In this document: piece by piece, positions 1 through 64,000 of the stretch
How the letters are laid out: every line of letters starts with the position of its first letter
How positions within the stretch are numbered: the stretch's first letter is position 1
Source of the DNA: Candidatus Tayloriibacteriota bacterium
Lineage (GTDB): Bacteria > Patescibacteriota > Minisyncoccia > Phycocordibacterales > HO2-43-120
Direction: 5' to 3'
Length of the DNA: 64,000 nt
Assembly (NCBI GenBank): GCA_039934295.1
Contig: JBDTMN010000005.1
Location: 921-64,920 of the forward strand
The notes under the pieces: generated by a model
Seen by the model: the letters and a program-made list of their open reading frames with translations, nothing else
Database searches by the model: none
Told to the model about the DNA's origin: nothing
Position numbers and translations under genes: made by a program

Positions 1-193
1 CAGCAGCGACATCCGCAACCTTATCGTCACACGCTACAATCATAGCAGGATGAGCACCTGTCGCTTCTGATTTGAAGGCAGCGACTCTTGCCTTATCTCG
101 AGCTCCATTCAACGACACCAACACAATTGACGCCAAGATACCAATAATTGCAATAACGACCAAGAGTTCGATAAGGGTAAACCCTTTTTTCAT
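1..193 (-). CDS. type IV pilin/pseudopilin, N-terminal part (gene runs off the window start)
   Basis: Minus-strand ATG at 191-193. Translation [24 protein letters not shown]... is a class III prepilin leader plus the G|FTLIELL N-methylation/hydrophobic-helix motif. Confidence 0.7.
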
Positions 194-575
194 AGATGAA
201 TACATAATTTTATGGTTAATTAATATTAAATGAAATTTATATTTTGGGAGTCAAGGAACGACCTTTTTTAAGATGGTCATACGACCATTGCTCCTTAGTA
301 AGAACTAAGGGTTACCTAAGGTCGCACCTTGACTCGAAGACGTTTATTTTTCTTCGACCACTCCCATAAGAGGGAGTCGTTATATACCAATGCGTGTATT
401 ATACATCAAAGAAATGCGCAATGGAAAGGGGATGTGGATAACCCGAGATTATGTAACATGTAACATATAACATGTAACATGAGAAAGAGGGGAAATTTCT
501 TTTTCAGACGCTTCGAAAGAGAAGATCAAGGCCCGACCTTTTTTGGGACTTAAGGTCGGGCCTAAAAGAGGAAGA

Positions 576-1778
576 CTACGCGGAGGAAATATTGTAAATA
601 GGGAGAAGGACGGAAGCGAGAAGAATTGCGACGCCCACTCCGAGTCCTACAATCATCACCGGCTCAATCAGGCCCACCATGGTGTCCACCGCAGTCGTAA
701 CTTCTCGACGGTAAAATTTGGCGAGATTTTCCAATATGCTCCCAAGCTCTCCGGACTCCTCTCCCACTTTCATCATTTGAATCAAGATACTCGGCATCTC
801 TTTGTATTTGCCCATTGAGACCGAAAGGGGGCTTCCACCTTTGACATCTTCATTCACCGCTAACAAAATCTTCTGGTAGTACTTGTTTCCCACCACGTCT
901 GCCGTAATCTCGAGCGCGTGGACGATTGGAATAGCGGACATGAGCATCGTGTTCAGGTTGTCGGCAATTCTTGAAAGGTAGAGCTTCTGATAAAGCGAGC
1001 CCAAATAGGGAACAGAAATTTTGAAACGGTCAAAAGCAAGCCCTCCTTCCTGAGTGCGAATGTATCGAATGAAGAAAAAGACGCCCACAATCAAAAAGAC
1101 GACAATAATAATGCCGTAATTGACGAAAAAATTGCTCAAGCCAATAACAATCTGGGTATAGATAGGAATCTGCTGACCCGACTCTACAATAATCGCGGTG
1201 ATTTTGGGAATGACGACCGTGAGCATCAAAATCATGACCGTCACAAAGGTAAAGATGACGAACCCCGGGTATATCAAAGCGCCTTTCACTTTTGAGGTTA
1301 CCTCGTAGGTGCGGTCGAGATAGTCGGCAAGGTAGCTGAATATCTGATTCAACTTGCCCGATTCCTCTCCGGAACGAATCATGCTGATGTAGAATGTGGA
1401 GAAGATTTTCGGGTGCTTTGCCATGGCGGCGGAGATAGAGCTCCCGCCCTGTATATCATCGGCAACCTTGCTCAATGTTTCCGACAAAAGATGGCTGTGC
1501 GCGTCCCCCGCGAGCAGTCTGAAGATGCGGAGCGCGGAGATTTGCGCTTCAAAAAGGGTCGCGAGCTGTCTTGAAAGGATGACGATGTCTTTGTTTGAAA
1601 CACGGTCAAGAAAAGCGATGTTTGTGCCCAAAGAAAATCCCTTTTCTTCCGGCTTGATGGAAGACACGGCAAGTCCCCGCCTCTGAAGCGAGCTTATTGC
1701 CACATCAATGTTGATGGCCTCGATCGCCCCGTCTCGCGGAACGCCTGTTGTATCGACTGATTTGTAGTTAAAAAGCAT
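576..1778 (-). CDS. pilC: type IV pilus assembly platform protein PilC (GspF family)
   Basis: ORF track 576..1826. Two GspF-type repeats, three TM segments, and a conserved ...GEESGKL... block in the second repeat. The start is moved to the internal ATG at 1776-1778 because the first 16 codons of the ORF translate the upstream repeat element. Confidence 0.85.
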   Translation of the reverse strand: MLFNYKSVDTTGVPRDGAIEAINIDVAISSLQRRGLAVSSIKPEEKGFSLGTNIAFLDRVSNKDIVILSRQLATLFEAQISALRIFRLLAGDAHSHLLSETLSKVADDIQGGSSISAAMAKHPKIFSTFYISMIRSGEESGKLNQIFSYLADYLDRTYEVTSKVKGALIYPGFVIFTFVTVMILMLTVVIPKITAIIVESGQQIPIYTQIVIGLSNFFVNYGIIIVVFLIVGVFFFIRYIRTQEGGLAFDRFKISVPYLGSLYQKLYLSRIADNLNTMLMSAIPIVHALEITADVVGNKYYQKILLAVNEDVKGGSPLSVSMGKYKEMPSILIQMMKVGEESGELGSILENLAKFYRREVTTAVDTMVGLIEPVMIVGLGVGVAILLASVLLPIYNISSA

Positions 1779-1780
1779 AA

Positions 1781-1876
1781 TTTCTATATCACTGAACTGA
1801 CTCGGACTAAGAACTCGGAACGACACGGAAAGGTTCCGATTCTGTTCCGTGCTCGAAGTCCGTGTTACTTCCGTGG
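1781..1876 (-). repeat. ~95-nt intercistronic repeat element, copy 1 (pilT stop to pilC start)
   Basis: Near-identical to 2942..3036, 3429..3525 and 7100..7195. Begins TCACTGAACTGACTCGGACTAAGAACTCGGAACGACACGGAAAGGTTCCG... on the plus strand. Confidence 0.8.
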
Positions 1877-2941
1877 TTATATCATTCTTTCAAGTGTCTT
1901 CGTGTTTAACGAATGCTGATAGGCGCTCTCGATGGTAATCTCGCCCGCTCGGACCAGATCCGCCAAGCTCCGGTTCATGTCTATCATTCCCAGCTCCAAG
2001 CCGGTTTCGATAACGGTATTCAGCTCGTGAGTCCTGTTTTCGCGAATGAGGTTCGAGACGGCGTTGTTCGCTATCAAAAGCTCGTAGGCAGGAATGAGGC
2101 CTCCAGAGATTCGCGGAATAAGTCTTTGGGAAAAAATGCCGGTCAAGCTCGATGCAAGCTGAATTCTAATCTGGCCCTGCTGTTCGGCAGGAAAAGAATC
2201 TATGATTCGGTTTATTGTTTGGGCGGCATTGTTGGTGTGAAGGGTAGAGAATACCAAATGCCCGGTTTCAGCGGCCGTAACGGCTGTAGCAATCGTTTCA
2301 ATCCCCCGCATCTCACCTATCAAAATCACATCCATGTCCTCCCTGAAGACGGAGAGAAGCGCGCTCTCAAAGTCTTTGGTGTCAAGCCTAACTTCCCTCT
2401 GGTCGATAATTGCTTTTTTCTGCTCGTAGATGTACTCGATGGGGTCTTCAATCGTGATGATGTGCTCCGCGCTCTCCTGATTGATCATCTCAATCATAGC
2501 GGCGAGAGTAGTGGACTTGCCGTGCCCCACCGGACCCACCACGAGAAAGAATCCCTGCTGTTTTCGGGTAAAATCTTCGAGTATCGGAGGAAGATTGAGC
2601 TCGGCTATGGTTTTTATTTTCCTTGGCACCAGCCGAAGAGCAAAGGCGATAGAACCTTGTTGGAAATACCCGTTTCCCCTAAAACGCCCGATATCTTTAT
2701 AGGAAAAAGAAAAATCAATCTCCTTGGTTTTCAAGAAAAGGTCTCGGTTTTCCGGAGTGAGAAGCTCGCGGACAAATCCGTCGGTATCCGCTTTGGTCAA
2801 GACCGATTTTTTGACGAGGGGAATCAGGAAGCTTGCCACGCGAATAGTCGGATGCCTGCCTTCGGAGAGGTGGATATCCGACGCCCCTTCCTTAATAACT
2901 ATGGATAATAAATCGTCTAATTCTGCTTTGAAGTCTGTCAT
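1877..2941 (-). CDS. pilT: twitching-motility ATPase PilT
   Basis: Walker A GPVGHGKSTT, Asp box, His box TLHTNNAAQTINRIID; length 354 aa typical of PilT. Confidence 0.9.
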   Translation of the reverse strand: MTDFKAELDDLLSIVIKEGASDIHLSEGRHPTIRVASFLIPLVKKSVLTKADTDGFVRELLTPENRDLFLKTKEIDFSFSYKDIGRFRGNGYFQQGSIAFALRLVPRKIKTIAELNLPPILEDFTRKQQGFFLVVGPVGHGKSTTLAAMIEMINQESAEHIITIEDPIEYIYEQKKAIIDQREVRLDTKDFESALLSVFREDMDVILIGEMRGIETIATAVTAAETGHLVFSTLHTNNAAQTINRIIDSFPAEQQGQIRIQLASSLTGIFSQRLIPRISGGLIPAYELLIANNAVSNLIRENRTHELNTVIETGLELGMIDMNRSLADLVRAGEITIESAYQHSLNTKTLERMI

Positions 2942-3036
2942 AATATTTCACTGAACTGACTCGGACTAAGAACTCGGAACGACACGGAAAGGTTCCGATT
3001 CTGTTCCGTGTTCGAAGTCCGTGTTACTTCCGTGGT
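2942..3036 (-). repeat. ~95-nt intercistronic repeat element, copy 2 (response-regulator stop to pilT start)
   Basis: Ends about 8 nt before the pilT ATG; same sequence family as copy 1. Confidence 0.8.
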
Positions 3037-3428
3037 TACTTTTTCTTTTCCTGAATAATTTTTTCGACTTCTGTTACCACTTCTGAAGGAATGGTGGTCG
3101 CTTTGACAATGTAGCCGTCGATGCCATATTTCTTCGCATTTTCGATGTCCTCCGATTGGCTCTGGTTGGAAAGAACGATAATGGCGGCGAGAGGTGCAAG
3201 ATGCAGTCTCCTCATCTCCTGCAGAAATTGAATGCCGTCAAGGTCAGGCATTACAATATCCACCGTAATCGCATCCGGCAAAAGTCCTTCTCGAAGTTTT
3301 CTTAAAGCATCATTGCCACCTGCCGATACAATCACGTTGAATCCTGCCTTCTTGAATTTTATGTCGTACATGCTTAAAAGAAATGCATCGTCGTCGATTA
3401 CTAAAATTGTTTTTTGTTTTGAGTCCAT
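3036..3428 (-). CDS. CheY-like response regulator receiver protein (PilH-like, receiver domain only)
   Basis: ILVIDDD...DIVMPDLDG with conserved phospho-acceptor Asp context; 130 aa, no output domain. Confidence 0.8.
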   Translation of the reverse strand: MDSKQKTILVIDDDAFLLSMYDIKFKKAGFNVIVSAGGNDALRKLREGLLPDAITVDIVMPDLDGIQFLQEMRRLHLAPLAAIIVLSNQSQSEDIENAKKYGIDGYIVKATTIPSEVVTEVEKIIQEKKK

Positions 3429-3525
3429 ATATATATTTCACTGAACTGACTCGGACTAAGAACTCGGAACGACACGGAAAGGTTCCGATTCTTCTGTGTT
3501 CAGAGTCCGTGTTACTTCCGCGTTT
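3429..3525 (-). repeat. ~95-nt intercistronic repeat element, copy 3 (pilB stop to response-regulator start)
   Basis: Same family; slightly diverged 3' part. Confidence 0.8.
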
Positions 3526-5239
3526 ATAACCTGTTCACTTCTTCAAACGGTATTTCTCTCTTGAATGCTTTAATAATAGCATCTTCTTTCATTGTAAGCA
3601 TCCCCTGCTCACGGCCGATTCTCTTGACTTCGCTTGCAGAAGGATTTTTCAGAATGACCGCCTCGAGCTCTTTACTCATTTGGAGGACTTCAACGACCGC
3701 CACTCGCCCGCTCGTGCCCTTCGGGTGTTCCGGTGTGGCGACTGCTTCGAATACATTGGCACCCATGGGAATTTCTTTCTTGAATATCTCCGGCAAGTCC
3801 TCAAATTCTTTCTCTATGAGAAGCTTGATACTCCCTTCGACAGGAATTTCTTTCCCAGCGCCTTCCGGCAACACTCGCGCCAATCTCTGGGCAATTGCGA
3901 GAATTAATGTCGGCGCAATCAAGAACGGGTCAACTCCAAAATCGAGCAGTCTGGGGATAACTCCTACGGCATTGTTGGTGTGAATGGTGGAGAGCACCAA
4001 GTGCCCAGTCAAGGCCGCCTGAACCGCAAGACCGGCCGTTTCTTTATCGCGAATCTCTCCCACCATGATGACATCTGGGTCCTGCCTCAAAGTCGTGCGA
4101 AGACCGGTGGCAAACGTGTAGCCGATTTCCGGAAGAACCTGCGACTGACTCATGCCCGGGATATTGTATTCCACAGGGTCCTCGAGGGAGAGCACGTTTT
4201 TGGTCTCTTTGTCCACCTCATTTAACATTGAGTAGAGTGTTGTAGACTTGCCCGAGCCCGTGGGGCCAGAAATTAAAATAAGGCCGTAGGGGCGCTTGAT
4301 GGCGTCAATGATGAGATTCAAATTGCGCGGAGTGAGCCCGAGCGCGTCCAGACGCTTCACTCCCTTTTCCGAATCGAGAATTCTCATCACCACCTTTTCT
4401 CCGTAATAAGAAGGGAAGGTCGAGACGCGAAAATCAATTTTCCTGTCCTCGATTTTCGCGCTGAAGCGACCGTCCTGCGGCTTCCTTTTTTCATCAAGCT
4501 TCATATTGGAAAGAATTTTGATTCTCGCCACCACCGCGGAATGGACTTTGACAGGTAGAACAATTGAGGTGTTGAGAATCCCGTCCACTCGGAAACGCAC
4601 ACGAATGTTTTCCGCCATATGCTCGATGTGAATGTCCGAAGCGTTGCCGGCAGTCGCGTAGTGGAGAATGGTGGCGACGATTTTGGTGACCGGAGCATCT
4701 TCGATAATGGTCGTCTTTCCTTTGGTCACTATAATATCTTCCTTCGGACTTTCCGGTTTTCCCTCCGTTGCAAGTTCTGTGTCAAGCTCAGTCAAAGCTT
4801 CCGTTACCTCTCCCGAGAGACCCTTGTACATTTCAATCACCCGGTCAAAATCTTGAGCCGAGACTAAAAAAAGTTTGAAAGGCAAGCTGACTTTTGAAGA
4901 GATGAAGGAAATGGCGTCCCGCGCTTCTATACTGTCTGGGTCAACGAGACCCACCTCCAAGACACCATCCGAAAGTCCTATCGGAACAAAACGATAGTAA
5001 GCGGCCGACTCCTCCGGCACGTATTTTAAAATCTCAAAAGGAATAACCAGATTTTTGAGGCTTCTTGACGGAATTCCCAAAGCTTCGCCCTTGTTCGTCA
5101 AAATGACCTCAGGGCTGACTCCCTTCGCAATCAAAATCTCCTCAATCGGTTTTCCTTTTTTTTCGGCCTGCTCCTTGATGGAAGAAATATCCTTCCGTTC
5201 AATGATTTTTTTTTCAGCCAAAACTTCTAATATACCCAT
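3524..5239 (-). CDS. pilB: type IV pilus assembly ATPase PilB (GspE family)
   Basis: N-terminal GSPII domain. Walker A SGPTGSGKSTTLYS, Asp/His boxes, 571 aa. Confidence 0.9.
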   Translation of the reverse strand: MGILEVLAEKKIIERKDISSIKEQAEKKGKPIEEILIAKGVSPEVILTNKGEALGIPSRSLKNLVIPFEILKYVPEESAAYYRFVPIGLSDGVLEVGLVDPDSIEARDAISFISSKVSLPFKLFLVSAQDFDRVIEMYKGLSGEVTEALTELDTELATEGKPESPKEDIIVTKGKTTIIEDAPVTKIVATILHYATAGNASDIHIEHMAENIRVRFRVDGILNTSIVLPVKVHSAVVARIKILSNMKLDEKRKPQDGRFSAKIEDRKIDFRVSTFPSYYGEKVVMRILDSEKGVKRLDALGLTPRNLNLIIDAIKRPYGLILISGPTGSGKSTTLYSMLNEVDKETKNVLSLEDPVEYNIPGMSQSQVLPEIGYTFATGLRTTLRQDPDVIMVGEIRDKETAGLAVQAALTGHLVLSTIHTNNAVGVIPRLLDFGVDPFLIAPTLILAIAQRLARVLPEGAGKEIPVEGSIKLLIEKEFEDLPEIFKKEIPMGANVFEAVATPEHPKGTSGRVAVVEVLQMSKELEAVILKNPSASEVKRIGREQGMLTMKEDAIIKAFKREIPFEEVNRL

Positions 5240-5346
5240 AGTGTATGACCTATAACTAATAACTGAATAACCGATAACAGAGTAAAATCATCGCGTTCTT
5301 TTCTGGTCATTCAGTTATTCAGTTATTCAGTTATGAGTTATCTGAC

Positions 5347-5688
5347 TCACCTCGTTTGTGTCGACGTCGATATCGGTTGGGAAAGGTTTCCAACTCCTAT
5401 TGGCGCGAAAGGATTACTTCTGCCTTGAGGCTCTGCGGTCACTTTTCGAGAAAAATCCTGGAGAGATAGAAAGGTCTTGGTTCGAAAAATTGTGTCGCTC
5501 ATCGTAATCGAGTTTACGGTCTGGAGCTCCGCAATAATATCCTTGCCCACAAGCGTCTGGGGCTGTCCCGATTGCTCTAAAGCATCCGAAGTGGAAGGAG
5601 TTCCCTTGTTCAAATACTTATAGCCGATAAAAACCAGAAGCAGGGCTATGAGGACTCCTATAATGATGGTTATTTTTTTAGTTGACAT
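5347..5688 (-). CDS. hypothetical small protein with an N-terminal TM anchor, inside the pilus operon
   Basis: 113-aa ORF with a hydrophobic N-terminus (IIIGVLIALLLVFIGY); no recognisable motif. Confidence 0.45.
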   Translation of the reverse strand: MSTKKITIIIGVLIALLLVFIGYKYLNKGTPSTSDALEQSGQPQTLVGKDIIAELQTVNSITMSDTIFRTKTFLSLQDFSRKVTAEPQGRSNPFAPIGVGNLSQPISTSTQTR

Positions 5689-5744
5689 CCGGTTAGAAGT
5701 TTATGCCTTAATAATTTTCTCTCATTTCTTGCTTTATTTCAATA

Positions 5745-5850
5745 TCCTGGATCCCTCCCCACTTTTGGAACAAACGATGTTCAAAAAATCAAAAGTGGGG
5801 AGGGATGACAAAATAAGAATTTTGTCACTTTTCACTTTCAACTTTTACTT
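5745..5850. repeat. two-hairpin repeat module (TGGATCCC-stem/loop-GGGATGAC-GACAAAATAAGAATTTTGTC-CACTTTTCACTTTCAACTTTT)
   Basis: Related copies at 40033..40105 and 41596..41668, and a partly related one at 26906..26975. The first stem differs between copies through compensatory changes. Confidence 0.7.
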
Positions 5851-6417
5851 AAGCCAGTACGTGCTCGCATTTACGGTAAAATCATACAGGGTGGAATCTT
5901 TCTCGACTGGCTTCAAGATGATGCTCGTCACATCAAGAATACGCAGACTTCTCTCTAAATCCGTAAGAAAATTGGAAAACTTATCGTATGAAGTCGTGAG
6001 AGTGAAAGACAGGCTCGCCTTGTCAAAATCGGTTTGCGCCTGACCCGTCGTACCCGTGGTGTCTGCAACCCCAGCAACTTTAGCGTCCTGCGGATTGGCC
6101 AATTTAACCGTTTTCACAAGAATACCGTGATTGTCAGCTATGCCGTTTAAATCCGATACCATTCGGACTGTGTCTACGTTGTCCGGCATGAGTTTCCCGA
6201 GTTTTTCCAGATTATCTTTCCCTATCGCCTCCTTCTTTTTCACCAGCCCATCACGGAGCGTTGTCAACTGTTTTGCTTTTTCGAGCGCATCCTGGTACAC
6301 GAGCACTTCTTTTTTCAAATCCAGATTTTTGGCGTACTGCCCGCGAATAAATCCGAAAAACAATCCAGCGGAGGCTAGTAAAAGGATAATTGGAGTTATG
6401 AGGCGGTTTGAGTACAT
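5845..6417 (-). CDS. PilO-like type IV pilus inner-membrane component
   Basis: N-terminal TM followed by a coiled-coil, 190 aa, in the pilM-N-O context; the family call rests on position and architecture. Confidence 0.55.
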   Translation of the reverse strand: MYSNRLITPIILLLASAGLFFGFIRGQYAKNLDLKKEVLVYQDALEKAKQLTTLRDGLVKKKEAIGKDNLEKLGKLMPDNVDTVRMVSDLNGIADNHGILVKTVKLANPQDAKVAGVADTTGTTGQAQTDFDKASLSFTLTTSYDKFSNFLTDLERSLRILDVTSIILKPVEKDSTLYDFTVNASTYWLK

Positions 6418-6421
6418 ATTA

Positions 6422-7099
6422 TTATCGTAAATTTGTTGTTGTCGCGGAAGAGGTCGTTGCTGTCCGCGTGGTGGAAGCTGTCGGGGAGACGATTGGGGAG
6501 ACTACCGGTGTTACTCCGGCCGAGCTAATCTTATACAGAAGCAAAGAAGGGTCAACGCTCATCTTAACTTTAAAGGAGACATTCCGGTTCTCGTCGAGGG
6601 CTAAGTCATAAAAAGAAGGGTTCTTGAACGCCTTTTGTTTTCTGAATATGTCTGACTGGAGAGTGACCGCATTAAAGCCTCTCCCTATGCCTTCCATGGA
6701 CACGTCGAAAGAACCCAATTTTTCATCGCCAAATTGAAATGTCTTGAACTGAACTGTCTGAAGGGTGAGACTTTGAAGGGCCTGAAAAAGCGAGGAAATT
6801 CCCGTATGACTTCCCAGAATTTTTTCAGCGATTTGAATTCTTTTGTCATCGCGCGCCAAATCGGCGATCAAAGCAGATTGAATGTTCTTTTGCTCCACGG
6901 CAAGCTTCTCGTCCATAACTTTAATATTATTTTTGAGATAGTAGTTGTACCCAAAGATTCCGATTGACCCAAGAAAGACTATGACGAAGAGAATTATCGA
7001 GATAAGCGAAAATAAGCCGACACTACTGCCACGGCTTCCTCCCCCGCTGTCCACAACAGGTTTTTTCGGGATAAATGATGCTTGTCCTCTTGGTTCCAT
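6422..7099 (-). CDS. PilN-like type IV pilus inner-membrane component
   Basis: Single TM after a short cytoplasmic N-terminus, then a periplasmic domain; immediately downstream of pilM. Confidence 0.55.
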   Translation of the reverse strand: MEPRGQASFIPKKPVVDSGGGSRGSSVGLFSLISIILFVIVFLGSIGIFGYNYYLKNNIKVMDEKLAVEQKNIQSALIADLARDDKRIQIAEKILGSHTGISSLFQALQSLTLQTVQFKTFQFGDEKLGSFDVSMEGIGRGFNAVTLQSDIFRKQKAFKNPSFYDLALDENRNVSFKVKMSVDPSLLLYKISSAGVTPVVSPIVSPTASTTRTATTSSATTTNLR

Positions 7100-7195
7100 A
7101 TATATTTCACTGAACTGACTCGGACTAAGAACTCGGAACGACGCTGAAGGGTTCCGATTCAGTTCCGTGTTCAGAGTCCTTGTTACTTCCGTGTT
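7100..7195 (-). repeat. ~95-nt intercistronic repeat element, copy 4 (pilM stop to pilN-like start)
   Basis: Same family as 1781..1876, with substitutions in the central hairpin region. Confidence 0.8.
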
Positions 7196-8327
7196 AATCT
7201 ACTTCCTGCAACTTTCGAAGCGCCAATCCAACCGCAACGGCAAACTCGGGACCAGCGGATTTCAAAATGTTCGCGAGAAACGCAGGTGCTTCCACTTTTG
7301 AAAAAGGGTCCGCCGAAATTACCTGTACTTGAAAAGCCTGCTCGGCCATTTTGAGAAATCCCTGCAACCCCGACCCTCCTCCCGTAAGAACGACCTTGCC
7401 AACATTTTTATTATACTTTTTCTGATAGCTTAATAATAATCTATTCGACTCGGAAAATATATAGTCAAGTGTTGATAACATTATGCCCTGCATATCCTTG
7501 TTTCCGCCACCAAGGTCGAGCCCCTTTGTTCGTTTCAGATTTTCGGCCTCTTCCACGCTTACCGACATCGCCCTGGCAATGCCCAATGTGAGGTCTTGGG
7601 AACCCCGGTCAATAATATGTGATGTCTTCAAAATGCCACGCTCGACAACATAGAGCTTGGTCGAACTTGCTCCCATGTCAAAAATCATAACCGGACTAAC
7701 CTCGGCATCGAGCACGGCTCGGATGGTGCTGAAAATCTCAATTTCAAAAAAGCTCGAATCAAGTTGCGAAAGACGAACGATTTCTCGCATGTCATTCAAA
7801 GCATCGTTGTGGATAACTACAAGAAGGACCTGGGTTTTCTCAAGTTTTTTTTGAAGCACCGGAGCGTTGTTTCCCTTGTCTCCCTGAATCTCTTCTTCCT
7901 CATTCCAGATTTTGTCCTCTCTCGGCAATATCCACCAATCGAGCGTAACTTCGGAGATAGAAACGGGAATATATTTTCTGGCCTCCAAGGGAATCATATC
8001 CGCTATCTGCTTTTGATCCGTAGTCGGCACCTCAATCAAACTAATTAAGCTCGAAGACATCGAAATAGAAATGCCGCACTTTTTTGTCGTCGCATTCGCC
8101 TCCTTTAATATATCGTTCAGAGCTTCAGCAACTTTCCCAGGCGGAAGGTGAGTCGCCCGTCCCACTTCGAGCCCGGCATAGGGACCAAGGGCAAGAGCGC
8201 CGTATGTTTCCAAAACGGCTTTTCCTTTCTCTTTTCGAAGCTGGACGAGCTTGATTGAGGAAGGTCCGATGTCCACCCCGAGGACGCTTCGGTCATTTTT
8301 TTTAAATAATTTCGATAAAAATGACAT
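7194..8327 (-). CDS. pilM: type IV pilus assembly protein PilM (actin-like ATPase fold)
   Basis: LGVDIGPSSIKLV... and MIFDMGASSTKLYVV blocks typical of PilM/FtsA-like proteins; 377 aa. Confidence 0.85.
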   Translation of the reverse strand: MSFLSKLFKKNDRSVLGVDIGPSSIKLVQLRKEKGKAVLETYGALALGPYAGLEVGRATHLPPGKVAEALNDILKEANATTKKCGISISMSSSLISLIEVPTTDQKQIADMIPLEARKYIPVSISEVTLDWWILPREDKIWNEEEEIQGDKGNNAPVLQKKLEKTQVLLVVIHNDALNDMREIVRLSQLDSSFFEIEIFSTIRAVLDAEVSPVMIFDMGASSTKLYVVERGILKTSHIIDRGSQDLTLGIARAMSVSVEEAENLKRTKGLDLGGGNKDMQGIMLSTLDYIFSESNRLLLSYQKKYNKNVGKVVLTGGGSGLQGFLKMAEQAFQVQVISADPFSKVEAPAFLANILKSAGPEFAVAVGLALRKLQEVD

Positions 8328-8475
8328 GAGTATTGGTAGGTGCTAGGTTTAAGCTGTTAGGTGTAAGTATGAACAAAAAAGAAAGTGAGAATCTTTATCA
8401 AATTTTCTTAAGCTAACACCTTACACCTCGCACCTCAAACCTGCTGACTATACATGATATGATTATAGCACTATT

Positions 8476-9144
8476 TTGGACTATATGAAAAAAATAAGCG
8501 AGTTTTTGCTTGACTTTCTTTTTCCTGCTTCAAAAAAAGCGGCAAGAATCGAGAAAATGACCGCCAGCGATTTTCGAAAGGAAATCGGGGTGGGAGACGC
8601 TATGGGAGCGCGCGGAGATAAGGATATTCACCCGCTTTTTGAATATCGACATCCCCTTGTTCGCGAGGCAATCTGGCAAATAAAATATAAAGGAAACAGA
8701 AAAATAACGAAACTCCTTTCGGAAATTCTCTACGAGGAAATCGTTGCCGAAATCGAAGATCGCGCCCTCTTTGAAAACTTTAAAAACCCGCTTTTAATTC
8801 CGGTGCCAACAAGCAAAAAGCGACTCCAAAAAAGGGGATTCAATCAGATGGAACTTTTGGGCGGGGAGCTCAAGAGTCTCGACGAAAATAGAACATTTGA
8901 ATTTAGTCCTGGCATTTTGATTAAAATAAAAGACACTCTGCCACAGACGCTTCTTAAAGATCGTCGTCTCCGCCTCGGAAATCTCGTCGGCTGTTTCGCC
9001 GTAACAGACGCGCAAAAAATTAAAAATAGAAACATCATTTTGATTGACGATGTGTTGACGACCGGCGCAACTCTCGCCGAAGCAAAACGCGCGCTTATAA
9101 ATGCAGGGGCGAGGAGAGTGATTGCGTTTACACTGGCACATTAG
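8476..9144 (+). CDS. comFC: ComF family protein (phosphoribosyltransferase domain, ComFC-like)
   Basis: C-terminal PRTase motif IILIDDVLTTGATL; 222 aa. Confidence 0.75.
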   Translation: MDYMKKISEFLLDFLFPASKKAARIEKMTASDFRKEIGVGDAMGARGDKDIHPLFEYRHPLVREAIWQIKYKGNRKITKLLSEILYEEIVAEIEDRALFENFKNPLLIPVPTSKKRLQKRGFNQMELLGGELKSLDENRTFEFSPGILIKIKDTLPQTLLKDRRLRLGNLVGCFAVTDAQKIKNRNIILIDDVLTTGATLAEAKRALINAGARRVIAFTLAH

Positions 9145-9239
9145 GGAAAGGTGTTAGGTGTTAGCTATTAGCTGTTAGCTTTTCGAAAGAGAAGAAAAAA
9201 TGGAGAGAAAAAGAAAAATGTGATACATTACGTTCAAAT

Positions 9240-9326
9240 GGAAGGGTGTCAGAGAGGCCTATTGAGCAGCTTTGCTAAAGCTGTAAGGGGTAATTCCCTT
9301 CGAGGGTTCGAATCCCTCCCCTTCCG
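9240..9326 (+). tRNA. tRNA-Ser (anticodon GCU)
   Basis: Hand-folded: 7-bp acceptor GGAAGGG/CCCTTCC, anticodon loop TTGCTAA, long variable arm, T-loop GGGTTCGAATCCC, discriminator G. Confidence 0.75.
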
Positions 9327-9384
9327 CAGCGAAAAATTGTTGCAATTTTGAGCAAGGAAGGGAGAGATGTGCCTACGCACATCT

Positions 9385-9700
9385 CGTGAGGGATTCGAAG
9401 ACCTTCTCCCTTATCCCCCACCACTTTGTTGCAATGTGGTGGGGGATGGGAAAGGTGTACTGGTCGAGTAGCGACCGTTAATCCCTCCCCTTCCGCCAAT
9501 GATTCGCAAGGACAGCCCTGATGCTGTCCGAGCGAATCATCATTGCGTGATTGGGGAGGGATTCGAAGCCCGATTGAGCATTTTTTCGAGCTTCTTAACG
9601 TAGAAAAAATCCAATCGGGGTACTGAAACTGTAAGTTTCGAATCCCTCCACTTTCTTAACCCCGCAGCGTTGCCGAGAATCGTCCCCTTCCGCAATTTTA
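9385..9700. repeat. cluster of degenerate tRNA-Ser 3'-end fragments (TTCGAATCCCTCC(CCTTCCGC)) in both orientations
   Basis: Five or more partial copies at 9385-9407, 9476-9496, 9563-9585, 9638-9655 and 9683-9697. Confidence 0.6.
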
Positions 9701-9784
9701 AAAAATTCTAATCTGACATTTTCAACAATTGCAAAATGGAGGAGAGTGGTCAAAATTTCAATTGATAAACTTTTGAAATAAACT

Positions 9785-10447
9785 ATGCCCAAAATTAAGG
9801 ATATACCAAAATTTGATAGACCTAGAGAGAAACTGGAAAAATATGGTTCAGGAAAATTATCTGATGCTGAACTTTTAGCAATTCTACTTCGAACAGGTAC
9901 GAGAGATTTAAATGTTTTAAAATTAGCTCACAAGATTTTGCAAAAATTTGAAAAAGAAAAATTTGTCAATATAACAATTGATGAATTGAAGACCATTCAT
10001 GGATTAGGTCCAGTAAAGGCTTGTGAGATTATTGCTTGTTTCGAGTTAGGAAAACGTATGTTGAAAGGCAAAAAATCATCAATTTTACTTTCTTCTAAAG
10101 ATGTTTGGGAACGGATGGAAGATATTAGAGGGAGCAAAAAAGAGCATTTTGTAGTTTTTTATTTGGATAGTAGAAACCAAGAAATACAGAGAGAAATTAT
10201 CTCAGTAGGGACTCTCAATGAGAGTTTGGTTCATCCCCGAGAGGTTTTTGAGGGTGCAATCAAAAATAACGCTTCCTCGATTATTATTGCTCATAATCAC
10301 CCTTCAGGAGATTTGGGGCCATCTGAAGCTGATATTGAGATAACAAAAAAATTAATCCATGCTGGAAAAATTCTAGATATCAAGGTTGCTGATCATGTAA
10401 TTGTCTCCAGCTCATCTTTTATGGGTTTTATTGCAAATATCGTATGA
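9785..10447 (+). CDS. radC: RadC-like JAB/MPN domain protein
   Basis: C-terminal JAMM motif HNHPSGD...SEAD plus an N-terminal helix-hairpin-helix region; 220 aa. Confidence 0.8.
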   Translation: MPKIKDIPKFDRPREKLEKYGSGKLSDAELLAILLRTGTRDLNVLKLAHKILQKFEKEKFVNITIDELKTIHGLGPVKACEIIACFELGKRMLKGKKSSILLSSKDVWERMEDIRGSKKEHFVVFYLDSRNQEIQREIISVGTLNESLVHPREVFEGAIKNNASSIIIAHNHPSGDLGPSEADIEITKKLIHAGKILDIKVADHVIVSSSSFMGFIANIV

Positions 10448-10896
10448 AAATAAAAAGTGACAAAAAAGCTAAAGAAGAATTTGCAGAAATTCTTAAAACT
10501 AGAGGTTATTCTGATGTGCGGATAGTAAAGCAACCAGCTGATATTACTGCTATAAAAAATGATACAACATATTTTTTTGAGATTAAAAAAACTTCTGCGA
10601 AGAAGGAGTATTTTGGTGCAGCGACACTTACGGAATGGAGAGCTGCATATGAAAATCCCAATAGTTATTTTTTTGTTATAGCACAAGAGATACCAGAAGG
10701 TTTTAATTTTATTGAGTATACTCCTGATGAATTTGAGAAATTCTCATCTATTCCTCCTTTTAAAATATTTTTCAACATACCTTTAAATGGAAATAACAAA
10801 GTTGAAACAAGAAGGAAAAATAGGTCTGCAATTCAATTTATGAGAGAAAAATTGATAAAATTGGACGAGATATTTTCAACTTTTAAAAATGGCTAA
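10444..10896 (+). CDS. hypothetical protein with a possible PD-(D/E)xK nuclease-like core
   Basis: ADITAIKNDTTYFFEIKKT fits a D...ExK arrangement. Overlaps its neighbours by 4 and 8 bp, which suggests one operon with radC and the endonuclease. Confidence 0.4.
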   Translation: MKIKSDKKAKEEFAEILKTRGYSDVRIVKQPADITAIKNDTTYFFEIKKTSAKKEYFGAATLTEWRAAYENPNSYFFVIAQEIPEGFNFIEYTPDEFEKFSSIPPFKIFFNIPLNGNNKVETRRKNRSAIQFMREKLIKLDEIFSTFKNG

Positions 10897-12286
10897 AATA
10901 TATCAAACAAAAGAACAAGTCTTGGAAAAAGCAGAAACAATTTTGCATAAATCTTTGCGTGAGGTTATTTCCTTAGAATCACTTGGAATTATTGAGACCC
11001 AAATTGGAGAATATGGAATGAAGCGCAAAGGATTTTTGGGTGATTTGATAGAAAAATACTTTTTTGATATTAACCCCGGAAATATTAGTGAGCCAGATTT
11101 TAAAATTGCAGAGGTTGAACTTAAAACTACTCCACTAAAGAAACATGGCAATAAAAAATTAGTTTCGAAGGAAAGATTAGTTTTCTCAATGATTAACTAC
11201 GACACTGTCGTGAATGAAACATGGAAGCTAAGCTCTTTCTTAAAAAAGAACAGGTCATTATTATTGATGTTCTACTTATGGATGGAAAATAGGAGTATTC
11301 TTGATTATGAATTTAAATTTGTTCATCTATTGAATTTGCTAGAAGATATTTCTAGTGAAGATTTTTTTCAAATTCAAAAGGATTGGGAGTATATTGTTTC
11401 AAAAATAAAACGAGGAGAAGCACATCTTTTATCTGAAGGCGACACTTACTATCTCGGTGCTTGTACGAAGGCGGCGAATAGTCGAGTTGTAAGAGATCAA
11501 CCAATGAATCGTATGCCCGCAAAACCCCGTGCATTTTCTTTCAAACAACAATATATAAATTATCTGATCCAAACAAAGCTACTTGGCGAAAAAACAAACA
11601 CAGACTCAATTTTTAAGAAACAGAGACGAATTGAGACTATAGAAGATTTAATTAAGGAAAAGTTTTCTGCGTTTATAGGAAAAACTGACAAAGAAATACT
11701 TAATAAACTTGGCTCAAATCTCGGCACAAAAGCAAAAAGCTATAAGAGATTGATTGTTAATAGGATTCTTGATGTTAATTCAAATAACATCGAAGAGCTA
11801 GAAAAAGCCAATATAACTCTTAAGGTAATAACACTTGAACATAGTGGGACACTTAAAGAATCTATGTCATTCCCTGCATTTGATTACAAAGATTTAGTAA
11901 CTCAAATTTGGAATGATGACGAAGAAGAATCAATGGCTGATTTTCACCTACAACTTGAAACTAAAAAATTCTTGTTTGTTGTGTTTCAAAAACAGAAAGG
12001 AAGTGACGACATAATACTCAAAAAAACTATGTTCTGGAATTTTCCAATGAAAGATATTTCTGAGGCGGAGAACGTTTGGCAAAAAACAATTGATTGTATT
12101 AATGATGGTAGGTACGATAAATTACCAAAACTCAAAGATAGTCATGTGGCACATGTTCGTCCTCATGGAAAAGACTCGACCGATACAATTGCAACACCTC
12201 AAAATACACAGGAAATGAAGCGCTGTTTTTGGCTTAATGCTAAATATATACAACAAGCCATAGAAAACAAAAAAGATCAAGGTTGA
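10889..12286 (+). CDS. Sau3AI/MutH-family restriction endonuclease (candidate GATC-specific type II REase)
   Basis: N-terminal region matches the MutH/Sau3AI catalytic signature, including the EVELKT block that resembles MutH. Length 465 aa is similar to the two-domain Sau3AI; it sits next to a C5 methyltransferase. Confidence 0.55.
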   Translation: MAKIYQTKEQVLEKAETILHKSLREVISLESLGIIETQIGEYGMKRKGFLGDLIEKYFFDINPGNISEPDFKIAEVELKTTPLKKHGNKKLVSKERLVFSMINYDTVVNETWKLSSFLKKNRSLLLMFYLWMENRSILDYEFKFVHLLNLLEDISSEDFFQIQKDWEYIVSKIKRGEAHLLSEGDTYYLGACTKAANSRVVRDQPMNRMPAKPRAFSFKQQYINYLIQTKLLGEKTNTDSIFKKQRRIETIEDLIKEKFSAFIGKTDKEILNKLGSNLGTKAKSYKRLIVNRILDVNSNNIEELEKANITLKVITLEHSGTLKESMSFPAFDYKDLVTQIWNDDEEESMADFHLQLETKKFLFVVFQKQKGSDDIILKKTMFWNFPMKDISEAENVWQKTIDCINDGRYDKLPKLKDSHVAHVRPHGKDSTDTIATPQNTQEMKRCFWLNAKYIQQAIENKKDQG

Positions 12287-12317
12287 TCAATTTGTTGCTA
12301 TTTGCTATAATTACCTC

Positions 12318-13595
12318 ATGAAGAAAATACGAGTTGCTGAATTATTTGCAGGTGTGGGTGGGTTTAGAATTGGCCTGGAATCTGCTGCAAAAAAACAAAA
12401 AAACCTTAAATATGAGGTTGTCTGGAGTAGTCAGTGGGAACCGGGTGCAACCACTCAACACGCATCAGAAATATATGAGTTAAATTTTGGTAAAGATGGA
12501 CATTCAAATGAGGATATCCAAGAGGTCATCGCAAATAAATTTCACGAGATTCAAGATCACGATTTGCTCGTTGGCGGATTCCCTTGTCAGGATTATTCCG
12601 TCGCAAGAACACTAAGCCAAGCTAAAGGATTAGAGGGAAAAAAGGGGGTACTCTGGTGGTCAATTTATAATATCCTCAAAAAAAAAGGGAAAAATGCTCC
12701 CGGTTTTCTTATGTTGGAAAATGTTGACCGTCTTTTAAAATCACCATCTGGCCAGAGAGGTCGTGATTTTGCAGTTATGCTCTCATCTCTTAATAATTTA
12801 GGATACATCGTCGAATGGCGAGTAATAAATGCGGCCGAGTATGGAATGCCTCAAAGAAGAAGAAGAGTCTATATCCTAGGATATAAGAAAGGAACAAATA
12901 TTTACAAAAAAATTAAAGCCGAAAAAAATAAGGAAAAATGGATAAATAATGACGGAGTCATTGCAAAAGTTTTTCCTGTAAAAAATACAATTACCAGCAA
13001 TAACAGATTTTTCTTAGAGAAAGATTTAGTGAGACTATCTAAAAATTTTTCACTGGGTAAATCAACGAAAAGTCCTTTTGAAATCGCAGGCATTATGATT
13101 GACGGAGATGTTTACACACACAGAGTTACTCCTGAGTACAACGGCAACCTTACTACCTTAAGAGACCTTGTTGAGTCTGATGAGAAAAAGATTCCAAAAG
13201 AATTTTTTATTGATACTAAAGATATGCCTATGTGGAAATATCTTAAAGGAGGGAAAAAAGAAGCCCGAAAAAGTAAAAATGGATTCACCTATGATTATTC
13301 TGAGGGTGCTATGGTTTTCCCCGACTCATTAGAAAAACCATCTAGAACTATAGTGACTGGAGAAGGCGGTTCTTCACCTTCAAGATTTAAGCATGTAATA
13401 AAGACAAAATCAGGAAGTCTCCGCAGGTTAATACCGAAGGAGCTTGAAAAATTAAATATGTTTCCAGAGGGTCACACAGAAAAAATGCTCAATGGGAAAC
13501 TGACTCCTGACATAAAACGTGCTTTCATCATGGGTAATGCCCTTGTCGTCGGCGTAATAGAAAAATTGGGAAAATCTTTGGCTATGTTTCTGTAG
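12318..13595 (+). CDS. DNA (cytosine-5)-methyltransferase
   Basis: Motif I FAGVGGFRIG, motif IV GFPCQDYS, motif VI ENV, motif X GNALVV. Confidence 0.85.
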   Translation: MKKIRVAELFAGVGGFRIGLESAAKKQKNLKYEVVWSSQWEPGATTQHASEIYELNFGKDGHSNEDIQEVIANKFHEIQDHDLLVGGFPCQDYSVARTLSQAKGLEGKKGVLWWSIYNILKKKGKNAPGFLMLENVDRLLKSPSGQRGRDFAVMLSSLNNLGYIVEWRVINAAEYGMPQRRRRVYILGYKKGTNIYKKIKAEKNKEKWINNDGVIAKVFPVKNTITSNNRFFLEKDLVRLSKNFSLGKSTKSPFEIAGIMIDGDVYTHRVTPEYNGNLTTLRDLVESDEKKIPKEFFIDTKDMPMWKYLKGGKKEARKSKNGFTYDYSEGAMVFPDSLEKPSRTIVTGEGGSSPSRFKHVIKTKSGSLRRLIPKELEKLNMFPEGHTEKMLNGKLTPDIKRAFIMGNALVVGVIEKLGKSLAMFL

Positions 13596-13959
13596 GAGAT
13601 GAATTTTAAAATAATCTTGATGCTTTGTATAATCTGACAGAGAAGTCCGCCTTCGGCAAGGACCGTCCTTGACATAGATTTGTCGAGCTTGATACTTCTG
13701 ACAACTTTCTCAGCCTATACTCGGCACCTTCAATCATGGAAGAGTAAGCAAAATTAGACCACACTTTTCAAAATAGAAAGGGCACCTTTCTATTACCTTT
13801 CTATTACTGAACGTGCGGTTCAGAATCTTCGTTGGGATTTCGTTCCATATCTACTAACAAAAGTCAGTAAACTTAGGAACGTTTCTTATTAAGTTGTAAG
13901 GTAACTATAGCAAAATACACCTAAAAGAACAGGTTTTTTAGCTTCCGTGAATATAGAAA

Positions 13960-15240
13960 CTAAAGTGATTTTAACCAATCAATGACCTTAATATTAGTTT
14001 CAAGCATTTCGATCACTTCTCTTTGTTTTGGTTCTTTTCCTTTATGCACAATCTCATTTCTTGTCTGATCGTAGAGCGTACACCACTTATTCCAAAGAGG
14101 TTCATCGGCTTCGTATAGAGATGTACTTTTTAGTTCTCTTAAACATTCTTTTAACCTTTCTTTTGTACGCCAATGCTGATCAAGATATTTTACCGCATCA
14201 GGTTCAGAATCTCCTCGTAATAGTAATATTTTGAATAAAAAGTTTTCCAAAAAAATCTCAAGTGCCTGAAATGATTGCACTACTGCAAGAGTGAAATCTT
14301 TGTTATCCAAAGACGTTTGAGCATCTAGTAACAGAAGATCGAAAATCTCAGGTTTTTCTCCCTTTTCAAGCATCTCTTTAATTTTTGTGATCTCATTCTT
14401 AGATCGATTCATTGTGGCAGTCTCAATACCAAAACCTGATCCCAATATGTAAAATCCTTTATTATGTTCTATGAAATAGATTGTATTTATCTCAAGCGTA
14501 CCCAATCTTTGGACAAAGCCATTTCTAGTTACCCCACGATAGCTATCTATCAATTTATTCACTACTGTAAGAGCAGTCTCTTTAACGTCGTCGATAACTT
14601 TTTCTAATTGGTTTCGATTAGCCAATTCTTGTACAGAAGTTGTTTTGTCGAATTGAATATAAAGAGCTGAATATCGGAACGTGCCATTTTGATCTTTCAT
14701 TCTCTCGATATTTCTACCTGTAAAGTCCTGTTCCCATCCATCATCAAAATCAACAGGTACTTTTGGAGTTAAAATTACACTGTTATTAAAATATGTTGTT
14801 TTATCTTCTGAAAAGAAATCAATCTCACTCGATTTTACCGCACCCTCCTGAGCTTTTTTAGTCCATATTTTTCTATGTATCAACAAAGCCTTGATTCCTA
14901 GTTCTGGTAGATCAACCTCTAGTTCATAGTGATTTGGTATATGTAAGCAGTACGGTAGGTGTGCCTCAACAAAAATATTACCGTAATCACAGTCTTTGAG
15001 GGCATCAGGATTATCATACTGAAAAGCCATTTGTGTCGTGTATATCGCGCTTAAAGGAGTAAGTCTTACAATCTGTAAATCTTGTTTGATCTTTTCTCTT
15101 AGATTTTCTTCTGGTGTCTCTGTAAGTTTATCTTTATTTGCGATTAGTGAGAGTTCTTCTTCTGAGGAAGTTTCTCCTACGGTAAAGACACCTTTGATGT
15201 TAATTTCAGTCTTGTTTTTGATTCTAAGCGGGTCTGCCAT
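13960..15240 (-). CDS. hypothetical protein with a C-terminal HEPN-like Rx4-6H motif (candidate abortive-infection or toxin effector)
   Basis: 426 aa. C-terminal helical region contains TRNEIVHKG (R-x4-H). No other recognisable domain; sits in the AT-rich island. Confidence 0.4.
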   Translation of the reverse strand: MADPLRIKNKTEINIKGVFTVGETSSEEELSLIANKDKLTETPEENLREKIKQDLQIVRLTPLSAIYTTQMAFQYDNPDALKDCDYGNIFVEAHLPYCLHIPNHYELEVDLPELGIKALLIHRKIWTKKAQEGAVKSSEIDFFSEDKTTYFNNSVILTPKVPVDFDDGWEQDFTGRNIERMKDQNGTFRYSALYIQFDKTTSVQELANRNQLEKVIDDVKETALTVVNKLIDSYRGVTRNGFVQRLGTLEINTIYFIEHNKGFYILGSGFGIETATMNRSKNEITKIKEMLEKGEKPEIFDLLLLDAQTSLDNKDFTLAVVQSFQALEIFLENFLFKILLLRGDSEPDAVKYLDQHWRTKERLKECLRELKSTSLYEADEPLWNKWCTLYDQTRNEIVHKGKEPKQREVIEMLETNIKVIDWLKSL

Positions 15241-15275
15241 ATAGTTGTATGCCTATTTTAGCAAATATAGGTATT

Positions 15276-15746
15276 TTATATAGGGTCTATATTGTTCTCC
15301 CTCAGTAACCTTTCTAAGTGCTCGATCCGTTGTTCTTGTTGGGTTAGTTGAAAAGCAACCACAGCGCTAGATGAAAACTCGTGAGGGCGTTTTAGCTCCA
15401 AGTATCGCCACGATGATTTTACATCTCCATTCAATAACGCTTGGAAGATTGCTTTGCGAGCAAGCAGTATTGGAGTGGCTTGTAAAAGCTCGATTTTGTT
15501 GCGAAACTCGGGATTATTTTTACAGTATCGATAGAACGAATCTGTCGAAATACCCGCCAAATTACAGGCTTCTTGAGCTGTACCACCTATTGAAGAAACA
15601 TACTGTAATTTCGCAACAACCTCATTTTCGTCTTTCCCGTCAAAGACAGGTCTACCAACGTATCTATTTTTGATCCTTGCTCGATAAGGAGAGAAAGTTA
15701 ATACAACATCACGGACTTTGAGTTTTTGCTTCTGAAATGTAATCAT
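15276..15746 (-). CDS. helix-turn-helix protein (terminase-small-subunit-like or regulator HTH)
   Basis: GGTAQEACNLAGISTDSFYRYCKNN is a typical HTH; 156 aa, immediately upstream of the HEPN-motif gene on the same strand. Confidence 0.45.
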   Translation of the reverse strand: MITFQKQKLKVRDVVLTFSPYRARIKNRYVGRPVFDGKDENEVVAKLQYVSSIGGTAQEACNLAGISTDSFYRYCKNNPEFRNKIELLQATPILLARKAIFQALLNGDVKSSWRYLELKRPHEFSSSAVVAFQLTQQEQRIEHLERLLRENNIDPI

Positions 15747-15847
15747 AGAGATTAAGCAGTTATATCAGCGGTTTCCTTAGATAGTTTAGGTATATAAAAA
15801 TAATTTGATGGCACTACCCAATAGGTTCTAATGTCATCTACTACCCT

Positions 15848-15900
15848 CCGCCCATACAAAAAACGAGCACTCTGGAGGTGCTCGTTTTTTGTATGGGCGG
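15848..15900. terminator. bidirectional intrinsic terminator
   Basis: CCGCCCATACAAAAAACGAGCAC-tctggag-GTGCTCGTTTTTTGTATGGGCGG. A 23-bp stem with A and T runs on both sides, downstream of the large minus-strand gene. Confidence 0.7.
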
Positions 15901-15963
15901 AAGTTTTTAACCGAAGTTCGAACGTTTTTTTAAAAAAATTCGCAACAGAACTATGTAGTCCAC

Positions 15964-18900
15964 TTAAATCCTAAAACTCTCTTTGATAATCCCCTTCTTG
16001 TTAGTCGACACATCCTTGCTCATTATCACAGTATAACTACCATCTGCGTTTTTCTTTTGAATTTCAACGCGAAATTCACCAGGTGGCACCAGACAATAGT
16101 ATCTTCCATACGCATCAGATACGACCGATTTTATTACGGCAAATTTATCCGGAGTATATACCTTTATGATTGCGTACGAGAGAGGTTGACCCGTCCGCGA
16201 ATCAATCACTGTGCCATACTGACGACCCCTAATTCCAAACATATACATCACACACAGAATGATGTAAGCGAATGAGAGAATGAGGTTTAGAGTGGAGAAG
16301 TTGAAAATATTTTCGACAATAGTAAACACCAAACCTGCTCCAAAAAGTATTTCACGTACCAGAGCAAATATTCGCTCATTTTTAGAGTGAAAAATCATCA
16401 GATCTTTGTCATGCTTTGCGAATTCGTTCCAATCAAACCCAACAGGATCTAAAGGAATATTTTTCTTCACAATTTCACCTGAAGAGATGTCAATCATTCC
16501 TCCAAAATACAAATCACCGTAGATTTCATCAAAACCTTTTCCCGACATTCGTTCCGAAGGAAATACACAGTGGGTCTTTTGAGCTTTCAACGTATACTTT
16601 CCGGGAGATAAGAGAAAACCGTATCTCCCGTCAAGGTCGGTGATTGACTCCGCTACTACGTTGCCCGAGATATCGAGTGCCGAAACAATCGCGGGATCAA
16701 GTGGCTGTTTGGTAACACTGTCGTATACCGTCCCCCATGGAGTTATTCTCTTTTTTATTCCAAAAAATATGAGGAGCAATCCCCAAAATCTTCTTAGTTG
16801 CAAAAGTAGTTCCGCAAGTGAATTGAACGACAGAGAACTTGAAACGACAGCGAGAAAAGGCACAATGAGACCGAGTGCTTTGACAACCGTTGCCTCTTTC
16901 GAATTTACAATAGTTTTGGATATACTTGTAGCGTCATCTATGATCCTTCCGACAACTGAAGTAAGACCTGAGACAATCGATACGAAAGACGTATTGCTTC
17001 CTGAAGTCGATATGCCATTGTTACCAGACGTGTTTTTTGTGTTGTCAATATTGTCAACATTATTGTCCACACTAGAATCGAAAGGTCCTGGGTTATTGTC
17101 GTTGGGATTAGTCTGCGTGTCGTTCATATTTGAATCAAGAAGAGGGTCATTCACCGGTAATTTATTTGGCGGTGGCGTCGGAATAATCGGTGGTCTAACT
17201 ACACGAGTAGTATAGTTCTTCTGGAATTCGAGTGGTATAGGTGTGCGGCGCGAAGACGAGCCTCCGGAAGAACCGCTCCCAGTAGAGCTAGGTGGCACAA
17301 CTGGAGGAACCGGACAACTTTCTGTCGCAAACATCACATCCTCTCCATAGGAAAGTCCCACGGTACTTCCGGCATATGCCGCCATGTGATAGGTGGTATC
17401 GCAAATTAAATCAGTAATCGGGGCAGTGAAAGTTCCGGCCGAGAAATCTCCCGATTCAGTTGTGGTTGAGGTGTAGGAAGCAGTAAGACCATATACGATA
17501 CCTCTCACATCTGGAATGACATCTCCTGTTGCCGTAATCGTTCCATTACCCGTAGCGGTAGTTTGGGTAATAGATGAAACTGCTTGAGTTGTAACGGTAG
17601 GGGCGAAAACGGCAATAGTGGTGGTCGAGAGTATGGCTCCAGTTGACGTGCCAGTAGAATTAACAGCATACGCTCGGAAGTAGTAGAGGGTGTTCGGAGT
17701 AAGACCGGTGAGATTTTCGGAGAATGATGCAGTTCCGATTTGAGCGCCCAAGGTTGAGGTGGCAATTACCGTCGAGAGGTCTGCTGACGTGCCATATGCA
17801 AAACCGCTTTCAGTTGCATCCTCTCCGCCGGTATCGGTGATGACTCCGTTTAAGGTCGCAGTAGTTTGAGTGACGGAAGAAGCAGCTTGGGTAGTGAGGA
17901 AGGAACCAGAAGGAGCGAGCGTGGCAGTCGAAAGAATGGAACCATACGAAGTTCCAGAAGGGTTTATGGCATACGCGCGAAAGTAGTAGGTGGTGTTCTG
18001 TTGTAGACCGGTTATATTTTGAAGGAATGAGGCTGTGCCAGTTTGAGAGCCCAAGGTTGAGGTGGCAATCACCGTCGAGAGGTCTGCTGACGTGCCATAT
18101 GCAAAACCGCTTTCAGTTGCATCGCCACCACTACCAGTAGCGGTTATTGTTCCGTTAAAGGTTATTGAAGATATAGTTATTGCAGTGGGGGGAGAAGTCG
18201 TAACATGCATCAAATCAACAAAAGTTACAGCCCCTAAAGAATCAGTGTAATTTAGTACGTCTGAAGCTGTGGCCGTACTCGTGAATGCTCCATTCAAAAA
18301 TGTGATACCTAAATTGGATATACTATTAGCCACAGCGTGACTTGAAGCAGTACCGGTAAATGTAAGAGTTGCCGTAGTACCAGCGCCGTTTACCGTCATG
18401 AGAGGAGTGAGACCGGCCGGAGCATTGCTGAGAGAGTAATCAGTATTTAAAGTGAGCGTTGAACCAGCATGAGTAAATAGGTCATTTGTAAGAGTAGCTA
18501 TGCGACTTCCAGAGACGATACCGTCATCAGCGCCGGTTTCGGTGAAAGAACCGGAGTATGAGGTAATTTTAGGTTCCGCAAATTTGTATACAATAGGTGG
18601 GTGATTGCTGTTGATACCAGCATCATTAAATATTACAAATGGAGTGTCATTGTGATCTATAGCCAAAGCAATAAAGGTTACGGCTCCAACGGAAAAACCT
18701 GAAGTGCCGACAGTGTCCCACGAGGAACCACTCCATTTTTTTACCACAATTTTGTCAGCAGGAATTGTGGTAGAATCAGCATATGCTATATATGGAGTAC
18801 CTAATGAATCCGTAGCGATATTCACACTAGATGCTACTCCATCAGAAAAACCGCGTGTCCCGATAAGATTCCAGGTTGCTCCATTATATTTATATACGGT

Positions 18901-19818
18901 AGCTTTTCCGCTATAAGGCGCTGGGAGATCAGAGTACCCTACATATGGCAATATACCCGTAGAATCAAGAGCTAATATTTTTTGAGCCTGTACACCGAAA
19001 CCTGAAATACCAGTACTTCCAATGGGGACATATTCCCAATTTAGCCCATTTAATTTTTTTACTACAGCTCTATTTCCTCCACCCACACCGGTATCTTCAT
19101 ATGCAAGATAGGGAACATTAGAAGAATTTATTTTAATTGCTATTTTGAATGCTGAATCAACCGAAATTGTAAATGGAGCCGTAAAAGGACTAGCACCACC
19201 GACATACAGCCAAGCAGAACCGTTCCATTTTCGAACTACAGTCTTATAGTTAGATGCGTCAACAAGATCACTATATGCTATATATACAAGACCTGTTGAA
19301 TCAATGGCGATAGATGGCTCACTTTGTAGATACCACTGACTTAAGCAAGCGGTGCCTTCATATACCCAATTTACTCCATCGAATTTTTTAACGCTTATGC
19401 CAAATTGTCCTTGAGTAGGACAATGTTGATCTCTAAACGCAACATATGGAACGCCAGAAGGACTGAGAGCCAGACGTGAGTAAAGAGCGCCAACGCCACC
19501 ATTGATATCTGCACTGCCCACTAAAGTCCACGACGAACCATTCCATTTTTTTAAATAACTTTTGCCGGTATCATAATATACGACATATGGTATATTTTGG
19601 GAATCAAAGACTATATCCTCCCAGGCTCCTCCATGTGGAGGAGTAAATTCTGATATTGAACCACTACCAACGATAGTCCATTGAGTAACGGCTAGTGCAT
19701 TCTGGGCAATAGAAAAACTTACAATAACTGTAAAAAGCGCAAGGGCATATTTAAAGTTTTTACTATTTCGTATTTTTGACATAAAACAATTAATGGTAAC
19801 TACCTGTATTATTGCCAT
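15964..19818 (-). CDS. giant secreted surface protein (beta-propeller-like repeats, FN3-like domains, low-complexity linker, multi-TM region, two carboxypeptidase-regulatory-like domains)
   Basis: ORF track 15964..19830 with a TTG start; the ATG MAIIQ... lies at 19816-19818 and MSKIRN... is another possible start. A signal peptide is present. Repeated ~50-aa units contain PYVAY...KW/KYNGSSW. Three or more ...TYYFRAYA...G.S.G modules are present. The C-terminus has GTVYDS...DGRYGF and GTVIDS...YGRYY blocks. Confidence 0.7.
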   Translation of the reverse strand: MAIIQVVTINCFMSKIRNSKNFKYALALFTVIVSFSIAQNALAVTQWTIVGSGSISEFTPPHGGAWEDIVFDSQNIPYVVYYDTGKSYLKKWNGSSWTLVGSADINGGVGALYSRLALSPSGVPYVAFRDQHCPTQGQFGISVKKFDGVNWVYEGTACLSQWYLQSEPSIAIDSTGLVYIAYSDLVDASNYKTVVRKWNGSAWLYVGGASPFTAPFTISVDSAFKIAIKINSSNVPYLAYEDTGVGGGNRAVVKKLNGLNWEYVPIGSTGISGFGVQAQKILALDSTGILPYVGYSDLPAPYSGKATVYKYNGATWNLIGTRGFSDGVASSVNIATDSLGTPYIAYADSTTIPADKIVVKKWSGSSWDTVGTSGFSVGAVTFIALAIDHNDTPFVIFNDAGINSNHPPIVYKFAEPKITSYSGSFTETGADDGIVSGSRIATLTNDLFTHAGSTLTLNTDYSLSNAPAGLTPLMTVNGAGTTATLTFTGTASSHAVANSISNLGITFLNGAFTSTATASDVLNYTDSLGAVTFVDLMHVTTSPPTAITISSITFNGTITATGSGGDATESGFAYGTSADLSTVIATSTLGSQTGTASFLQNITGLQQNTTYYFRAYAINPSGTSYGSILSTATLAPSGSFLTTQAASSVTQTTATLNGVITDTGGEDATESGFAYGTSADLSTVIATSTLGAQIGTASFSENLTGLTPNTLYYFRAYAVNSTGTSTGAILSTTTIAVFAPTVTTQAVSSITQTTATGNGTITATGDVIPDVRGIVYGLTASYTSTTTESGDFSAGTFTAPITDLICDTTYHMAAYAGSTVGLSYGEDVMFATESCPVPPVVPPSSTGSGSSGGSSSRRTPIPLEFQKNYTTRVVRPPIIPTPPPNKLPVNDPLLDSNMNDTQTNPNDNNPGPFDSSVDNNVDNIDNTKNTSGNNGISTSGSNTSFVSIVSGLTSVVGRIIDDATSISKTIVNSKEATVVKALGLIVPFLAVVSSSLSFNSLAELLLQLRRFWGLLLIFFGIKKRITPWGTVYDSVTKQPLDPAIVSALDISGNVVAESITDLDGRYGFLLSPGKYTLKAQKTHCVFPSERMSGKGFDEIYGDLYFGGMIDISSGEIVKKNIPLDPVGFDWNEFAKHDKDLMIFHSKNERIFALVREILFGAGLVFTIVENIFNFSTLNLILSFAYIILCVMYMFGIRGRQYGTVIDSRTGQPLSYAIIKVYTPDKFAVIKSVVSDAYGRYYCLVPPGEFRVEIQKKNADGSYTVIMSKDVSTNKKGIIKESFRI

Positions 19819-20357
19819 AGAATACCACAAGCTCGCAACTCACGCACACTACTCTAATAACAAAATTTAAACTAGGATCAAACTCATGAGGTGCTATTTT
19901 CTGGAATTTCAAGAATATGCAGATTGCCTCTATAAATTTTTTCTCAAGTGTCACACAAGACCGCCCCCACCAAAGCGCACTAGGCGCTAGGAAACTAGGC
20001 AGTAGGCTCTAGCAGAAATGCTAATGCCTAAAGCCTAATGAATTTCGGTGGGGAAGGAAGGAGAGGATGACGCCAGGTCAGCATGTCCCTCTGATATCCT
20101 ATGCTGGCGGCGAAGCAAAACCAAAAATTTCCTTTCCATTTTTTGTCGGCCCCCCACACTCACCCGCCGAGGAAAATAAGAAAGGTAAGGAAAATTTTTG
20201 GGTTTTGCATTGCGACCGTAGGGGCAGACGAGGCGCGCAGATTAATAGCAATCATCAGGATTTAGTTCGAAATACATTCGAACTTCGTTCAGTAGATACC
20301 GCCCAATTTTGAAATTGAAAATTGGGACGGGAGATGGAAGAAAATAATTTTTATATT

Positions 20358-23000
20358 CTAGATATCCGACAAGATAAACGTCCTCGTTATCGGTCCGAAG
20401 AATCCTACGGGAGGCGTGATGCCATGAGCTAACTGGAACTTGGAGAGAGCGGAGCGGGTAAGAGCTCCGAAGTAGGTGGTCTCATTGCCTGGAGAACCAA
20501 AGCCCGAAAGAGCAAGAGTGAATCCTTTGGAATTTAAGTATTGCTGAAGGAGTTTTACATCGCTTCCCACTGATCCCGAACCAAGATTACGGGTGAAGGA
20601 AAGCGGGGTGAGAACAGGCGGGAGTCCTATTCCCGGAGTAATTTCCACAACTGGAGCGATTCCCGACGTATTTGGACTACACATGTATCCTGAAGGATTC
20701 TCCGGAAACGGAATCAGGGTATATCCTTCGGCGCAGACTGGAAGAGCAGATGATGGTGAAGGTAATTGAGAAATGAAGTTCGCACTGCGACCGCCACTTG
20801 AGCTTCTCCTTCTTGAGGGGGTGGGAGTGGGGGAAGGTTCTTCTGTAGGACAAGCAGTTGTAGAAAATGAGATGATAGAGCCATAAGCGGTGGCTACAGG
20901 ATTTGTAGCATAAGCTCTCACGAAATATTCTGTATCACAGGTGAGGCCGGTCATGGTGCTAGTCCAGGGGCCACCGATGGCGAAACCATCTGTGGTTTTA
21001 GTGGAAAGAGCAGTGGTGGGATTTATTACTGTATCCCAGACGAGACCACTAACTGTCACTGTTGCTCCACCATTTGAAGATATAGTACCGCCACCAACTG
21101 CAGTGGTTTGAGTGATGGAAGTGACTGGGATTGTAGTGGTTACAGTGGGGACAACCACGCTACTAACCGTAACTGTAATTGGTGAAGATGTTGTGGTATT
21201 TCCAACATTGTCTCTTGCAACTGCAGTCAAAACATGGTCTCCGTCTGAAACAGAAGTCGCGTCCCAAATGATTCCATATGTAGAAGTAGTGTCTTCTATA
21301 TCCAGATTTATACTATCTAGCTTGAATTGAACACCCACAACACCAAAATCATCAGAAGCATCGGCCGTAATGGAGACAGATGCACCAGAAACAACTGCTA
21401 GATCAAGTGGAGCTGTGATTGAAATACTCGGCGCCGTTGTATCAATCACAATCGCCTTGTTGGCGGCTAAGTTGGTAGCTGGAATGAAGCTCGACATTGC
21501 ATTACCAGAGAGGTCGGCAATAGTGCCAGAGATTGAGTTGGTGTCTAAGTCGAGAGATGTGTCTCCAGCTTGTACGGTGTAATTACAAGTGCCGGTAGTA
21601 GAACCAGAGACCGTGAAGGTACATGTCCGGTCAGTGGCGCCAGTTTCGAGAGTGACTGTGACGCTACCAGTGGAAGTAACCGTCTCGGAGAAAGTGACGT
21701 CAATATCGATCACCTCTCCTGTCTTGTAGGTACCGTTTGCTTTGTCAGAGGAAACGTTGGTGATGGTGGGAATAGTTGGATCAATGGTTGAAACTGAAGC
21801 TTTGTTAGGGCCGTTTGCGGCATCCCAATATCCTAAATATGGATTATTATTTGAATCTAAATCTAAAGATGTGAAAGTACCTATAGATGATGTAAAACCG
21901 GCACTACCCACAGCTTCCCAAGATGAACCGTTATATTTCATGACAGTTGTCCTTAAACCATTTGCTCCATCGGAAAATCCTACATAAGGTACATCTAAAG
22001 AATCGAAGGCGAGAGATGGCCACTCTGATCCAGTGGCTCCTCCATTAAAACCAGCGCTACCAACGTTACTCCACGAACCACTGGTAAATTTCATGACAGT
22101 AATTCTATTGCTGGTTCCAACATCTTTATATGCTACATATGGAATGTTAGTGGAATCTAACTTGATTGAAGTGCTAAATACCTGTCCAGCCGAAAATGCA
22201 GGACTACCTACGACTACCCAAGATGAGCCATTATATTTCATGACTGTAGCTTTATTACCCCTGCCTGAAAAATGGTCACTGAAGGCAACATACGGTACAC
22301 CAGTAGAATCAAGAGCAAGAGAAACTTGGTCACCTTGCCCATCTGAAAAACCATTTCCAGATGAAGCACCTACTGTGGACCAGGAAGTACCATTAAATTT
22401 CTCAAGGGCAACCTTACCGCCGTCTGGAAAATAATCCATATGCGCTACATATATATTATTTGAAGAATCAATGGCAATAGAGGGGTAGTCCGCTTGTTGG
22501 CTGGTGGCAGCCACAGAGCCCACAGTTACCCACGATGAACCGTCAAATTTTTTAACCACAGCTTTATAGCTATTTCCACCAGTTCCGCCATCTTGCATTG
22601 CAACGTATGGGTTACCGCTAGAATCAAATGCCATAGTAGGAGTATATGAATCATTTCCTGAAATCCCAGTGCTACCCGAAGGCAGGGTTACCCAAGATGA
22701 ACCATTATATTTCAAAACCATTATTTTATTACTATTTCCGCTATCCCTATATGCAACATAAGGAGTATTAGTAGAGTTTAAAACAAGGTTAAGATAACTG
22801 GGTGTACCAGCTGAGAAGCCGAGACTCCCCACATTTGTCCATCCTATCGCTAGAACGTTCTGAACGTTTTGAACGTAGACCCCCGCAACTACCAAAAAAG
22901 CAAATGTCGGAAACAAAACAAAACTGTACCTGCGTTTTTTTAGCATATTTCGCATTTTGGACACAAAACAATTCATGGTAACTACCTGTATTATTGCCAT
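20358..23000 (-). CDS. giant secreted surface protein, paralog 2 (beta-propeller-like repeats, Ig/FN3-like domains, C-terminal peptidoglycan-binding domain)
   Basis: Same conserved N-terminus MAIIQVVTMNCF... Repeated PYVAY.D...K(Y/F)NGSSW units. The C-terminus VKLLQQYLNSKGF...GALTRSALSKFQLAHGITPPVGFFGPITR matches a PG_binding_1-type module. Confidence 0.7.
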   Translation of the reverse strand: MAIIQVVTMNCFVSKMRNMLKKRRYSFVLFPTFAFLVVAGVYVQNVQNVLAIGWTNVGSLGFSAGTPSYLNLVLNSTNTPYVAYRDSGNSNKIMVLKYNGSSWVTLPSGSTGISGNDSYTPTMAFDSSGNPYVAMQDGGTGGNSYKAVVKKFDGSSWVTVGSVAATSQQADYPSIAIDSSNNIYVAHMDYFPDGGKVALEKFNGTSWSTVGASSGNGFSDGQGDQVSLALDSTGVPYVAFSDHFSGRGNKATVMKYNGSSWVVVGSPAFSAGQVFSTSIKLDSTNIPYVAYKDVGTSNRITVMKFTSGSWSNVGSAGFNGGATGSEWPSLAFDSLDVPYVGFSDGANGLRTTVMKYNGSSWEAVGSAGFTSSIGTFTSLDLDSNNNPYLGYWDAANGPNKASVSTIDPTIPTITNVSSDKANGTYKTGEVIDIDVTFSETVTSTGSVTVTLETGATDRTCTFTVSGSTTGTCNYTVQAGDTSLDLDTNSISGTIADLSGNAMSSFIPATNLAANKAIVIDTTAPSISITAPLDLAVVSGASVSITADASDDFGVVGVQFKLDSINLDIEDTTSTYGIIWDATSVSDGDHVLTAVARDNVGNTTTSSPITVTVSSVVVPTVTTTIPVTSITQTTAVGGGTISSNGGATVTVSGLVWDTVINPTTALSTKTTDGFAIGGPWTSTMTGLTCDTEYFVRAYATNPVATAYGSIISFSTTACPTEEPSPTPTPSRRRSSSGGRSANFISQLPSPSSALPVCAEGYTLIPFPENPSGYMCSPNTSGIAPVVEITPGIGLPPVLTPLSFTRNLGSGSVGSDVKLLQQYLNSKGFTLALSGFGSPGNETTYFGALTRSALSKFQLAHGITPPVGFFGPITRTFILSDI

Positions 23001-23186
23001 AGAATACCACAAGCTAGCAACTCACGCACACTACTCTAATAAAGTTTGGCCTCGCCTAATACCCCGCCGAGGTACTCCAAGGGGACAGCTTGCTCTCGGG
23101 ATAGGACGAGACAAACCTTTATTTCGCAGTTGTATTTGCAATGAGTAGTCTGGTATTATATAAATCTATAAGCTATTTAAAATGCC

Positions 23187-23528
23187 ATGGAAACACAATC
23201 ATATTCACAATCAGAAGTTCCGGAATTATCACTTGAAGCATTTCAGCAAGAGATTGCAAAAATGAAAGAGGAAGAAGAGAAAGGAAAAAAAACGGGGAAA
23301 CCGTCCCACTTTGCGAATGGCCCAGAAGGGGAAGAAATGAAAGCTTCAGAACTTACTTCCGCAGATCTAGCAATGTGGCAAAGGATAAAAGAGTTTCCAA
23401 AGCAAGGAATCATCACTCAAGATGATTTCAAAACCTATAGCGAAGAAGCTATGAAAGATGGAAATTTTTCACGGGGACGATTTGTCGGTTTTCTTGCAAA
23501 TCAAGTTCAGAAAATTTGGTTCGAGTAG
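23187..23528 (+). CDS. hypothetical protein
   Basis: 113-aa ORF with no recognisable motif. Its 5' end, including the upstream 7 nt, is duplicated at 23651..23730. Confidence 0.4.
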   Translation: METQSYSQSEVPELSLEAFQQEIAKMKEEEEKGKKTGKPSHFANGPEGEEMKASELTSADLAMWQRIKEFPKQGIITQDDFKTYSEEAMKDGNFSRGRFVGFLANQVQKIWFE

Positions 23529-23650
23529 TAAAATAAAAAATCGAATCACTCCTCTTCCGCAATTCACTGTGGTAAAAAAGATTGCTTTCTTTTTTAAAGC
23601 TACATAGTAATGATTCGCTTTATATACTATATATCCATTTACTATATTAA

Positions 23651-23730
23651 AAGCCATGGAAACACAAACATATTCACAATCAGAAGTTCCGGAATTATCA
23701 CTTGAAGCATTTCAGAAAGAGATTGCCGTC
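23651..23730 (+). pseudogene. truncated duplicate of the 5' end of the 23187..23528 gene
   Basis: About 75 nt are near-identical to 23181..23262; the reading frame stops after 28 codons. Confidence 0.6.
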
Positions 23731-23789
23731 GGAATGATTTGAAAGTGCAGCCAAGAGGTCTCTCTCAAATCCAAAAATAAAAACTTTTT

Positions 23790-24707
23790 ATGAACTCATA
23801 CAAAACTGGTCCATGGCTGGTCGCGCTTGCGGCATTTTTGTGGGCAATTGACGCGCCGTTTCGCAAATATGTAACCGGAGACCTCTCCTCGACGACGATC
23901 GTTTTCATGGAGCATCTTTTGATAGCTCTTCTGGTTCTTCCGATTTTTTTCAGAAGATTTTCGGAGTTAAAAAAAATATCTCCCCTTGAATGGCTCGCGA
24001 TACTGGGAATTGCCCTCGGGGGTTCAGCTTTGGCCACCGTCTTTTTTACGGAGAGTTTCAGCTACGTGAATCCTTCGGTTGCGATACTGCTTCAGAAAAT
24101 TCAGCCCTTCGTCGCGATTCTTTTGGCTACCATTCTTCTCAAAGAGAAGCTGACTAAAAAATTCTGGCTTTTTGCGGTTCTCGGAATCTATGGGGCTTAC
24201 CTTGTGTCGTTTCCCTCGCTTAACCCCGGCGCAATCGAAGTGCGAGCGATGACCGGAGTTCTTCTCGCCCTTGCCGCCGCCGTGCTTTGGGCGGCGGGGA
24301 CAGTCTTCGGTAGATTTGCGTTGCGAAGAGTAGCGTTTCAAACCCTGACCGCACTGCGATTTTTGGGCGCGCTTGTATTTCTCTTTTTCATTGAAATATA
24401 TTTCCACAGGCTCCCCGAAGTCACTCTCGCTTCACGAACCGACTGGCTTTTCATATTTATAATCGCAATTATCGCCGGCTTTTTATCTCTCTTCATTTAT
24501 TACAAGGGGCTTCTCACCACTAAAGCGAGCGTCGCAACGATAATGGAGCTTATTTTCCCCGTCTCTGCCGTCGTAATAAACTGGATTTTCCTCGGCTCCA
24601 CGCTCGTGTTCGGTCAAATTGTGGGAGGAGTCATCCTGCTATGCGCCGTTGCTGGGCTTTCGCTCGTAAATAGCCAAACAGAATCACCGACTCCCCCGAC
24701 CCAGTAA
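23790..24707 (+). CDS. EamA/DMT-family transporter
   Basis: About 10 predicted TM helices with an internal duplication; 305 aa. Confidence 0.6.
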   Translation: MNSYKTGPWLVALAAFLWAIDAPFRKYVTGDLSSTTIVFMEHLLIALLVLPIFFRRFSELKKISPLEWLAILGIALGGSALATVFFTESFSYVNPSVAILLQKIQPFVAILLATILLKEKLTKKFWLFAVLGIYGAYLVSFPSLNPGAIEVRAMTGVLLALAAAVLWAAGTVFGRFALRRVAFQTLTALRFLGALVFLFFIEIYFHRLPEVTLASRTDWLFIFIIAIIAGFLSLFIYYKGLLTTKASVATIMELIFPVSAVVINWIFLGSTLVFGQIVGGVILLCAVAGLSLVNSQTESPTPPTQ

Positions 24708-24751
24708 AATCTTATTTCTTATTAAAAAAACTCTCAAAACTCTCAAAAAGT

Positions 24752-24799
24752 GCCCGATTCTATTCTAGTATTTTGCAAAATACTAGAATAGAATCGGGC
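24752..24799 (+). terminator. intrinsic terminator (perfect 21-bp stem)
   Basis: GCCCGATTCTATTCTAGTATTTT-gcaa-AATACTAGAATAGAATCGGGC, placed after the EamA gene. Confidence 0.7.
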
Positions 24800-24844
24800 G
24801 GGAATATTTTCTACCCGACTCACATTATAGCCCTGAAGCAAAAG

Positions 24845-26263
24845 ATGCGTAACCTAAAAGAGCATGCTCAAATTATCGCTTTGTCGATTGGAAGCATCAT
24901 CTCCCATTTTATTTTTTTCAGCTATCCCAGTGAGACTGTGTTCGACGAAGTGCATTTCGGCAAATTCATCTCGGGATATTTTTCCCATCAGTACTTTTTT
25001 GACATCCATCCTCCGCTCGCAAAACTCTTTATCACTGGCGTCGGCCTCTTAGGAGGGTATAAGCCGGAGATAGATTTTAGCGTAATCGGAGAAAGTTTTA
25101 CGAGTACTGATTTTATCTGGCTTCGCCTCCTTCCCACCCTTGCTGGCGCGATTCTTCCGCTCGTCATCTACTATCTCTCTCGCGCACTCAATTTTTCTAA
25201 GACGGCATCATTTGCCGCTGGCGCACTAATTATTTTCGAAAATTCCCTTTTGGTTCAGTCACGATTCATCCTTTTAGACAGCTTGCTTCTGCTTTTCGGA
25301 TTTGGGAGCCTCCTTTTCTATTTTCTTTACCGAAAAAAAGAAGGAACTGGAGTCGTCCCATATCTTTTTTTGGGCGCAATCGTATTTTCTTCTTTTGCAT
25401 TCAGCATTAAATGGACAGGGCTCTCTTTCCTCGCCCTAATAGTCGCTCTCGAATGCGCGCGTCTTTTCCATGCGAAATCATCCCTCAAAAAATGGCTTCT
25501 CACGTTAGGGAGCGTCTTCGGCCTCGCGTTCGTCATTTATTTCTCTACTTTCGCCGTTCATTTCGCACTTCTTTCAAAAAACGGCCCGGGAAAAGACTTC
25601 ATGTCCCCCGAGTTCCAGAAAACACTTGAGGGCAACAGCTATCAAAATGACGAAACTATTCACGCGCTTCCCATGTCTAAAAAATTTGTTGAATTAAACC
25701 TCGAAATGTATCGCGCAAACAAAAGATTGGACGCGACCCATCCTTACGGAAGCGCTTGGTACACATGGCCCTTCATGGAGCGACCAATATACTTCTGGAA
25801 GCATGAACAAATTGAGGCGCCAGCTGGAGCGCAAGACGGGCAAAGCAAAGTTGCCAACATTTATTCTCTCGGCAATCCCTTCATCTACTGGCTCGGAAGC
25901 GCGTCAGTTCTTTTCCTCTTGCTCAATTTTCTTTCGCAGGCAGTTTCGAAAAATAAGGATTTCAGGAAAAAGAGCGCGCTTGCGGTATTTCTTCTTTCGG
26001 GATTTTTCTTGAATTTTCTGCCTTTTATTTTTATAGGCCGAGTGATGTTCCTCTACCACTACTGTGTCGCCCTCATATTTTCTATTCTCATCCTCTGCTT
26101 TCTTCTGGATGGGATACAATTGGAAAAGAAGAAAAAAGCTTATGCTTTCGCACTGATTTTGATTTCTCTCTCCTTGTTCTTGTATTTCAGCCCCCTTACG
26201 TATGGAATCCCATTAAGAGAGAGTGCGGAGAATGCCCGATTTTGGTTTAAAAGCTGGCGGTAA
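24845..26263 (+). CDS. GT39-family (PMT/ArnT-like) integral-membrane glycosyltransferase
   Basis: N-terminal loop motif FDEVHFGKF...HPPL and multiple TM helices. The start is moved to the ATG after the terminator hairpin; the ORF track begins at 24773. Confidence 0.6.
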   Translation: MRNLKEHAQIIALSIGSIISHFIFFSYPSETVFDEVHFGKFISGYFSHQYFFDIHPPLAKLFITGVGLLGGYKPEIDFSVIGESFTSTDFIWLRLLPTLAGAILPLVIYYLSRALNFSKTASFAAGALIIFENSLLVQSRFILLDSLLLLFGFGSLLFYFLYRKKEGTGVVPYLFLGAIVFSSFAFSIKWTGLSFLALIVALECARLFHAKSSLKKWLLTLGSVFGLAFVIYFSTFAVHFALLSKNGPGKDFMSPEFQKTLEGNSYQNDETIHALPMSKKFVELNLEMYRANKRLDATHPYGSAWYTWPFMERPIYFWKHEQIEAPAGAQDGQSKVANIYSLGNPFIYWLGSASVLFLLLNFLSQAVSKNKDFRKKSALAVFLLSGFFLNFLPFIFIGRVMFLYHYCVALIFSILILCFLLDGIQLEKKKKAYAFALILISLSLFLYFSPLTYGIPLRESAENARFWFKSWR

Positions 26264-26413
26264 AATATTTCACAGCCTCTCACCGCTCCAGAATCAACTT
26301 TTATTTGCTCCAGCAAATAAAAGTCGGATACGGATAATCTCGAAATAATTGCAATTTGCGACTGAAGTGTATTAAAATAGACTCATTAGCAGATAGTATT
26401 TAACGTTACATCC

Positions 26414-26881
26414 ATGAATAAAAATTATGTCATCGGCGGGATTGTCGTCATAGTGGTAATCGCGGTTATCGCATTAGCAATGAACAAGGGAAACACAGCC
26501 CTTGCGCCATCAGAAATTTCTCCATCACCAAGCGTAACTGAGAGCGTCACACCCACCCCAACCCCAAATCCGACAGTGAGCACAAACCCGGGAACGAGTA
26601 CGGTGGCAAAGGTCATCGTAATCTATACTAATTCCGGATTCTCTCCAAAAACGGTTACAGTAAAAAAGGGTTCGACAGTGGAATTCGTCAACCAGTCCGA
26701 TGGAGGCATGTCGGTCGCTTCCGACCCACATCCTACTCATGTAATTTATCCCGAATTTGACCAATACAAGACGAGTGCTCGGGGACTAAAGGTGTTTGAT
26801 TTCGTCTTCGACAAAGTCGGCACGTGGGGATACCACAATCATATGCAAGCATCGAACACGGGAACAGTTATAGTTCAATAA
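26414..26881 (+). CDS. hypothetical membrane-anchored secreted protein (possible cupredoxin-like fold)
   Basis: N-terminal TM, Thr/Pro-rich linker, beta-rich C-terminus with His residues; no motif recognised. Confidence 0.35.
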   Translation: MNKNYVIGGIVVIVVIAVIALAMNKGNTALAPSEISPSPSVTESVTPTPTPNPTVSTNPGTSTVAKVIVIYTNSGFSPKTVTVKKGSTVEFVNQSDGGMSVASDPHPTHVIYPEFDQYKTSARGLKVFDFVFDKVGTWGYHNHMQASNTGTVIVQ

Positions 26882-26905
26882 ACTACAGAATTCCTATTCT
26901 GTCGT

Positions 26906-26975
26906 CCCCGCGAAAGCGGGGTCCAGATTAATCTAGATTCCCGCGTCCGCGGGACTGACATTCGGAAATGTCATT
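26906..26975. terminator. tandem hairpins (CCCCGCGAAAGCGGGG; CCCGCGTCCGCGGG; TGACATTCGGAAATGTCA), terminator-like
   Basis: Three GC-rich stem-loops between two plus-strand genes; resembles the two-hairpin repeat family. Confidence 0.5.
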
Positions 26976-26987
26976 TTCAACACAGGC

Positions 26988-27371
26988 ATGCCTACCTCTC
27001 CATCTCAAAAAAATAAAACTGTCTGGCTTCTTATTCGTGTAGCAATCGCGTTCGCTTTCTTCTACCCGGCGATTAAAATCCACATTGACCCAGACTCGTG
27101 GCTTAGCTATTTTCCTCCATTTATTAAGACTGTGGGGATTCCGCAAATTGTTATTCTCTATCTTTTCACCGCAGTCCATCTTGCTATCGGCATTTGGATC
27201 CTCTCCGGTAAACGCATCTTCATCCCCTGCCTCCTCGCAACACTTTTTCTTGCCGGTCTCATCCTTACAAACCTAAGCCAGATGGACATTCTTTTTCGGG
27301 ATGTTTCCCTTCTCCTTATCACTCTCGCTCTGGCGATACAAAGCAAAAACTCATCACCTCAAATTCGGTAA
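26988..27371 (+). CDS. hypothetical membrane protein (4 TM)
   Basis: ORF with hydrophobic segments. Confidence 0.4.
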   Translation: MPTSPSQKNKTVWLLIRVAIAFAFFYPAIKIHIDPDSWLSYFPPFIKTVGIPQIVILYLFTAVHLAIGIWILSGKRIFIPCLLATLFLAGLILTNLSQMDILFRDVSLLLITLALAIQSKNSSPQIR

Positions 27372-27413
27372 AAAAAAGCAATGGGTGTAAATCCATTGCT
27401 CCTGTCAAGAAAC

Positions 27414-27914
27414 TTAATCGCCTCCAGAGAAAGCCGCGAGCACTGCGCTAAAAAAGGAGTAGAATTTTTGCCACGCCCATTTGAGCATTCGCCAGACAAG
27501 CGAGAAGAAGTTCCATCGCTTCATCATCTCCCAATGCGCGAGAGAGAACGCTGCACGTTCGAACAGGTTTATGTTCGAAACGCCGAGGGGCGAATTTAGA
27601 ACACCGCTCACAAACAGACAGAACACGATGGCTCCGGGAAGAGCGGAAAGAATCTGAAAAAAATTCGAGACCAGAGTTCCGGATTGAAAACAGACCATAC
27701 AAAGAATTGCGAAAAGCAAAGCGTACGACCCGAAAAGTACAAAGGCGATGAGCGCATCTACGAGCCACAGGACAATCCGGCTCGGATAGGTTGAGGTCTT
27801 TCTAGGTCTCCTCCTCCAGAATGTTCTCATAATGATGATGGACTGAAGAACGCACCGCTCGATTGCGATGTTGTTTTCCGCTGTATTTATACAATAAAAT
27901 GAAAAAAATATCAA
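27414..27914 (-). CDS. hypothetical membrane protein
   Basis: ORF with TM segments. The true start may be the internal Met (MRTFW...) near 27830. Confidence 0.35.
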   Translation of the reverse strand: MIFFSFYCINTAENNIAIERCVLQSIIIMRTFWRRRPRKTSTYPSRIVLWLVDALIAFVLFGSYALLFAILCMVCFQSGTLVSNFFQILSALPGAIVFCLFVSGVLNSPLGVSNINLFERAAFSLAHWEMMKRWNFFSLVWRMLKWAWQKFYSFFSAVLAAFSGGD

Positions 27915-27950
27915 TCAGACCCCAGCTTCGGACTCTTATATAATAGCCAG

Positions 27951-30158
27951 ATGCAATTACCGGACCTTTTGGAAAATCACTTTCGCCTTCACGACCTCCA
28001 CCGTGTAGCGCTTAAAAAGCTGGGGTTGAAAACAGTCGAGGACATTCTCTACCACTTCCCTGCTCGATATGGGGATACGTCGGAGATGCGCACCATAGAC
28101 AAACTAGAGAAAGGCGATACCGCGGTGATTTTCGGTAAAATAAAAAACCTGAAAACCGAGAAGGCTTTCCGCAAAAAAATCTCGATGGCGAAAGCAACAA
28201 TAGAGGACGATACCGGAAGTGTGCAGGTCGTCTGGTTCAACCAGCCCTATCTCGCAAAGATGATTGCTCCGGACTCACTCGTCCGAGCGGAAGGGAAAGT
28301 ATCGCAGAAGAAAACTGGAGAGCTGTACCTTTCCAATCCAAAAATCGAAACGGTGACAAAATTGCCCTTCGGAGTTGGAGATTCTTTGTTTGGTGAACCC
28401 TCGGCACACACGCTCTACCCGGTCTATCCCGAATCCCGAGGTATCACCTCAAACTGGTTTTATCACGCCTTGAATCGAATATTCAAGTCGGGAATTCTCG
28501 ACTCTTTAACCGATCCTGTTCCGGAGGCGATTCGGGAAAAATATCATCTTCCTTCTTTGAAAACCGCGCTCATCTGGATTCACGCTCCAAAAAGTAACGA
28601 TGACGCGCTTTCGGCTAGAAAACGTTTCGCTTTCGAGGAAGTCTTTTTCATTCAGCTTGAGAAGCAGAAGCAAAGAATGCTCGCGGGGCGAGAGCCGTCT
28701 TTTGTCATCCCCGTAAAAAATGAAAACATGCACTCATTCTTAAGCCGTTTCCCTTTCGCTCCCACTCACGCTCAAGAGCAGGCGATTGAAACTATTCTTG
28801 CTGATTTCAAAGCGGGACACCCAATGTCTCGGCTTCTTGAGGGAGACGTGGGTTCTGGAAAAACGTTGGTCGCGGCCGCCTCCGCCTATGCCACGGTCAC
28901 CACGAAGCCCAACAACCAATCTTTCGGCAATCTTCAAGTGGCGTACATGTGCCCGACGGAAATTCTCGCCGGACAGCATTTTGATTCTTTCATTCAATAT
29001 TTTAAACACCCGCCCGAACGTGCCAAAGACGACAGTTCGGTACGGGCGGGCCTCCCAATTAACATCGGACTCATCACTTCCTCCGGTTGCAAAAAATTCC
29101 CGTCAAAGGTCGACCCCTCCGGCGCGACTGAAATTTCGAGAAGCCAGCTTTTGAAATGGCTCGCAAACGGAGAAATCCCCATTCTCATTGGCACACACTC
29201 CCTCATCCAAAAAGCAGTCAAGTTCAAGCATCTTGCCTTAATAATTATTGACGAGCAACACCGCTTTGGAGTAAACCAGCGCAAGGCACTTGTGCATGGA
29301 AAAAATGGGGTGTCGGTGCCACATCTCTTGTCAATGACGGCAACGCCGATTCCCCGAACTCTCGCTCTCACGATTTATGGCGACCTCGATCTCAGTCTAC
29401 TTGACCAAATGCCTTTAGGAAGAAAACCCATCATCACGGAAGTTGTTCTCCCGACGACCCGAGAAAAAATGAACGAAAAAATCCGCCAAGAGCTTGAAGC
29501 AGGGAGGCAGGCATATGTAATCTGTCCCCGCATTGATGAACCAGATCCTGAGAAAACGCTTGCGGTACAGGCAAAATCGGTAAAGGAAGAAGCAAATCGA
29601 CTAAAGAAAACGGTCTTCCAGGAATATTCCATTGGAGTGCTCCATGGAAAAATGAAGCCGTCCCTAAAAGAAAAAGTGATGAAAGATTTTAAAGCTGGAA
29701 AAATCCATATTCTCTGCGCCACCTCCGTCGTCGAAGTGGGAGTAAATGTCGAGAACGCGACGGTCATCGTGATTGAGGGCGCGGAGCGATTCGGCCTCGC
29801 CCAGCTTCATCAGCTTCGCGGACGAGTCATCCGAAGCAACCATCAAGCTTACTGTTTTGTGTACGCTGAAACGGCTTCGAAAAAGACATTCAACCGGTTG
29901 AACGCCCTTACCACATCAAAAAACGGCTTTGAGCTCGCCGAATTTGACTTGCAAGCGAGGGGACCCGGCGAGCTCTATGGGGGCCATCAATGGGGCATTT
30001 CCGACGTCGCCATGGAAGCCCTCAAAAATTTGAAAATGGTGGAAGCCGCTCGCGCCGAAGCAAGAGCACTTCTCGAAAAAGATTTTGAACTCCAAAAATA
30101 CCCCGAAGTAAAAAAGCACCTAGATGTTCGAAATTCGGACAAAATTCACTTTGAATAG
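27951..30158 (+). CDS. recG: ATP-dependent DNA helicase RecG
   Basis: Wedge domain followed by helicase motifs GDVGSGKT, DEQH, MTATPIPRT; 735 aa. Confidence 0.9.
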   Translation: MQLPDLLENHFRLHDLHRVALKKLGLKTVEDILYHFPARYGDTSEMRTIDKLEKGDTAVIFGKIKNLKTEKAFRKKISMAKATIEDDTGSVQVVWFNQPYLAKMIAPDSLVRAEGKVSQKKTGELYLSNPKIETVTKLPFGVGDSLFGEPSAHTLYPVYPESRGITSNWFYHALNRIFKSGILDSLTDPVPEAIREKYHLPSLKTALIWIHAPKSNDDALSARKRFAFEEVFFIQLEKQKQRMLAGREPSFVIPVKNENMHSFLSRFPFAPTHAQEQAIETILADFKAGHPMSRLLEGDVGSGKTLVAAASAYATVTTKPNNQSFGNLQVAYMCPTEILAGQHFDSFIQYFKHPPERAKDDSSVRAGLPINIGLITSSGCKKFPSKVDPSGATEISRSQLLKWLANGEIPILIGTHSLIQKAVKFKHLALIIIDEQHRFGVNQRKALVHGKNGVSVPHLLSMTATPIPRTLALTIYGDLDLSLLDQMPLGRKPIITEVVLPTTREKMNEKIRQELEAGRQAYVICPRIDEPDPEKTLAVQAKSVKEEANRLKKTVFQEYSIGVLHGKMKPSLKEKVMKDFKAGKIHILCATSVVEVGVNVENATVIVIEGAERFGLAQLHQLRGRVIRSNHQAYCFVYAETASKKTFNRLNALTTSKNGFELAEFDLQARGPGELYGGHQWGISDVAMEALKNLKMVEAARAEARALLEKDFELQKYPEVKKHLDVRNSDKIHFE

Positions 30159-30226
30159 ACAGCGCTTGCTTGTTGATTTGTATTCTTTCGACAGAAGGTC
30201 GATTTTAGTGAAAACATATTTTAGAG

Positions 30227-30246
30227 GTGCGCGCGGAGGGACTCGG
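30227..30246 (-). repeat. 20-nt duplicate of the tRNA-Ile 3' end (att-like remnant)
   Basis: GGTGCGCGCGGAGGGACTCG is identical to 30342..30361. Confidence 0.6.
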
Positions 30247-30343
30247 CCACCACGTAGCCAGGTACTTTTCAATCTCGCAGACTCGATAATGAAAAGTCTT
30301 TCGAGTCCCTCACAGAAGCCAAGCAGTTGGCTTCTTCTTGCGG

Positions 30344-30416
30344 TGCGCGCGGAGGGACTCGAACCCCCGACCGATCGAGTATAAGTCGACTGCTCTACCA
30401 ACTGAGCTACGCGCGC
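30344..30416 (-). tRNA. tRNA-Ile (anticodon UAU)
   Basis: Hand-folded cloverleaf: acceptor GCGCGCG/CGCGCGC, D-stem GCTC/GAGC, anticodon loop CTTATAC, T-loop TTCGAGT, discriminator A. No encoded CCA. Confidence 0.65.
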
Positions 30417-30518
30417 TGTAAAATCATACCTTATATCCTATGACTTACAAAGTTTTTGAAAACTCTGCTCCGTAAGGGGCAGAGTTTCTGAATTCTTCTC
30501 GCGCTTTATTTTTTAGTT

Positions 30519-32465
30519 CTACACCTGATGCTCAATATCCTGCTTCTTTTTTGGAATAATTCCGAAAGCGATAATAATCTTTTCGTACTCGTCTTTTTCG
30601 ATCGTTTCTACTTCAATCAACTTCGAGGCAATAGCATCGAGCGCTATTTTGTTGGTATTTAAAATATCCTGCGCCTTCGTTAAAGCTTCGCTCATGATTC
30701 GCGATACTTCGGAATCAATTTCCGCTCCCACCCTCTCCGAATATTCCTTTTCCTCAACGCCACGCCCGAAGAGCACTCTTCCGCCCTCTCCTTCGAGCGC
30801 GACAGGCCCGATTTTGTCGGACATGCCGTACCTGGTGACCATATTGCGAGCAAGCGCAGTCGAGACTTGCAAATCATTCGAAGGACCCGTTGTAATGTCC
30901 CCAAAAATCATTTTCTCTGCCACGTATCCTCCGAGGCTCATTGCAATATCGTCCAGAAATTCTCTTCGCGACTGGAGTTTTCGGTCTTCGAGAGGCAACT
31001 TCAACGTATACCCGGCCGCGCGGCCCCGAGCAATAATCGAAATTTTGTGCACTGGGTCTGCAAAGGGAAGGACCGAAGCGACCAGCGCGTGTCCAGCTTC
31101 GTGATAGGCAGTAATCTCTTTTTCTTTTTTGGAAAGTAAGTGGCTTTTACGCTCGGGGCCGAGCATCACTTTTTCAATCGCCCGAATCAAATCGAATTGC
31201 GCGACTTTTTTTCTGTCTTCCCTCGCCGCAAGGATTGCTCCTTCATTCATCAGAGAATACAAATCCGCTCCGGAAAACCCCGGTGTTCGCTCTCCAATGA
31301 GTTTCAAGTCCACGTCTTCGGCAAAAGGCTTGCCCTTCGCATGAACTTCTAGAATCGCCTCTCGGTCTTTGCGGTCCGGCAAATCAATCGTAACCCTCCG
31401 GTCAAAACGGCCCGGACGAACTAACGCCGGATCCAAAACGTCAGGACGGTTCGTCGCGGCCATCACGATCACTTTCTCATTTTGTTCAAAGCCGTCCATT
31501 TCAACGAGAATTTGGTTCAAGGTTTGTTCGCGCTCGTCGTTGCCTCCGCCCATTCCCGCACCGCGCACCCGTCCGACCGCATCAATTTCATCCATAAAAA
31601 TAATCGCCGGCGCCGCTTTTTTTGCCAGCTGGAAAAGGTCGCGCACTCGCGAAGCCCCCACACCGACAAACATTTCCACAAACTCGGAGCCAGAAATCGA
31701 GAAAAAAGCCACTCCTGCCTCCCCCGCCACGGCTCTCGCTAAAAGAGTTTTTCCTACCCCAGATGGTCCCATCAAAAGCACCCCCTTGGGTATCTTTGCC
31801 CCGATTTCCAAGAATTTTTTCGGATTTTTGAGGAAGTCCACGATTTCCGACAATTCTTCTTTGGCTTCCTTCGTCCCCGCAATATCTTTAAAAGTGACCC
31901 TCTGTTTTTTGTCATGCGGAGAAATAATTCTGGCTTTCGACTGGCCGAAAGAAAGCGCCTGCATGCCTGCGCCTTTCACCTGTCTCGAGAGAAACCAGAC
32001 GATAAAAATGATGAAGAAAATCGGCAAAAGGAACGGCGCGAGATTCACCACCCAGTAGATAAAACCTGACGGAGATTTGATTTCAATTTGGACGCCGGAA
32101 AGCGCGAGGGGAGTGGTGCCATAATTGGAGAGCGTAGCGGTAAGCGAGGCATCAGCTTCTTTTTTGCTTTCCTTTTTCTCCCCTCCTTTGTACACGATGT
32201 TCAATATATCGCCTTCAACAATAATTTTTTCGATTTTTCCCGCGCCGATATCAGTTGCGAGCTCCGAGATAGGAATCGTCGGAACCTTATTCCTCAAATC
32301 TCCAATGAACGAAGAAAAAAGCACTATAATAAAAAGAACCAGCACGGCAGTCGTAATATTGCCCGCAAAGTTATTTTTTGGAGGAAAGGGAATCAGGGGC
32401 TTTTTCCCCTTATTTTTCCTTGCGTCTTTTGATTTTTGCTTATCGTTATTGTTGAAAATATCCAT
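30519..32465 (-). CDS. ftsH: ATP-dependent zinc metalloprotease FtsH
   Basis: AAA+ Walker A GPSGVGKT, second region of homology, HEAGHA zinc motif. The start is placed at MDIFNNN... (ATG at 32463-32465); the ORF track extends to 32558. Confidence 0.9.
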
Positions 32466-32554
32466 AGTTATTGGATTGTAACACAAAAGCTTACACGTGT
32501 AACGCTTCCGGAAAAAAGAAAAAGCAGGGTGATTAGGCCTGCTTGTTTTTTTCG

Positions 32555-33445
32555 TCACAGCAACTTGAGCACAACCAATTGGCGTTGGATGTGTCGCGCC
32601 GTTTCCTCGCTTGCTTCAAACATCGGCAAGCGAAGAGTTCCTCTGTCCCACCCTAGCTGTTTCATGGCGCATTTCACTCCAACCGGATTGCCTTCCAAGA
32701 ATAGCGATTTTGTGAATGGAAAGAGCTTCATGTGAATCGCCCTCGCCGAGACGAAGTCTCCTTTTGCTCCGGCCAGCACGAGTTCGCTTACTGCTTCAGG
32801 CACGACATTCGAAACCACACTCACCACTCCGTCCGCTCCGACCGATAGAAATGGTAGGGCAAGCGAGTCGTCGCCACAAAGAATAACGAAATCTTTCCCG
32901 AGCTTCAATCGTAGTTCCGTCACTCGATCGGTGCTCCCACCCGCTTCCTTGATACCCATAATGTTTGGATTGGCTTCGTGAAGCTTGCACACAGTGTCAA
33001 CCAAAATATCCACTCCGCACCTACCGGGAATATTGTAGAGAAAAATCGGCAGTCTGGTCGCCTTTGCCACCGCGTCAAAGTGGGCAAACAGTCCCGCCTG
33101 ACTCGGCTTGTTGTAATAGGGAGCCACCTGGAGCAAAGCGTCTGCGCCTGCCTGTTCTCCCGATTGAGCAAGAAAGATTGCTTCCTTTGTGCAATTTCCT
33201 CCTGTGCCAGCAATTACCTTGACCTTGCGTCCCGCGAATTCTACCGCAGCTTTGATTACATCAATGTGCTCATCAAAATCCAATGTCGGAGATTCCCCTG
33301 TAGTTCCGACCGGGACAATACCCGTGACTCCCCCTGCGATTTGCCGGGAAATTTGTTCGGCAAACCGTCCCCGGTCAAATTGATTTCGATTGTCAAAGGG
33401 CGTAATAAGCGCCGTATAAACACCAGCGAATGTTTCAGGGTACAT
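32555..33445 (-). CDS. dapA: 4-hydroxy-tetrahydrodipicolinate synthase (DHDPS family)
   Basis: GVYTALITPF..., GTTGE and a GIKEAGG active-site Lys context. The start is placed at MYPETFAG (ATG at 33443-33445). Confidence 0.8.
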   Translation of the reverse strand: MYPETFAGVYTALITPFDNRNQFDRGRFAEQISRQIAGGVTGIVPVGTTGESPTLDFDEHIDVIKAAVEFAGRKVKVIAGTGGNCTKEAIFLAQSGEQAGADALLQVAPYYNKPSQAGLFAHFDAVAKATRLPIFLYNIPGRCGVDILVDTVCKLHEANPNIMGIKEAGGSTDRVTELRLKLGKDFVILCGDDSLALPFLSVGADGVVSVVSNVVPEAVSELVLAGAKGDFVSARAIHMKLFPFTKSLFLEGNPVGVKCAMKQLGWDRGTLRLPMFEASEETARHIQRQLVVLKLL

Positions 33446-33793
33446 GAGTGACCTTTCTATTTGTACTATTTTCGAACAGTCTCGCGACTCAAACGAAACA
33501 AGCCCCGCTTTAGGGCTTGTTTTTATCATCATTATGAGTCGGCGTGGGAAATTAATAACAAAAACAAACCCTAAAGTGAGTTGAGATTTTCTTGTCCTTC
33601 TTTACATTTTGTACCTGTATTCGATTCATTGCGTATACTCTATATGAACTCAATAAAATAATCAAGGAGCAATGAGTGTAACGCGCAGCGTGTAACGTGT
33701 AACGTCTGAGAAAAACAATTACCTTTCCTCTCATGTTGCACTTCTGATTCCATGCATTTTGCGCTACACTTCAGATACTGTTATGATTTTTCC

Positions 33794-34240
33794 ATGCAAA
33801 GTCTTATCGAAAACAAACGAATACACCTCGATTACGAAATCCTGGAAAAATTCGATGCGGGCATCGAGCTTTTTGGCTTTGAAGTAAAATCTCTCAAAAA
33901 CAGACTTGGGTCTCTCTTGGGCGCCCATGTAACGATACGAGGCGGCGAAGCATATGTTATTAATTCTTTTATCCCAGCATACCAAGAAAAAAATGCTCCA
34001 AAAGAGTATGACCCAAGGCGCAATCGCAGGCTTTTGCTTACCCGAAATGAGATCGAGCGCCTCGCCGAGATTGAAGGAAAAAAGGGGTTGACAATAGTAC
34101 CAGTTTCGGTATATAATAAAGAGCGTAAGATAAAGGTAAGTATAGCCGTCGTAAGAGGCAAGAAGAAATACGACAAACGGGAGGATTTGAAAAAGAAGCA
34201 GTCAGAGAGAGACATACGCAGAGAACATAAAGAACGTTGA
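33794..34240 (+). CDS. smpB: SsrA-binding protein SmpB
   Basis: IENKRIHLDYEILEKFDAGIELFGFEVKS... with the typical SmpB N-terminus and basic C-terminal tail. Confidence 0.9.
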   Translation: MQSLIENKRIHLDYEILEKFDAGIELFGFEVKSLKNRLGSLLGAHVTIRGGEAYVINSFIPAYQEKNAPKEYDPRRNRRLLLTRNEIERLAEIEGKKGLTIVPVSVYNKERKIKVSIAVVRGKKKYDKREDLKKKQSERDIRREHKER

Positions 34241-34245
34241 AAAAT

Positions 34246-34650
34246 GGGGATGATCGGTCTAGACAGCTGATTTACTCTCAAATATGCAAAGTAGAGCACC
34301 GTTACCTCTTAAATCTGACGGAAATTCTAAGCGCAAAAAACTTAGTTACAAGAGCAAAATTAGCCGTTTCTCCCTATTTTAGGGCAAACGACTTTGCTTT
34401 CGCTTACGCTTTAGCCTAAGCGACGCTTCATATCCCAACTTCCGATAGGGATACGTAAGTGTAATATATTCGGAATGGGATAGATGGTCGTCTCGCTCTC
34501 TATCCGAAACTAAGAGACTCGATCACTACATATTTTGTTTGCTTTAAGCGCAGTGATTTAAATCTGCTTCGGCAGGAAAAAACAGACTACACTTTGTAGA
34601 AATATTAGAGAGCGTCAGTTGCACCCGAGTTCGATTCTCGGCATCTCCAC
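34246..34650 (+). ncRNA. ssrA: tmRNA (ssrA), tag peptide ANDFAFAYALA
   Basis: 5' GGGGATG pairs with 3' CATCTCC+A. T-arm GAGTTCGATTCTC. Internal reading frame GCAAACGACTTTGCTTTCGCTTACGCTTTAGCCTAA. Directly follows smpB. Confidence 0.8.
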
Positions 34651-34669
34651 AAAAATAACGAGCTCTCTT

Positions 34670-34786
34670 AGAGCGACTATATTTTTGTAGGACTCAGTTT
34701 TCGTTTCGAAAACGGAGTATCACAAAAGAGCGACTATATTTTTGTAGGACTCAGTTTTTGTCTTCAAAAACTGAATATCACAAAAT
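34670..34786 (+). repeat. two tandem ~57-nt repeats, each with a hairpin
   Basis: AGAGCGACTATATTTTTGTAGGACTCAGTTTT(c/t)G...CACAAA occurs twice. Confidence 0.7.
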
Positions 34787-34818
34787 AAAATCACCCCTGC
34801 AGGGGTGATTTTATTTTG
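34787..34818. terminator. intrinsic terminator (AAAATCACCCCTGCAGGGGTGATTTTATTTT)
   Basis: Perfect GC-rich stem flanked by A and T runs between convergent transcription units. Confidence 0.75.
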
Positions 34819-34953
34819 TGATAGACGTTTCTCCCCTTGCAATAAATCGGTCTGAATTTAACCCTCGAATCTAAATTTACAATCACAATCTATTTCTTCC
34901 GATTCTGCCATCCCAGTAGTAGAGCGAAGCTCACTACGGAGCAAGCTTTTAAA

Positions 34954-35907
34954 CTATTTATTTTTTCGGTTTTGCCAACGTTCAACTGTAACTAACAAGG
35001 GACTCCCTAAGAAAATCGACGAATAGGTTCCGACGGCAATACCAACAATTAAGACAAGAGAAAAATGTTGAGTAACTTCCGCGCCAACAAAATAGAGGAC
35101 AATGAGTGCCAAGAGAGTCGTCAAAGATGTGTTGATTGAACGGGTAAATGTCTGGCTTATGCTTTCCCCAACAACGGTTTCAAATGCTTTCTTCTGCTTA
35201 TGCTCATGATTTAATCTCAAATTTTCTCGAACTCGGTCAAACACGACAATCGTATCGTGAATGGAAAAACCTAAGACGACCAGGAGCGCGGTCACAAACA
35301 GCGTATCAACCTCGTAACCCAAAAAATGCCCGAGAACAACGAACACGCCGGTAGGAATCGCCACATCGTGGAAGAGAGCGAGAATAGCGATGATTCCGTA
35401 CTTCCATGAAGAAACCCGTCCGACCGTGTCATCCGGGCGGACCGGCTCCGATACCTTCCTGAAAGCAAAAGTGATAAAAAGAACAATACAGAGAAGGACG
35501 AACACAATCGACACGAGAGCCTTATTGGCCGCTTCACGGCCGAGGAGAGGTCCGATAGTGTTAAAACGCTTTTCGATAAATGGCTTGGTGTTCCCAAAAG
35601 AGAGAGTTTTGATTATTGAGACATGCTCTTTTTCCTCAATGGTTTTCATGCGCATAATGTAGCCCTTATCACCGGTGGGACGGATGTTTTCATTCAAAGA
35701 CATCGGAGCAAGCGCTGTATGAATTTCGTCCACAGATGGCCGGTTCTCCCTGTATTCAACTTCGAGAATCGTCCCCCCTTTGAAATCCACACCCAAGGTA
35801 AGCCCCCACGAAAAAAGCAAAACGATGGAGGCCAAAACCAAAAGCCCGGAGATGGTGTAAAATATTTTTCTGTATTTAACTATGAACATGATTATTAGAG
35901 ATACCAA
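34954..35907 (-). CDS. secF: protein translocase subunit SecF
   Basis: SecD/SecF C-terminal 6-TM domain with FSIHDTIVVFDRVRE. Confidence 0.9.
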   Translation of the reverse strand: MVSLIIMFIVKYRKIFYTISGLLVLASIVLLFSWGLTLGVDFKGGTILEVEYRENRPSVDEIHTALAPMSLNENIRPTGDKGYIMRMKTIEEKEHVSIIKTLSFGNTKPFIEKRFNTIGPLLGREAANKALVSIVFVLLCIVLFITFAFRKVSEPVRPDDTVGRVSSWKYGIIAILALFHDVAIPTGVFVVLGHFLGYEVDTLFVTALLVVLGFSIHDTIVVFDRVRENLRLNHEHKQKKAFETVVGESISQTFTRSINTSLTTLLALIVLYFVGAEVTQHFSLVLIVGIAVGTYSSIFLGSPLLVTVERWQNRKNK

Positions 35908-36009
35908 TATACGAATAAATACCTAATATACAAATGGTTACGAATAAGAAATTAGATTTAGATTATTAGTATTCATTGGTATATCGCATTCATTAGTATA
36001 TTTGTATGT

Positions 36010-37338
36010 TTACCTTCGAAATCCATTCCCGAATAAAAATCTCGCTGCCCTGCCGTCTTTCCATTGGATGGCCTTCAGGAATGTGCGGGAGACGGTGATT
36101 GCGGTGAACATGGAGACCAGGACGCCAATTCCGAAAACCAAGGCAAATCCTTTAATAATGGAAGTGGATGCAAACATAAAAAGAATGGTGGCAGTAATAA
36201 TGCTCGAAAGGTTGCTGTCACGGATGGAAAGCCACGCTCTTTTGAATCCTTCGTCAATCGCATCGTGGAGATTTTTCCCCCGCTTCAATTCTTCCTTCAT
36301 TCTTTCGAATATGAGAATGTTCGCGTCCACCGCCATACCGATGGAAAGAATAAATCCGGCAATTCCGGCGGCGGTTAAGGTTACCGGAATCAGCTTGAAA
36401 AGCGCAAGGTTCAAAATCGTGTAAATAATGAGTGCGCACGAGGCAATCACTCCCGGCAAACGATACCAAATAATCAAGAAAAGTACGATGACCAAAAAGG
36501 CGATAATTCCCGCTCGCACGCCCGCCGTCTTTGCTTCTTCACCGAGCGAGGCGCCGATGGTTTGCGTAGAAATAAGCTCAATCGGCACCGGCAGTGCTCC
36601 ATAATTTAAGTCGCGAACAAGAAGTTTTGCTTCTTCTGGCGTGAAGCTACCGGTAATCTGGGCTTTACCCGAGACGATTTCATCTCGAATGACTGGGCTT
36701 GAAATTATTTTTCCATCAAGAAATATCGCCAGGACCTTTCCAATATTTTCTTTAGTGATTTTAGCGAACAACGTTGACCCTTCATCATTGAAGACCAGAG
36801 ATACTATGGGCTCGTTGGTTCGGGGCTCGAATTCCAATTGAGATCTCTCAAGGAGTCTTCCGGTAAGACCGGTACTCGTAAAAAGATCGGCAGGTGTGGT
36901 AGAAGAATTTGATTTGCTTGCTGCTTTCGCCACTTCTTCATTCAAAAGTTTAAATTCCAAAACGGGCGTCTTCCCGATGAGTTCAATCGCCTTCCCGACA
37001 TCGGAAATTCCAGGCAACTCAACGATGAGTTTGTGCTCTTCCTTTCCGCTAAAAGACCCCCCTTCAACCTCCACTAGTGGCTCGGATACGCCGAACAAAT
37101 TGACCCTCGTTTCAATCACGTCCCGAAGGGCTTCCATAGAACTCCCCACGTCGCCTGCGCCAATTTCTGATACATCAGCACGATACACCAGATGGCTTCC
37201 GCCGGAGAGGTCGAGGCCCAGTTTAAAAGGAAATCCTGAAACAACCGATTGCGTGTTCACTTCAGATGAGTACACAAAAAAGCCGAGAAACGCTCCCGCC
37301 AAAAGAAGAACTAGAGCCATGATTCTGATTCGCGCCAT
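36010..37338 (-). CDS. secD: protein translocase subunit SecD
   Basis: LGLDLSGGSHLVY and the 6-TM C-terminal domain. Confidence 0.9.
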   Translation of the reverse strand: MARIRIMALVLLLAGAFLGFFVYSSEVNTQSVVSGFPFKLGLDLSGGSHLVYRADVSEIGAGDVGSSMEALRDVIETRVNLFGVSEPLVEVEGGSFSGKEEHKLIVELPGISDVGKAIELIGKTPVLEFKLLNEEVAKAASKSNSSTTPADLFTSTGLTGRLLERSQLEFEPRTNEPIVSLVFNDEGSTLFAKITKENIGKVLAIFLDGKIISSPVIRDEIVSGKAQITGSFTPEEAKLLVRDLNYGALPVPIELISTQTIGASLGEEAKTAGVRAGIIAFLVIVLFLIIWYRLPGVIASCALIIYTILNLALFKLIPVTLTAAGIAGFILSIGMAVDANILIFERMKEELKRGKNLHDAIDEGFKRAWLSIRDSNLSSIITATILFMFASTSIIKGFALVFGIGVLVSMFTAITVSRTFLKAIQWKDGRAARFLFGNGFRR

Positions 37339-37573
37339 AAAATTAAATCATCTGACTTGCCATATTGATATCGGAATTATAGGGATTTTAGGAGAAAAAG
37401 CAACCGCATTCGTGTAATGTAAAACGTGTGAAGCGACGCACTTTAAGTTGGCTAATTCCAGAAATAACCCCACTTGCTGTTCACGAGCTCAGCGCCTTTT
37501 TGATGACCTTTCCGGGTTTCATCTGGACTCGTCCCTAATCACATTATACTATTTTTTCCGGATTTCCCACTTC

Positions 37574-38905
37574 TTATTTCTTGTAGCGACTTACCGAAGA
37601 ATCTTCAGGAAGAGGTAGCGAAGACTTTATAGTATCAATAAGCTGTTCTTTTTTCATGTTCATTTCATTGTTGAGCGCATGGGCTCTTTTATCTAGTCCC
37701 ATAACAAGACCGGTCATTCTTTGCTTTCTTTCATTGCTCTGATAAATCCAGGTGACAATATTTTTTTGATGTCCAACAAGATTATATTTACTTCCGTCAC
37801 CCTCGAATTGAGAGGGTAGTTCAACTGGTGTTCCGTACCAGGCAAAATTTAAGGCGTCCCTAAAACGCATTTCTGCACGATCTAGATCGGTTAGTCCATG
37901 GATAAGAGCTTCCCCACCTTGAGACGGATTCCAGATTTTAGAATGAACAATCTTCATTTCATTTAACAGTCTTCGCTGTTCTTCTCGATCCCGATTTTGC
38001 TTTTCTTCTTTTTTAATCCAATATGTTTTCCCCATGAGATCGTCGAACTGCTGATGCAACAGGGAGTAGTTTTTAAGAAATTCTTTTCCTTGAGGTGTGT
38101 CCCCCTTTAACATCGAAGTCCATTTGTCGTATTCGCGTATAAGTGATGAAGCGGCGTCCTCTAATCTCTTTGATTCTTCTTCTACAGCTTTTTTCTGAAT
38201 TAACTCGATTTGTTGCTCGTATTTTTCTTGGCTTTCAGCGTTCCGTCTCACTCTCTCCTCGGTTACCGCCTGTCTCAATTCTGGTTCCGCCACCCCCAGA
38301 GTCGTGTCAGGACGTTCGGGTAGTTTTTTGGACTCAAGAACTTGTTTTGTCCCAAACTCATAGGCGTCTTGAGCCGCCATATCTTGCTCTGATGCGAAAC
38401 CTTTCCACTTTTTAGCCGATTCCTCGTCTTTCTGATAAAGCTGGCTTTTTTGAGATTGCAATTCTATTTTTTTTGTTTCGATATCTTCTTTTATTTTAAC
38501 AAGTGCCCCCTTTGCTTCCACGAGTATTTCTTTCGACGCAAACTCTCCCAGTTCTACCATAGTTTTTTCTAATTGAATCGCCTCTTTTTCTTTTTCTCTG
38601 ATGGAATTACTCAATTCCCATAATGCGCCTTCATCGCGATGTTTTCTGAGCTCCTTTTCATATGCATCGGGCATTTTGCCTACTTGCGAAGACCCATGCA
38701 TCATTTTACCCGTCGCTCTTGAAAGTTTTTCATTCCCTTCAGCCATTGTGACTGCTTCTAGTGCCATGCGTTTTAGATGAGCTCGATGCGTTTCATCTTT
38801 TGTTTCTTTTGTTTGCCGTGCCCCCTCCGCCGACTCTTTAAGCTTTTGTATGAGCTCCGCTACATTTGGAGTCTCCGAAGGAAAATTTTTTTCAATATTC
38901 GACAT
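37574..38905 (-). CDS. hypothetical charged coiled-coil protein
   Basis: 443 aa, E/K/Q-rich with heptad-like character, no catalytic motif. Confidence 0.4.
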   Translation of the reverse strand: MSNIEKNFPSETPNVAELIQKLKESAEGARQTKETKDETHRAHLKRMALEAVTMAEGNEKLSRATGKMMHGSSQVGKMPDAYEKELRKHRDEGALWELSNSIREKEKEAIQLEKTMVELGEFASKEILVEAKGALVKIKEDIETKKIELQSQKSQLYQKDEESAKKWKGFASEQDMAAQDAYEFGTKQVLESKKLPERPDTTLGVAEPELRQAVTEERVRRNAESQEKYEQQIELIQKKAVEEESKRLEDAASSLIREYDKWTSMLKGDTPQGKEFLKNYSLLHQQFDDLMGKTYWIKKEEKQNRDREEQRRLLNEMKIVHSKIWNPSQGGEALIHGLTDLDRAEMRFRDALNFAWYGTPVELPSQFEGDGSKYNLVGHQKNIVTWIYQSNERKQRMTGLVMGLDKRAHALNNEMNMKKEQLIDTIKSSLPLPEDSSVSRYKK

Positions 38906-39108
38906 AATAGTTTTTTATTCTGATAATGACTAATTAATTTCTTTTTTTAGGCGTTACTGATACAAGTAGTGCATTGCGCTCTATCGTCAGTACTTCGCGA
39001 GAGAATGGGCCGTTTTCAAAACTTTTTTTCATACATTGTGATTCGTGTTTTCTAGTAATGAATCCTAATTATAATGTAATGTATCTGCGTTTCCTAACTG
39101 CTGAACCC

Positions 39109-40029
39109 CTACATTTTCTTCAACTCCTCAATTCCCTCCTCAAACTTTATTTCGGGCGTCCAGCCAAGAAGTTTCTTCGCCAGCGCTGTGTCCGCAAGTG
39201 TGTTTTTTGGCTCGAGGCGGGCGGGAATAAACTTTACCGCACCTCCGATAATCTCGGCAACTTGGAGCACCGATCGGTTTTTTCCCCCACCCACATTGAT
39301 TACTTCCCCTCTCCCTACTCGGGTACTTTCCATCGAAAGCAAGTTCGCCCGAACCACATCACGAACATGAGTGAAATCTCGCGTCTGCTTGCCATCTCCT
39401 GTTATGGTCATCGGTTTCCCTTCGCTTTTCAGTTTCAAAAACTTGGCAACCACTAAAGCATACGCTCCCTCATGGCTCTGTCTCGGACCATAGACGTTGA
39501 AATAGCGGAGTGACACAGTTGGCAGTTTGTAGACCTCGCTCCAGAGCTTCATATACAACTCGCCAATATATTTCTGAAGACCGTACGGACTTTTGGGGTT
39601 GGCAATCATCTTCTCCTTCAAGGGCAAAGTTTTCTGGTCTCCGTATGCCGAGCTCGAAGCGGAATAGATAACTCTTTTTATCTTGTGCTTATGCGAAGCG
39701 ATAAGGACATTCAAAGTCCCTCCGACATTTGCTTCATTGGTCTCGCTCGGATGCTCGATCGAAAACTGAACGCGGGGAAGTGCGGCAAGATGAAAAACGT
39801 ATTCCGCATTCTTGAAAATCGGGTCAATGCCCGCCAAATCAGTGATATTTTTGTTGTGAAAAATAGCTTCCGAATTTACATTTACTTTTTTTCCTTGAGA
39901 AAGATCGTCAATGACATGAACTTCAAAACCGCGCTCGAGAAGCGCGTCCGAGAGATGCGACCCGATGAATCCGGCTCCGCCGGTGACTATTACTTTTACT
40001 TTTTTCATATTTTTAGTACGAAATATCAA
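39109..40029 (-). CDS. NAD-dependent epimerase/dehydratase (SDR family)
   Basis: Rossmann motif TGGAGFIGSHL and a YxxxK context; the start may be the Met of MKKVKVIV. Confidence 0.8.
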   Translation of the reverse strand: MIFRTKNMKKVKVIVTGGAGFIGSHLSDALLERGFEVHVIDDLSQGKKVNVNSEAIFHNKNITDLAGIDPIFKNAEYVFHLAALPRVQFSIEHPSETNEANVGGTLNVLIASHKHKIKRVIYSASSSAYGDQKTLPLKEKMIANPKSPYGLQKYIGELYMKLWSEVYKLPTVSLRYFNVYGPRQSHEGAYALVVAKFLKLKSEGKPMTITGDGKQTRDFTHVRDVVRANLLSMESTRVGRGEVINVGGGKNRSVLQVAEIIGGAVKFIPARLEPKNTLADTALAKKLLGWTPEIKFEEGIEELKKM

Positions 40030-40032
40030 TTA

Positions 40033-40105
40033 TTCCTGGATCCCTCGATTAATCTGGATCCCCGTCTTCACGGGGATGACGAAATAAGAATTTCGTCACT
40101 TCCCT
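40033..40105. repeat. two-hairpin repeat module, copy 2
   Basis: CTGGATCCCCGTCTTCACGGGGATGACGAAATAAGAATTTCGTCACTT. Confidence 0.7.
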
Positions 40106-41438
40106 ACAAACGATAACAAAATTTTTACTGTTCGCAAAGCAATCTTGAGGTCAAGCAAGAAAGAGCGATTTTTTATGTAGTACAAATCATAGGCAAGTTT
40201 GTTGCGCGTCTCCTCTCTGCCAATCTCATGGTGGGCATGAAGACTGTCATTTATCTGCGCCCACCCTGAAAGTCCCGGCTTTATGAGATGGCGAATACGG
40301 TAGTAGGAAATTTCCTTCTCATACAGCCTCACTCCCGACAGAAGTTCGGGGCGAGGACCAATGAGAGACAGGTAGCCCGCAATGACGTTTGCAAGCTGGG
40401 GAAGTTCATCCAAACGGGTTCTGCGCAAGAATAAGCCAACTCGAGTGACCCTGTTATCACTTGCCTTTCCCAGATCGGTTTCATTTCGTGACATTGTTCG
40501 AAATTTATACACACGTATTACACGGTCATTCTGTCCGACGCGATCTTGAACGATAAAAGCCGGCCCTCTTGTATCCAGCTTAATCGCGATAATAATAAAC
40601 GGATAAAACGGCACGGAGAGAACGAGAGCAACAGCACCCAAGACAATGTCCAAAATTCTCTTCAAAAAGTCGTAAGTCTTCCTCGGTAAAAGAGAAATAT
40701 TCTCGAGAATCCACTGATCGCGTATTAGTGAAAGGGGCAGGCGGTCAAATATGTTCTCATAGAGAACGTCCATTTCCAGAAATTGCACGCCTCCAAAAAG
40801 GAGCGGGTACAAATGAGGGAGAATGGGAGTGATTTTTTCGTTTTTGAAATCAATGATAATGTAAGAAACTTGGGTAAAAGAAACTTTCTTCATTATTGCA
40901 TCTTTCAAGTCCGGTCCTAGAATCTTTTCGAGATCAATGAAAGAAGAAATATGCATACCGTATCTTGGATTAGCATTTATTTCCTTTTGAAGCTCTCGCG
41001 CCTCTTTACCCGAGGAGATGAGCATAGTATTCTGCTTTTTCCGATAGCTCGCCAATCGATACCCGTACCGTCTCCAGAAAAAAACAAGAAAAAAGGATAT
41101 GAAGAGAGTGCCAAATAGATTCGTCTTCGGAGTAATCCCGAACGAAGGAATGAGATAGAAAAAAAGAACGGCGATTATGCTGTTCACTACCTCCGAGTGA
41201 AATACGATGGAGGGCAATTTTCCTTTAAGAAGCGTTGTGTGGCGGTCGTAGAGCCCGGCGATGAAGAAAACGAGTACCCAGACAAGAAAGAGAATGGAAA
41301 AGGGTCGCAAGTGCGACTCAAAAATGTGCAAAAATTCTCCCTGATAGCGCACTAGAAGTGTAATCAAAAGCGATAAGAAAAAAATGAAAATATCGCCAAC
41401 AAAAAGAATGACGGCTTCTTTTTTATTGAGAATAGGCA
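40096..41438 (-). CDS. polyprenyl-phosphate sugar phosphotransferase (bacterial sugar transferase, WbaP/CpsE-like)
   Basis: C-terminal catalytic domain ...GPRPELLSGV...KPGLSGWAQIN... with an N-terminal multi-TM region. The start is moved to MPILNKK...; the ORF track extends to 41592 across a repeat module. Confidence 0.8.
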
Positions 41439-41595
41439 TATCGATAAGTATAAAGTTGAACGTGTAAAGTATAAAGTAGAGAGATAGAGGTAAAACAAAT
41501 GTACAACTAAAAGCGGACCGAGTCAATGCTTTATGGATTAGTGCCGGATTGCTATCATGTGTAGTAAGACTCCTTTGCCTTTTTTTATTCAAATG

Positions 41596-41668
41596 ACTGG
41601 ATCCCCGCTAAGCGGGGATGACAGAATGAGAATTCTGACACTTTACACTTTTTACTTTCAACTAAATT
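41596..41668. repeat. two-hairpin repeat module, copy 3
   Basis: CTGGATCCCCGCTAAGCGGGGATGACAGAATGAGAATTCTGACACTTTACACTTTTTACTTTCAACT. Confidence 0.7.
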
Positions 41669-41679
41669 ACATGCCTCCC

Positions 41680-41727
41680 AAAAAAAAACTTCTCTACATA
41701 ATCACCAAAAGCAACTGGGGCGAGGCG
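41680..41727 (+). pseudogene. duplicated fragment of the GT4 gene 5' end
   Basis: About 44 nt (AAAAAAAAACTTCTCTACATAATCACCAAAAGCAACTGGGG) are identical to the start of 41958..43181. Confidence 0.55.
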
Positions 41728-41957
41728 TCGCAGCAAAGCCTGCTCCTTAGAAACCCACGGTTTCTAAACCCTGTTTTTCGAAACTCAAAACAGGTCTTCC
41801 TTACAGGAACAGTACACCTTTTGGACAATTCAGAAATTGTCTCAAAAGGTCTTGCGAAGCTCCATGTGTTCGCTTCTCACCGCCACGGGAAAACTACAGT
41901 TTTCCCGACCCCTTTCGCCCGCCCCTCCCCAGTTGTATATTCAACTTAAATTATCCA

Positions 41958-43181
41958 ATGGACACTGGAAACAAAAAAAAACTTCTCTACATAATCACCA
42001 AAAGCAACTGGGGAGGGGCTCAAAGATATGTGTTCGACCTCGCTTCTGCTTTCAAAGAAGAATATGACATAGTAGTCGCTTTTGGAGGCGCGGGAGTTCT
42101 CAAAACCAAATTGGAAGCCGTGGGAATTCAGACGGTCAGTATTCCCTTCTTAGAAAGAGACACGAATCTTTCGGGGGACGCCAAAGTTTTCATCGAACTT
42201 TTTAAACTTGTTTTTTCACTTCGCCCTAACATCGTCCATCTCAACAGTTCAAAAATCGGTGGCCTCGGAGTTCTCGCTGCCCGTCTCTGCAATTTTATAA
42301 TTTATCTTCTTAAGACGTTACACGTTACACGTTACACGTTACACCCTATTCGTATCATCTTCACCGCCCACGGGTTCGCCTTCAATGAAAATCGGGGGCA
42401 GGTATCGAAACATGTCATGAAAATTCTGTACTGGATTATCATCTTCTTTTCACATAAAACAATTGCCGTTTCAGAATCTTTGGCGCACCAGATGAAAAAC
42501 ATGTTTTTCACCCGCGACAAAATAGTCATTATCCACAATGGGATTTCCAAAATTCGTTTTATCGCAAAGGGGCAGGCACAGAAATTTTTTATCGAAAAAA
42601 GTCAGATAGTGAGGGAATTTTTCGGTTTGGATGAGAAAAAAATAAAAAAGACTCTGTGGATTGGAACCATTTCTGAACTCCACAAAAGCAAGGGACTCGA
42701 ATACTGCATTGAGGCTCTCTCACTATTTAAAAATCACTACCCCTCATTTGTTTTTCTTATTATCGGAGATGGGGAAGAGAAAGAGAACCTCGAGAAGCTC
42801 ATTAAAAGTAAGGGCCTAGAAAATCACGTGGTCCTTCTAGGAACAATCGAAAATGCGGCGCTCTATCTCAAGGCATTCGACATTTTTACCCTCACTTCTA
42901 CTACCGAGGGACTGCCGTATGCGATTCTTGAAGCGGGACAGACAGAACTTGCGGTCATTGCAAGCAACGTGGGAGGGATTCCAGAAATTATTGAACAACT
43001 GCAGTCCGGAATATTGGTTCGGTCAAAACATGTCAAAGAAATACAAGATGCTCTCCTATTTTTGCTGGAGAATAAAGACAAAAAGAGAGAGATGAAACAA
43101 AATCTTAAAGCTAGAATTGAAAGCAAATTTATCCTTCAAAAAATGATTGATGCGACAAAAAGAGTATACGAAAACAAATAA
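41958..43181 (+). CDS. glycosyltransferase family 4
   Basis: GT-B fold, 407 aa. N-terminal block ITKSNWGGAQRYVFDLA, a C-terminal glycosyltransferase region, and the conserved E...E context. Confidence 0.75.
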   Translation: MDTGNKKKLLYIITKSNWGGAQRYVFDLASAFKEEYDIVVAFGGAGVLKTKLEAVGIQTVSIPFLERDTNLSGDAKVFIELFKLVFSLRPNIVHLNSSKIGGLGVLAARLCNFIIYLLKTLHVTRYTLHPIRIIFTAHGFAFNENRGQVSKHVMKILYWIIIFFSHKTIAVSESLAHQMKNMFFTRDKIVIIHNGISKIRFIAKGQAQKFFIEKSQIVREFFGLDEKKIKKTLWIGTISELHKSKGLEYCIEALSLFKNHYPSFVFLIIGDGEEKENLEKLIKSKGLENHVVLLGTIENAALYLKAFDIFTLTSTTEGLPYAILEAGQTELAVIASNVGGIPEIIEQLQSGILVRSKHVKEIQDALLFLLENKDKKREMKQNLKARIESKFILQKMIDATKRVYENK

Positions 43182-43250
43182 CTGAAATACGTATAACAAA
43201 AAAGCGTTTCTTACATCTTCAATTGTAATTCAGTTGTCAGTTATTTGTCT

Positions 43251-44387
43251 CTAGATTCCCAGGAATTCATTCTTCACATCATCTTTGTGCGCGACTCTTT
43301 GATATCGGCGCATGCCCATAAGAATCCCTAGGCCCGTAAATTCCGCGAGCAGGTGAGAGCCTCCATAACTCATGAAAGGCATCACAAGCCCCGTCACGGG
43401 AAGAATTCCGATATTCATGCCGACATTTATCACAAAATGACTCATGAAATAAATCGAAAGCCCTATTCCATACAAGATTTCGAAATTTGTGGGTCCCCTA
43501 ATCGCATTCACGAGAATTCTGTAGACGATAATCCCGAAGAGCAGGAACAGCAAGAGTATTCCGATAAACCCCCATTCTTCGGCAAAAGCCGCAAAAATAA
43601 AATCAGTTTGGTATTCGGGCAAAAATTTTAGCCGCGATTGCGTTCCATATCCCACACCTTTTCCCAGAAATCCTCCCGAACCCACAGCAATAGTGGACTG
43701 ATATGCGTTATACCCGCTACCTTTCAAATCGGCCAAGGGATGGATAAAACTTATTATCCTCTCTTTCTGGTATTCTTTGAATCCAAAAAACCACAGACCG
43801 GAAAAAACGAGAACTCCAATGGTGCATACAGCGAGCAAGTGCTTCTTCGAAATACCTGAGACCAGAACCATTCCGAACCAAATGATAAAAATAATGATCG
43901 AAGAGCCGAAATCTGGTTGGAGCAGTATCAGAAGAAAAAGAATGAAAGCATAAAATCCGGAAACTAAAATGTGGCGGATATGGGCTATTTCGATGTGGCG
44001 TCTCGTGAAATATTTTGCAAGAACCAGAATAATCACGAGCTTGGCAAGATCAGAGGGCTGAAAAGCGACAGACCCCAAATGAAACCAGCTCTGCGCTCCC
44101 CGAACCACCGTTCCCAAGACGAAAAGAGCGGTGAGAACAAAACAGGAAAAAATAAAAATAGAAACGATGATGCCTTTTTTTCGTAAAAAACGAAAATCAA
44201 TAAAACTGAGCGTAAAAAAAACAAGAAGAGAAACAATGATCCAGAGGAGCTGACGGCGAAAAAAAATGCTTTCGCCCAAAAAGACGTTCATCGTCACCAA
44301 TCCTCCGAATAGAAGTGGCAGAGTCGCCGAGATTAATATCCAGTCTATTTTTTGTCTCTTGAAGAAACCCATAAAGGCCCGCCTCAA
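43251..44387 (-). CDS. SEDS-family peptidoglycan glycosyltransferase (FtsW/RodA)
   Basis: About 10 TM helices; 378 aa. Confidence 0.8.
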   Translation of the reverse strand: MRRAFMGFFKRQKIDWILISATLPLLFGGLVTMNVFLGESIFFRRQLLWIIVSLLVFFTLSFIDFRFLRKKGIIVSIFIFSCFVLTALFVLGTVVRGAQSWFHLGSVAFQPSDLAKLVIILVLAKYFTRRHIEIAHIRHILVSGFYAFILFLLILLQPDFGSSIIIFIIWFGMVLVSGISKKHLLAVCTIGVLVFSGLWFFGFKEYQKERIISFIHPLADLKGSGYNAYQSTIAVGSGGFLGKGVGYGTQSRLKFLPEYQTDFIFAAFAEEWGFIGILLLFLLFGIIVYRILVNAIRGPTNFEILYGIGLSIYFMSHFVINVGMNIGILPVTGLVMPFMSYGGSHLLAEFTGLGILMGMRRYQRVAHKDDVKNEFLGI

Positions 44388-45751
44388 TGCGTAAGCGGAA
44401 TTACCTGAATCTTCGTGGGACCTTTCTTGCAGATTGAGGTGGCTATATTTTGGTAAATTTTTGCCAATTGTTCTTTCTGCGTCGCTTCAAAATACAATTC
44501 GGGGCGCGACGCCAATGTCTTAAGATATGCGCTGTCGACATTTTTTCCTAGACCGATAATGTAGAGCTCGATATTCTCGGCTTTTGCCTCCTCCGCACGG
44601 GAAAGAGCATATTCTTTTGGATATTCAGGATCATCAAGCTTTTGCGGATGGGAAGGAATGCCGTCGGTAAGGAGCACAACCGAAGATTTGGCTTCAATTC
44701 TATGTCGAGGAGAGAGAAGTTCGACAAGCGCGCTTTGTATCCCCTCCCCAATATTGGTGCTTTGCGGACTATCAGTCGCTATCGAAATCTCGCTTATTGT
44801 CTTTTTGAGCCCGACAAAATCCGGAGAGAGAATCGAGTCAATGGGATCTCGGACGCCAGTGGCAAAAGATACAGCCCCCGCTCTGTCGTTCTCCTGCAAA
44901 TTATCGACAAATAATCCTGCGGCAGTCTTTACCGAAGTCAGAGGCTCTGGAGGAGAAAGGCCGTCATCATCCATGCTTCCCGACCGATCGAGAACGATCA
45001 TAACATCGGATGGCTTTTCGCAGATACCTTCCCCAAAATCAATCGAACTCGGCCATGTAAAGACTACGTCCTGCGAAGAATTTTTGTCCAATGTGTCAAT
45101 AAAGGTTCTTGAAACAGCTTGGGCATTACCATTGCTGTCGTATACCAGAGCAACAACCTCGACACCTTGAAGTGTGGTGCTCGAGCGATTTTCGATTGTC
45201 GCTTTGAGCTGGGGAAATTGACCACTTTCATCCAAAGTTTGGCTTGCCACCTTAACCTGTGGCGGTTCATTCGTATCGATTTCCCATACCGGGAGGCGAC
45301 TAAACTCAAAAGTTACCCGAGAAGGGATTTGTGTTCCGGTTGCAATTCTGCTTTCAAAAATGGGGAAAATCTTATTTTGAGGAATGTCTGTCTTCCCTTT
45401 CCTTTCATAGATGAGAATTCCTTTGTCATCATACAATTTAAAAACATAAGGAAGGTCATTGGTGGAAGAATCGAGGTTTGGATTTTCAATAAAAGCCACT
45501 GCATTATAGACGCCCGGAGTAACTTTGAAAGCCCTCTGCCAAAGAATAATCGGCGAGAGCGCCTGATTTATGCAAAGAATAGAGCAAGGTCCCCCGCAAT
45601 CCACCCCGAGCTCTTTCTGGTTCTGCTTGAGGTCGAAACACGTCGGAGCTTCATACACGGTAAAAAAAATGGGAAGGGCAATTCCAATAAATACCAGAAC
45701 AAAGAATGCGCCGATATAAGATAACTTTCTGTTTGAGGCCCAGTGGGACAT
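44384..45751 (-). CDS. von Willebrand factor type A domain protein, membrane-anchored
   Basis: MIDAS-like DVMIVLDRSGSM and VVLLTDG; N-terminal TM; 4-bp overlap with ftsW/rodA. Confidence 0.7.
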   Translation of the reverse strand: MSHWASNRKLSYIGAFFVLVFIGIALPIFFTVYEAPTCFDLKQNQKELGVDCGGPCSILCINQALSPIILWQRAFKVTPGVYNAVAFIENPNLDSSTNDLPYVFKLYDDKGILIYERKGKTDIPQNKIFPIFESRIATGTQIPSRVTFEFSRLPVWEIDTNEPPQVKVASQTLDESGQFPQLKATIENRSSTTLQGVEVVALVYDSNGNAQAVSRTFIDTLDKNSSQDVVFTWPSSIDFGEGICEKPSDVMIVLDRSGSMDDDGLSPPEPLTSVKTAAGLFVDNLQENDRAGAVSFATGVRDPIDSILSPDFVGLKKTISEISIATDSPQSTNIGEGIQSALVELLSPRHRIEAKSSVVLLTDGIPSHPQKLDDPEYPKEYALSRAEEAKAENIELYIIGLGKNVDSAYLKTLASRPELYFEATQKEQLAKIYQNIATSICKKGPTKIQVIPLTH

Positions 45752-45916
45752 GGATAGCTTTTAGCTACTAGCTATTAGCTGTCAGCTTCTTGGGATTTTT
45801 TCCTAAAAGCTAACACCTAATAGCTAACAGCTATTTAATAATTGTAACAAAAAAACACCCCCGTTAAAAGAGAGTGTTTTTGGCAATTGATATTAAGGAG
45901 AAATCTTATTGGCAAT

Positions 45917-46771
45917 TTATGTCTTGAGCCCGATTTTCTTTGTATTGAGAAACATCAGGAGAAGAAAAATGACGCTATCGATAAACCAAAAAGAGGGGAC
46001 ACCGAGAAGAAAATATAAGACGCGTAACATGACAACGACCGTCACTCCATAGAGGCCGAGCTTGTAGATCTGGCTGTAAGAAAAATTCTGCTTGCGAATA
46101 AGAGCGACAATCCAGATAATTACGGAAAGAATGAGTATCATGAACAGGCTCAGGACAATGTTCGCTAAGTAAATCGCGACAAATAATCCGACAATGAAAA
46201 GCGGGATGATGCATACGAGCCAAGGCCGTATTTTTTCGACCCAAGTGGAAAGTTGCGCTCTGTTAATTGTTACATTTAAGGACGGGGGCAGTTTTTGGAT
46301 AGACAATTCTTGACCCTCATTTTTTGCGGAAACAAAATAATCTTTTGTAAGAAATAACGACGTATCGTAGGTTGAAAATGTGTCAATTGCAAAAACGCCC
46401 TTTGTGTCTATGACCAAAAGATTTTTAGGCAGATGAGATGTACCTGCATTCGGATTTGATGACGCTTGAACAAATTCGCTCGGCCACAACAGGAAATACG
46501 GCTCCTTCACGTTTGTTGACGCATGACCATCCTTAATCGTGACCTCTAATTCTTGAGGGTAATAGCTCAATACTTTATTAATACTTTCTTCTGAAAGCCC
46601 CACGACAAGGCTGGGAATCATTTTGGCACTCAAAATAAGAGTGAGACAGAGTGCCGAAAGCAATGTAAGCTTGAAAAAATACCCGAACGCTTTCTTGAAG
46701 GAAGCATTTTTTTCGGCGCGATAAAATTCCGGATTATTGATGCTATCTTTGATGGTTTGAAATAGTTTCAT
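45917..46771 (-). CDS. hypothetical membrane protein
   Basis: 284-aa ORF with 5 or more TM segments. Confidence 0.45.
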   Translation of the reverse strand: MKLFQTIKDSINNPEFYRAEKNASFKKAFGYFFKLTLLSALCLTLILSAKMIPSLVVGLSEESINKVLSYYPQELEVTIKDGHASTNVKEPYFLLWPSEFVQASSNPNAGTSHLPKNLLVIDTKGVFAIDTFSTYDTSLFLTKDYFVSAKNEGQELSIQKLPPSLNVTINRAQLSTWVEKIRPWLVCIIPLFIVGLFVAIYLANIVLSLFMILILSVIIWIVALIRKQNFSYSQIYKLGLYGVTVVVMLRVLYFLLGVPSFWFIDSVIFLLLMFLNTKKIGLKT

Positions 46772-46965
46772 GATGCTGATTATATTTAGTTTAATAGGAT
46801 AGTATCATAACACACATCTTTAGTCTTGCATAACTCAATTCTTTGCACGCTTTTCCCTGCCCATTTTTAGCTTCGCTACTGGTATCACCGAAAGAAAATT
46901 GATTTGTAAACAGCAAGCCCGCAAAGCTTCTGGAGCGGGAGAAAGAGGTGGATCGTTAAGATTAA

Positions 46966-47078
<113 letters not shown>

Positions 47079-47744
47079 AAAACAAAATTTTTAATTCGAA
47101 CTCCGACGCGCTTCGCTGTCGGAGCCCCGACCTTTCAGAGCGTCGGGGTTGAAAAACTAAGCTTTAGGCTCCAGCGTTGAAATAGCTGGAGACCGTGTTT
47201 GCTTCTCTTTGAGAATCATCTCAATTTGAAAGCGAGGGGACGTTGCAGGAAACTGGATGGGATCGCATGTGTACGTGCGCCCCATGGAGGGAGTTCCTCT
47301 GCAACGCCCCGAAAGAGCAAACCGTCGATGGCCGGATCACCTCATTTCTCATTTAAGACAACTGCAGTTGCGAGAATGACCCAGCCACCGAGGTCTGGAA
47401 GCAGGGTAACCTATTGGTCACCCGCATTTGCGGCTCCCGGCCGCGGTTTAATTTTAATGACGTGCTCCCAAAACTTAGTTTTTCAATTCCGACCGAAGTC
47501 GGAGCTCAAGATTCGACAAGTAAAATAATAAGTTTGCAAAGTGGAAAGGTATCAAGTTATAAAGCAAGAATTTTCTTAACTTTAAAACCTTATAACTTTC
47601 CACTTTATAACTTACTTTGTGGTTTACAAATTTCCTAATAGGAATTCGACGAATTAGTACTTCTCGGCTCAACACATTACTGTGCGTACACCTGAAGCCT
47701 ATCAACGTAATAATCTCTTACGGGTCTGTCCCGCGCGAAGCGCG

Positions 47745-47870
47745 CAAGATACGAGTTTGTAAAGTAGAAAGTTATAAAGTTATAAAGTCAGAGAAGAATT
47801 CTCTTAACTTTATAACTTTATAAACCTTATAACTTTATAACTTATACTCTGTGTGCTTCGCACGGATCGA
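47745..47870 (-). repeat. long AT-rich hairpin insertion (GTTTGTAAAGTAGAAAGTTATAAAGTTATAAAG...CTTTATAACTTTATAAAC) in the 23S 3' domain
   Basis: Near-identical copies at 57225..57355 and 55625..55745; a shorter copy at 47520..47610. Confidence 0.75.
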
Positions 47871-48150
47871 TTCCTCATCTTGAAGTAGGCTTCCCTCTTA
47901 GATGCTTTCAGAGGTTATCCCTTCCGAACATAGCTACCCAGCGTTCCACCTGGCGGCAGAGCTGGTACACCAGAGGTTCGTTCACTCCGGTCCTCTCGTC
48001 ATGTTTTTACCCCCTATTTCTAGGAGCATAGACTATATCTTCACCCTCTCTTTCGAGGAGGGGTTGGCATGTTACCTACATATGCCTGCCCTGAATTTCA
48101 TTGAAAGGCTTTCCAGCGATACATAAGTCTCTCCGTTTAAGGATCAGTCG

Positions 48151-48633
48151 TTACGGGGTCAAACCTAAAATAGTTAACAACTCATCACGCGTCTTCTTTT
48201 TCTTAGTTACATAGTTTTCACTCTGAATAACTAAAATAAAGTCAACGAGCTCTATTAATTGCTTGCGAGTTAGTTTTTTAAATTTTGTAGAGGAAAGAAT
48301 TCTGCATGCGCTAAAAAGTGCAATGCTTTGAAGTTTTTTAAATCGCATATAAGGCATAAGCTTTTTTAGAATTTCTTCTATTTGCTTGTAGCCATTTATT
48401 CGAAGTTCGGTCATTCCATCATTTCTTCTAGAAATATAACCGATATCAAAAACTTCTCTTATCCAATACAAAGATTTCTCATGCCGAGTATCTTGATAGA
48501 AACAGATGACGGGCATAAATCGTATTCCGATGTTACCGTCTTTCCGTTTCTTGATCTGAAGCATTAAGCTTCCATCACCATCAAGAAAACCAGCAATATA
48601 TGCTAACTCTACTTTTTTAGATCGACTTCCCAC
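48151..48633 (-). CDS. LAGLIDADG homing endonuclease (single-motif type)
   Basis: LAYIAGFLDGDGSL motif; 160 aa; inside the 23S intron. Confidence 0.8.
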   Translation of the reverse strand: MGSRSKKVELAYIAGFLDGDGSLMLQIKKRKDGNIGIRFMPVICFYQDTRHEKSLYWIREVFDIGYISRRNDGMTELRINGYKQIEEILKKLMPYMRFKKLQSIALFSACRILSSTKFKKLTRKQLIELVDFILVIQSENYVTKKKKTRDELLTILGLTP

Positions 48634-48988
48634 GGTATTATCTTATCATTTCTGGTCCTCAAGTAAATTAGCCAACGGACCGTTAAAGCTTAATCTACCT
48701 TGATAGAAAACCTAAATGATGAAGACTCCACCGTTATAAGCCAAATTGTCATCGCAAATTTCTTCGCGAAGTAGCATGGACCCATTCGGGTCTACTAGGA
48801 GCAAATCTTCTCAAGAATCAACGCCTGCAGTAGATAGGAGACCAACCTGTCTCACGCAATAGTAGCTGTTAGCTTCTAGCTATAAGCTATTAGCTTAACA
48901 ACGCCGCCGTTACCGGCGGGATCGGACTGGAACTTAATCCCTCGCTTGCGCTTGGGACTGTTGACGTTCAGTCTCTACGGGGATAAAT

Positions 48989-49213
48989 CTAATCCTCTCG
49001 GACATAATCTAACTTTGCCAGTTTTTCATCGACAACTTTAATCTGTCCTTCAAGGACTCTCCTTTGTTCAAGGAGTCCGCTGATTTCATCAGATTTTTTT
49101 CTTTGTTCTTCAGCCTCAATAGCATCTGCATTTCGGTATTCAGCTGCCTTTACTTGCATTCTTGCAATTTCTTGTGCTAATTCTTCAGGAGAAAGTGAAA
49201 ATTTTTCTGGCAT
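48989..49213 (-). CDS. hypothetical small coiled-coil ORF within the 23S intron
   Basis: 74 aa, charged and helical; no homing-endonuclease motif. Confidence 0.3.
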   Translation of the reverse strand: MPEKFSLSPEELAQEIARMQVKAAEYRNADAIEAEEQRKKSDEISGLLEQRRVLEGQIKVVDEKLAKLDYVRED

Positions 49214-50398
49214 AAATCTTTATTTTGGATAAATCTTCCCTCGGTATTACCCTAATAATATTTAAATTATAGAGGGTTCCACCGATATAGTCAACTTGCT
49301 GGCATAGAAATTGCTTTCTATGACCGCCGTGGTTGGTTGGTTTCTATAACCCTCGCAACAAAAAGTTGCATAGGATTTTTCTATACTTTTTCATAAACGA
49401 AAATCTCGATATTATTCACTGAGTGGATTCAGACTGTCGAATAGCTGAACTTTTTACTTTCAACTTTACACTTTTTACTTGTCGAGAAGCTCCGCTTCTC
49501 GACGGTCTGAACCCAGCTCACGTAACATTTTAATTGGCGAACAGCCAAACCCTTGGGAGCTCTGATTTGTTATCTCGCGTTTCCGCGAGGATCAGACTAT
49601 TCCATCACCGTTGCTTTTCTTGTCGCCAAGAGCGCTTTAGGTGCAAGCCGTGTGATACCGCTCTTTCGAGCGCATATCTCATGATATGACCAAAATCATA
49701 TCAATCAGTCGTTAGAGGCCGAACATCTTTTTCGGGACAACTCACGATAAAAATCTTGAGTCCTTGCGAAAAAGTTTTTTAGCACTCTCAGTTGTACACT
49801 GAAAGATGCTCGGTTCCTACGGCACTAGCATTCATATATGGTTATTATACCACCTGGGACCTCCGAAACCAGAGATCATATGAAGAAGCCTCTACCGTAT
49901 TGAGCTTGTTTAATTACCTTGAGATTTCTCTCAAGGAGAGAAGGTGTGTTTTCTCCACCCCCAGGATATGTTGCATATTGATCACGTATTACTACGTGTA
50001 TAGACTATACCTTCATCCTTCAAAATTTTGAGAATTTTAAAGGAGACCAGCGTCTTATGAAAGTGTGATCTTAGTGTCTAGCACTAAGGCATCTCTCATC
50101 TTGTCCTTGCGGACTCAGTCGTTACGGGGTCAATCCGCCTGAGGCGGACGACTTCCCACGGGGTTGTCCTTATTATATCAAAATAATAGTAGGAGTTCTC
50201 CGTTATTAGCCAGTTTTTTGCATTCCGATTTACATCGGAAGCGACCCTAATTTAAGCCGACATCGAGGTGCCGAACTCCGCCGTCGATTTGGCACTTCAT
50301 GATTACTCATGAGGTAGACTATACCTTCACCCTTTTCAGGGTGGCAACGTGTTACCATCCGCCTTAGGCGGATAGTCCTGCGCAAAAGCGCAAAGTCG

Positions 50399-50998
50399 TT
50401 ACAGGGAAAACTTGTATTGCATGCTGGAAATAATATGTGGCAAAACATTTTGCTTTAAAAGCAGCATGCTTTGATCACGTATTCTCAACCGAAATCGATT
50501 CTTGTCTCGATTTATAGTTGCTGAAATTCCCAGAGTAGCCTCTAATATTTTAATCAAGCGGATATTCTCATCTAACGAAAAGGACTGGGTGTTAAGTCGA
50601 AGTTGGTTTCCCTCTTTCGAACCATCATCCATTATCCAAACAGCTAGAGCAAGCGGTGTTAAAAGCTTGCCAATCTCATTCGGAAGAATCTTCTTCCTAT
50701 CAAGATAAAATTTCTTACGCATCTCATCAAAATATGAATGAGAAACGCATTTGAAATAATAGCTGTTTTCTTTTTCGTAGACTGCAGGAGAGGAATTCGT
50801 AAATATTTTAAGTTCACGGTATTTCCAATCCACATATTCTTTTTGCTTGATACTATGATTCACTCGAAATGCATATCCGCATGTGGTTTTCACCAAATGC
50901 CCATCTCCCAATAGCGAACCAACAATAATTTCTTGTTGTCGTTTCGTAAATGAAAGACTTTTTGCAATTCTCGATCGAATCGTAATCATTAGAGACAA
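50399..50998 (-). CDS. LAGLIDADG homing endonuclease
   Basis: IIVGSLLGDGHL and AVWIMDDGS motifs; 199 aa; inside a 23S intron. Confidence 0.8.
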   Translation of the reverse strand: MSLMITIRSRIAKSLSFTKRQQEIIVGSLLGDGHLVKTTCGYAFRVNHSIKQKEYVDWKYRELKIFTNSSPAVYEKENSYYFKCVSHSYFDEMRKKFYLDRKKILPNEIGKLLTPLALAVWIMDDGSKEGNQLRLNTQSFSLDENIRLIKILEATLGISATINRDKNRFRLRIRDQSMLLLKQNVLPHIISSMQYKFSL

Positions 50999-51271
50999 GT
51001 TATCTTACCCTCGGGATTGCCCAACGATATTTGATAATTATACCAAAAATTATTGGGTTTCACCGATTTGAGTTGCTGTTTACTTTTGCGTTACCGCAAA
51101 AGGGAGCCTCTTGACTCTTAGGCGGAACTAGCCTGTTCAATACTTTTAGTACTAGACTATATCTTCATCCGTCCCATGAGACGAAGTCTCGTCTGGGATT
51201 AGGAGATGGCGTGTTAGCTCTGCGTATTAAACAGAACTCCGTCCGCAAAAAGCGGACAAGTCGTTACGGGG

Positions 51272-51877
51272 TCAAAGAGAATATAGTTTATAATTGAAGA
51301 TAGGATGCACATACGGCCGTATTAGGTCATGTAGTTTCTTCGTTTCCGTCACCGGAAAAAAGAGTGCGTATCCTTTATTTTTTTTGTCATACACTTTCGG
51401 GTGAAGATTGAAGTTTTGGGAAATTGCCTCCGAGGCAAAGTTTGCTTCATTCAATGATACCCGTCCAAGATATATCATGCTATAGCGATTGTGATTATTT
51501 TGATAGAAACTTCCATCATCCATATACCACACCGCAAGTGCTAACGGCTGGCGAAGCATTTCAACTAAACTCGCGGGAAGACATTTCTTGCCATTTATAT
51601 AGAACAAGCTATGCCATTTTCCAAGAATCGGCGTTGAATTTGACTGCCAGCGACAATATTTGTAAACATGGTTTGTTTTTGGATGTAAACGTTCCAGACA
51701 TATTGGTTTTCCAAGAAACAGTTTAGGAAACTGTTTAGCCTTCCAAATAAGATACTCTTTTTGAGCATCACCATGTTCCAACCTCAACCGAGCGTTTTTC
51801 AGCCCTGTTTTTTGCAAGTAGCCATCTCCGAGAATTGTTCCCAGAAGAATTGACTCCTGCCTTTCTGTTAATTTCAC
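51272..51877 (-). CDS. LAGLIDADG homing endonuclease (paralog of 50399..50998)
   Basis: ILLGTILGDGYL and AVWYMDDGS motifs; 201 aa. Confidence 0.8.
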   Translation of the reverse strand: MKLTERQESILLGTILGDGYLQKTGLKNARLRLEHGDAQKEYLIWKAKQFPKLFLGKPICLERLHPKTNHVYKYCRWQSNSTPILGKWHSLFYINGKKCLPASLVEMLRQPLALAVWYMDDGSFYQNNHNRYSMIYLGRVSLNEANFASEAISQNFNLHPKVYDKKNKGYALFFPVTETKKLHDLIRPYVHPIFNYKLYSL

Positions 51878-52613
51878 TATATTTTTTAATTAATTCTCTC
51901 GACTTCCCACGGTGTTCCAAAAACTCTAAAACCCTTTCGGGCTAAATCAATTTGCAAAGCAAATTGATCGCCCAAGGGAAAGACCAGGTTTTCGGTTCTC
52001 CGTTATAAGCCATACTTCCCGCCTGCCTAAGCCTCTCAATCTTTAATTGCTAAAGGCATAAACAAGACAGGACCCTGCCTAAGTTCCTATTTACCGAATA
52101 CGGCAATAGGCGGGCAGGTCTCCGCATCACTGCGGAGTAGGACAACAAGACACTTTTTCCCGCCCGTACCGAATGGTACATTCGGGCGAGGCAGTGTCCA
52201 TCCCCAGAGTAGCTTTTGTCCGATAATCTTCCACCGCGTCTAATGCGTATGGTCGGTTCACTATGTTCTGCTTTCGCATCTGTTTGACAAGTACGTCTCA
52301 CAGTTAAGCCAGCTTGTGCCATTACACTATCGGCACGGTTTCCATTCGCGCCTAGCTGACCTTAATAAACTCCTCCGTTACTTTTTAGGCATGTTGTTAC
52401 GAATTAGCTTTTAGCTTTCAGGTGTTAGCTGTTAGCTTAAAGATAATTAGGACAAGACATTTCTGCTTGTCTCTCTATGTCGCCATAGAGGTCGGACTAT
52501 ATCATCATCCGACATTAGTTTTCCAAGGTTCGACCTTGGATCAGGAAAAAGGTCGAACCTTAATCCAAAAATTAATGTTGGAGATCAGCGTGTAGTCTCT
52601 GAGGGAATTAAAA

Positions 52614-52913
52614 TTATTTATTACTATCGTCTGGATTTATTCCAAGAGATTTAAGCTCGCTCTCATTCAGATACAAGCATTCTTTTTGGAGTTTTAAGTC
52701 ATATAATTTTTCTTTCATTACATGCTCTAAACTTTGAAGTTTCGCCTTTTCACTTTCTTTGGGTTCCACCTGCTTATTGATTTGCTCTTTTTGTTTTTCC
52801 AAATCTTTAATTTCCTGTTCTAGACGAACAATAGCACTCTTATTAATTCCAGCACCTTTTTTGGCTGCTTCAATCACTTGGTGTTTATCTTCAGATGATC
52901 TAAATCCTTCCAT
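52614..52913 (-). CDS. hypothetical coiled-coil ORF within a 23S intron
   Basis: 99 aa, K/E-rich. Confidence 0.3.
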   Translation of the reverse strand: MEGFRSSEDKHQVIEAAKKGAGINKSAIVRLEQEIKDLEKQKEQINKQVEPKESEKAKLQSLEHVMKEKLYDLKLQKECLYLNESELKSLGINPDDSNK

Positions 52914-53455
52914 AATTTTTTAATTCCCTGCTGATTGTCCGCAGGTAAACATTGTTACTTGTAATATAAGTAGTTTACCATACTCCCTAAACTTTTGCCT
53001 TTGCAAAAGTCGGGCGAAAATTTTGCTTTCAAAATGTTCTAGCCGGATTTCCCAGCATATTGCTGATTTTTCGATCGCGATTATTCGCGAAAGTCCCCCT
53101 ATAAATTTGTTTGTTTTGGTGTGAACCACCTAGGAGGCGCCACGGATTGAAGACACAAAATTTTGCGTCCTCAAGGATAGCGCCCCACTAAAACTGCCCG
53201 CCAGGTACTGTCTCTCGCCGTTTTTTCCGTCGAAGTTAGAAAATACATTTTTAAAGAGTGGTATTTCACTTTCGGATCCACGCACCCCGAAAGGTACGCT
53301 TCAAATCCTCCCACCTACGCTACGCATCAAAAACGTATCCTCAATACCAAGTTGCAGTAAAGCTTCTGGGGTCTTTTCGTCTAACTGCAGGTAACCGGCA
53401 TCTTCACCGGTATTGTATTTTCACCGAGCTATTCCCCGAGACAGTTCTCCAGTCA

Positions 53456-53977
53456 TTACACTATTCGTGCGCGTCGGAACTTCATGTTCCATCCACTATT
53501 TCTAGTAGCACTGACTATATCTTCATCTAATGAATCAATCATCATTGTTTCAGTATATTTTCGTTTGCCTCCAGGATTCATTTTGAAAGCAATCCTCATG
53601 ATTCCTTTCAATCCTTCGGGTTGTTTATGCTTTTCTTTTTTCATCATCATGCAGATTTTTCTAAATTTTAGAAAATCAGCCTGTTTGGAAGAAAGAAGCG
53701 GGTGTTTCAGAAAATGAGGAACAATCTTTTTTATAAGATCGTCCAAACTTCTTACTTCATATTTGAGAGTTTTATCACTATAGTCTCTTCTTATAAATCC
53801 GCAACCAAATTTTTTCTGAATCATATAGAGCACTTCAGCTCTTTCTTGGTTTTGGCTTACAGAGAAACTAGGTTTGGTCTCCCACCCGATAAGCATTTTA
53901 CTTCTTCGAGAAAATGAAATGGAAAAGCACCCTTCTCCATCTACATATCCCGAAATATACTCTTCAATATTCCTCAT
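53456..53977 (-). CDS. LAGLIDADG homing endonuclease
   Basis: YISGYVDGEGCFSI motif; 173 aa; inside a 23S intron. Confidence 0.75.
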   Translation of the reverse strand: MRNIEEYISGYVDGEGCFSISFSRRSKMLIGWETKPSFSVSQNQERAEVLYMIQKKFGCGFIRRDYSDKTLKYEVRSLDDLIKKIVPHFLKHPLLSSKQADFLKFRKICMMMKKEKHKQPEGLKGIMRIAFKMNPGGKRKYTETMMIDSLDEDIVSATRNSGWNMKFRRARIV

Positions 53978-54194
53978 TAGAGCTAGCGTGTTATAGAAAT
54001 GATTATATCATTTACTATCTCAGTCGCCAACAATTGGTGGCGACTTCAGTCGATACGGGGTCAATCCTTCGATAAACTCAGGACGACTTCCCACGGTATT
54101 CTCCTGCTTTCATAGACCTCCTTAAGTCTCCAGCTAGGACTCCACCGTTATAAGCTAGTTTTATCTTGATATCACTATCAAGTTGGGCAGTTCC

Positions 54195-54560
<366 letters not shown>

Positions 54561-54835
54561 CGGTCAAGTTTATAGTTACGGCCGACATTCACCCGGGCTT
54601 ATATCAATCACCACCCACATCGTGCTGGGCACGATGTGGAGATTCAAGAATCATGATTCATGATTCAAGATTCTCCACATCACGTTCAACGTGATGTGGA
54701 CGACGTCGATATTTGACCTTCGGGCATTGGTCAAGTGTCACCCCCTATACATCCTCTTGCGAGTTCGCAGGGAGCTGTGTTTTTGATAAACAGTTGCCAG
54801 AGATACTTTAGCTGCGTCCTCGCGCGGAACGCGCG

Positions 54836-54955
54836 AACACTGAACTGAAGCAGAATCGAACACAGAACTGACACTGAACCCTATGGTTCTGCGTCTGTTC
54901 CGTGTCCCACCGTTTCTGGCGGGATTCCGTCTTGTTCCGTGCTCTTGTGCTCCGC
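54836..54955 (-). repeat. diverged copy of the pilus-operon ~95-nt element inside the 23S rRNA gene
   Basis: CACTGAACTGAAGCAGAATCGAACACAGAACTGACACTGAACC...GTTCCGTGTCCC...GTTCCGTGCTCTTGTG shares the CACTGAACTGA / CGGAAC / GTTCCGTG blocks with the 1781..1876 family. Confidence 0.5.
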
Positions 54956-55141
54956 ACAAGGAAAGCCTTATTCCGAAGTTACGGCTGCTTTTTTGCCGAG
55001 TTCCTTGGGGAAATTTCACTCGTTCGCCTTGCTCTACTCGAGCTGACTACCTGTGTCGGTTTACGGTACGGTTCTAGCATGTATAAATTTAGAGACTTTT
55101 CTTGGAAGCGTGCTTTGTCCTGTTTCGCGCGCAGCGCACGA

Positions 55142-55260
55142 CCACTGAACTGACTCGGAATATAAACACGGAACGATACTGAACCTGTAGCGGTTCCGCG
55201 TTTTTTCCGTGTTCCGCCTCGTGAGGCGGAGTTCCGTCTTGTTCCGTGCTCTTGTGCCAC
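55142..55260 (-). repeat. second diverged copy of the ~95-nt element inside the 23S rRNA gene
   Basis: CCACTGAACTGACTCGGAATATAAACACGGAACGATACTGAACC...GGTTCCG...TTCCGTGTTCC...GTTCCGTGCTCTTGTG. Confidence 0.55.
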
Positions 55261-55838
55261 GCACGATTCTCGCCCTGCTTAAAGTCGCCATTGAAGGCAG
55301 ACTTCCGGATTTTCCAGGAAATCCATCTTGCAGTACGAACGTCAAATCCGATAATGCGCAAGACATACTACACTCCGTCATCCCATCATTACATGCTAAA
55401 GTCATGGAATATTAACCATGTGTCCGTCGGGTGCGGTTTTCACCATTCCCTTAGGGCCGACTCACCCTTGGCTGATTGACATCGCCAAGGAAACCTTAGT
55501 CTTTCGGCGTGGAGGGTTCTCACCTCCATTGCGGTTACTTGTGCCAACATTCTTACTTCGCAACGCTCCACCATGGGTCACCCCTTTGGCTTCATCGCAG
55601 ATGCGAATACTCTCCTACCACGCACGCGCAAAGCGCGTAAGATACAAGTTTGTAAAGTAGAAAGTTATAAAGTTATAAAGCAAGAGGAATCCTCTTAACT
55701 TGATAACTTTATGAACCTTATAACCTTATAACTTCTTGTCCTACGTGCCCTGCACGTACATCCTCAGTTTCGGTACTACACTTGAGCCCCGATTATCTTC
55801 GGCGCAGAATCTCTCGATGAGTGAGCTGTTACGCTTTC

Positions 55839-55870
<32 letters not shown>

Positions 55871-56554
55871 TCATTGTCGGAGAAATTCCACCACCTTACT
55901 TGCACTTAGTGTAGATTTAGGGACCTTAAATAGAGATCTAGGCTGTTTCCTTTTTGACCAGTGGAGCTTAGCCCCCACGGTCTAACTGCCGAGTAGTAAC
56001 TTTCCGTATTCGGAGTTTGATAGGATTCGCGATCTTTCGACCTGTCGAATCCTTCCAGTGCTCTACCCCGGAAAGGTTCACTCGACGCTAGCCCAAAAGC
56101 TATTTCGGAGAGAACCAGCTATTACCAAGTTCGATTAGCTTTTCACTTCTTACCCCAGGTCATCCGATAGTATTGCACGGCTAACCAGTTCGGGCCTTCC
56201 TTTTGATTTCTCAAAAGTTCACCCTGCCCAGGGCAAGCTCACTTTGGCTTCGGGTCTGATGTAATGTACTTATTCGCGCTATTAACACTCGGTTTCCCTA
56301 TGGCTCCACCCTTTTAAGGCTTAGCCTTGCACATTAAATCAACTCGTTGGCTCATTCTTCAATAGGCACGCCATGACGGACAGGATTCAGTTTGTAAGTT
56401 TGCTCGCAGACTCGCTTTAAGTTTGTAAGTTTGTAAGTTTTTGAATTCAACTTACCAACTTATAACTTAAGCGAAGCGTAACTTATAAACTAAGTCCTGC
56501 CCGCTCTGACTCCTTGTAAGCATATAGTTTCAGGTCTATTTCACTCCCCTCTCC

Positions 56555-56597
<43 letters not shown>

Positions 56598-58061
56598 ATC
56601 TAGAAGTGTATTTAGCCTTACCGGTTAGTTCCGGCAAATTCCTCCGAGCCATTCGTGTCTCGAAGTACTCAAGAACAGTAACAAAGAAGATTCTACATTT
56701 TCACCTACAGGGCCATTACCTTCTTGGGCTTAGCTTTCCAGCTAATTCGGTTAATATAGAATTTTGTAACTTCTCTGGTATAAATACCACGCTACTGCCT
56801 TATAACACCGCGCACCGCACGAAAGCGCGGTGCAGAATCTTGATTCAGGATTCAAGATTCAGGAGCGCGCAAAGCGCGCAATTCTTGAATCGTGAATCAT
56901 GTCTCTTGAATCTGCATCGAACCTTTGTGAGATGCACGGTTTGGGCTCTTTCCTTTTCGCTCGCCGCTATTCAGGAAATAACAATTGTTCTTTTTTCCTC
57001 CAGGTACTGAAATGTTTTACTTCCCTGGGTATGCTTTCAGCACTAACGTGCTGAATCTCGTGCAAGCACGAGGGGTTTCCCCATTCGGAGATCTCCGGAT
57101 CAAAGGTTGCTTGGCACCTCCCCGAAGCGTATCGCCGCCAGACTGCGTCCTTCATCGCCTCTTCTAGTCAAGGCATCCACCATATGCTCTTTATTTCCTA
57201 TTAGGAAATTTATAAACCACACTTGCGCAAAGCGCACAAGATACGAGTTTGTAAAGTAGAAAGTTATAACGTTATAAAGTCAGAGAAGACTTCTCTTAAC
57301 TTTATAACTTTATAAACTTTATAACTTTATAACTTATATTCTGCGTGCTTTGCACAAGCTTCACGCTCCCGCACACACCGCATGTGGCGCGAGAACACGA
57401 AATTACTTATTTTACCTGTTGTTATTTCCTCCTCTTGAAAGAAGAAATAACCTTCCGTAACACTTTCGCGTCACGGGATTGCCTCCAAACGATCTAACGT
57501 TTAAAAAGCTATTCCACCTCCGACAAATAAAGACCCCTTCTCTCGCCTGTTGGCGGAGAAAAAGCTTGCCGGGAATGGTTTGAAGTTGTCAATGAATCAT
57601 GCGTTCTGTTTGACACTCTTTCTGTACCCTCGAAATCTTTCAAACCTTTGAAAAATTTCGAGGATAAGGATTACGATTCGGCCTAAATTTTAAACAAAAA
57701 AACCGCTCTATTCGCGCGGTTGAGTAAGACAACACAAAAAGTGGGCCGTTACTTTTTCCGCTTAAATTTAATGGTGTTTAACATACGTCTTTATGTGAAA
57801 AATAGTATAGCGCCACGGCGTTTTTTTGTCAATAAAAAAATCAATCGAGTAAACCGTGTAAAACTATCCGATATGGATATGGTGAAAAACCTTGAAAAAC
57901 TGGGGCTAATTAGGGGGAAAAGGTAAAATCGGCCTTTCTTTATGCACATCTTTTCCCCAGATTTTCCCCAGATTTGCTCTATTATTACGACTATTGAAAG
58001 ATCGCCAAATGCAAAATCCCGCTTGCGCGGGATTTTGCATAACGAAACTTTCATAGAAACC

Positions 58062-58775
58062 CTATCTTCCCTTGTGCGAAATATCATCCCGCACCTTTTC
58101 GATAATTTCAGAAGCCGCCTTTTGACCTCCAAGTCCAAATGCCAACCCAACGGCCAATGCAAGACCCGCGACAATTGCGGTGAAAAGTATGTTGACGAGA
58201 CTATCAGCAATTCTCAACTGATTAAGCGCCGCCAAAATAGTAAAAAACCAAATCGCCCACTTTGTGACTACGCCCAAAAAATTCGCGGAAGTCATGTCTC
58301 CCGCTCGGGCGCTCGATGAGACAAGTTTGCTTAAGGCATCGGCTATAATCACTCCCGCAACTAAGATAATGACAGCGACAATCACGTCAGGGATATACTG
58401 GAGCACTGCTTGTTGCAGGAACATTGTCACCTGTTTAAGCCCCAACGTCTCGAGAGACGCAACGATGAATGCAATAATGATGAACCATTTCACTAATGCC
58501 CCAATAAACTTTCCGGTATTCAATTTCAAACCTGCCCGAGTGAAATATTCTTCCGCGTTCGCCTTTCGCAAAAGAACATCGACTTTAATCGCGCGAACCA
58601 ACTCTTCTACCAGTCTCCCCACAAGACTGCCGACAAGACAGCCGAGTATAAAAAGAAGAAGGGCGATTATTAATGACGGCACAACATTGACAATACCCTG
58701 ACCAATCGATGTAAATGAGTTGCCGAGAGTATCGTCCCACATTTTTAACCATTCTCTTAACATAGTTGTAAGCAC
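58062..58775 (-). CDS. hypothetical membrane protein with conserved TM-helix repeats
   Basis: 237 aa, 4-5 TM segments, repeated LV..A...I helices. Confidence 0.4.
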   Translation of the reverse strand: MLTTMLREWLKMWDDTLGNSFTSIGQGIVNVVPSLIIALLLFILGCLVGSLVGRLVEELVRAIKVDVLLRKANAEEYFTRAGLKLNTGKFIGALVKWFIIIAFIVASLETLGLKQVTMFLQQAVLQYIPDVIVAVIILVAGVIIADALSKLVSSSARAGDMTSANFLGVVTKWAIWFFTILAALNQLRIADSLVNILFTAIVAGLALAVGLAFGLGGQKAASEIIEKVRDDISHKGR

Positions 58776-58866
58776 TTATGGTGCTCAAAATTAACGAATA
58801 ATTAATAATAGCATGGAGAAAAGCACGACCTTTTCTTTGTCTATTAATTATACCACGCCCGATTCA

Positions 58867-58975
58867 GAGAGGCTGTTGATAACCCGAAGTCATGCGACAT
58901 GACTTCGGAGCAATAGTCGTATGACTATAACCCGAAGTCATGTTCCGTGACTTCGGAGCAATAGTCGTATGACTA
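58867..58975 (+). repeat. two tandem ~54-nt repeats, each forming a CCGAAGTCATG...CATGACTTCGG hairpin
   Basis: ATAACCCGAAGTCATG(cgaca/ttccgtga)TGACTTCGGAGCAATAGTCGTATGACTATAAC occurs twice. Confidence 0.7.
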
Positions 58976-59204
58976 TAACTTTTGAGAAAATTCGAGACAA
59001 GAAGGGCTTACGCGTTTGGATGCTATTCGAGGCGCGAGTGAGGTGAGGAGCGAATACTTGGAGCTCCGCAAGACTCTGAACGTTTCGTCTGCGAAATGTG
59101 AAGAGTGTACTGCTCCTGTAAGGAGGGTGACCAAGCTGTAGTTTGATACTACTGCGCGGGAACAAGGAGGAAGCAACGAAGAAGAGCGCCAAACGCGTAA
59201 GCCC

Positions 59205-59867
59205 TTAAAAACTCAATTTAATGCCGGTTCGGTCAAAGAGAACCTCATGAGGGTAGTCCAGGATATCGCGCACAAGCTTGTCGTAGATACTCATTCGGTA
59301 TTTGAAGTCTTGAGTTTCAAGATAGGTATATTGGAGTTCCTTGCCTATTTCGGCTTCTATGCTTTTTATTGCTTGAGTGAGCTTTTTTTTCTGAATTTTA
59401 TCTCCAACAACGAGAATATCCACCCGGGAATCCCAATTCTGAATGAACACTCCCGCTATGATGACGAGCTTTACTTTTCCTATCGCCGAAAATCGTTGGA
59501 GAATTTCATTCTCCTTCACCAATATGGTGTTTATGAGGAGATTCTGAAGCTCTCTCAAATAGGTAAATCGGCTGTTAAGCGTCCAACCATGCACCTTCCT
59601 TTTGGTGTGAACAATCATCATCTTTCTCTTCTTGCCTCTTTTCTTCTTACCGACAAAAACAGCGCGGGCAAATGATTTCACAAAGCTTTTTCTCGAGAAC
59701 AGGCCGATGCCTTCGAGAGCAGACAATTCCTTCTTCGCCACATCTTTTTCCACCCGAGCCCTCTTTGACACGTCAAAGATGTCGTACGCCGACTTGGCGT
59801 TAAAAAGAAAAAGTCGCATGATTCTCACCTTTGCTTCGGACCCAAAAATTTTTCCTAGAGTGTCCAT
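59205..59867 (-). CDS. hypothetical protein
   Basis: 220-aa ORF with a basic linker (KKKRGKKRK); no motif recognised. Confidence 0.4.
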   Translation of the reverse strand: MDTLGKIFGSEAKVRIMRLFLFNAKSAYDIFDVSKRARVEKDVAKKELSALEGIGLFSRKSFVKSFARAVFVGKKKRGKKRKMMIVHTKRKVHGWTLNSRFTYLRELQNLLINTILVKENEILQRFSAIGKVKLVIIAGVFIQNWDSRVDILVVGDKIQKKKLTQAIKSIEAEIGKELQYTYLETQDFKYRMSIYDKLVRDILDYPHEVLFDRTGIKLSF

Positions 59868-60018
59868 GGGGTAGGTGTTAGCTGTTAGGTGTTAGGTGTC
59901 AGGTGTCAGTTACAGATTGATTAGGCAATTCTATCTCATCTAGCTGTGGGATAGCTAGTATTGACATTATGAGTAGCTATTGTAATATCTGCAAAGCAGA
60001 AAACACGCGGTACAAGAT

Positions 60019-60348
60019 ATGGAAAATCTAAACGTTCAGTTAACCACTCACGAGACAATCATTTTGGCGAGCCTCGTTCAACTCCTGCGAGATCAAGTCT
60101 ACAATCTTGCAGAGCAGACAGTACGAGCCTTAATGTCTTCGAAATCGCCGGACACGTCAACCGAGGAAGAGCCCCCTAAAGCTTCTCCGGAAAAGGTTAT
60201 CAATATTCCACTGCCCTTAATCTGTGCTTTGGAGCAGTTGATGAAGGATAAGGAGAAAAGCATCCAGGCGCCAAATTTCCCCATTCTTCTGGAAAGGTTC
60301 AAGGAGGCTCGTCTCTCTGCGAGGCATTCGCCCAATGGCGGTTCGTAA
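60019..60348 (+). CDS. hypothetical protein
   Basis: 109-aa ORF followed by a strong terminator. Confidence 0.35.
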   Translation: MENLNVQLTTHETIILASLVQLLRDQVYNLAEQTVRALMSSKSPDTSTEEEPPKASPEKVINIPLPLICALEQLMKDKEKSIQAPNFPILLERFKEARLSARHSPNGGS

Positions 60349-60369
60349 GAACCGCCTTTTTTATTGCAA

Positions 60370-60402
60370 AAGTCCCAAAGGTTGAACCTTTGGGACTTTT
60401 TT
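60370..60402 (+). terminator. intrinsic terminator (AAGTCCCAAAGGTTGAACCTTTGGGACTTTTTT)
   Basis: 10-bp GC-containing stem followed by a T-run. Confidence 0.75.
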
Positions 60403-60460
60403 CATGAATCCTGAATCTTGCCCGTCCGCCGAAGCCTGAGCGGAGGCGGGAATCGTGAAT

Positions 60461-60880
60461 CTATTTGAGTTCGACTTTTGCCCCCGCGGTCTCCAGTTTC
60501 TTCTTCATTTCTTCCGCATCCGCAATCTTCACTCCTTCTTTGAGAACTGAAGGAGCCGCATCTACAAGATCTTTAGCTTCTTTAAGTCCGAGTCCGAGAA
60601 CATCTTTTACAACCTTGATAACCGCAATCTTGGTCGCGCCCGATTCTTTCAAATGCACGGTCACAGTACTCTTCTCCTCTGCTACAGGAGCACCTGCGCC
60701 ACCTGCCGGAGCCGCCGCAACTGCCGCCGCAGAGACTCCCCACTTCGCCTCAAGGAGCTTGACGAGCTCGTTGAGGTCCACAATCGTGAGTTTCTCAATT
60801 TCATGAACGATTCCCTTAAATTTTTCGGGAACCTGCCCGACTGCGTCATGCGGGCGGGCCTCAATTTTTGTTTCTTCCAT
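60461..60880 (-). CDS. rplL: 50S ribosomal protein L7/L12
   Basis: Ala-rich hinge [14 protein letters not shown] and the C-terminal domain [24 protein letters not shown]...; start placed at MEETKIE. Confidence 0.9.
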
Positions 60881-60996
60881 AATGTTTACCACGATACAAA
60901 TCTACAAATGCATTCGAATGATACGAATGACAGCGGGCTCATTCCCATTCGTTGCATTCGCATACATTCGTATATTGGCATCGATTTTATTAGTAA

Positions 60997-61482
60997 TTAA
61001 CTTTTCTTCGCCTTCTCACTCAACACCATCGCAAACCTCTGTCGCGGTGAATTAATGAGATTCACGAACATTCCCCGAAGTGCCTGCAAGGAAGGGATGA
61101 GAGCGATTGCCCGTATTTCTTCCTTATTTTTGAACACCCCTTCAAACACTCCGCCCAAAAGAGAGAACTTGTTTTCAAACTTCTTTGCGAATTCAAACAC
61201 TTCCCTTGCTGGAGCAGTGGGCTCGACGCTGTAGGCAACCCCGACTTCTCCTAGAAGTTCGGGCATCTCACCTTCTATTTTTGCATCGGTGAGCGCCCTC
61301 TTCACAAGCGTTTTCTTGGCCACGTAGTAACCGACATTTTTCGACTTTAAGACACGTCTTGCTTCGCTTATGTCTTTCACCGTCATCGTGTGGAAATTTA
61401 CAAAGGCCACGCCCTTGTTTTCTCGGGCAAGTTCAGCCAGTTTGGCATATATTTCTTTCTTTTTTTCTTTTGATATTGGCAT
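60997..61482 (-). CDS. rplJ: 50S ribosomal protein L10
   Basis: MPISKEKKKEIYAKLAELARENKGVAFVNFHTMTVKD...; the typical L10 N-terminus. Confidence 0.9.
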   Translation of the reverse strand: MPISKEKKKEIYAKLAELARENKGVAFVNFHTMTVKDISEARRVLKSKNVGYYVAKKTLVKRALTDAKIEGEMPELLGEVGVAYSVEPTAPAREVFEFAKKFENKFSLLGGVFEGVFKNKEEIRAIALIPSLQALRGMFVNLINSPRQRFAMVLSEKAKKS

Positions 61483-62031
61483 GCTGATTAGCTTTTAGCT
61501 ATTAGCTATTAGCTTCTAGCGTAAATAAAAACGACCTTTACCCGGTAGTGAATTTTGGCGATGCGCAAAGCGCTGGACAAAGTCCCTCGCCAAAATCTAC
61601 TACGGGGTTTGATAAAAGGCAAAGAGGAAAAGCAAAATGCTTTTGAGATAAACCTCGGCAGGTCTTGGGGGAAGGTGTTAGGTTTGAGGTGTTAGGTGTT
61701 AGTTGAGAAGATAGGAAAAATCCAATCTAATCCTGCTTACACCTTTCACCTTTCACCTGTAACCTACCCTGCCCGCTGTCTCTGGCCTTATTTCGACATC
61801 TTATTAAATTCCTCTATTTTGTCAACATGACAAGCGACGTCCCTTCCTGCGGTACTTAGTCGATTTTAATCAATTCCACAGCGGCGGCTTGATCCATTTT
61901 TTGCCGTTCATAGCTTGCGACGAGAAAAATAATTATGCTTACGAAAATTATAGCAAGAAACCCTCCTGCAAATCTAAAAAAAGTCTTGTCGAAATATCGA
62001 AACATGCATAAAGTATAACGCATCAAGTGAC

Positions 62032-62048
62032 AAGTATAAAGACAAAAA
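62032..62048. repeat. REP-like perfect palindrome CCAAGGGTTACCCTTGG
   Basis: 17-nt perfect palindrome just 3' of the transposase gene; copies at 62771, 62813, 63840, 63906 and 63966. Confidence 0.7.
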
Positions 62049-62083
62049 TCTCCAAGGGTTACCCTTGGAAATTTTTCCCTCAC

Positions 62084-62743
62084 TTATATAGCATCGGGAT
62101 CAAAATTGATCCACTCAAAAAGATTCGTCTTGAAATCGTTTGTGCTTCTAAAGTAGGCGGGAAAAGCCGAAGAATTGATTATCAGACTATTCTCTCTTTT
62201 CTCTCCAATATAATCTAAATAACTAGAATCAGAGTAACTATGCAAAAAAGTTTTTGCGATATCTTTTTCGATTTTCTTCTCTCTCCACAATGGATCAAAA
62301 ATTTTAAGGGGGTTGAGATGAATGTATGAAAAAATATATTTCAAATACTCATCTGAATCTAGGTGAGAGGATTGAAATTCACCTTCAAAAAGTATCCCGG
62401 TTCTAGCATATTTTTTATTAAAATACATGGAGTAGCTCGTCTTCAATTTTGACATAAACTTCACAATACCTCCTTCCTTTATTTCTCTCACTAAGATATG
62501 AAAATGATTCGGCATCAAGCAGTAAGCTCCAATCGCGACCAATTTTTCTCCAACATTAGTTGATGAAAGTGGCGTATTTCCGATATCTTTATAAACTAAT
62601 GACTGACTTCCGTTACAAAGAAATAACAGCCTTACAAATCTTTTTTTATCATTTTTGTCCAAATAAATAATACGCTTATCAACACCCCTATTATAAAGAT
62701 GATAGTGCTCATGAAGAGCAAATGGAGTTTTTCTAGTACTCAT
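62084..62743 (-). CDS. tnpA: IS200/IS605-family Y1 (HUH) transposase, RAYT-like
   Basis: HUH motif region IGAYCLMPNHFHILV and the conserved Y...YFN context; 219 aa; flanked on both sides by the palindromes. Confidence 0.75.
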   Translation of the reverse strand: MSTRKTPFALHEHYHLYNRGVDKRIIYLDKNDKKRFVRLLFLCNGSQSLVYKDIGNTPLSSTNVGEKLVAIGAYCLMPNHFHILVREIKEGGIVKFMSKLKTSYSMYFNKKYARTGILFEGEFQSSHLDSDEYLKYIFSYIHLNPLKIFDPLWREKKIEKDIAKTFLHSYSDSSYLDYIGEKRENSLIINSSAFPAYFRSTNDFKTNLFEWINFDPDAI

Positions 62744-62760
62744 TGTTATTAGTTATTAGG

Positions 62761-62830
62761 ACTTTAATCTCCAAGGGTTACCCTTGGAACGTAGGAATAT
62801 GGGTAGATTGCGCCAAGGGTAACCCTTGGA
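62761..62830. repeat. REP-like palindrome pair with conserved linker (…CCAAGGGTTACCCTTGGAACGTAGGAATATGGGTAGATTGCGCCAAGGGTAACCCTTGG)
   Basis: Two palindromes 25 nt apart; the same composite unit recurs at 63816..63856 and 63940..63983. Confidence 0.7.
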
Positions 62831-62836
62831 GGGAGC

Positions 62837-63730
62837 TTACTTCGACTTAACGGCGTTTTGAATCAACTCGGGAGAAAACCCTTGAGGAATGTTTCCGGTC
62901 GAAGCGTATTCATAGAGTGCCAGTTTAAAAATCGCCCCTAGGCAGGAAGAGACGATAGAAAGAAGGATGACGGCCAATAAAAGAAAGATTCCGATTGCTA
63001 TCCCCATTTTAATCGTTGGAAAAAGAATAAATAGTGTAACACCGACACCGAACACCGCGAAAAAGAGAAGTCCGAAGACTAATCCCACTCCGAGATTTAT
63101 AATAATCGTTTCACCCCAAGTTTTTCGAATAATCGCCGCAGACTCGTGGAACGAATCTTTGATTGATTTTTTTCCGATAATAAGCGAGGGTAGACTGAAA
63201 TAGGTAAGGATATTCCAAGCAGCGCCAAAAATCATCGCCACGATTTTGCCGATGATTTTCGAATTGTCGGCAATGATCCGGAGGACAAGGCCTACCGTTG
63301 AAGAAATCAGTGACCAAAGAGCAATCTTCGGAGCATTTTCGAAGGCGGCTTTTATACCATCTCCCAAACTCAAGTTTCCTCCTTTAAACCGAGCATCAAC
63401 AATCAGATACATTCCCGCCTGAAAAAAATTTGTGATAAAGAATACGATAAAGTACCAGACAAAAAGGACTGCGTAGGAAGTCACGTTCATTTGGTTCTCA
63501 TTCTCTAAAGTTGCCAAACTTCCTCCTAAAATGACAAAAAAATAAATTGAAGCTACAACCGCAAGCGCGAGAATGCTGAAAATCGAGGAGAGCACGGGAA
63601 ACAAGAGGAGCTCTTTATCCTGATTCAAGACACTCCAAGATTCACGGACAATCATTCGGCTAGCTTTAAACTTTCCGATAGTAAGCGGAACGCGAGGAGG
63701 CAATGACGAAACTTCATTTTGAGTGGGCAT
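62837..63730 (-). CDS. hypothetical polytopic membrane protein
   Basis: 297 aa, 6 or more TM helices. Confidence 0.45.
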   Translation of the reverse strand: MPTQNEVSSLPPRVPLTIGKFKASRMIVRESWSVLNQDKELLLFPVLSSIFSILALAVVASIYFFVILGGSLATLENENQMNVTSYAVLFVWYFIVFFITNFFQAGMYLIVDARFKGGNLSLGDGIKAAFENAPKIALWSLISSTVGLVLRIIADNSKIIGKIVAMIFGAAWNILTYFSLPSLIIGKKSIKDSFHESAAIIRKTWGETIIINLGVGLVFGLLFFAVFGVGVTLFILFPTIKMGIAIGIFLLLAVILLSIVSSCLGAIFKLALYEYASTGNIPQGFSPELIQNAVKSK

Positions 63731-63799
63731 AGCTATTTTGAATCATAATGATAATGAGAAAAGTATACCATATATGGATTTTTACCCAAGGAGACTCCT

Positions 63800-64000
63800 A
63801 GGAGTACATTTTGGAACGTAGGAATATGGTTAGATTTCGCCAAGGGTAACCCTTGGAAACTCTTGGAGGGTTCTTGGAGGGTTTTGGTGGCAAAAAAGTG
63901 GAGAAGGGTTACCCTTGGAGGGTTTTTAGAGAAAAGGTCGACGTAGGAATATGGGTAGATTGCGCCAAGGGTAACCCTTGGAAACTCTTGGAGGGTTCTT
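63800..64000. repeat. array of REP-like palindromes and GGAGGGTT short repeats
   Basis: CCAAGGGTAACCCTTGG at 63840 and 63966, a partial copy at 63906, and repeated CTTGGAGGGTTCTTGGAGGGTTTTGG between them. Confidence 0.7.

Follow-up and report, generated by a model that had tools for sequence, protein, structure and literature searches.

Among long-unit SSRs, heptanucleotides are the commonest class in many prokaryotes, an abundance for which polymerase slippage has been put forward as the reason (Mrazek 2007, as cited in PMC4679880 and PMC4692102). In the Beggiatoaceae, TAACTGA repeats of 2-6 copies are placed directly 5′ of RBS-less start codons (PMC4679880). The window analyzed here is a stretch of 64,000 nucleotides from a Candidatus Taylorbacteria MAG, a candidate-phyla-radiation bacterium, and it carries short tandem heptamers like those of Beggiatoa, with a TAACTGA(A) family occurring in both. 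The arrays are also comparable with the slippage-type heptanucleotide repeats (STRR) of cyanobacteria, and repeats of this type have been described before, there and in a small number of other bacteria. The Taylorbacteria arrays are probably slippage-type 7- and 8-nt repeats of 3-5 units, genome- and lineage-wide and with signs of RNA-level selection, rather than the operators of one regulator.

Arrays were called using Tandem Repeats Finder (TRF) and direct reading of the sequence. The first-pass annotation described five sites as arrays of the heptamer (A/G)TGTAAC, upstream of the pilin, ftsH, smpB and secD genes and inside a GT4 glycosyltransferase gene. Three of these are heptamer arrays, and the ftsH and secD sites are not:
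451-481, ATGTAAC x4.4 tandem array with one ATATAAC unit
33676-33705, GTGTAAC x4.3 tandem array
41958-43181, plus strand, GT4-family glycosyltransferase gene with an in-frame array
42315-42344, plus strand, ACGTTAC x4.3 array within the GT4 gene encoding TLHVTRYTLH (aa 120-129)
32475-32503, minus strand, sigma-70-like promoter and palindrome, not an array, just 5′ of the ftsH ATG (32464)
37411-37433, weak resemblance to RTGTAAC, not an array, 73 nt 5′ of secD (start 37338)

The first array (annotated as 451-482) has 91% matches in TRF. It occupies the spacer that separates pilC (stop at 576) from the pilin gene, 95 nt past the end of pilC, and a promoter-like -35 element lies 24-54 nt further downstream. 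The pilin gene is on the minus strand with its ATG at 193, which places the array ∼258 nt upstream of the pilin start. The second, in the spacer between the divergent dapA and smpB genes, has one degenerate unit (GCGCAGC) besides its three exact ones, and because smpB starts at 33794 it is positioned 89-118 nt upstream of the ATG. The earlier gene assignments are broadly right. The smpB array was not found in the three closest relatives, two of which conserve the core promoter adjoining the ATG. The supposed ftsH array (32476-32506) contains a single exact RTGTAAC unit, and in its place the minus strand carries a sigma-70-like promoter (GTTACA, 17 nt, TG-TACAAT) ∼10 nt upstream of the ATG, overlapped by the 12-bp palindrome TTACACGTGTAA. 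The secD site has zero exact units. Outside the three arrays RTGTAAC shows no enrichment, with 7 singletons compared with 8.4 expected for the whole window.

The view of (A/G)TGTAAC as one special motif gives way to that of a larger population, as its three arrays account for ∼10% of the ∼30 7-/8-nt arrays in the window and the others have different units. Period-7 arrays number 19 compared with 1.77 expected and period-8 arrays 8 compared with 1.47; period 7 is the dominant excess among periods, and under a strict match criterion there are 4 period-7 arrays compared with 0.0 in 20 Markov shuffles, so that the three confirmed (A/G)TGTAAC arrays greatly exceed chance. The units group into a few related families (GTTACAY, GTTAGCT/GTTAGGT, TAAAGTTA and TAACTGA(A)), and at least six unrelated unit families have identical array architecture. 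The arrays are found in non-coding DNA, in rRNA expansion hairpins and in one protein loop, being placed 5′ of genes, 3′ of genes and within rRNA in both orientations. Only 1 of the 17 non-rRNA arrays is in coding DNA, although 83% of the non-rRNA sequence is coding (p = 7e-12). The further arrays and hairpins outside the rRNA genes are:
5245-5340, minus strand, TAACTGA(A)/TYAGTTAT inverted array pair (arrays 5309-5334 and 5252-5271)
5825-5850, TCACTTT x3.9 at the pilO stop
8335-8378, degenerate GTTAGGT/GTTAGCT-family array (repeat family D3) 5′ of pilM
9152-9180, plus strand, TGTTAGC x4.1, 7-8 nt after the PRTase gene stop and 60 nt before tRNA-Ser
41446-41478, minus strand, AAGTATA x4.7, 6 nt 5′ of the probable Bac_transf start codon (ATG, 41440)
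45755-45845, minus strand, TAGCTRT/AGCTAAT inverted array pair, hairpin of -41.6 kcal/mol, z -8.1
59872-59906, minus strand, ACACCTA x5 (sense strand), followed after 4-5 nt by the ATG of a 220-aa ORF
61487-61514, minus strand, AGCTAAT x4 (sense strand), followed after 4-5 nt by the ATG of a 161-aa ORF
61665-61765, minus strand, imperfect inverted array pair of AGGTGTT x4.3 and CTTTCAC x3.3, z -3.8
62745-62759, minus strand, short GTTATTA x2.1, followed after 2 nt by the ATG of a 219-aa ORF

Across 82 other Parcubacteria loci (1.01 Mb) the same excess is seen, with 64 period-7 arrays compared with 4.2 expected and 21 period-8 arrays compared with 2.4, and the unit families are common to several genomes. 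Further afield, at least 120 metagenome contigs, with GC contents of 33-70%, contain (GTTACAC)x3, mainly between genes and typically in 3-6 copies. GTTACAC, GCTAAMA and TAACTGA recur in unrelated genomes, which pure random slippage does not predict and which may point to a sequence preference, to binding or to transfer.

These data make it very improbable that the arrays are operators through which one (A/G)TGTAAC-binding regulator co-controls pilin, ftsH, smpB, secD and GT4, as the first-pass annotation had offered as one of its two readings. One 7-mer does occur at three loci, two of them 5′ of genes, and a palindromic half-unit pair is present at the ftsH promoter. However, only three of the five sites are arrays, the singletons lack enrichment, the distances to starts and promoters are inconsistent (∼258 nt, 89-118 nt and intragenic), and the smpB array is missing in relatives, including the two with the core promoter kept. 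At least five further unit families have equal architecture, arrays occur on either side of genes, within rRNA and in both orientations, other units occupy the orthologous GT4 arrays, and the GTTACAC unit recurs over that wide range of GC content. Contiguous 7-bp phasing also puts successive sites on different faces of the helix, unlike known direct-repeat operators.

Arrays frequently form inverted pairs with folding z-scores of -3.8 to -8.9. The 5245-5340 pair forms a hairpin of -32.5 kcal/mol (z -7.9) that ends 8 nt before the pilB ATG, and the 45755-45845 hairpin stops 10 nt short of the start codon (ATG) of a VWA gene. A 95-nt hairpin repeat is located directly 5′ of the ATGs of four pilus genes, and its 41-nt core has six copies. 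In the rRNA region arrays map to E. coli positions 281-305, helix 25, helix 45, positions 1854-1882 and helix 98:
57215-57360, minus strand, ∼140-nt hairpin from TAAAGTTA/TAACTTTA octamer arrays 5′ of 23S rRNA, -58.5 kcal/mol, z -8.9
56770-56915, minus strand, 23S expansion hairpin of GATTCAA/TGAATCY arrays, E. coli positions 281/305, z -4.8
56375-56500, minus strand, expansion hairpin of TAAGTTR/AAACTTAC arrays in 23S helix 25, z -7.5
55620-55765, minus strand, copy of the ∼140-nt hairpin in 23S helix 45, E. coli positions 1163/1223
54610-54712, minus strand, 23S expansion with a palindromic TGAATCA array, E. coli positions 1854/1882
52404-52438, TTAGCTT x5 at the 3′ edge of an insertion/intron, 23S E. 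coli position 2262
47730-47875, minus strand, copy of the ∼140-nt hairpin in 23S helix 98, E. coli 2782/2829, -60.6 kcal/mol, z -8.8
47505-47650, minus strand, diverged fourth copy of the ∼140-nt hairpin just beyond the 3′ end of the 23S, z -5.5

Repetition of whole hairpins raises the question of whether palindromic mobile elements of small size (MITE, REP or IVS-like) copy array hairpins to new sites, into rRNA helices and in frame into genes; Rickettsia palindromic elements, which insert in frame into genes, serve as the model. The four copies of the ∼140-nt hairpin (mean column identity of 87% among three), the six copies of the 41-nt core, an in-frame inverted array pair in a related GT4 loop and a weak Y1-transposase match on a relative's contig point this way. 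Nevertheless, we judge such elements a distinctly unlikely source of the arrays. The three RTGTAAC arrays have neither common flanks nor inverted partners, the array families have the unit alone in common, neither target-site duplications nor a transposase were seen in the window, and gene conversion within the rRNA operon could equally explain the identical hairpins.

The placement of arrays relative to start and stop codons bears on a function in RNA. With ORFs called crudely (from ATG, minimum length 70 aa), post hoc and on small numbers, an ATG follows within 12 nt in 17 of 100 non-rRNA arrays. Near start codons the sense strand has more C than G in 13 arrays compared with 4, and near stop codons more G than C in 8 compared with 2 (Fisher p = 0.007 for the contrast). 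SD-like 4-mers occur 5′ of 2 of 43 genes, compared with a 13% background. G-poor arrays at starts might serve as unstructured leaders on which ribosomes land or which enhance translation, or as S1/Csp-type binding sites, and inverted pairs as RNase III-type processing or stabilizing hairpins cutting polycistronic and pre-rRNA transcripts. The strand bias and SD depletion are consistent with this, as are the array and hairpin ends 2-12 nt before ATGs, the hairpin shared by the 23S flanks and helices 45 and 98, the hairpin repeat at four pilus genes, the AGCTAA-type arrays 5 nt upstream of the rplT ATG in one relative, and the analogous role proposed for TAACTGA repeats (PMC4679880). That most arrays are maintained for such a function is possible but doubtful; otherwise this explanation overlaps with slippage-type repeats under RNA-level selection. 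Many arrays are distant from start codons, the RTGTAAC arrays being 89-258 nt from the nearest one or intragenic, the unit diversity is too great for a single binding protein, and start-codon proximity arises in part because intergenic spacers are short.

Long GTTACAC arrays have 13 compared with 37 units between contigs with 99.9-100% identical flanks, whereas short arrays (3-5 units, one of 14) showed no copy-number difference in three 100%-identical contig pairs, and TRF tables gave equal short-array copy numbers in a fourth pair sharing 10 kb.

The GT4 array, annotated earlier at 42314-42345, is perfect (100% matches in TRF) and in codon phase 0 of the ORF. It encodes the lowest-confidence stretch of the structural model (pLDDT 63, coil 121-131), and its product is a low-confidence surface loop in that model. 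The loop is absent from most homologues, and heptamer arrays are present at this loop in 7 homologues, three with equal loop length and register and different, internally homogeneous units; other Parcubacteria have orthologous arrays in register. In one GT4 loop an inverted array pair is inserted in frame. Most orthologous GT4 arrays are degenerate and therefore poorly mutable. The frame arithmetic put forward earlier is correct, as a change of one or two units is computed to truncate the protein at 138-158 aa and a change of three to keep the frame; on sequence grounds, gain or loss of 1-2 units could switch GT4 off.

A phase-variation switch would use such slippage to toggle the frame of a surface-glycosylation enzyme, with the pilin-upstream array tuning transcription on the model of the 7-bp repeats that do so at hmw1A of Haemophilus influenzae. 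The frame computation, the perfect tract, the surface-related genes, the variable long GTTACAC arrays and the persistence of a heptamer array at the GT4 loop in several lineages are in keeping with it. We nonetheless hold a switch to be unlikely: the tract has 4.3 units only, its orthologues are mostly degenerate, all 80 sampled GT4 homologues match over nearly full length, short arrays are invariant in near-identical contig pairs, and like arrays adjoin housekeeping genes (smpB, tRNA-Ser and rRNA). The organism has been sampled once, the GT4 cluster having one member on one contig.

The slippage-prone repeat, which was the other reading in the first-pass annotation, fits the period-7 excess, the near-exclusion from coding DNA and the copy-number differences of long arrays, and we infer slippage at the 4-unit arrays of the window. 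Under the preferred reading of slippage-type repeats, arrays would arise and be remodeled via slipped-strand mispairing in replication and would persist only where 7-nt-periodic sequence is harmless, in intergenic spacers, variable rRNA helices and one GT4 surface loop. Within rRNA helices they would persist only as inverted pairs that preserve a hairpin, and the GT4 array would be an old in-frame insertion homogenized in each lineage. RNA-level selection possibly shapes the arrays of this SD-less organism, the likely signs being their crowding at most a few bases from start or stop codons, a G-poor sense strand before starts and a G-rich one after stops, and paired arrays that would form long hairpins 8-10 nt before an ATG or at 23S expansions.

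Three of the five sites at which the first-pass annotation placed (A/G)TGTAAC arrays are tandem heptamer arrays by both Tandem Repeats Finder and sequence inspection:

451-481: ATGTAAC, 4.4 units
33676-33705: GTGTAAC, 4.3 units, one of them degenerate
42315-42344, within the GT4 glycosyltransferase gene: ACGTTAC, 4.3 units, perfect

The GT4 tract begins at codon phase 0 and encodes TLHVTRYTLH in frame as first described. The sites 5' of ftsH and secD do not stand as arrays, with one and zero exact RTGTAAC units, respectively. A more fitting description of the ftsH site is a minus-strand, sigma-70-like promoter (GTTACA, 17 nt, TG-TACAAT), which lies some 10 nt 5' of the ATG at 32464 and is overlapped by a 12-bp palindrome, TTACACGTGTAA, that is found once. 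Exact RTGTAAC matches number 17 in the window with 10 inside the three arrays, and the remaining seven singletons show no enrichment over the whole window (8.4 expected). Inspection of the regions around the three arrays reveals no shared flanks or mobile-element signatures. The surrounding genes, annotated with Pfam, and the rRNA genes are arranged as follows:

1-8327: type IV pilus cluster
30.5-37.3 kb: ftsH, dapA, smpB, tmRNA, secF and secD
39-43 kb: glycan cluster (epimerase, Bac_transf, GT4)
after the glycan cluster: ftsW, a VWA-domain gene (VWA) and DUF1189
after DUF1189, minus strand: 5S and 23S rRNA

Other features of the window are visible along this map. A low-GC block at 10000-16000 (32-36% compared with about 45% elsewhere) codes for a NOV_C-domain protein, a MutH-like endonuclease, a C5 cytosine methyltransferase and two unknown ORFs, and looks like an acquired restriction-modification island. 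A 97-nt segment present in two 95% identical copies (19764-19860 and 22946-23042) overlaps the starts of two giant surface-protein genes (1288 and 884 amino acids) and looks like a duplicated 5' end plus leader. The motif GGAGCAATRG lies within a 48-nt tandem duplication at 58879-58979 and also at 285-294 (minus strand), 27393-27402 (minus) and 33666-33675 (plus), with TCGTATGAC coming after it in the duplication and at 285. The copy at 285 sits in a stretch of about 200 nt from the putative pilin promoter to the pilin ATG and two other sites are intergenic; the motif could mark a small RNA or a leader. Directly 3' of the tmRNA gene (34246-34652) a 57-nt unit is repeated twice with 91% matches (34670-34785). 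Five copies of a repeat centered on the palindrome CCAAGGGTWACCCTTGG (62035-62070, 62754-62831 and 63816-64000) occupy the spacers around a DUF6159 gene and a 219-amino acid ORF. A tRNA-Ile gene with the anticodon TAT, an uncommon bacterial means of reading AUA codons, is located at 30342-30416 on the minus strand.

The three RTGTAAC arrays stand among a wider population of short tandem arrays. Compared with second-order Markov shuffles of the window, Tandem Repeats Finder gives 19 period-7 arrays where 1.77 are expected and 8 period-8 arrays where 1.47 are expected, with little or no excess at other periods, and a strict criterion retains 4 period-7 arrays compared with 0.0 expected. After rotation and reverse complementation the units form the families GTTACAC/GTTACAT, GTTAGCT/GTTAGGT/ATTAGCT (family D3, 8 copies), TAAAGTTA, TAACTGA(A), GATTCAR and TCACYTT. 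The GT4 array is the only one of the 17 non-rRNA arrays to lie in coding sequence, which accounts for 83% of the DNA (p = 7e-12). When the window is pooled with related loci, 23 of 100 non-rRNA arrays fall in ORF proxies compared with 74% coding. No known RNA family covers any array in an Rfam search, and the only Rfam match on the array hairpins, a sub-threshold let-7 match, is dismissed as noise.

The same excess is seen in related genomes. Among GTDB species representatives a GT4-based scan finds 80 loci, every one in Parcubacteria/Patescibacteria, and most conserve the synteny secD-GT4-ftsW-VWA. The 82 loci, 1.01 Mb in all, contain 64 period-7 arrays with 3 or more copies (4.2 expected) and 21 period-8 arrays (2.4 expected), clustered in 30 of the loci with none in the other 52. 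The units that recur between genomes are GCTA[AC]A[AG], TAGGT[GT]G, AAGTAT[AC], TAAAGTTA and CTACACG. A conserved array position upstream of VWA was considered and rejected: roughly 7 of 60 syntenic loci have arrays at this place, a frequency judged no higher than the base rate of array-bearing genomes. A metagenome scan for (GTTACAC)x3 finds at least 120 contigs; the 80 of these that were characterized range from 33 to 70% GC and contain 213 period-7 arrays in 522 kb. Their GTTACAC-family arrays usually have 3-6 copies each, often form inverted pairs and lie beyond ORF proxies in 67 of 91 cases. These results from the 80 contigs indicate that the GTTACAC unit is not confined to one lineage or to one lineage's regulator. 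A cyanobacterial origin of the contigs was also rejected, none of the 80 being HIP1-rich, that is, having the HIP1 density typical of many cyanobacteria.

One reading originally offered for the arrays, a set of binding sites for a single DNA-binding regulator, can be compared with the data at smpB. The comparison uses SmpB homologues, as smpB, ftsH and dapA are absent from the 82 GT4-centered loci. In three relatives with 71-77% SmpB identity the array upstream of smpB is absent, two of the three keep the promoter-like sequence at the smpB ATG, and all three bear heptamer arrays elsewhere, among them an AGCTAA-type array pair 5 nt 5' of rplT in L206 (one of the three relatives' loci). In the window the conserved promoter-like sequence adjoins the smpB ATG and the array is placed 89-118 nt upstream. 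Of the other two RTGTAAC arrays, one is inside a gene and one lies roughly -60 to -90 relative to the putative pilin promoter, so that no consistent position relative to a promoter is seen, and conservation upstream of orthologues is likewise lacking, with the smpB array missing and the GT4 units different. The single-regulator operator model is not supported, given that relatives lack the smpB array, that the units are diverse, that positions and orientations are mixed and that the GT4 orthologues have other units.

The alternative given with it, a slippage-prone repeat, fits the data, the arrays being read as slippage-type repeats, and the original interpretation is supported in part. The excess, the mainly non-coding location, the several unit families and the recurrence in related genomes are the hallmarks of heptanucleotide long simple sequence repeats (SSRs) and of the cyanobacterial short tandemly repeated repetitive (STRR) heptamers, and the window arrays are a known kind of repeat, here in Patescibacteria. 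Long SSRs have units of 5-11 nt with heptanucleotides predominant, and in many prokaryotes no other class of long-unit SSR is as abundant as the heptanucleotides, for which polymerase slippage is proposed (Mrazek et al. 2007, as cited in PMC4679880 and PMC4692102). Intergenic DNA has a strong excess of heptameric SSRs in Xanthomonas and Nostoc, and inverted pairs of heptamer arrays are noted in Xanthomonas (PMC4692102). As far as these citing papers describe the long SSRs of Mrazek et al. 2007, the window arrays share with them head-to-tail 7-nt units far above chance, a mainly intergenic location, a scattered phylogenetic distribution and an attribution to slippage, whereas they differ in the phylum, Patescibacteria, in very short tracts of 3-5 units and in AT-rich units. 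As with the STRR of Calothrix, Anabaena and Nostoc, several heptamer families occur per genome in intergenic DNA, although the phylum and the units differ. A full-text search of the literature collection consulted found no paper joining heptamer, tandem repeats and Parcubacteria.

Copy numbers behave differently in short and long arrays. Short arrays (3-5 units, and one of 14) have equal copy numbers in three pairs of 100% identical contigs and, by Tandem Repeats Finder tables, in a fourth pair, which has about 10 kb in common at no less than 90% identity. TTACACG is present in 13 copies in the metagenome contig L114 (11195-11286) and in 37 copies at the same locus in the contig L143 from another metagenome (3238-3500), with flanks 99.9-100% identical, a difference that is either real copy-number variation or assembly collapse. 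A second long array differs between 28.9 and 30.9 units, for which assembly collapse is also possible. The unchanged short arrays and the differing long arrays fit length-dependent slippage, which argues that 4-unit tracts are fairly stable.

The in-frame GT4 array is located in a loop. An AlphaFold model with a mean pLDDT of 88.7 gives a coil for residues 121-131, and the block of lowest confidence is formed by residues 121-130 (pLDDT 63). About 60 of 75 GT4 homologues have a short loop with no insert, and seven sequences, the window and six GT4-homologue loci of other Parcubacteria, have heptamer arrays at exactly this point:

window: TTACACG, 4 units
L001: CTTCACG-like, 5 units
L003: SCTAAAC, 4 units
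L015: CTAAMAG, 4.4 units
L025: GCTACAA, 4.7 units, perfect
L081: degenerate array
L009: inverted pair

The arrays are perfect in L025 and the window (4.3 units) and degenerate in L001, L003, L015 and L081, and the loop length of 27 codons and the register are common to the window, L001 and L003. The units of these three are similar within each array and consistently different between lineages, which points to homogenization (concerted evolution) of the loop arrays and not to simple decay. Array-bearing GT4 genes occupy at least four places on a poorly resolved neighbor-joining tree that is too star-like to tell one origin of the loop arrays from several. Rickettsia palindromic elements are inserted in frame within genes, and the GT4 loop similarly tolerates an in-frame repeat, although the GT4 insert is an array in one orientation and no palindromic element, except for the inverted pair in L009.

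The proposal that each unit gained or lost changes the GT4 reading frame holds for one or two units, which lead to a stop at 138-158 amino acids, while three units gained or lost keep the frame. The repeat lies within an ORF where unit gain or loss would switch expression, and by this arithmetic an on/off switch of GT4 is possible. However, the tract is short and most of the orthologous tracts are impure. In hmw1A of Haemophilus influenzae, an SSR contingency locus, 7-bp repeats upstream of the gene are phase-variable (PMC8262952). Like such loci, the window has a 7-nt repeat unit inside or close to genes for surface structures, and the GT4 frameshift arithmetic agrees, but the known switches have demonstrated copy-number polymorphism, the GT4 tract has 4.3 units and is known from one contig (its protein cluster has 1 member), and the window repeats also adjoin housekeeping and RNA genes. 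The contigs of the metagenome scan give no tblastn match to a GT4 orthologue with the window's unit.

The divergent spacer between Bac_transf and GT4 contains a 48-nt, 96% identical copy of the GT4 5' end (41679-41726 compared with 41972-42019). The ORF at 41557-41949 was rejected as a second array-bearing paralogue; it retains only an 18-amino acid remnant of the GT4 N terminus, KKKLLYIITKSNWG.

Many of the arrays form inverted pairs that are predicted to fold as long hairpins, for example:

5245-5340: z -7.9, ending 8 nt 5' of the pilB ATG
45755-45845: z -8.1, ending 10 nt 5' of the VWA ATG
61665-61765: z -3.8

When the window 23S rRNA is mapped onto the E. coli numbering, most of the rRNA-region arrays belong to expansion hairpins, which map to positions 281-305, helix 25 (540-559), helix 45 (1163-1223), 1854-1882 and helix 98 (2782-2829), with two more at insertion edges (positions 2262 and 2598). 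A hairpin of about 140 nt composed of TAAAGTTA/TAACTTTA octamers is present four times:

57215-57360: 5' of 23S
55620-55765: helix 45
47730-47875: helix 98
47505-47650: 3' of 23S

Its predicted folding energy is -58 to -61 kcal/mol (z about -9), and mean column identity is 87% among three of the four copies. The placement of the four copies, flanking the 23S and occupying helices 45 and 98, suggests a common processing cassette or a mobile element resembling an intervening sequence (IVS). A parallel to the 23S expansion hairpins is offered by STRR, which Vioque in 1997 reportedly described inside a variable helix of a structural RNA, the RNase P RNA. The insertions at 540-559 and 1163-1223 are predicted to fold as long hairpins, and 23S IVS are known in the same helices 25 and 45, for example in Coxiella, where the helix-45 IVS contains tandem heptamers in 2 or 3 copies depending on the strain (PMC4990558). 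The window hairpins are like these IVS in being extended hairpins inserted at helices 25 and 45; unlike them, they contain no ORF and their arms are themselves tandem arrays.

The 23S rRNA gene itself is spread over about 10 kb (47100-57203, minus strand), with insertions near E. coli positions 1917, 1951, 2262, 2449-2475, 2500-2511 and 2593-2600 that contain ORFs of 160-201 amino acids. The group I intron model is matched by five 23S segments, of which one exceeds the gathering score and four fall short of it. A 227-amino acid ORF on a close relative's contig (L205, 1398-2081) has a weak match to Y1 (IS200/IS605-type) transposases, and its product is a possible mobilizer of the hairpin repeats.

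The placement of arrays at gene ends is considered against an essentially Shine-Dalgarno-less genome, with Shine-Dalgarno motifs upstream of 2 of 43 window genes compared with a 13% background. Arrays end 2-12 nt 5' of the ATG of hyp220, hyp161 and hyp219 (ORFs of 220, 161 and 219 amino acids), VWA, pilB and Bac_transf. In 17 of the 100 pooled non-rRNA arrays an ATG follows within 12 nt, and about 11 arrays begin no more than 12 nt after a stop codon. Arrays near start codons are G-poor on the sense strand (C outnumbers G in 13 and G outnumbers C in 4), and those near stop codons are G-rich (8 compared with 2; Fisher p = 0.007). All these figures come from crude ORF calls, and the strand comparison was picked after the data were seen. 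The three RTGTAAC arrays are outside this pattern: one is inside a gene, and for the others the nearest start codon is 89-258 nt away. An extended -10 (TGYTATGMT) 6-7 nt 5' of the smpB ATG (33770-33793) is conserved in the window and in two of the three relatives (L206 and L207), implying leaderless transcription, and smpB appears leaderless.

A related placement is described for TAACTGA direct repeats, which occur in marine Beggiatoaceae, cyanobacteria and Bacteroidetes (MacGregor 2015, PMC4679880). In Beggiatoaceae they have 2-6 copies, are mostly intergenic with an orientation bias and lie a few nt 5' of start codons lacking a ribosome-binding site (PMC4679880), and in Beggiatoa one unit is dominant and related heptamers are rare (MacGregor 2015, PMC4679880). 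The window has TAACTGA(A) arrays of this type at 5252-5334, directly 5' of pilB, and other arrays with the same placement at 59872, 61487, 45762, 41446 and 62745. The RTGTAAC arrays have neither the TAACTGA unit nor this position, being away from start codons, and the window differs further from Beggiatoa in having many unit families together and common inverted pairs.

A further repeat of about 95 nt (1770-1900, 2929-3059, 3419-3549 and 7088-7218) ends 5-12 nt 5' of the ATGs of pilC, pilT, a receiver-domain gene and a 225-amino acid ORF. Its 41-nt core is 100% identical in three copies, and two diverged copies of the core are present within 23S insertions (54838-54878 and 55143-55183).

The analysis shows the existence, excess and positions of the arrays, the predicted hairpins of the pairs and the comparison across genomes; from these we infer that the arrays arise by slippage and that selection at the RNA level acts on them. 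A joint reading for Patescibacteria without Shine-Dalgarno motifs, which we regard as improbable, is that heptamer arrays and paired hairpins would constitute a cis-element system for expression. As cassettes for RNase III-type cleavage, paired arrays would free short-leader or leaderless mRNAs and process or fragment the 23S, the leftover G-poor arm by the ATG would be a ribosome landing site, and in-frame arrays such as that of GT4 would be kept since slippage gives reversible on/off switching of surface glycosylation.

These results remove a tempting regulon inference as wrong and extend the heptanucleotide repeats of cyanobacteria, Xanthomonas and Beggiatoaceae to the candidate phyla radiation with its reduced genomes, in which heptamer repeats shape leaders between genes, expansion segments of the rRNA and even one loop of a protein. 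Features of note are the hairpin pairing, including that in the rRNA expansions, the strand bias next to start codons in a genome lacking Shine-Dalgarno motifs and the persistent in-frame GT4 array. Handles on why 7-nt repeats are favored, and on any function they may have, are provided by the orientation bias, by hairpins that end just short of start codons in a genome of this kind and by the in-register GT4 arrays with lineage-specific units.

Follow-up and report, generated by a model that had tools for sequence, protein, structure and literature searches.

A dispersed palindromic repeat, probably selfish, in the gaps of a pilus operon and at 23S rRNA helix tips of a groundwater Taylorbacteria genome

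The stretch of DNA analysed here, 64 kb in its full length and referred to below as the window, carries a pilus operon and a 23S rRNA gene on its minus strand. Six copies of a short hairpin-forming element are found in these two transcription units, four of them near-identical and two diverged, and all six lie on the minus (transcribed) strand. The element is co-transcribed with its host operon or with the rRNA. The features concerned are the following.

576..8327, minus strand: host operon with the gene order pilM, pilN-like, pilO, orf, pilB, response regulator, pilT, pilC
1779..1876, minus strand: copy 1, filling the gap from the pilT stop to the pilC start
2942..3035, minus strand: copy 2, filling the gap from the response-regulator stop to the pilT start; 98.9% identity with copy 1
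3429..3523, minus strand: copy 3, filling the gap from the pilB stop to the response-regulator start; dG -30.0
7100..7193, minus strand: copy 4, filling the gap from the pilM stop to the pilN-like start; dG -30.9
8462..8491, minus strand: best sigma-70-like promoter candidate, upstream of pilM; TTTTCA-18-TATAAT plus TG, a consensus match only
54836..54955, minus strand: diverged 23S copy that has an additional GC branch hairpin, in place of a 23S helix terminal loop
55141..55262, minus strand: diverged 23S copy that has an additional GC branch hairpin, in place of a 23S helix terminal loop

A 20-base-equivalent pattern matched exactly these six sites in the window, with none expected from shuffles, and an nhmmer search over the window yielded no further copy. 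The 5' ends of the four pilus copies lie 0-2 nt past a stop codon and their 3' ends 7-11 nt ahead of an ATG. Identity is 90-99% among these four copies and 67-70% when they are compared with the rest of the family, and a short-read contig ends at both flanking copies. An earlier note on this DNA had described both the near-identical copies filling the pilus gene gaps and the two diverged copies of the same orientation within the 23S rRNA gene, and these observations, with the coordinates and the spacing to stop and ATG, were recovered. Its placement of the latter in domain II has to be revised. According to cmscan, the copy at 55141..55262 appears as 155 nt in place of a 12-nt loop at positions ~1574-1585 of the LSU model, while the copy at 54836..54955 accounts for 120 nt in place of a 2-nt loop at ~1764. 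Counted on the E. coli sequence, these positions presumably correspond to helix 59 (H59) in domain III and helix 63 (H63) in domain IV, respectively. In relatives, these two tips carry short native loops or other inserts. The location of both copies at helix tips agrees with the earlier proposal that the rRNA tolerates the element.

Each copy folds into one long imperfect hairpin of ~32 bp and -30 to -39 kcal/mol, and the element begins with CACGGAA… and ends with …GTTCAGTG. Copy 1, for instance, forms a 32-bp hairpin (dG -39.2, z -5.0) with the ATG 11 nt past its 3' foot. The arms are built of tandem units of ~11 nt, with ACACGGAACAG on the 5' arm and its complement on the 3' arm, and the whole unit therefore folds as a single long imperfect stem-loop. 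In all four pilus copies, the minimum-energy structure and the centroid are this same nested hairpin. Since the tandem units can pair in several registers, an RNAalifold consensus of 30 copies was set aside in favour of pair counts on an explicit nested structure, where 86.7% of the alignment cells pair; sliding the partner columns lowers this to 18-41%. Covariation in the 30-copy alignment was not above shuffled controls, a result that speaks against the selected RNA structure envisaged earlier. The sense strand of the copies is not more stable than the antisense strand, the variable pairs of the family show no preference for G-U over A-C, and Rfam gave no match to the element at E<=1. No terminators were detected on the transcribed strand at the copies, and no promoters inside them.

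Several known classes of element were considered on these grounds and set aside. An integron attC site, recognised by RYYYAAC / GTTRRRY core sites and a cassette array beside an integrase, agrees neither with the ends of the element nor with its hosts, which are conserved operons and rRNA. An intrinsic terminator is excluded by the continuation of the window copies into AAAUAU…, with no U-tract on the transcribed strand; a U-rich tail follows a few Elusimicrobia copies. Retrons, group I/II introns and omega-RNA were dropped on account of the sequence ends, host context, size and the Rfam result.

The window itself belongs to a Candidatus Taylorbacteria (CPR) contig. Copies of the family were also found on other Taylorbacteria-like contigs, and dozens occur in groundwater Elusimicrobia genomes. 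A pattern scan of genomes returned 35 loci, ~31 of them real and mostly from four Elusimicrobia MAGs, with ~25 in one genome, and a scan of metagenomes returned 24 loci. Four pattern matches, Terriglobia L011, Gammaproteobacteria L023, UASB14 L029 and L060, proved to be chance matches with no surrounding element. The contigs of 47-53% GC that carry the element are Taylorbacteria-like, and the Elusimicrobia loci contain biosynthetic genes atypical of CPR. In the 30-copy alignment, which combines Taylorbacteria-like and Elusimicrobia copies, mean column identity is 76%, and sequence comparison indicates that one repeat family is common to Taylorbacteria (CPR) and Elusimicrobia, two unrelated groundwater groups. 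No match to the element was obtained among viral contigs, phage records or plasmid records. A dispersed, structured and MITE-like module, rather than a regulator of pilus genes, had been suggested from the window alone, and the distribution bears this out.

Outside the window, nearly all copies lie in stop-to-start gaps within operons, including housekeeping operons such as rpsF|efp|rpsR, grpE|dnaK|dnaJ and S10/spc. The apparent distance of several copies from the upstream gene is an artefact of ORF calling, with the gene ending at or inside the 5' arm. One copy-bearing contig (L014) contains a 976-aa ORF with two in-frame copies, both read in the same frame (…TELYTEQTLN…SSVSVP…SQFS). With the strand of each copy assigned by a strand-asymmetric hexamer score and gene context, as nhmmer strand is unreliable for the near-palindromic Elusimicrobia copies, 47 copies are co-oriented with genes and 3 are inverted (94%; p=4e-11), which does not agree with random insertion lacking strand bias. 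Sense and inverted copies occur together within one operon at L025 and L020. The plus strand of the window has a weakly negative GC skew, which cannot tell replication-linked from transcription-linked orientation.

Close relatives have the same order of pilus genes and lack the element, and the N- and C-termini of the proteins flanking the copies end at homologous positions in these relatives, unchanged. This indicates that the pilus copies, at 90-99% identity, are clean recent insertions. Native gaps at orthologous sites in relatives measure 6-60 nt. No site was found that was wholly empty and could still be aligned through its intergenic DNA. In ~50 copies, no direct repeat common to both flanks and no conserved target was detected. 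With respect to an IS end or MITE, which the earlier note had weighed against its own proposal, the inverted-repeat arms are therefore present and the target-site duplication is absent.

Candidate mobilising enzymes were sought in the same sequences. A RAYT-like Y1 transposase gene is present in the window at 62084-62743, and another RAYT-like gene lies at 4243-4974 of L014, beside the ORF that carries the copies. In the genome fragments inspected, the palindromes that flank these two genes (CCAAGGGTWACCCTTGG; GTTTAACATYSRATGTTAAAC) differ from this element, and GTAG follows the 3' foot in only ~8 of ~45 copies. The only ORF found between element arms encodes a GxxExxY PD-(D/E)XK nuclease and not a transposase; it lies precisely within the apical loop of an mRNA-borne copy, whose orthologous site in another species holds a plain hairpin. 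A tblastn search with the GxxExxY protein detected no second nested case, and a tblastn search with E. coli RNase III detected no rnc match in the sequence examined, a negative that carries little information.

Taken together, the element is probably a small non-autonomous dispersed palindromic repeat, a form of selfish DNA of the REP/REPIN, MITE, Rickettsia-palindromic-element or 23S-intervening-sequence kind. Copies arise through insertion, as shown by their presence or absence relative to close relatives with the flanking protein ends intact, and would persist where a hairpin does little harm, namely in intercistronic gaps, in solvent-exposed 23S terminal loops and occasionally in frame within an ORF. 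Tolerance at these sites would follow from the self-contained nature of the stem-loop. The four pilus copies represent a recent local burst. Insertion may be strand-specific and, like that carried out by Y1/HUH enzymes of the IS200/RAYT type, may act on hairpin DNA and leave no target duplication, and such a mode would explain the 94% co-orientation with genes, although this bias could instead reflect selection and not mechanism. Once transcribed, the ~32-bp stem is possibly a substrate of RNase III; such cleavage would split the operon mRNA at cistron boundaries and, in the 23S rRNA, lead to fragmentation or trimming in the manner of classical intervening sequences.

The same cleavage is central to a competing explanation, in which the hairpins are selected intercistronic punctuation. 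RNase III would cut the hairpin, separating the cistrons, leaving a protective 3' stem on the upstream message and freeing the downstream start region, with the element in rRNA acting as an excised intervening sequence; sequence families would turn over while a hairpin is kept at the site. RNase III is known to cut Correia elements and 23S intervening sequences (PMC10969869, PMC4990558), and small compact genomes are expected to shed useless DNA. In the window, most gaps of at least 80 nt are spanned from stop to start by a long hairpin, whichever family it belongs to. Unrelated hairpins of similar size stand at orthologous sites: three species have them in the pilT|pilC gap, two Elusimicrobia species in the rpsN|rpsH gap and several Taylorbacteria at 23S H59/H63. 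Persistence of a structure while its sequence turns over completely is the outcome expected if structure is under selection. These different hairpins at orthologous gaps and rRNA tips could reflect selection for a hairpin there. However, some relatives have 6-12-nt gaps or short native rRNA loops at the same sites, and the hairpin is therefore dispensable. Within the family, the lack of covariation and of a G-U over A-C preference also argues against this explanation, and template-switch repair can keep palindromes complementary without selection. On balance, punctuation seems less likely than the selfish-repeat interpretation. An extended version appears more doubtful still: the hairpins would form a general functional punctuation layer in ultrasmall groundwater bacteria, and the sharing between Taylorbacteria and Elusimicrobia would result from direct transfer of DNA, such as might take place between an episymbiont and its host. 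Each genome may then have its own fast-evolving family with tandem-repeat arms at conserved operon junctions and at the H59/H63 tips, and cuts by a double-strand RNase may generate monocistronic mRNAs and trimmed or fragmented rRNA.

Regulatory roles are considerably less likely. If the stem masked the downstream ribosome landing region and were opened by the terminating ribosome, the cistrons would be translationally coupled, with some variants supplying their own Shine-Dalgarno sequence. The constant geometry agrees with this, the stop codon lying 0-6 nt before the 5' foot or abutting it and the 3' foot 5-20 nt before the ATG, but such geometry is trivially expected from insertion into native gaps of 6-60 nt. 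Many Elusimicrobia copies, located before unrelated genes, share a conserved 3' tail (TGTTCGCGGAGCGAACA-ATG) whose GGAG forms part of a mini-hairpin loop and is spaced from the ATG, by ~7 nt, as a Shine-Dalgarno sequence would be, and this tail hints at a contribution to translation. The Taylorbacteria copies, however, have no Shine-Dalgarno-like tail, the start codon lies outside the stem, and coupling would make no sense for the copies within rRNA or inside an ORF. Translation control is very unlikely to explain the family. The proposal of the earlier note, an attenuator or riboswitch leader with mutually exclusive stems, has already been largely refuted, and together with a sponge for a GGA-binding protein (CsrA) it is barely credible. 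The CACGGAA units can indeed pair in more than one register, yet the supposed alternative stems are merely the repeated CACGGAA/TTCCGTG unit pairing in those other registers; minimum-energy and centroid folds coincide in a single hairpin, and the transcribed strand has neither a U-tract terminator nor a promoter at the copies. The negative Rfam and covariation results point the same way, and the element is placed intercistronically, within rRNA or inside an ORF, not at 5' leader positions. As for the sponge, the 5' arm carries 4-8 ACA-GGA motifs, which resemble CsrA sites, but these GGA motifs are base-paired in the fold.

If the selfish-repeat interpretation is correct, one small repeat family acts at once like REP/REPIN between genes, like intervening sequences (IVS) in 23S rRNA and like the Rickettsia palindromic element (RPE) within an ORF, three subjects whose literatures are usually kept separate. 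The family would have passed between two phyla of uncultured groundwater bacteria and could serve as a marker of gene flow or physical association in which CPR bacteria, most of whose hosts are unknown, take part. Annotators should also be warned that, in these lineages, such repeats would be part of the cause when rRNA genes are long or assemblies break. Finally, related species have different hairpin families at the same operon junctions and at the same helix tips of the rRNA, a pattern that bears on whether compact genomes keep hairpins for RNA processing or fail to purge them.

Among known systems, REP/REPIN sequences share many similarities with the element: like it, they are short, palindromic and extragenic, recur many times in a genome, form hairpins of ~90-110 nt from two inverted halves, lack target-site duplications, reside in transcribed intergenic DNA and persist at orthologous sites between species. 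RAYT-like genes are likewise present, in the window and in L014, although flanked here by palindromes other than the element. One end of a REP carries a conserved tetranucleotide, GTAG or CGTC (PMC3733652). In the element such a tag is not consistent, and its arms are tandem 11-mers in variable number. REPINs have been described as vertically inherited (bioRxiv 10.1101/2022.05.22.493013), while this family spans two phyla. In phage T7 early mRNA, similar hairpins, which are RNase III sites, lie between consecutive cistrons of one transcript. This is a functional analogy only; the T7 sites do not form a dispersed repeat family and are not known from rRNA. MITEs resemble the element in its inverted-repeat arms over ~40 nt and differ in the target-site duplication, absent from ~50 copies here. 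The Correia elements of Neisseria and the ERIC sequences of enterobacteria are, like the element, co-transcribed MITE-like hairpins within operons; RNase III cleaves the stem of Correia elements, and ERIC alters mRNA stability in an orientation-dependent fashion (PMC10969869). Correia elements nonetheless have defined terminal inverted repeats, a TA duplication and both orientations, in contrast to the 94% orientation with transcription and absent duplication observed here. The 23S IVS is defined as an extended stem-loop in place of a helix's small terminal loop (PMC4990558), and the element supplants such loops in the same way, with a similarly sporadic occurrence among relatives; the GxxExxY ORF in the loop of one copy also recalls ORF-bearing IVSs (PMC4990558). 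Known IVS sites are in helices 9, 25 and 45, unlike H59 and H63, and a location mostly between protein genes is not described for IVSs in the literature searched. RPEs are palindromic repeats of ~100-150 bp that insert in frame into protein genes as well as into non-coding regions (PMC10969869). They occur in other hosts, and the element is mostly intercistronic, with one ORF host seen; the in-frame copies in the L014 ORF, with their shared encoded peptide, nevertheless match the behaviour of RPEs, with no sequence homology between the two.

The element of ~95 nt is represented in the window by four near-identical blocks, detected by direct reading, and by two diverged copies, detected by repeat finding and alignment:

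1779-1876, minus strand: element copy in the type IV pilus operon
2942-3035, minus strand: element copy in the type IV pilus operon
3429-3523, minus strand: element copy in the type IV pilus operon
7100-7193, minus strand: element copy in the type IV pilus operon
54836-54955: diverged element copy in the 23S rRNA gene
55141-55262: diverged element copy in the 23S rRNA gene

A profile search of both strands of the 64 kb recovered these six copies and no others, and a degenerate 3'-arm pattern matches the same six sites, with 0 matches in 100 shuffles. According to Pfam, the pilus operon on the minus strand comprises pilM, a pilN-like gene, pilO, an unassigned ORF, pilB, a gene for a receiver-domain protein (response regulator, RR), pilT and pilC, the best promoter candidate being located upstream of pilM. 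The element occupies the pilM/pilN, pilB/RR, RR/pilT and pilT/pilC gaps, with its 5' edge 0-2 nt past the stop codon and its 3' edge 7-11 nt short of the ATG. Direct reading, repeat finding, the profile search and the Pfam operon together bear out the coordinates, strand and gap-filling described in an earlier note made from the sequence alone. No promoter-like or terminator-like sites were detected within the element copies on the transcribed strand.

Insertion of the element into the pilus operon was clean and recent. It is absent from all three relatives with a matching order of pilus genes and 77-82% PilT identity, where the homologous gaps measure 6-80 nt. Comparison of PilM, PilN, PilB, the response regulator, PilT and PilC with their counterparts in these relatives puts both ends of each protein at homologous positions; each pilus copy was therefore inserted cleanly between the native stop and start codons, and it is because the native gaps are tiny that the element fills the whole gap. 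The pilus copies are 90-99% identical to one another, as against 67-70% to any other copy, which indicates that the four stem from a recent local burst. When the same pilT gene was assembled from short reads, the contig ended at both flanking copies, as is typical of a repeat.

A protein from a MAG named 'Candidatus Taylorbacteria bacterium' (68-kb contig) shares 100% identity with the window PilT, and the window therefore belongs to a CPR/Patescibacteria genome. The family extends well beyond it. When species-representative genomes were scanned with the 3'-arm pattern, 35 loci were returned (~31 of them real), mostly from four groundwater Elusimicrobia MAGs (JACRDL01, PEVQ01, JBBAAR01 and DHFT01), with ~25 pattern matches in JACRDL01 alone; a profile search of the genome loci gave ~40 copies. 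A metagenome scan added 24 loci, several with 47-53% GC and the element variant nearest to the window's rRNA copies. One locus of this group (L065) has a gene for a methionine aminopeptidase, and the best named relatives of this enzyme come from Taylorbacteria; another (L043) carries copies at three successive positions, in rpsF/efp, in efp/rpsR and past rpsR. The Elusimicrobia loci encode cysteine/methionine metabolism, GH57, TldD/PmbA and similar genes and, because these are generally missing from CPR genomes, the loci do not represent mis-binned CPR DNA. An alignment of thirty full-length copies, drawn from the two phyla, spans 103 columns at a mean identity of 76%; with their common architecture, the copies make up one homologous family present in both. 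It was not detected in viral contigs, phage records or plasmid records.

In this architecture, the 5' arm is a series of ~11-nt units (ACACGGAACAG) and the 3' arm a complementary series terminating in …GTCAGTTC(A/C/T)GTG. The number of units differs between copies, and some, including both rRNA copies, have an extra GC-rich branch hairpin at a fixed place in the 5' arm. The upstream stop codon (TAA, TAG or TGA) lies within the first unit or 0-6 nt ahead of it. Many Elusimicrobia copies next to unrelated genes have one of two 3' tails reaching the ATG, namely GTAKTWT or TGTTCGCGGAGCGAACA, a mini-hairpin whose loop GGAG lies ~7 nt from the start codon. Of the intergenic copies in a set of 58 non-redundant ones, essentially all are in co-directional gaps; a single copy occupies a convergent gap, and divergent gaps have none. 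As co-directional gaps make up 88% of all gaps in the element loci, this enrichment is mild (p=0.014). The orientation bias with the genes is strong, as a strand-asymmetric hexamer score assigned 47 copies along the genes and 3 inverted (p=4e-11). Sense and inverted copies occur in one operon at locus L025 (grpE/dnaK and dnaK/dnaJ). The host operons are conserved housekeeping ones, such as ribosomal protein operons, efp-accBC and grpE-dnaK-dnaJ.

The element also resides in frame within coding sequence. Two copies, in the same orientation and frame and without stops, lie in an ORF of 976 aa that weakly matches a phage tail-protein family; they encode …TELYTEQTLN…SSVSVP…SQFS:

5546-5645 and 5877-5995 of locus L014 (CAYVZN010000036.1), also present in locus L062: in-frame element copies

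The segment bracketed by the two copies resembles a tail-fibre chaperone domain. The L014 contig has been binned as Saccharibacteria. In an Elusimicrobia locus (L002 6243-6712, JACRDL010000045.1), an ORF for a 124-aa GxxExxY / PD-(D/E)XK (PDDEXK_3) nuclease lies exactly between the arms of one copy, in the apical loop, and a plain hairpin occupies the orthologous site of a second Elusimicrobia species (JBBAAR01, locus L001), with flanks of 87% nucleotide identity. The L002 copy matches the layout of ORF-bearing 23S intervening sequences, a stem with a small ORF in its loop (PMC4990558).

In the window's 23S rRNA, the element has replaced helix-tip loops at two sites. Infernal places one copy as 155 nt in lieu of a 12-nt terminal loop at LSU model ~1574-1585 and the other as 120 nt in lieu of a 2-nt loop at ~1764, not in domain II as had been proposed. 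Counting in E. coli numbering anchored on m6A1618, the first site is presumably the tip of helix 59 in domain III and the second that of helix 63 in domain IV. The 23S gene (~47100-57189, minus strand) is stretched to ~10 kb, and an Rfam scan at gathering threshold recovers only LSU model positions 15-2284 of it. It further contains:

54311-54588: group I intron
53456-53977, 51272-51877, 50399-50998 and 48151-48633: four LAGLIDADG ORFs
54615-54699, 55617-55745 and 56825-56906: hairpin inserts of other repeat families

With copies in two phyla, at rRNA helix tips and within an ORF, the element is dispersed, as the earlier note had held, and it is not a pilus-specific regulator. Two other RNA genes of the window hold no copy of it:

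30342-30416, minus strand: tRNA-Ile, TAT anticodon
34246-34652, plus strand: tmRNA gene, tag peptide AKNLVTRAKLAVSPYFRANDFAFAYALA

Two very large minus-strand ORFs, 15964-19830 (1288 aa) and 20358-23012 (884 aa), have ~150-nt internal repeats, and the 97-nt segments upstream of them (19764-19860 and 22946-23042) are 95% identical; the pair resembles repeat-rich surface paralogues whose leaders have been duplicated.

Each copy folds as a single nested imperfect hairpin of ~32 bp (-30 to -39 kcal/mol; z-scores relative to shuffled sequences, -2.9 to -5.3). The centroid fold is the same as the minimum-energy one, and the 'mutually exclusive' stems reported earlier are the CACGGAA/TTCCGTG repeat unit pairing out of register. 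When pairs in the 30-copy alignment are scored against an explicit nested structure of two tiers, 86.7% of cells are standard pairs; shifting the 3' partners by 1-3 columns lowers this to 18-41%. The covariation score and compensatory changes in this alignment were not above column shuffles, A-C mismatches are about as frequent as G-U wobbles among the variable pairs, and the sense strand is not the more stable (mean -37.6 kcal/mol, against -39.4 for the antisense). For these reasons the complementarity is taken as inherited from a palindromic source and then lost copy by copy, and the three comparisons give no sign of upkeep of RNA structure in individual copies. No Rfam family matched the element at E<=1. 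A riboswitch or attenuator was rejected in view of the single fold and the lack of covariation, terminator and Rfam family.

Long hairpins belonging to other families fill most window gaps of >=80 nt, and their arms, too, are short tandem repeats (6-8-nt motifs and their complements: AACTGAAT, AGCTAAT, AGGTGTT, ATACGAAT):

5240-5346, 8345-8442, 35890-36009, 45752-45916, 60881-60996 and 61660-61790: hairpin-filled gaps, -26 to -57 kcal/mol

These reach from stop to start in co-directional gaps, including rplJ/rplL, and several unrelated families are present together in this one small genome. Another small repeat family is a 29-nt motif with a small hairpin (GGGATGACAAAATAAGAATTTTGTCACTT; 5802-5830, 40073-40101 and 41615-41643), adjoining GC-rich stems (CCCCACTTTTG…CAAAAGTGGGG at 5751-5806). 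The sites are reused and their hairpin content is lineage-specific. Orthologous operon gaps of related species hold unrelated hairpin families of similar size, as in L007 (~6200-6320) and L027 (~2390-2500). The pilT/pilC gap has three unrelated families in three Taylorbacteria-like genomes and measures 6 nt in a fourth; rpsN/rpsH has the element in one Elusimicrobia species and a same-size AGTGAA/TTCACT hairpin in another (flanking genes 82% identical). Among relatives with conserved rplJ-rplL-…-23S synteny, L067 carries a CAATTGACA family at H59 and H63 (four copies within that 23S), L070 shares its H63 insert and has a different one at H59, L075 has a AAAGTTTATAAAG family at H59/H63, and L072 and L074 have no H63 insert. 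Such sites may be hot spots repeatedly colonised by each genome's selfish hairpin. The main rival reading is that a hairpin at junctions and rRNA tips may be selected for RNA processing; it is kept alive by the recurrence of unrelated hairpins at identical sites.

The element constitutes a new dispersed-repeat family whose members form hairpins. Its copies show no visible target-site duplication or conserved target motif, which speaks for a REP/IS200-like mode rather than a classical MITE. A 219-aa Y1_Tnp / RAYT-like tyrosine transposase is encoded in the window (62084-62743, minus strand; Pfam 38 bits, above cut-off; NCBIfam REP_Tyr_transpos 39.7 bits, under the model cut-off of 80), with CCAAGGGTWACCCTTGG palindromes on both sides (62052 and 62771) that recur at 62813, 63840 and 63965. 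Here a CPR genome carries a REP-RAYT-like unit, separate from the element and made up of this gene and its palindromes. A 35% identical homologue with its own palindrome flanks lies 50 nt downstream of the L014 two-copy ORF and, given two palindrome-flanked Y1_Tnp-type genes, these genomes therefore run REP-RAYT-type systems. The element family (CACGGAAC) flanks neither gene, and we infer its tie to a Y1 enzyme. A strand-specific, hairpin-recognising enzyme would spread the element through single-stranded DNA; because operons of the housekeeping kind are usually co-oriented with replication, this mechanism would account for the orientation bias, and the GC skew of the window, a weak signal, is compatible with it. 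The element is probably co-transcribed with its hosts, and its ~32-bp stem would be susceptible to RNase III, as suggested by its analogues in this respect, the Correia elements and the 23S intervening sequences (PMC10969869, PMC4990558).

Follow-up and report, generated by a model that had tools for sequence, protein, structure and literature searches.

A dispersed two-hairpin repeat in an uncultivated Taylorbacteria genome probably belongs to the SRM/NTS family of DNA repeats

The 64-kb stretch of DNA analysed here, called the window below, contains a repeated module of two hairpins, which raises the question of whether this module acts as RNA or as DNA. The original prediction favoured an RNA-level function, such as a terminator-antiterminator cassette, an sRNA or a site for an RNA-binding protein. 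The repeated two-hairpin module itself is real, and every sequence quoted for it was found in place, with four corrections. There are five copies across four intergenic sites, named c1 (5747-5850), c2 (the site at 40036-40098), c3 (41597-41664) and, as an inverted pair at 26885-26973, c4a and c4b; their parts are given in Table 1. What had been described as one related copy at 26906-26975 is indeed present, but it is not single, as it consists of c4a and c4b, which face each other head to head with ATTAAT in the middle. The c2 site has an additional partial left end, CTGGATCCCTCGATTAAT, probably left over from another copy in inverted orientation, as at c4.

Table 1. Positions and sequence elements of the module copies and of the related heptamer array in the window.
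Feature	Position	Strand	Elements
c1 SRM/NTS-like hairpin	5747-5810	-	TGTCAT-CCCTCCCCACTTTTG...CAAAAGTGGGGAGGG-ATCCAG; ssDNA fold -27.3 kcal/mol, z=-8.4
c1 second hairpin (hpA)	5806-5827	.	TGACAAAAT-AAGA-ATTTTGTCA; TGAC/GTCA closing pairs = SRM 5' flank
c1 tail	5825-5850	+	heptamer array CACTTTT CACTTTC AACTTTT ACTT; TRF period 7, 3.9 copies
c4a	26885-26926	+	hpA ACAGAAT-TCCT-ATTCTGT (26885-26902), then SRM variant GTCGT-CCCCGC-GAAA-GCGGGG-TCCAG (26901-26926)
c4b	26933-26973	-	SRM TGTCAG-TCCCGCG-GAC-GCGGGA-ATCTAG (26933-26960) and hpA TGACATT-CGGA-AATGTCA (26956-26973)
Partial left end beside c2	40036-40053	+	CTGGATCCC TCGATTAAT
c2 SRM	40054-40081	-	CGTCATCCCCGTGAAGACGGGGATCCAG
c2 hpA	40077-40098	.	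TGACGAAAT-AAGA-ATTTCGTCA
c3 SRM	41597-41623	-	TGTCAT-CCCCGC-TTA-GCGGGG-ATCCAG
c3 hpA and tail	41619-41664	+	TGACAGAAT-GAGA-ATTCTGACA (one A.A mismatch), then ACTTTNN heptamers
Heptamer array without SRM	49447-49482	+	ACTTTTT ACTTTCA ACTTTAC ACTTTTT ACTT; 16-18-mers in common with c1 and c3 tails

The repetition exceeds chance. The exact 9-mer CTGGATCCC occurs four times, always on the + strand, compared to an expectation of 0.40, and this count was reached in 0 of 100 shuffles. The covariance-model check that had been proposed gives the same picture: a model built from c1-c3 alone (69.9, 78.3 and 73.8 bits for c1, c2 and c3, respectively) recovers c4a (E=1.4e-8) and c4b (E=1.7e-5), while nothing further was found in the window below E=0.3 except reverse-strand echoes of the palindromes. 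The density, five copies per 64 kb, is modest. The GC hairpin resembles type I-E CRISPR repeats. The copies are, however, kilobases apart or inverted, and no regular unique spacers separate them.

All five copies have perfect GC stems, of 6-15 bp, the longest being that of c1, which is extended to 15 bp with an inner 5-bp hairpin and looks like a nested insertion within the stem. The covariation described for the stems is borne out. Over the five copies 94.8% of the cells pair; of the 16 pairs, 7 vary on both sides and none on a single side, a result equalled in 0 of 500 shuffles, and there are no G.U pairs. The AT-rich second hairpin, hpA, closes in every copy on the GTCA flank of the first by pairing it with an upstream TGAC. 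Its stems also covary as proposed, but the arms of copy 3, GACAGAAT/ATTCTGAC, contain one A.A mismatch. Similarly, the blocks described as conserved and single-stranded are conserved, but in part they are paired, since the AT of CTGGAT pairs with the AT of GGGGAT and hpA has the TGAC of ATGAC as its first arm.

It is the opposite strand of the GC hairpin that points to a known family. There it reads (C/T)GTCAT-CCCCGN..NCGGGG-ATCCAG, and the Neisseria Transformation Sequence (NTS), one of the Ssn-related motifs (SRM), has the 28-nt consensus CGTCATTCCCGCGMAVGCGGGAATCYRG (PMC11893778). The c2 copy differs from this consensus at 4 of 28 positions, which amount to two compensated base pairs and nothing else, and c4b has 3 mismatches in 28. 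The flanks are oriented and non-palindromic, GTCAT...ATCCAG in c1, c2 and c3, GTCGT...TCCAG in c4a and GTCAG...ATCTAG in c4b, and GTC is retained in all five copies on the 5' side of the stem, as is TC-Y-R-G on its 3' side, the positions reported to be critical for cutting and binding (PMC11893778). The suggestion of a protein recognition site in the conserved flanks is supported. Like the family, the copies combine such flanks with a GC-rich, hairpin-forming stem and a multicopy intergenic arrangement, either inverted (c4a/c4b) or bracketing a gene (c2/c3). The published degenerate search string, HGTCWYN(0-2)YYVSBRHN(0-5)WNVSBRGN(0-2)RNCYNB, as implemented here, matches c2 alone (one of five copies, versus 0.2 expected in shuffles); in our own reading, the misfits are a loop one base shorter in c3, the long stem insert in c1 and the variant flanks of c4a and c4b. 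We consider it probable that the GC hairpin with its oriented flanks is an SRM of the NTS/dRS3 family, a dispersed intergenic DNA repeat with an ssDNA hairpin as its functional form. This family was described in 2025, so the module is probably no new RNA element; here the motif occurs in an uncultivated Taylorbacteria (CPR) genome.

The partner protein, Ssn, is a single-domain GIY-YIG nuclease of ca 95-100 aa (cd10448), which binds the stem together with the C adjoining its 3' end and makes a nick in that strand, a few nucleotides to the 5' side of (C)GTCAT (Chenal et al., Nat Commun 2025, PMC11893778). It binds and cuts ssDNA only, not RNA or dsDNA. The cutting shortens incoming transforming ssDNA and in this way modulates recombination around SRM-flanked genes, a biological role demonstrated in Neisseria only (PMC11893778).

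Relatives of the motif were searched in metagenome contigs with the relaxed pattern CTGGATCCCC-N4-16-GGGGATGAC-NNNNTNNGAA. More than 120 contigs are among the matches listed, with a chance expectation below 1 by our own estimate, and among these listed matches the GC content spans 0.30-0.72 and inverted GTCATTCCCGCGAAAGCGGGAATCCAG partners are frequent. In three of the contigs that were fetched (L128, L123 and L140), inverted copies of the hairpin flank small genes assigned to GIY-YIG by Pfam (PF01541), which is the published SRM-ssn-SRM layout. Two of the three come from CPR bacteria of the Roizmanbacteria type: L140 is from Roizmanbacteria assembly GCA_016214055.1, and the L123-type protein has homologues, 73-85% identical, whose sources are named Candidatus Roizmanbacteria or Patescibacteria group. 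In a set of 143 distinct SRMs, 99.6% of the stem is Watson-Crick paired, with compensatory changes in seven of the eight pairs and one G.U pair in ~1,140 cells.

Some of these observations would also fit a repeat without host function, that is, an SRM-hpA unit that spread as a small mobile or recombination-prone palindrome and is tolerated at gene ends, possibly derived from past SRM-ssn-SRM insertion-sequence-like elements or from horizontal transfer. The motif is near-identical in unrelated organisms across the GC range of the matches listed, and 27-mers identical to the c2 SRM are present in L123, which suggests horizontal spread. An insertion-sequence-like NTS-ssnA-NTS architecture has been noted (PMC11893778), and the ssn gene of L123 carries an in-frame TAA and is thus decaying. 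Taylorbacteria relatives at ~60% amino-acid identity lack the module family and have other repeat families instead; the nested-insertion look of c1 and the absence of an ssn gene from the window point the same way. On the other hand, the protein-contact positions and perfect stems are found in every copy, even where the stems differ, which speaks for either continuing selection or very recent spread, and neither target-site duplications nor terminal inverted repeats were seen by eye. We regard this selfish or relic scenario as a rather unlikely one, and it does not exclude the SRM assignment, with which it is compatible.

As to the RNA-level reading, the positions of the copies speak for it to some extent. 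All five abut gene ends, as predicted: c1, c2 and c4a begin 0-20 nt past a sense-strand stop codon, and c3 and c4b end just ahead of a start codon, so the modules are probably transcribed. The c1 tail overlaps the TAA stop of a PilO-like gene (5845-6417, -), c4a starts 3 nt past the stop of a cupredoxin-like gene (26414-26881, +), and an ATG at 26988 begins 14 nt beyond c4b. The TGA stop of a sugar transferase gene (40096-41439, -) falls within the c2 hpA, and the c3 SRM lies ~155 nt upstream of the start of the same gene, which is thus bracketed by c2 and c3 in the same orientation. The c3 tail ends 6 nt ahead of the ATG of a 92-aa ORF (41671-41949). The N-terminus of this ORF is glycosyltransferase-like by eye, and it gave no Pfam hit.

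The hairpins could then be terminators or attenuators, stabilisers of mRNA 3' ends, processing sites between cistrons, or sites for an RNA-binding protein. The predicted RNA folds are strong (z -2.6 to -6.4), and stabilisation of upstream mRNA by REP-like hairpins is known from other bacteria. However, neither hairpin is followed by a U-tract, whichever strand is read, the sequence beyond the GC hairpins being ATCCAG..., or CACTTT... on the other strand. A terminator scan of 39000-43400 found none at c2 or c3, whereas classical terminators with a hairpin and a T-run exist elsewhere in the window (60337-60356, 34792-34807, 58017-58032), and c3 has no upstream gene on its own strand to terminate. 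With its conserved and oriented flanks, the module is, as had been argued, no generic terminator. In the Rfam search there was no match at gathering thresholds, nor a convincing one at E up to 10, where the best was FtrB, whose 24.5 bits fall short of the cut-off of 66. The two strands fold equally well, and RNA helices are usually not so free of G.U pairs as the window copies and their 143 relatives. Taken together, Watson-Crick-only covariation, equal folding of both strands, the missing U-tract and the missing Rfam match indicate a DNA-level element, and the DNA repeat family accounts for the conserved flanks as well. The predicted RNA-level function is therefore unsupported, and we consider an RNA element improbable.

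The second hairpin is specific to this genome, and SRM and hpA together form a lineage-specific composite. The hpA palindrome is near-perfect, with 9+9 arms and a spacer of 4 nt, and it looks like the ATGAC-spacer-GTCAT junction seen where SRMs of other genomes are paired tail to tail. Another option considered was that hpA is the site of a dimeric regulator, or an extended -10 box (TGnCAAAAT / TGnCAGAAT), for the downstream gene. Its palindromic form would suit this, the genome has no Shine-Dalgarno sequences while several genes have TATAAT-like boxes near the ATG, and the promoter scan gave TTGAAA-18-CAGAAT with an upstream TG at c3 (minus strand, 41661-41632). Such a -35/-10 geometry is, however, seen in c3 only; in our own reading the c1 spacer is 11 nt and the CGAAAT of c2 lacks the key A2. 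Promoter-like matches in the region number 9 versus 6.3 +/- 2.9 in shuffles, which is no excess, and the half-sites change in a compensatory way, as expected of a folded strand and not of an operator. A promoter or operator role is thus very improbable.

In c1 and c3 the module is followed by an ACTTTNN heptamer array. The tail motif had been described as recurring inside a 23S intron, and it does recur at 49447-49482, in intervening sequence of the 23S gene next to a GTCGAGAAGC/GCTTCTCGAC hairpin at a 23S exon border; the gene holds several group I introns. This array is one of ~25 period-7/8 arrays in the window, and the tail is a member of a genome-wide class of heptamer arrays.

In the SRM assignment, the Taylorbacteria copies would be ssDNA hairpins targeted by a small GIY-YIG nuclease, with the SRM forming part of a composite in which hpA pairs the GTCA flank with the upstream TGAC and heptamers follow two copies. 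The genome would then encode a putative Ssn, by which the window copies are predicted to be bound or cut. They are predicted to act as ssDNA, not as dsDNA or RNA; the folds of the NTS strand as ssDNA (-12.6 to -27.3 kcal/mol, z -5.9 to -8.4) are stable, and the near-absence of G.U pairs is in keeping with this and lends indirect support. With type IV pilus genes present in the window, a putative effect on transformation is plausible. Counting against the Ssn reading, there is no GIY-YIG ORF in the 64 kb by motif scan and tblastn, only one of the five copies fits the published string, and the density is modest. In addition, the GTC determinant and the inferred cut site are hidden in the hpA stem, where an ssDNA nuclease might be unable to act; of 254 SRMs from other genomes, only 42 have their GTC completely base-paired to upstream sequence, in most cases via a partner SRM.

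Finally, the module can be compared with known systems. Rho-independent terminators also place a GC-rich hairpin right after stop codons; here the U-tract is missing, the flanks are conserved and oriented, and one copy is situated upstream of the genes to either side of it. Organellar double-hairpin or repetitive hairpin-forming elements (e.g. PMC2800124) share two adjacent hairpins, intergenic spread in a small genome and nested insertions, but they are unrelated to the module in sequence, they occur in organelles, and no partner nuclease is known for them. REP/BIME sequences with their RAYT (IS200/IS605-like) transposases are likewise short extragenic palindromes, often in inverted pairs, that form ssDNA hairpins recognised by a dedicated small nuclease, with possible mRNA stabilisation as a side effect. 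They differ in that no GTAG-type tetranucleotide stands beside the stems here and the partner enzymes are of the GIY-YIG and not the HUH family; among the window ORFs scanned, no Y1-transposase signature stood out. A further comparison is with the dRS3 repeats and NIMEs of Neisseria (ATTCCC-N8-GGGAAT flanking RS units), where repeats are joined with other short units in intergenic mosaics. There is no exact match; c4b, AGTCCC-N8-GGGAAT, is one mismatch off, the other window copies have ATCCCC-N7/8-GGGGAT or longer, and the sequences of hpA and of the heptamer arrays bear no relation to those of the RS units. Compared with the SRM/NTS family itself, the first stem pair is C.G (ATCCCC/GGGGAT) and not T.A in four of five copies, every copy is fused to an AT-rich second hairpin that pairs the GTCA flank, the 64-kb window has no ssn gene, and the host is a Patescibacteria (Taylorbacteria) MAG, of a group unnamed in the main text of PMC11893778. 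What the two have in common is a GC-rich hairpin of 6-8 bp with a short free loop, the flanks (C)GTCAT on the 5' side and ATCYRG on the 3' side, compensatory variation of the stem, and numerous intergenic copies that frequently form inverted pairs or bracket genes.

Judged by sequence and structure, the GC hairpin of the repeat unit in the window is a member of the family of Ssn-related motifs (SRMs) published in 2025. These are hairpin repeats, mostly intergenic, that cluster near particular genes and flank ssn genes; they form a broader class than the Neisseria Transformation Sequence (NTS, CGTCATTCCCGCGMAVGCGGGAATCYRG), within which lies the dRS3 repeat known from earlier work, ATTCCC-N8-GGGAAT (Chenal et al. 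2025, PMC11893778). On the plus strand the unit consists of CTGGAT, the GC hairpin (hpB, the SRM stem) and ATGAC, the latter opening a second, AT-rich hairpin (hpA, TGAC-N5-NRGA-N5-GTCA), and in copies c1 and c3 ACTTTNN heptamers then follow as a tail. The copies quoted in the original prediction were found where it had placed them. At 26.9 kb the repeat is indeed present, not as the single related copy described there but as two copies, c4a and c4b, facing each other head to head across a central ATTAAT.

The exact 9-mer CTGGATCCC occurs four times in the window, always on one strand, against 0.40 expected. A covariance model trained on c1–c3 only, with the window searched with filters off, retrieves c4a (E=1.4e-8) and c4b (E=1.7e-5), and no further copy in the 64 kb. 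In the five copies, 94.8% of the cells are paired, 7 of the 16 pairs have changes on both sides, and none varies on one side only. Because of the 9-mer excess, the model recovery and these two-sided changes, the earlier observation of a real, non-random and covarying repeat stands. Some details of it have to be adjusted: the conserved flanking blocks exist but lie partly within stems instead of being single-stranded, the second stem of c3 is a hairpin but with an A·A mismatch in hpA, and the tail, although present, is a separate kind of repeat. The inserted stem of c1 (CCCCACTTTTGG) was also considered as a nested repeat, and it matches no other repeat family in the window.

Coordinates of the repeat copies, of the SRM-flanked nuclease genes in retrieved contigs (L128, L123, L140) and of other features; positions refer to the window unless a contig or assembly is named
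Feature	Position	Strand	Description
c1	5747-5850		GTCAT strand: TGTCATCCCTCCCC...GGGGAGGGATCCAG; flanked by PilO-like gene and 113-aa ORF
c2	40036-40098		GTCAT strand: CGTCATCCCCGTGAAGACGGGGATCCAG; flanked by polyprenyl-phosphate sugar transferase and NAD-dependent epimerase
Extra partial left end of c2	40036-40053		
c3	41597-41664		GTCAT strand: TGTCATCCCCGCTTAGCGGGGATCCAG; flanked by the same sugar transferase gene as c2 and group 1 glycosyltransferase
c4a	26885-26926		GTCAT strand: TGTCGTCCCCGCGAAAGCGGGGTCCAG; opposite orientation, ATTAAT centre; c4 flanked by cupredoxin-like gene and 127-aa ORF
c4b	26933-26973		GTCAT strand: TGTCAGTCCCGCGGACGCGGGAATCTAG; second copy at the locus
L128, SRM	5035-5064	+	
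L128, GIY-YIG gene	5079-5366		
L128, SRM	5364-5393	-	
L123, SRM	5411-5440	+	
L123, GIY-YIG gene	about 5455-5747		
L123, SRM	5766-5795	-	
L140, SRM	9922-9951	+	
L140, GIY-YIG gene	10001-10294		
L140, SRM	10304-10333	-	
Period 7-8 arrays (examples)	5252-5334, 8335-8442, 9152-9180, 33676-33705, 41446-41478, 45762-45833, 52404-52438, 59872-59906, 60903-60974, 61487-61514, 61673-61765		
GTGTAAC array	33676-33718		
162-aa ORF	33752-34240		
92-aa ORF	41671-41949		directly after c3
GT1 gene	41958-43181		intact
(ACGTTAC)x4.3 array	42315-42344		perfect
119-nt intergenic repeat family	1780-1898, 2939-3057, 3429-3547, 7098-7216		64-86% identity to reference copy
Hairpin repeat family CCAAGGGTTACCCTTGG	62035-63989		at least 5 copies, conserved flanks (AATATGGGTAGATTGCG...)
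L013 two-hairpin repeat (T)CATCCCCGACGCTTYGGTCGGGG-CTCCGACCGAAGCGTCGGAG	2919-2958, 4398-4437, 6230-6269, 8926-8965		Taylorbacteria GCA_001822555.1, nearest named relative
23S rRNA gene	47100-57189	-	split by several group I introns; matches 48010-48368, 49982-50265, 50296-50643, 52473-52674, 54311-54588
tRNA-Ile, anticodon TAT	30342-30416	-	ARAGORN
Very large ORFs, 1288 and 884 aa	15964-19830, 20358-23012	-	
Two tandem 57-nt units	34670-34785		each a predicted hairpin; just downstream of tmRNA gene
Canonical terminator	34792-34807		after the tandem 57-nt units

All five copies are intergenic. On the GTCAT strand, c1, c2 and c4a begin 0–20 nt past the stop codon of a same-strand gene, and hpA of c2 contains the TGA stop codon of the sugar transferase gene. 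On this strand c3 lies ca 155 nt upstream of the same gene, which means that c2 and c3, in one orientation, bracket it. That the copies act as promoters or operators is very improbable, since only c3 has an acceptable geometry, and the promoter reading was rejected on this ground. The 92-aa ORF after c3 begins MPPKKKLLYIITKSNWGEA... and is similar to a GT4 glycosyltransferase N-terminus; it has no Pfam match and probably represents what is left of a gene upstream of the GT1 gene. Three Logan contigs of the same organism (L001, L135 and L136, SRR26386571), 100% identical to the window, terminate at or within intergenic repeats, L001 just past c3; such repeats appear to break assemblies.

In an alignment of 143 distinct SRMs to the model, 99.6% of the stem is paired, a value somewhat inflated by the fitting, and 7 of its 8 pairs show compensatory changes, at one position for example C·G in 103 and U·A in 39 sequences. 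Only one G·U pair is found among ca 1,140 cells, and fitting to the model would not remove such pairs. RNA helices that drift between C–G and U–A normally pass via G·U intermediates, while DNA hairpins do not tolerate G·U. RNA folding of both strands is equally strong for every copy, and, under DNA parameters, folding of the NTS strand is strong. No T-run follows hpB or hpA, while ordinary hairpin-plus-T-run terminators are present elsewhere in the genome; the terminator reading was rejected on this ground, in agreement with the prediction of something other than a plain terminator. The proposed Rfam search gave no match at gathering thresholds, nor at E up to 10. A function at the RNA level, as originally favored, is therefore unlikely: transcription of the copies is probable, but no specific evidence speaks for such a role, and the Watson–Crick-only covariation, the folding of both strands, the missing T-run and the Rfam result count against it. 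The evidence points to an element acting at the DNA level, and a candidate new structured RNA is thereby struck from the list. Watson–Crick-only covariation can thus distinguish DNA hairpin repeats from RNA motifs.

When the hpA sequence is included, as in the strict pattern GGGATGACNNAATNAGAATTNNGNCAC, there is no match in 185,579 species genomes and none in the JGI metagenomes, so the exact composite is confined to this genome. The orthologous loci of the nearest Taylorbacteria, reached via the sugar transferase gene, encode proteins that are 52–63% identical and carry other repeat families; the covariance model used in the searches (R1) has no match in them, so the family is absent there. 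The covariance scan that had been suggested thus extends the family by c4a and c4b in the window, but not to these loci. A relaxed pattern, consisting of the GC hairpin, the flanks and four hpA positions, matches more than 120 metagenome contigs at the least, among the matches listed, with a chance expectation estimated to be below 1. These contigs range from 30% to 72% GC and have nothing else in common with the window, and many of them have a second, inverted hairpin, GTCATTCCCGCGAAAGCGGGAATCCAG. All observations are compatible with the unit being a selfish or relic repeat, which does not exclude the main explanation, an SRM; we regard this as conceivable, if rather doubtful.

In three of the retrieved contigs, L128, L123 and L140, a GIY-YIG gene lies between an SRM and an inverted SRM, as in the published arrangement, the hairpins being of the ATCCCC type; this establishes the linkage of this motif type to such genes. 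The L123 and L128 proteins, both of those tested, have 95–97 aa and match Pfam GIY-YIG (PF01541). Of the 120 best homologues obtained for the L123 protein, those named by their source (73–85% identical) are all called Candidatus Roizmanbacteria or Patescibacteria group, and L140 comes from a Roizmanbacteria assembly (GCA_016214055.1); on these assignments, SRM–ssn units exist in CPR bacteria. The c2 hairpin has two exact copies in L123. Codon 14 of the L123 gene is an in-frame TAA, so that either the gene is a pseudogene or the assembly is in error. No GIY-YIG ORF was found in the 64-kb window, and literature searches for REP-like repeats in CPR/Patescibacteria yielded nothing relevant. The core pattern CTGGATCCCC-N4-16-GGGGATGAC also matches 41 predicted viral contig stretches (L142–L182, IMG/VR; pattern matches only).

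The closing pairs of hpA, TGAC/GTCA, are formed with the SRM's own 5' flank, and in the predicted ssDNA fold hpA buries both the GTC and the inferred cut site. A folding-based count over 254 SRMs of other genomes gives 42 whose GTC pairs completely with bases upstream. This pairing nearly always involves the ATGAC of an SRM placed tail to tail, beyond a spacer of ca 25 nt that is often itself a hairpin. For this reason hpA resembles an SRM-pair junction in which the second GC hairpin was lost or never present. Its sequence is private to this genome in the genome and metagenome pattern search, and two compensatory changes, A–T to G–C at two positions, show that its structure is maintained. The window contains ca 25 period-7/8 arrays, the ACTTTNN tail among them, and in some low-GC contigs (L068, L076 and L092) SRMs are followed by arrays of a similar kind.

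Most intergenic spacers of the window hold short tandem arrays of period 7–8 (GTTAGCT/GTTAGGT, TAACTGA, TTCGTAT, GTGTAAC, ACTTTNN and others), often with an inverse array across a central hairpin and a sense array that reaches the start codon; the literature searches run found no description of them. A Shine–Dalgarno sequence is absent from almost all genes of the window. The GTGTAAC array, located upstream of the 162-aa ORF, has its inverted complement in the (ACGTTAC) array within the GT1 coding region. The 119-nt family, composed of CACGGAA-type units together with complementary ones, lies between successive minus-strand pilus and secretion genes. After the L013 two-hairpin repeat there are usually TTCGTAT-type arrays, and in two cases an ATG comes immediately next (SecD and SecF genes); its hairpins can also pair together, its flanks TCAT...TCCGA bear a faint likeness to SRMs, and L013 has a second repeat family, CCCCTCTTTAGAGGGG.... 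The 23S intervening sequence holds ORFs, of which one near 51500 is LAGLIDADG-like by eye, and nonamer arrays (AACTTTATA) flank the rRNA pieces. A tRNA-Ile with a TAT anticodon is uncommon in bacteria. The 1288- and 884-aa ORFs have a common 97-nt stretch, 95% identical, that spans the called TTG start and the region just upstream; both have internal repeats with a period of ca 150 nt and may be paralogous surface proteins.

Patescibacteria are ultra-small, have pili of the competence type and are believed to rely on the uptake of DNA. The Roizmanbacteria-type contigs, with their SRM-flanked GIY-YIG genes, and the Taylorbacteria window, with its SRM copies, place the SRM/Ssn system in this group. 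By analogy with Neisseria, the hairpin would form when the GTCAT strand becomes single-stranded, as in incoming transforming DNA and perhaps in replication or repair intermediates. A putative Ssn would then bind the stem and the following C and nick just 5' of the motif, and the nick would trim homology and lower integration around SRM-flanked genes. If this mechanism applies, the hairpins mark genes whose exchange by transformation is modulated, here those for the pilus, surface polysaccharide and a secreted cupredoxin-like protein. It is a speculative and distinctly unlikely idea that, with GTC and inferred cut site buried by the hpA fusion of this CPR lineage, its own copies bind Ssn yet resist cutting, or that a new two-hairpin specificity has arisen, own and foreign single strands being told apart either way. 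An organism living on imported DNA could then discriminate its own single strands from foreign ones.

Finally, SsnA is a small single-domain GIY-YIG protein (cd10448) that binds and cuts the NTS as ssDNA on one strand only, and neither dsDNA nor RNA, with the cut a few nucleotides 5' of the motif (PMC11893778). From the oligonucleotide lengths and mutant numbering of that paper, rather than from a quoted figure, we infer a distance of 3–5 nt. Binding relies most critically on the C right after the palindrome and cutting on the three bases that precede it, GTC; the loop is free and the stem tolerates lengthening (PMC11893778). The published degenerate SRM search string, as coded here, is satisfied by c2 only; this hand-made string is stricter on loop geometry than the biology in the same paper. 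What is new, to a modest degree, is the host (a Taylorbacteria genome with SRM copies, other CPR contigs with SRM–ssn units) and the fact that the SRM is constantly fused to a flank-sequestering hairpin. Compared to the NTS, c2 differs at four positions that amount to two compensated pairs, and c4b at 3 of 28 positions, or at one compared to dRS3. All five window copies keep GTC and TC-Y-R-G.

Follow-up and report, generated by a model that had tools for sequence, protein, structure and literature searches.

A tRNA-Ser-anchored island in a Candidatus Taylorbacteria genome carries a mobile RadC-headed Sau3AI-type module behind a structured element that may serve as an attachment site

The main finding of this study is that some 14 kb of DNA at the 3' end of a tRNA-Ser(GCT) gene in Candidatus Taylorbacteria (Paceibacteria, CPR) is a horizontally acquired island (9328-23561), which carries a mobile module that moves between distant CPR bacteria. 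In this module—RadC, a variable slot, a Sau3AI-like restriction endonuclease (REase) and a C5 methyltransferase (MTase)—RadC is the conserved part. The tRNA-end fragments that separate the module from the tRNA make up the paired arms of a conserved structured element, E, present here in two tandem copies; we propose that E is a recombination (attachment) site for the capture of cargo beside tRNA genes. Taken as a whole, this account of a tRNA-Ser island, a RadC-headed mobile Sau3AI-type operon and E as attachment site is one that we regard as likely to be correct. All coordinates refer to the window, i.e., the whole 64,000-nucleotide stretch that was analysed.

Results

The island is anchored at a tRNA-Ser(GCT) gene (9240-9327, forward strand; ARAGORN, and 48.8 bits against the Rfam tRNA family) with the 3' terminus ...CCGCA, the CCA not being encoded. 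The first-pass annotation had read the region as an insertion, and this is borne out by comparison with related genomes: genes from 9785-23012 are present at 0 of 71 related loci, and the pil-ComF-tRNA-Ser synteny is retained in relatives despite the absence of the island. ComF adjoins tRNA-Ser in ~20 relatives, and at locus L005 the order is ComF-tRNA-Ser-E-E-154-aa ORF-cupredoxin-RecG, with no island genes. At the distal boundary lies a decayed E remnant (23443-23562, forward strand), with a weak CM match (7.6 bits) and a lost fold (z = -1.2), which terminates in a directly repeated tRNA-Ser 3' end (23539-23561, AATCGAATCACTCCTCTTCCGCA, 19/23 positions); this repeat is expected by chance 0.00 times and was seen in none of 50 shuffles. 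In each island gene, GC at third codon positions (GC3) is 1.7-4.3 SD under the core mean, and it is back at core values just past 23561. The AT-rich shift described earlier at ~9780-15800 was also recovered, GC dropping from ~0.44 to 0.31-0.38 over 9.5-16 kb. This AT-rich block stops near a perfect hairpin of 25 bp whose A and T tracts are symmetric (15847-15901, no strand assigned; -45.3 kcal/mol, z = -11). However, this bidirectional terminator-like hairpin, previously taken as the end of the island, closes only the AT-rich sub-block; the island continues beyond it, and the distal repeat together with the GC3 step places the end at 23539-23561 instead. Consistent with the earlier reading, our searches saw no integrase in the island; nor did the island, 10 further window ORFs or 47 ORFs beside the E arrays of relatives yield any recombinase. 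We also searched for a clean empty-versus-filled site pair and found none. The repeated integrase-mediated insertions suggested at first are plausible, but find no support in this analysis.

The module opens with RadC (9785-10447, forward strand; Pfam RadC, 4e-41, and UPF0758_N; NCBIfam equivalog, 235 bits with a cutoff of 180), which consists of an HhH N-terminal domain and a JAB domain with an intact JAMM motif, HNHPSGDLGPSEAD. The coupled layout of four genes noted at first holds, with a 4-bp overlap between RadC and the ORF of a 150-aa protein (p150), an 8-bp overlap between this ORF and the REase gene, and a 31-bp gap before the MTase gene. The suspected tie of RadC and the small nuclease to the restriction-modification (RM) pair is supported by recurrence of this gene order in unrelated genomes. 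RadC homologs at 78-92% identity form >120 clusters in many CPR lineages, and each of the 4 close homologs that were sampled independently is the first gene of a RadC-(OLD or none)-Sau3AI-MTase module. The slot between RadC and the REase is occupied by Hjc-like p150, by an OLD-family nuclease or by nothing, and the p150-bearing version is also found at L074, L075, L084 and L088. Housekeeping proteins are less similar, at 34-59% identity: at L074, RecG is 34% identical vs 87-93% for the module proteins (69% for the MTase), and PilM of relatives is 49-59% identical. The GC content of the module is under that of its flanks in 10/10 loci. RadC at L074 is interrupted by an in-frame TGA, R and M being intact, which suggests that RadC is dispensable for restriction. 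The Firmicutes plasmid Sau3AI systems consist of two genes only.

The earlier identification of the last two genes as a Sau3AI-type pair was substantiated. The 465-aa REase (10889-12286, forward strand) scores 434 bits against the NCBIfam Sau3AI equivalog NF040973 (cutoff 300), matches Pfam MutH, and matches Sau3AI in the PDB (4pxg) over both domains with E = 3e-53. The MutH/Sau3AI catalytic block that had been read by eye is retained on alignment to Sau3AI, as D70, E77 and K79 in the MutH-like N-terminal domain (D70...E77-L-K79, EVELK), and the C-terminal domain is Sau3AI-like (PDB 2reu and 7xm0, 4e-13). Its partner, a C5 cytosine DNA MTase (12318-13595, forward strand; PF00145, 2.5e-59; TIGR00675; PADLOC MTase_II, 536 bits), is 41-47% identical, along its whole length, to the dcm genes that accompany plasmid Sau3AI-family REases. 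The MTase is probably driven from its own promoter, judging from a promoter-like site just 5' of the gene (TTGATC-17-TATAAT with TG; 12283-12311, forward strand) that was recognized by consensus match alone and whose -35 hexamer overlaps a GATC site. Under-representation of GATC, proposed as a check, was indeed observed: among the 4-mer palindromes in the window, GATC shows the strongest depletion (O/E 0.50). Family membership and this depletion point to GATC as the recognition site and to C5 methylation.

In this genome, the slot protein is p150 (10444-10896, forward strand), which is PD-(D/E)xK nuclease-like with an Hjc/RecU-like fold. Residues D33, E46 and K48 are invariant, and the Pfam Hjc score is below the gathering cutoff; we infer that p150 is an Hjc-like nuclease. 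Its family is small, with 350 representatives in 1.84 billion proteins, and distant homologs are mostly solitary or in other contexts.

Four further genes, all on the reverse strand, make up the rest of the cargo. A 426-aa protein (13960-15240) has a C-terminal HEPN domain with an RNEIVH motif (HEPN_Apea, 1e-3, below cutoff; PADLOC Csx1/Csm6 HEPN, 1.4e-5) and 93 homologs, mostly in CPR, which makes it a candidate stand-alone defence or abortive-infection gene. Beside it is encoded a 156-aa HTH protein resembling phage terminase small subunits (15276-15746; phrog_4102, 8.8e-11), for which no Pfam or NCBIfam family was found. GC3 and absence from relatives assign to the island a 1288-aa secreted or membrane repeat protein with fn3/Ig-like and CarboxypepD_reg-like domains (15964-19830), and an 884-aa surface protein with Big_7 and PG_binding_1 domains (20358-23012) is island cargo as well.

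Another significant finding concerns the sequences next to the tRNA, which the first-pass annotation had called a graveyard of tRNA 3'-end fragments. Five partial copies were located, in both orientations as stated there: 9388-9399 (-), 9480-9496 (+, 17/17), 9553-9570 (-, 17/18), 9637-9657 (+) and 9677-9693 (+). The 12-mer TTCGAATCCCTC, with at most one mismatch, occurs six times in the window vs 0.7 expected, a count reached by no shuffle; four matches lie within 9307-9648 and two at tRNA-Ile. Rather than a graveyard, however, these fragments belong to E1 and E2, copies of a structured element that recurs after other tRNAs in other species. E1 (9328-9498, forward strand; CM R1, 107.8 bits) comprises a leader hairpin, the P1 5' strand (9356-9362, GGAAGGG), hp1 (9364-9385), the P2 5' strand (9388-9395), hp2 (9399-9457), hp3 (9461-9477) and the P2 and P1 3' strands (9480-9494), which are a tRNA 3'-end copy and are followed by GCCA. 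This anatomy was recovered by the MFE fold (-81.5 kcal/mol, z = -8.2). E2 (9499-9693, forward strand; CM match at 9529-9659, 98 bits; fold z = -4.9) carries an additional terminal tRNA-end copy (9677-9693) and shares a homologous hp2 and hp3 scaffold with elements in L005, L038 and L169. In E, an inverted and a direct copy of the last ~20 nt of the tRNA pair and rebuild the acceptor/T-stem helix, which encloses a constant scaffold of three hairpins, the entire element measuring ~130-170 nt.

The architecture of E is common to at least 10 species. Compensatory changes affect 24/26 pairs; pairing holds in 92% of cells vs 66% in shuffles; the covariation score is 0.48 vs 0.13 in shuffles (a value attained by 0/500), slid controls giving 0.05-0.11; and fold z-scores range from -4.8 to -8.2. 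In related CPR genomes, E follows tRNA-Ser-GCT, Ser-ACT, Ile-TAT, Ile-GAT, Glu and Gln, on the same strand as the tRNA, and its arms track each tRNA while the scaffold is nearly unchanged. At L008, near-identical copies (97% identity over 181 nt; 3/3 have the same 68-nt core) flank unrelated single-gene cassettes. E is also positioned between tRNAs and defence cargo, being directly 5' of a RadC-OLD-R-M module at L169 and, after tRNA-Gln, directly preceding a 76%-identical homolog of the 426-aa HEPN protein at L163. No distal repeat was found within 8 kb at these two loci, so cargo and E may go together because they share a hot spot.

Discussion

How secure are these assignments against simpler readings? 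That RadC is an ordinary housekeeping protein, a chance neighbour of an inserted RM system, would suit a canonical full-length RadC above the NCBIfam equivalog cutoff and the proximity of competence genes (ComF and the pil operon), but it is contradicted by a GC3 3.6 SD under the core, by the absence of radC from this locus in 71 relatives, by the 4-bp overlap with p150, and by the recurrence of RadC at 78-92% identity across CPR lineages at the head of the same RM module in differing neighbourhoods, and we consider it very improbable. A different reading ties p150 to the MTase and not to the REase, as a Vsr analogue nicking the T:G that arises from 5-methylcytosine deamination at the MTase target. 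Wherever p150 is RM-linked, its neighbour is a C5 MTase of one and the same family (58-79% identity); the gene orders include M-R-p150 (L110) and R<-M<- ->p150 (L143 and L149), and at L076-78 an AIPR protein takes the place of the REase; even so, we rate this reading as rather unlikely.

For E, tyrosine-integrase islands classically leave direct repeats of tRNA 3' ends as their footprint, and the tRNA-like pieces could accordingly be functionless, decaying att scars of several integrase events, with the island confined to the AT-rich block at 9.7-15.8 kb. The composition of this block is sharper than that of 16-23.5 kb, and the terminal copy in E often reads GCCA where the adjoining tRNA has GCA, as would follow from displacement of the original 3' end. 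However, scars would not hold hairpin order and compensatory changes between species, nor would they contain an inverted copy and an acceptor-strand complement co-varying with each tRNA, and the distal repeat and GC3 step put the end of the island at 23.56 kb. Covariation, tRNA-matched arms and the recurrence of near-identical units (L008 and L034) largely refute the part of this reading that invokes random debris, and we see the whole as improbable. Alternatively, E might be a structured RNA, a tRNA-like 3' element of tRNA or cassette transcripts for which the position at island junctions is secondary: with its acceptor-like helix ending in GCCA and T-loop-like UGUAA hairpin, it would act as a signal for processing or stabilisation that RNase P, RNase Z or the CCA-adding enzyme recognises. 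Parallels are the t-elements of plant mitochondria and mascRNA. This would suit the very stable fold and strong covariation, the invariable location on the strand of the tRNA, and the mirroring of the acceptor/T-stem stack. It would also suit the E-like scaffolds at 41.8 and 59.0 kb, which lack tRNA arms and are not next to tRNAs; one lies ~190 nt 5' of a gene and has a terminator-like hairpin after it. Nevertheless, G-U pairs are rare (2.7%) and not above A-C mismatches—14 G-T and 16 A-C in 523 paired cells—a pattern that fits constraint at the DNA level, not the RNA level. The reverse strand of E folds as well as the forward strand, which tells against the RNA explanation and yet leaves room for an RNA role. 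Furthermore, promoter space in front of E is nil, terminator-like hairpins seen by eye separate the tRNA from E at several loci (the consensus scan called none), E is found at just ~30% of the tRNA-Ser genes examined, and Rfam has no family matching it. A structured RNA is possible, if doubtful.

In the attachment-site model that we favour, a recombinase encoded elsewhere would capture cargo at E, next to tRNA genes. The REase and MTase would function as a conventional type II system, in which the MTase protects GATC as GAT5mC. RadC, with its HhH and JAB domains, would act on DNA together with the REase; its task may be to process or protect DNA that is incoming or has been cut, or else to moderate restriction as the module becomes established in a new host. 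The slot proteins would supply a second nuclease activity.

Comparison with known systems highlights similarities and differences. As in Sau3AI/LlaKR2I-type systems, a MutH-like REase matching both the catalytic and allosteric domains of Sau3AI is adjacent to a full-length C5 MTase. While the classical systems are two divergent or convergent genes, the genes here form a co-directional operon with RadC first and a swappable nuclease slot, spread at 77-92% identity across CPR lineages. The DpnII cassette of Streptococcus pneumoniae is a GATC RM system in which a third gene, dpnA, encodes a single-stranded DNA methyltransferase that acts on incoming single-stranded DNA. The likeness lies in a GATC RM system (predicted here) with an extra conserved gene linked to DNA uptake biology; the difference is that this gene encodes an HhH-JAB protein, RadC. 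RadC is competence-induced in Firmicutes, according to a paper that cites this result (Attaiech 2008, cited in PMC5512222). Compared with Hjc/RecU resolvases and small PD-(D/E)xK REases, e.g., NhoI and the BisI family (PMC11347163), p150 has its own invariant motifs (YFGAATLTEW and PPFK) and a C-terminal helix, and shows 7-21% sequence identity. The island shares with CIME/ICE tandem accretion an insertion at a tRNA 3' end, a distal direct repeat, foreign composition, variable cargo in relatives and tandem elements; it departs from that model in that no integrase was found in it and in that the repeated unit, instead of being a bare core site, is structured, measures 130-170 nt and includes an inverted target copy. 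Folded single-strand attachment sites are exemplified by integron attC and by the CTX-phage attP(+) hairpin used by XerCD. Like these, E has two inverted target-like sequences ~75-110 nt apart that are able to fold into a duplex mimicking the chromosomal target, has a structure better conserved than its sequence, would rely on a recombinase that is not cassette-encoded, and lies between promoter-plus-single-gene units in arrays. Unlike them, E, whose role in recombination is a proposal, has the end of a tRNA gene as its target instead of attI or dif; one of its arms holds an extra hairpin, and its internal scaffold is conserved.

Results

The AT-rich block downstream of the tRNA-Ser(GCT) gene encodes a restriction-modification pair within a tightly packed set of genes. 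As the first-pass annotation had read them, the genes for RadC (9785-10447), a 150-aa ORF designated p150 (10444-10896), and a 465-aa nuclease (10889-12286) overlap by 4 and 8 bp, and a cytosine methyltransferase (MTase) gene (12318-13595) starts 31 bp further on. The nuclease, proposed to be MutH/Sau3AI-like, is a Sau3AI-family restriction endonuclease (REase)—residues 5-458 match NF040973 with 433.8 bits against a cutoff of 300, and the catalytic domain matches Pfam MutH at 9e-27—and alignment to Sau3AI and MutH shows that, far from having lost its catalytic residues, it retains D70, E77, and K79. The match to Sau3AI in the PDB (3e-53) spans both the catalytic and C-terminal domains, the latter aligning at residues 248-408 with structures of the Sau3AI effector-site domain (7xm0 and 2reu), and the Sau3AI crystal structure 4pxg has A-L-K at the position aligned with the E77-K79 motif. 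The MTase is a full C5 cytosine enzyme (PF00145, TIGR00675), 41-47% identical over its full length to dcm genes adjoining Sau3AI-family REases on Firmicutes plasmids. The suggested under-representation of GATC is borne out in the window: it occurs 116 times where 230 would be expected (O/E 0.50), a ratio below that of all other members of the 16 palindromic 4-mers and a depletion that fits long exposure to GATC restriction. Judging from family membership, the REase would recognize GATC and the MTase would protect it as GAT5mC. In the gap between the two genes, a promoter-like site (12283-12311) suggests separate expression of the MTase; its -35 hexamer, TTGATC, contains GATC, which would allow methylation-dependent autoregulation.

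RadC and p150, suspected from gene coupling alone to be parts of the restriction unit, recur with it in the same gene order, RadC at the head, on unrelated contigs. RadC-p150-REase-MTase is found with the same overlaps and 66-93% protein identity in five such loci (L074, L075, L084, L087, and L088), and between L074 and the window the module proteins are 87-93% identical (69% for MTase), against just 34% for RecG. RadC itself is a canonical helix-hairpin-helix (HhH) plus JAB protein (PF20582 and PF04002; 235.5 bits to the NCBIfam equivalog PRK00024, cutoff 180) with an intact JAB metal site, HxHx7Sx2D, seen as HNHPSGDLGPSEAD in the translation. Clusters matching it at 78-92% identity number more than 120 and are named by their sources Parcubacteria, Paceibacterota, Vogel-, Nomura-, Yonath-, Magasanik-, and Peregrinibacteria, whereas PilM of same-family relatives reaches only 49-59%. 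Four close RadC homologs, picked regardless of p150, all head a module of the form RadC-(X)-Sau3AI-like-C5 MTase, in which the slot X between RadC and REase holds an OLD-family ATPase-nuclease (L169/170 and L172/173) or is empty (L171 and L176-178, the latter with a small AHJR-like ORF directly upstream). A more distant arrangement, RadC-173aa-AIPR-MTase-p150, occurs in two different neighbourhoods, and in 10 of 10 loci the AT content of the module exceeds that of its flanks. The module is thus horizontally mobile with a fixed gene order: RadC is its conserved, co-transferred head gene, the slot after RadC is a swappable nuclease position, and the REase-MTase pair is the constant core. A 73-aa Xre-type helix-turn-helix (HTH) gene, absent from the window copy, ends a few bases before RadC in L074 (4376-4597) and L084 (925-1146), and could encode a controller (C) protein.

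The occupant of the slot in the window, p150, has a PD-(D/E)xK fold with the catalytic D, E, and K present. Its top Pfam family is NOV_C/DUF3883 (26.1 bits); it scores 16.3 bits against Hjc, under the cutoff of 21.1, and 0.0065 (E value) against a phrog Holliday junction (HJ) resolvase. Vsr, the very-short-patch repair endonuclease, is neither its sequence family nor its closest fold. This fold class is firm, and any role for p150 is one that we can only infer. Some distant homologs adjoin the same MTase family together with a MutH/Sau3AI-like gene, the genes being ordered differently (L110, L143, L149, and L150); most are solitary or beside an HD-domain gene. In ten loci, a ~195-aa HD-domain-like gene lies 39-95 nt upstream of a distant p150 homolog (L090, L092, L094, L097, L100, L101, L112, L141, L145, and L151), many of these homologs coming from gut metagenomes, which suggests a different two-gene unit in that branch of the family.

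These genes are part of a larger tRNA-anchored island. Its anchor is tRNA-Ser(GCT) at 9240-9327 (ARAGORN, Rfam), and the AT-rich shift already noted appears in the GC profile as a drop to 0.31-0.38 from ~9.5 to 16 kb. The first-pass annotation ended the island at a terminator, giving an extent of 9.7-15.8 kb. The hairpin is there (15847-15901), with a perfect 25-bp stem (-45.3 kcal/mol, z = -11), but it is not the border; the island runs from 9328 to 23561 (14.2 kb), with the AT-rich defence block as its tRNA-proximal portion. This follows from three observations: absence of its genes from relatives; a direct repeat of the tRNA-Ser 3' end at 23539-23561 (19/23 match, zero expected by chance); and a third-codon-position GC (GC3) that is 1.7-4.3 SD under the core mean in every ORF of 9785-23528 and back at +1.0 SD in the next gene. 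Two giant surface proteins of 1288 and 884 aa are therefore island cargo as well. So are two genes on the strand opposite the restriction operon. One encodes a protein of 426 aa whose C-terminal part is a putative HEPN domain (RNEIVH motif; HEPN_Apea 19.7 bits, below the cutoff of 24.4; PADLOC Csx1/Csm6 HEPN region 1.4e-5), whose homologs are labelled "HEPN domain-containing" by their sources, and the other p156 (15276-15746, minus strand), a 156-aa terminase-small-subunit-like protein (phrog_4102, 9e-11), which was rejected as a conserved partner of the HEPN protein.

Comparison with related genomes supports an insertion. The window belongs to a Candidatus Taylorbacteria MAG, one protein being 100% identical to an NCBI entry with locus tag ABI430_02095, and the relatives identified through PilM are Paceibacteria-type members of the Patescibacteriota (CPR). 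Conservation of the pil operon and ComF extends over 71 related loci, ~20 of which have tRNA-Ser(GCT) 3' of ComF in the same orientation. None of the 71 has the same genes in the same place: RadC, p150, REase, MTase, the HEPN protein, p156, and the 1288-aa protein are in none, and the 884-aa protein has a match in one locus only, over parts of its length only. In L005, two copies of the element described below come after ComF-tRNA-Ser; beyond them lie an ORF of 154 aa and genes homologous to those at 26.4 and 28 kb of the window. An empty-versus-filled comparison of L024 against L032 and L028 was not clean, L024 retaining part of the element's leader followed by other cargo. Exact-protein matches of ComF, PilM, and REase are confined to the source contig, so that there are no strain variants for comparison. 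A second attachment-like copy was sought at internal module borders (covariance model, filters off), and only a decayed copy at 23.44-23.56 kb was found. The island adjoins a tRNA 3' end, has a direct repeat of that end at its distal border, is foreign in composition, and has no counterpart in relatives. No integrase or recombinase of its own, such as integrase-type tRNA islands carry, was found: as anticipated, family-profile searches turned up no recombinase family in any island ORF or in 10 further window ORFs. A phage gene set was rejected, viral contigs scanned for p150 and REase having yielded no matches.

The sequence between tRNA-Ser and RadC had been described as a graveyard of tRNA fragments. 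The fragments are real—five partial 3'-end copies, at 9388-9399 (-), 9480-9496 (+), 9553-9570 (-), 9637-9657 (+), and 9677-9693 (+), far above chance expectation—but not debris: a conserved structured element, E, lies here twice in tandem, as E1 (9328-9498) and E2 (9499-9659), and the fragments are its paired arms, with one further tRNA-end copy at the terminus. In many relatives, the tRNA-Ser 3' end is repeated directly 130-190 nt downstream, and the intervening sequence has a common build: a leader hairpin, the complement of the acceptor 3' strand, hairpin 1, GTGAGGGATTCGAA (complementary to the T-loop and the 3' strand of the T-stem), a long and variable hairpin 2, GTAC, hairpin 3 with a UGUAA loop, and the last ~20 nt of the tRNA. 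RNAalifold recovers the helices, and E1 folds exactly as this anatomy is drawn (-81.5 kcal/mol, z = -8.2). Across 24 distinct sequences, 92% of cells are paired versus 66% in shuffles, double compensatory changes occur in 24 of 26 pairs, and the covariation score is 0.48, compared with 0.13 in shuffles (0 of 500 reach 0.48) and 0.05-0.11 in slid controls. At E <= 1, no Rfam 15 family matches the elements between 8500 and 16500, chance sub-threshold hits aside, and none matches those of L169, L163, and L008; ARAGORN calls no tRNA on E elements, and a simple terminator scan did not call the hairpins preceding E, which are given no weight as signs of termination. The 15.85-kb hairpin was ruled out as another copy by a covariance-model search of the island. 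In L063 (5291-5640), the E after tRNA-Ser(GCT) is split by a ~110-nt insertion between a strand of P2, the helix pairing two of its arms, and hairpin 2.

E is not tied to one tRNA or one cargo. The covariance model finds it after Ser-GCT, Ser-ACT, Ile-TAT, Ile-GAT, Glu, and Gln tRNAs, invariably on the tRNA strand, with arms that co-vary with the tRNA (GGAGACG/CGTCTCC, GGAAGGG/CCCTTCC, GGAGAGA/TCTCTCC; GACCCTA for tRNA-Glu), while the hp2-GTAC-hp3 scaffold (hairpins 2 and 3) is near-identical among elements at different tRNAs. In the window, tRNA-Ile(TAT) has its own E (30225-30416 together, E at 30225-30338, minus strand, 70.6 bits), whose arms are a direct 3'-end copy (30226-30248) and an inverted one (~30296-30311) and whose scaffold resembles that of the E after tRNA-Gln in L163. 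The latter directly precedes a 76% homolog of the window HEPN gene, just as in L169 an E at tRNA-Glu directly precedes a RadC-OLD-REase-MTase module. In neither locus does a distal repeat turn up within 8 kb. At tRNA-Ser in L008 (234-1930), the order is E, promoter-like box, NUDIX-like ORF, E, promoter-like box, GrpB ORF, partial E; the three copies, spaced 728-729 bp, bracket two unrelated single-gene units. Copies one and two share 97% identity across 181 nt, and all three have the same 68-nt core. L034 has two near-identical tandem units. E occurs at 1 of 9 tRNAs with encoded CCA and 10 of 26 without, which is a trend only. Its structure is conserved, its arms match the adjacent tRNA, and it sits at tRNA-cargo junctions.

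Other features of the window and its relatives concern RNA genes. ARAGORN places another serine tRNA, whose anticodon ACT (A34) is unusual, near tRNA-Ser(GCT) in 18 related genomes, some also with E (L004, L009, L013, L015, L017, L018, L024, L028, L036, L038, L040, L041, L058, L063-L065, L070, and L071). Just past the tmRNA gene (34246-34650), at ~34668-34785 (+), a hairpin-bearing unit of ~58 nt, AGAGCGACTATATTTTTGTAGGACTCAGTTTT...AAAAC...TATCACAAAA, occurs twice in tandem, and a strong terminator follows the pair. The rRNA region (46974-57189, minus strand) includes 5S rRNA (46974-47081), a group I intron (54311-54588), and a split 23S rRNA gene, with model positions 15-2044 at 53416-57189 and 2103-2284 at 53178-53358; the 3' third of the gene must lie within 47.1-53.2 kb, amid large insertions, which are known for CPR rRNA genes.

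Discussion

A tRNA island with a restriction-modification system is, taken as such, ordinary. What is new here is a RadC-headed Sau3AI module with a variable slot, which has swept across CPR, together with the E element family; our literature search found no description of RadC-coupled Sau3AI systems or of E, which is not proof of absence. Few bacterial proteins of unestablished function are as widespread as RadC, which has been called "a misleading name"; a nucleic-acid-processing role has been predicted for its JAB domains, and their fusion to the anti-restriction module ArdC is on record (PMC3239186, PMC5512222). That RadC is conserved at the head of a restriction operon with a swappable nuclease slot, spread over CPR lineages at 80-90% identity, makes its function testable. 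RadC would act on DNA together with the REase, possibly by processing or protecting incoming or cleaved DNA, or by controlling establishment. The L074 copy (4601-5263) has a single in-frame TGA at a conserved Gly codon (HGLGP to H*LGP) with intact REase and MTase, which argues that RadC is not required for restriction itself; a pseudogene or a sequencing error may account for the stop, recoding under code 25 having been rejected since other genes on the contig are intact under code 11.

The nature of E can be read in two main ways. We infer that it is a recombination site, which may act as a folded single strand imitating a tRNA gene end. The main rival is that E is a tRNA-mimic RNA. Two E-like scaffolds in the window that lack tRNA-matching arms and are not beside a tRNA, at 41784-41882 (-) and 59041-59136 (+), could point to an RNA role; both have hairpin 1, AAGAC, hairpin 2, GTGTAC, and hairpin 3 with a TGTAA loop, and the first has a terminator-like hairpin after it, with a sugar-transferase gene ~190 nt downstream. 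Against RNA, G-T pairs are no commoner than A-C mismatches (14 and 16 among 523 paired cells) and both strands of E fold equally well, so that the constraint leans towards DNA. If E is an RNA, it is a new tRNA-mimic family; if it is a recombination site, it would explain how defence genes gather beside tRNAs in reduced CPR genomes without island-borne integrases. Either way, apparent tRNA-fragment scars can be a conserved, covarying structure with arms matched to different tRNAs, and annotation pipelines that discard such repeats as debris would miss E.

The most far-reaching reading joins the two novelties: E would be a programmable tRNA attachment site, used for integron- or CTX-like capture by a recombinase encoded elsewhere, and RadC a true functional subunit of the restriction system. 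We regard this combination as improbable. The constant three-hairpin scaffold of E would present two exchangeable arms that, probably in single-stranded DNA which these naturally competent CPR cells import or make, would fold into a copy of the targeted gene's 3' end; the recombinase could then place integrase-less cassettes, the RadC-Sau3AI module and the HEPN gene among them, beside tRNA genes. Were RadC such a subunit, it would gain its first defined role.

Comparison with known systems places both findings. Classical Sau3AI systems have two genes only, whereas the module in the window has RadC and a slot gene in addition. Mimicry of a recombination target is known from the attC sites of integrons and from the attP hairpin of CTX. 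No recombinase was seen near E, either among the best 25 of the 59 families matched by 47 ORFs beside the arrays in relatives or in 10 window ORFs. Like an attC or CTX-type site, E combines a conserved structure with a pair of inverted target-like sites able to form a duplex, and it flanks cassettes, as in the E-ORF-E-ORF-E array of L008, whose layout resembles that of integron cassettes.
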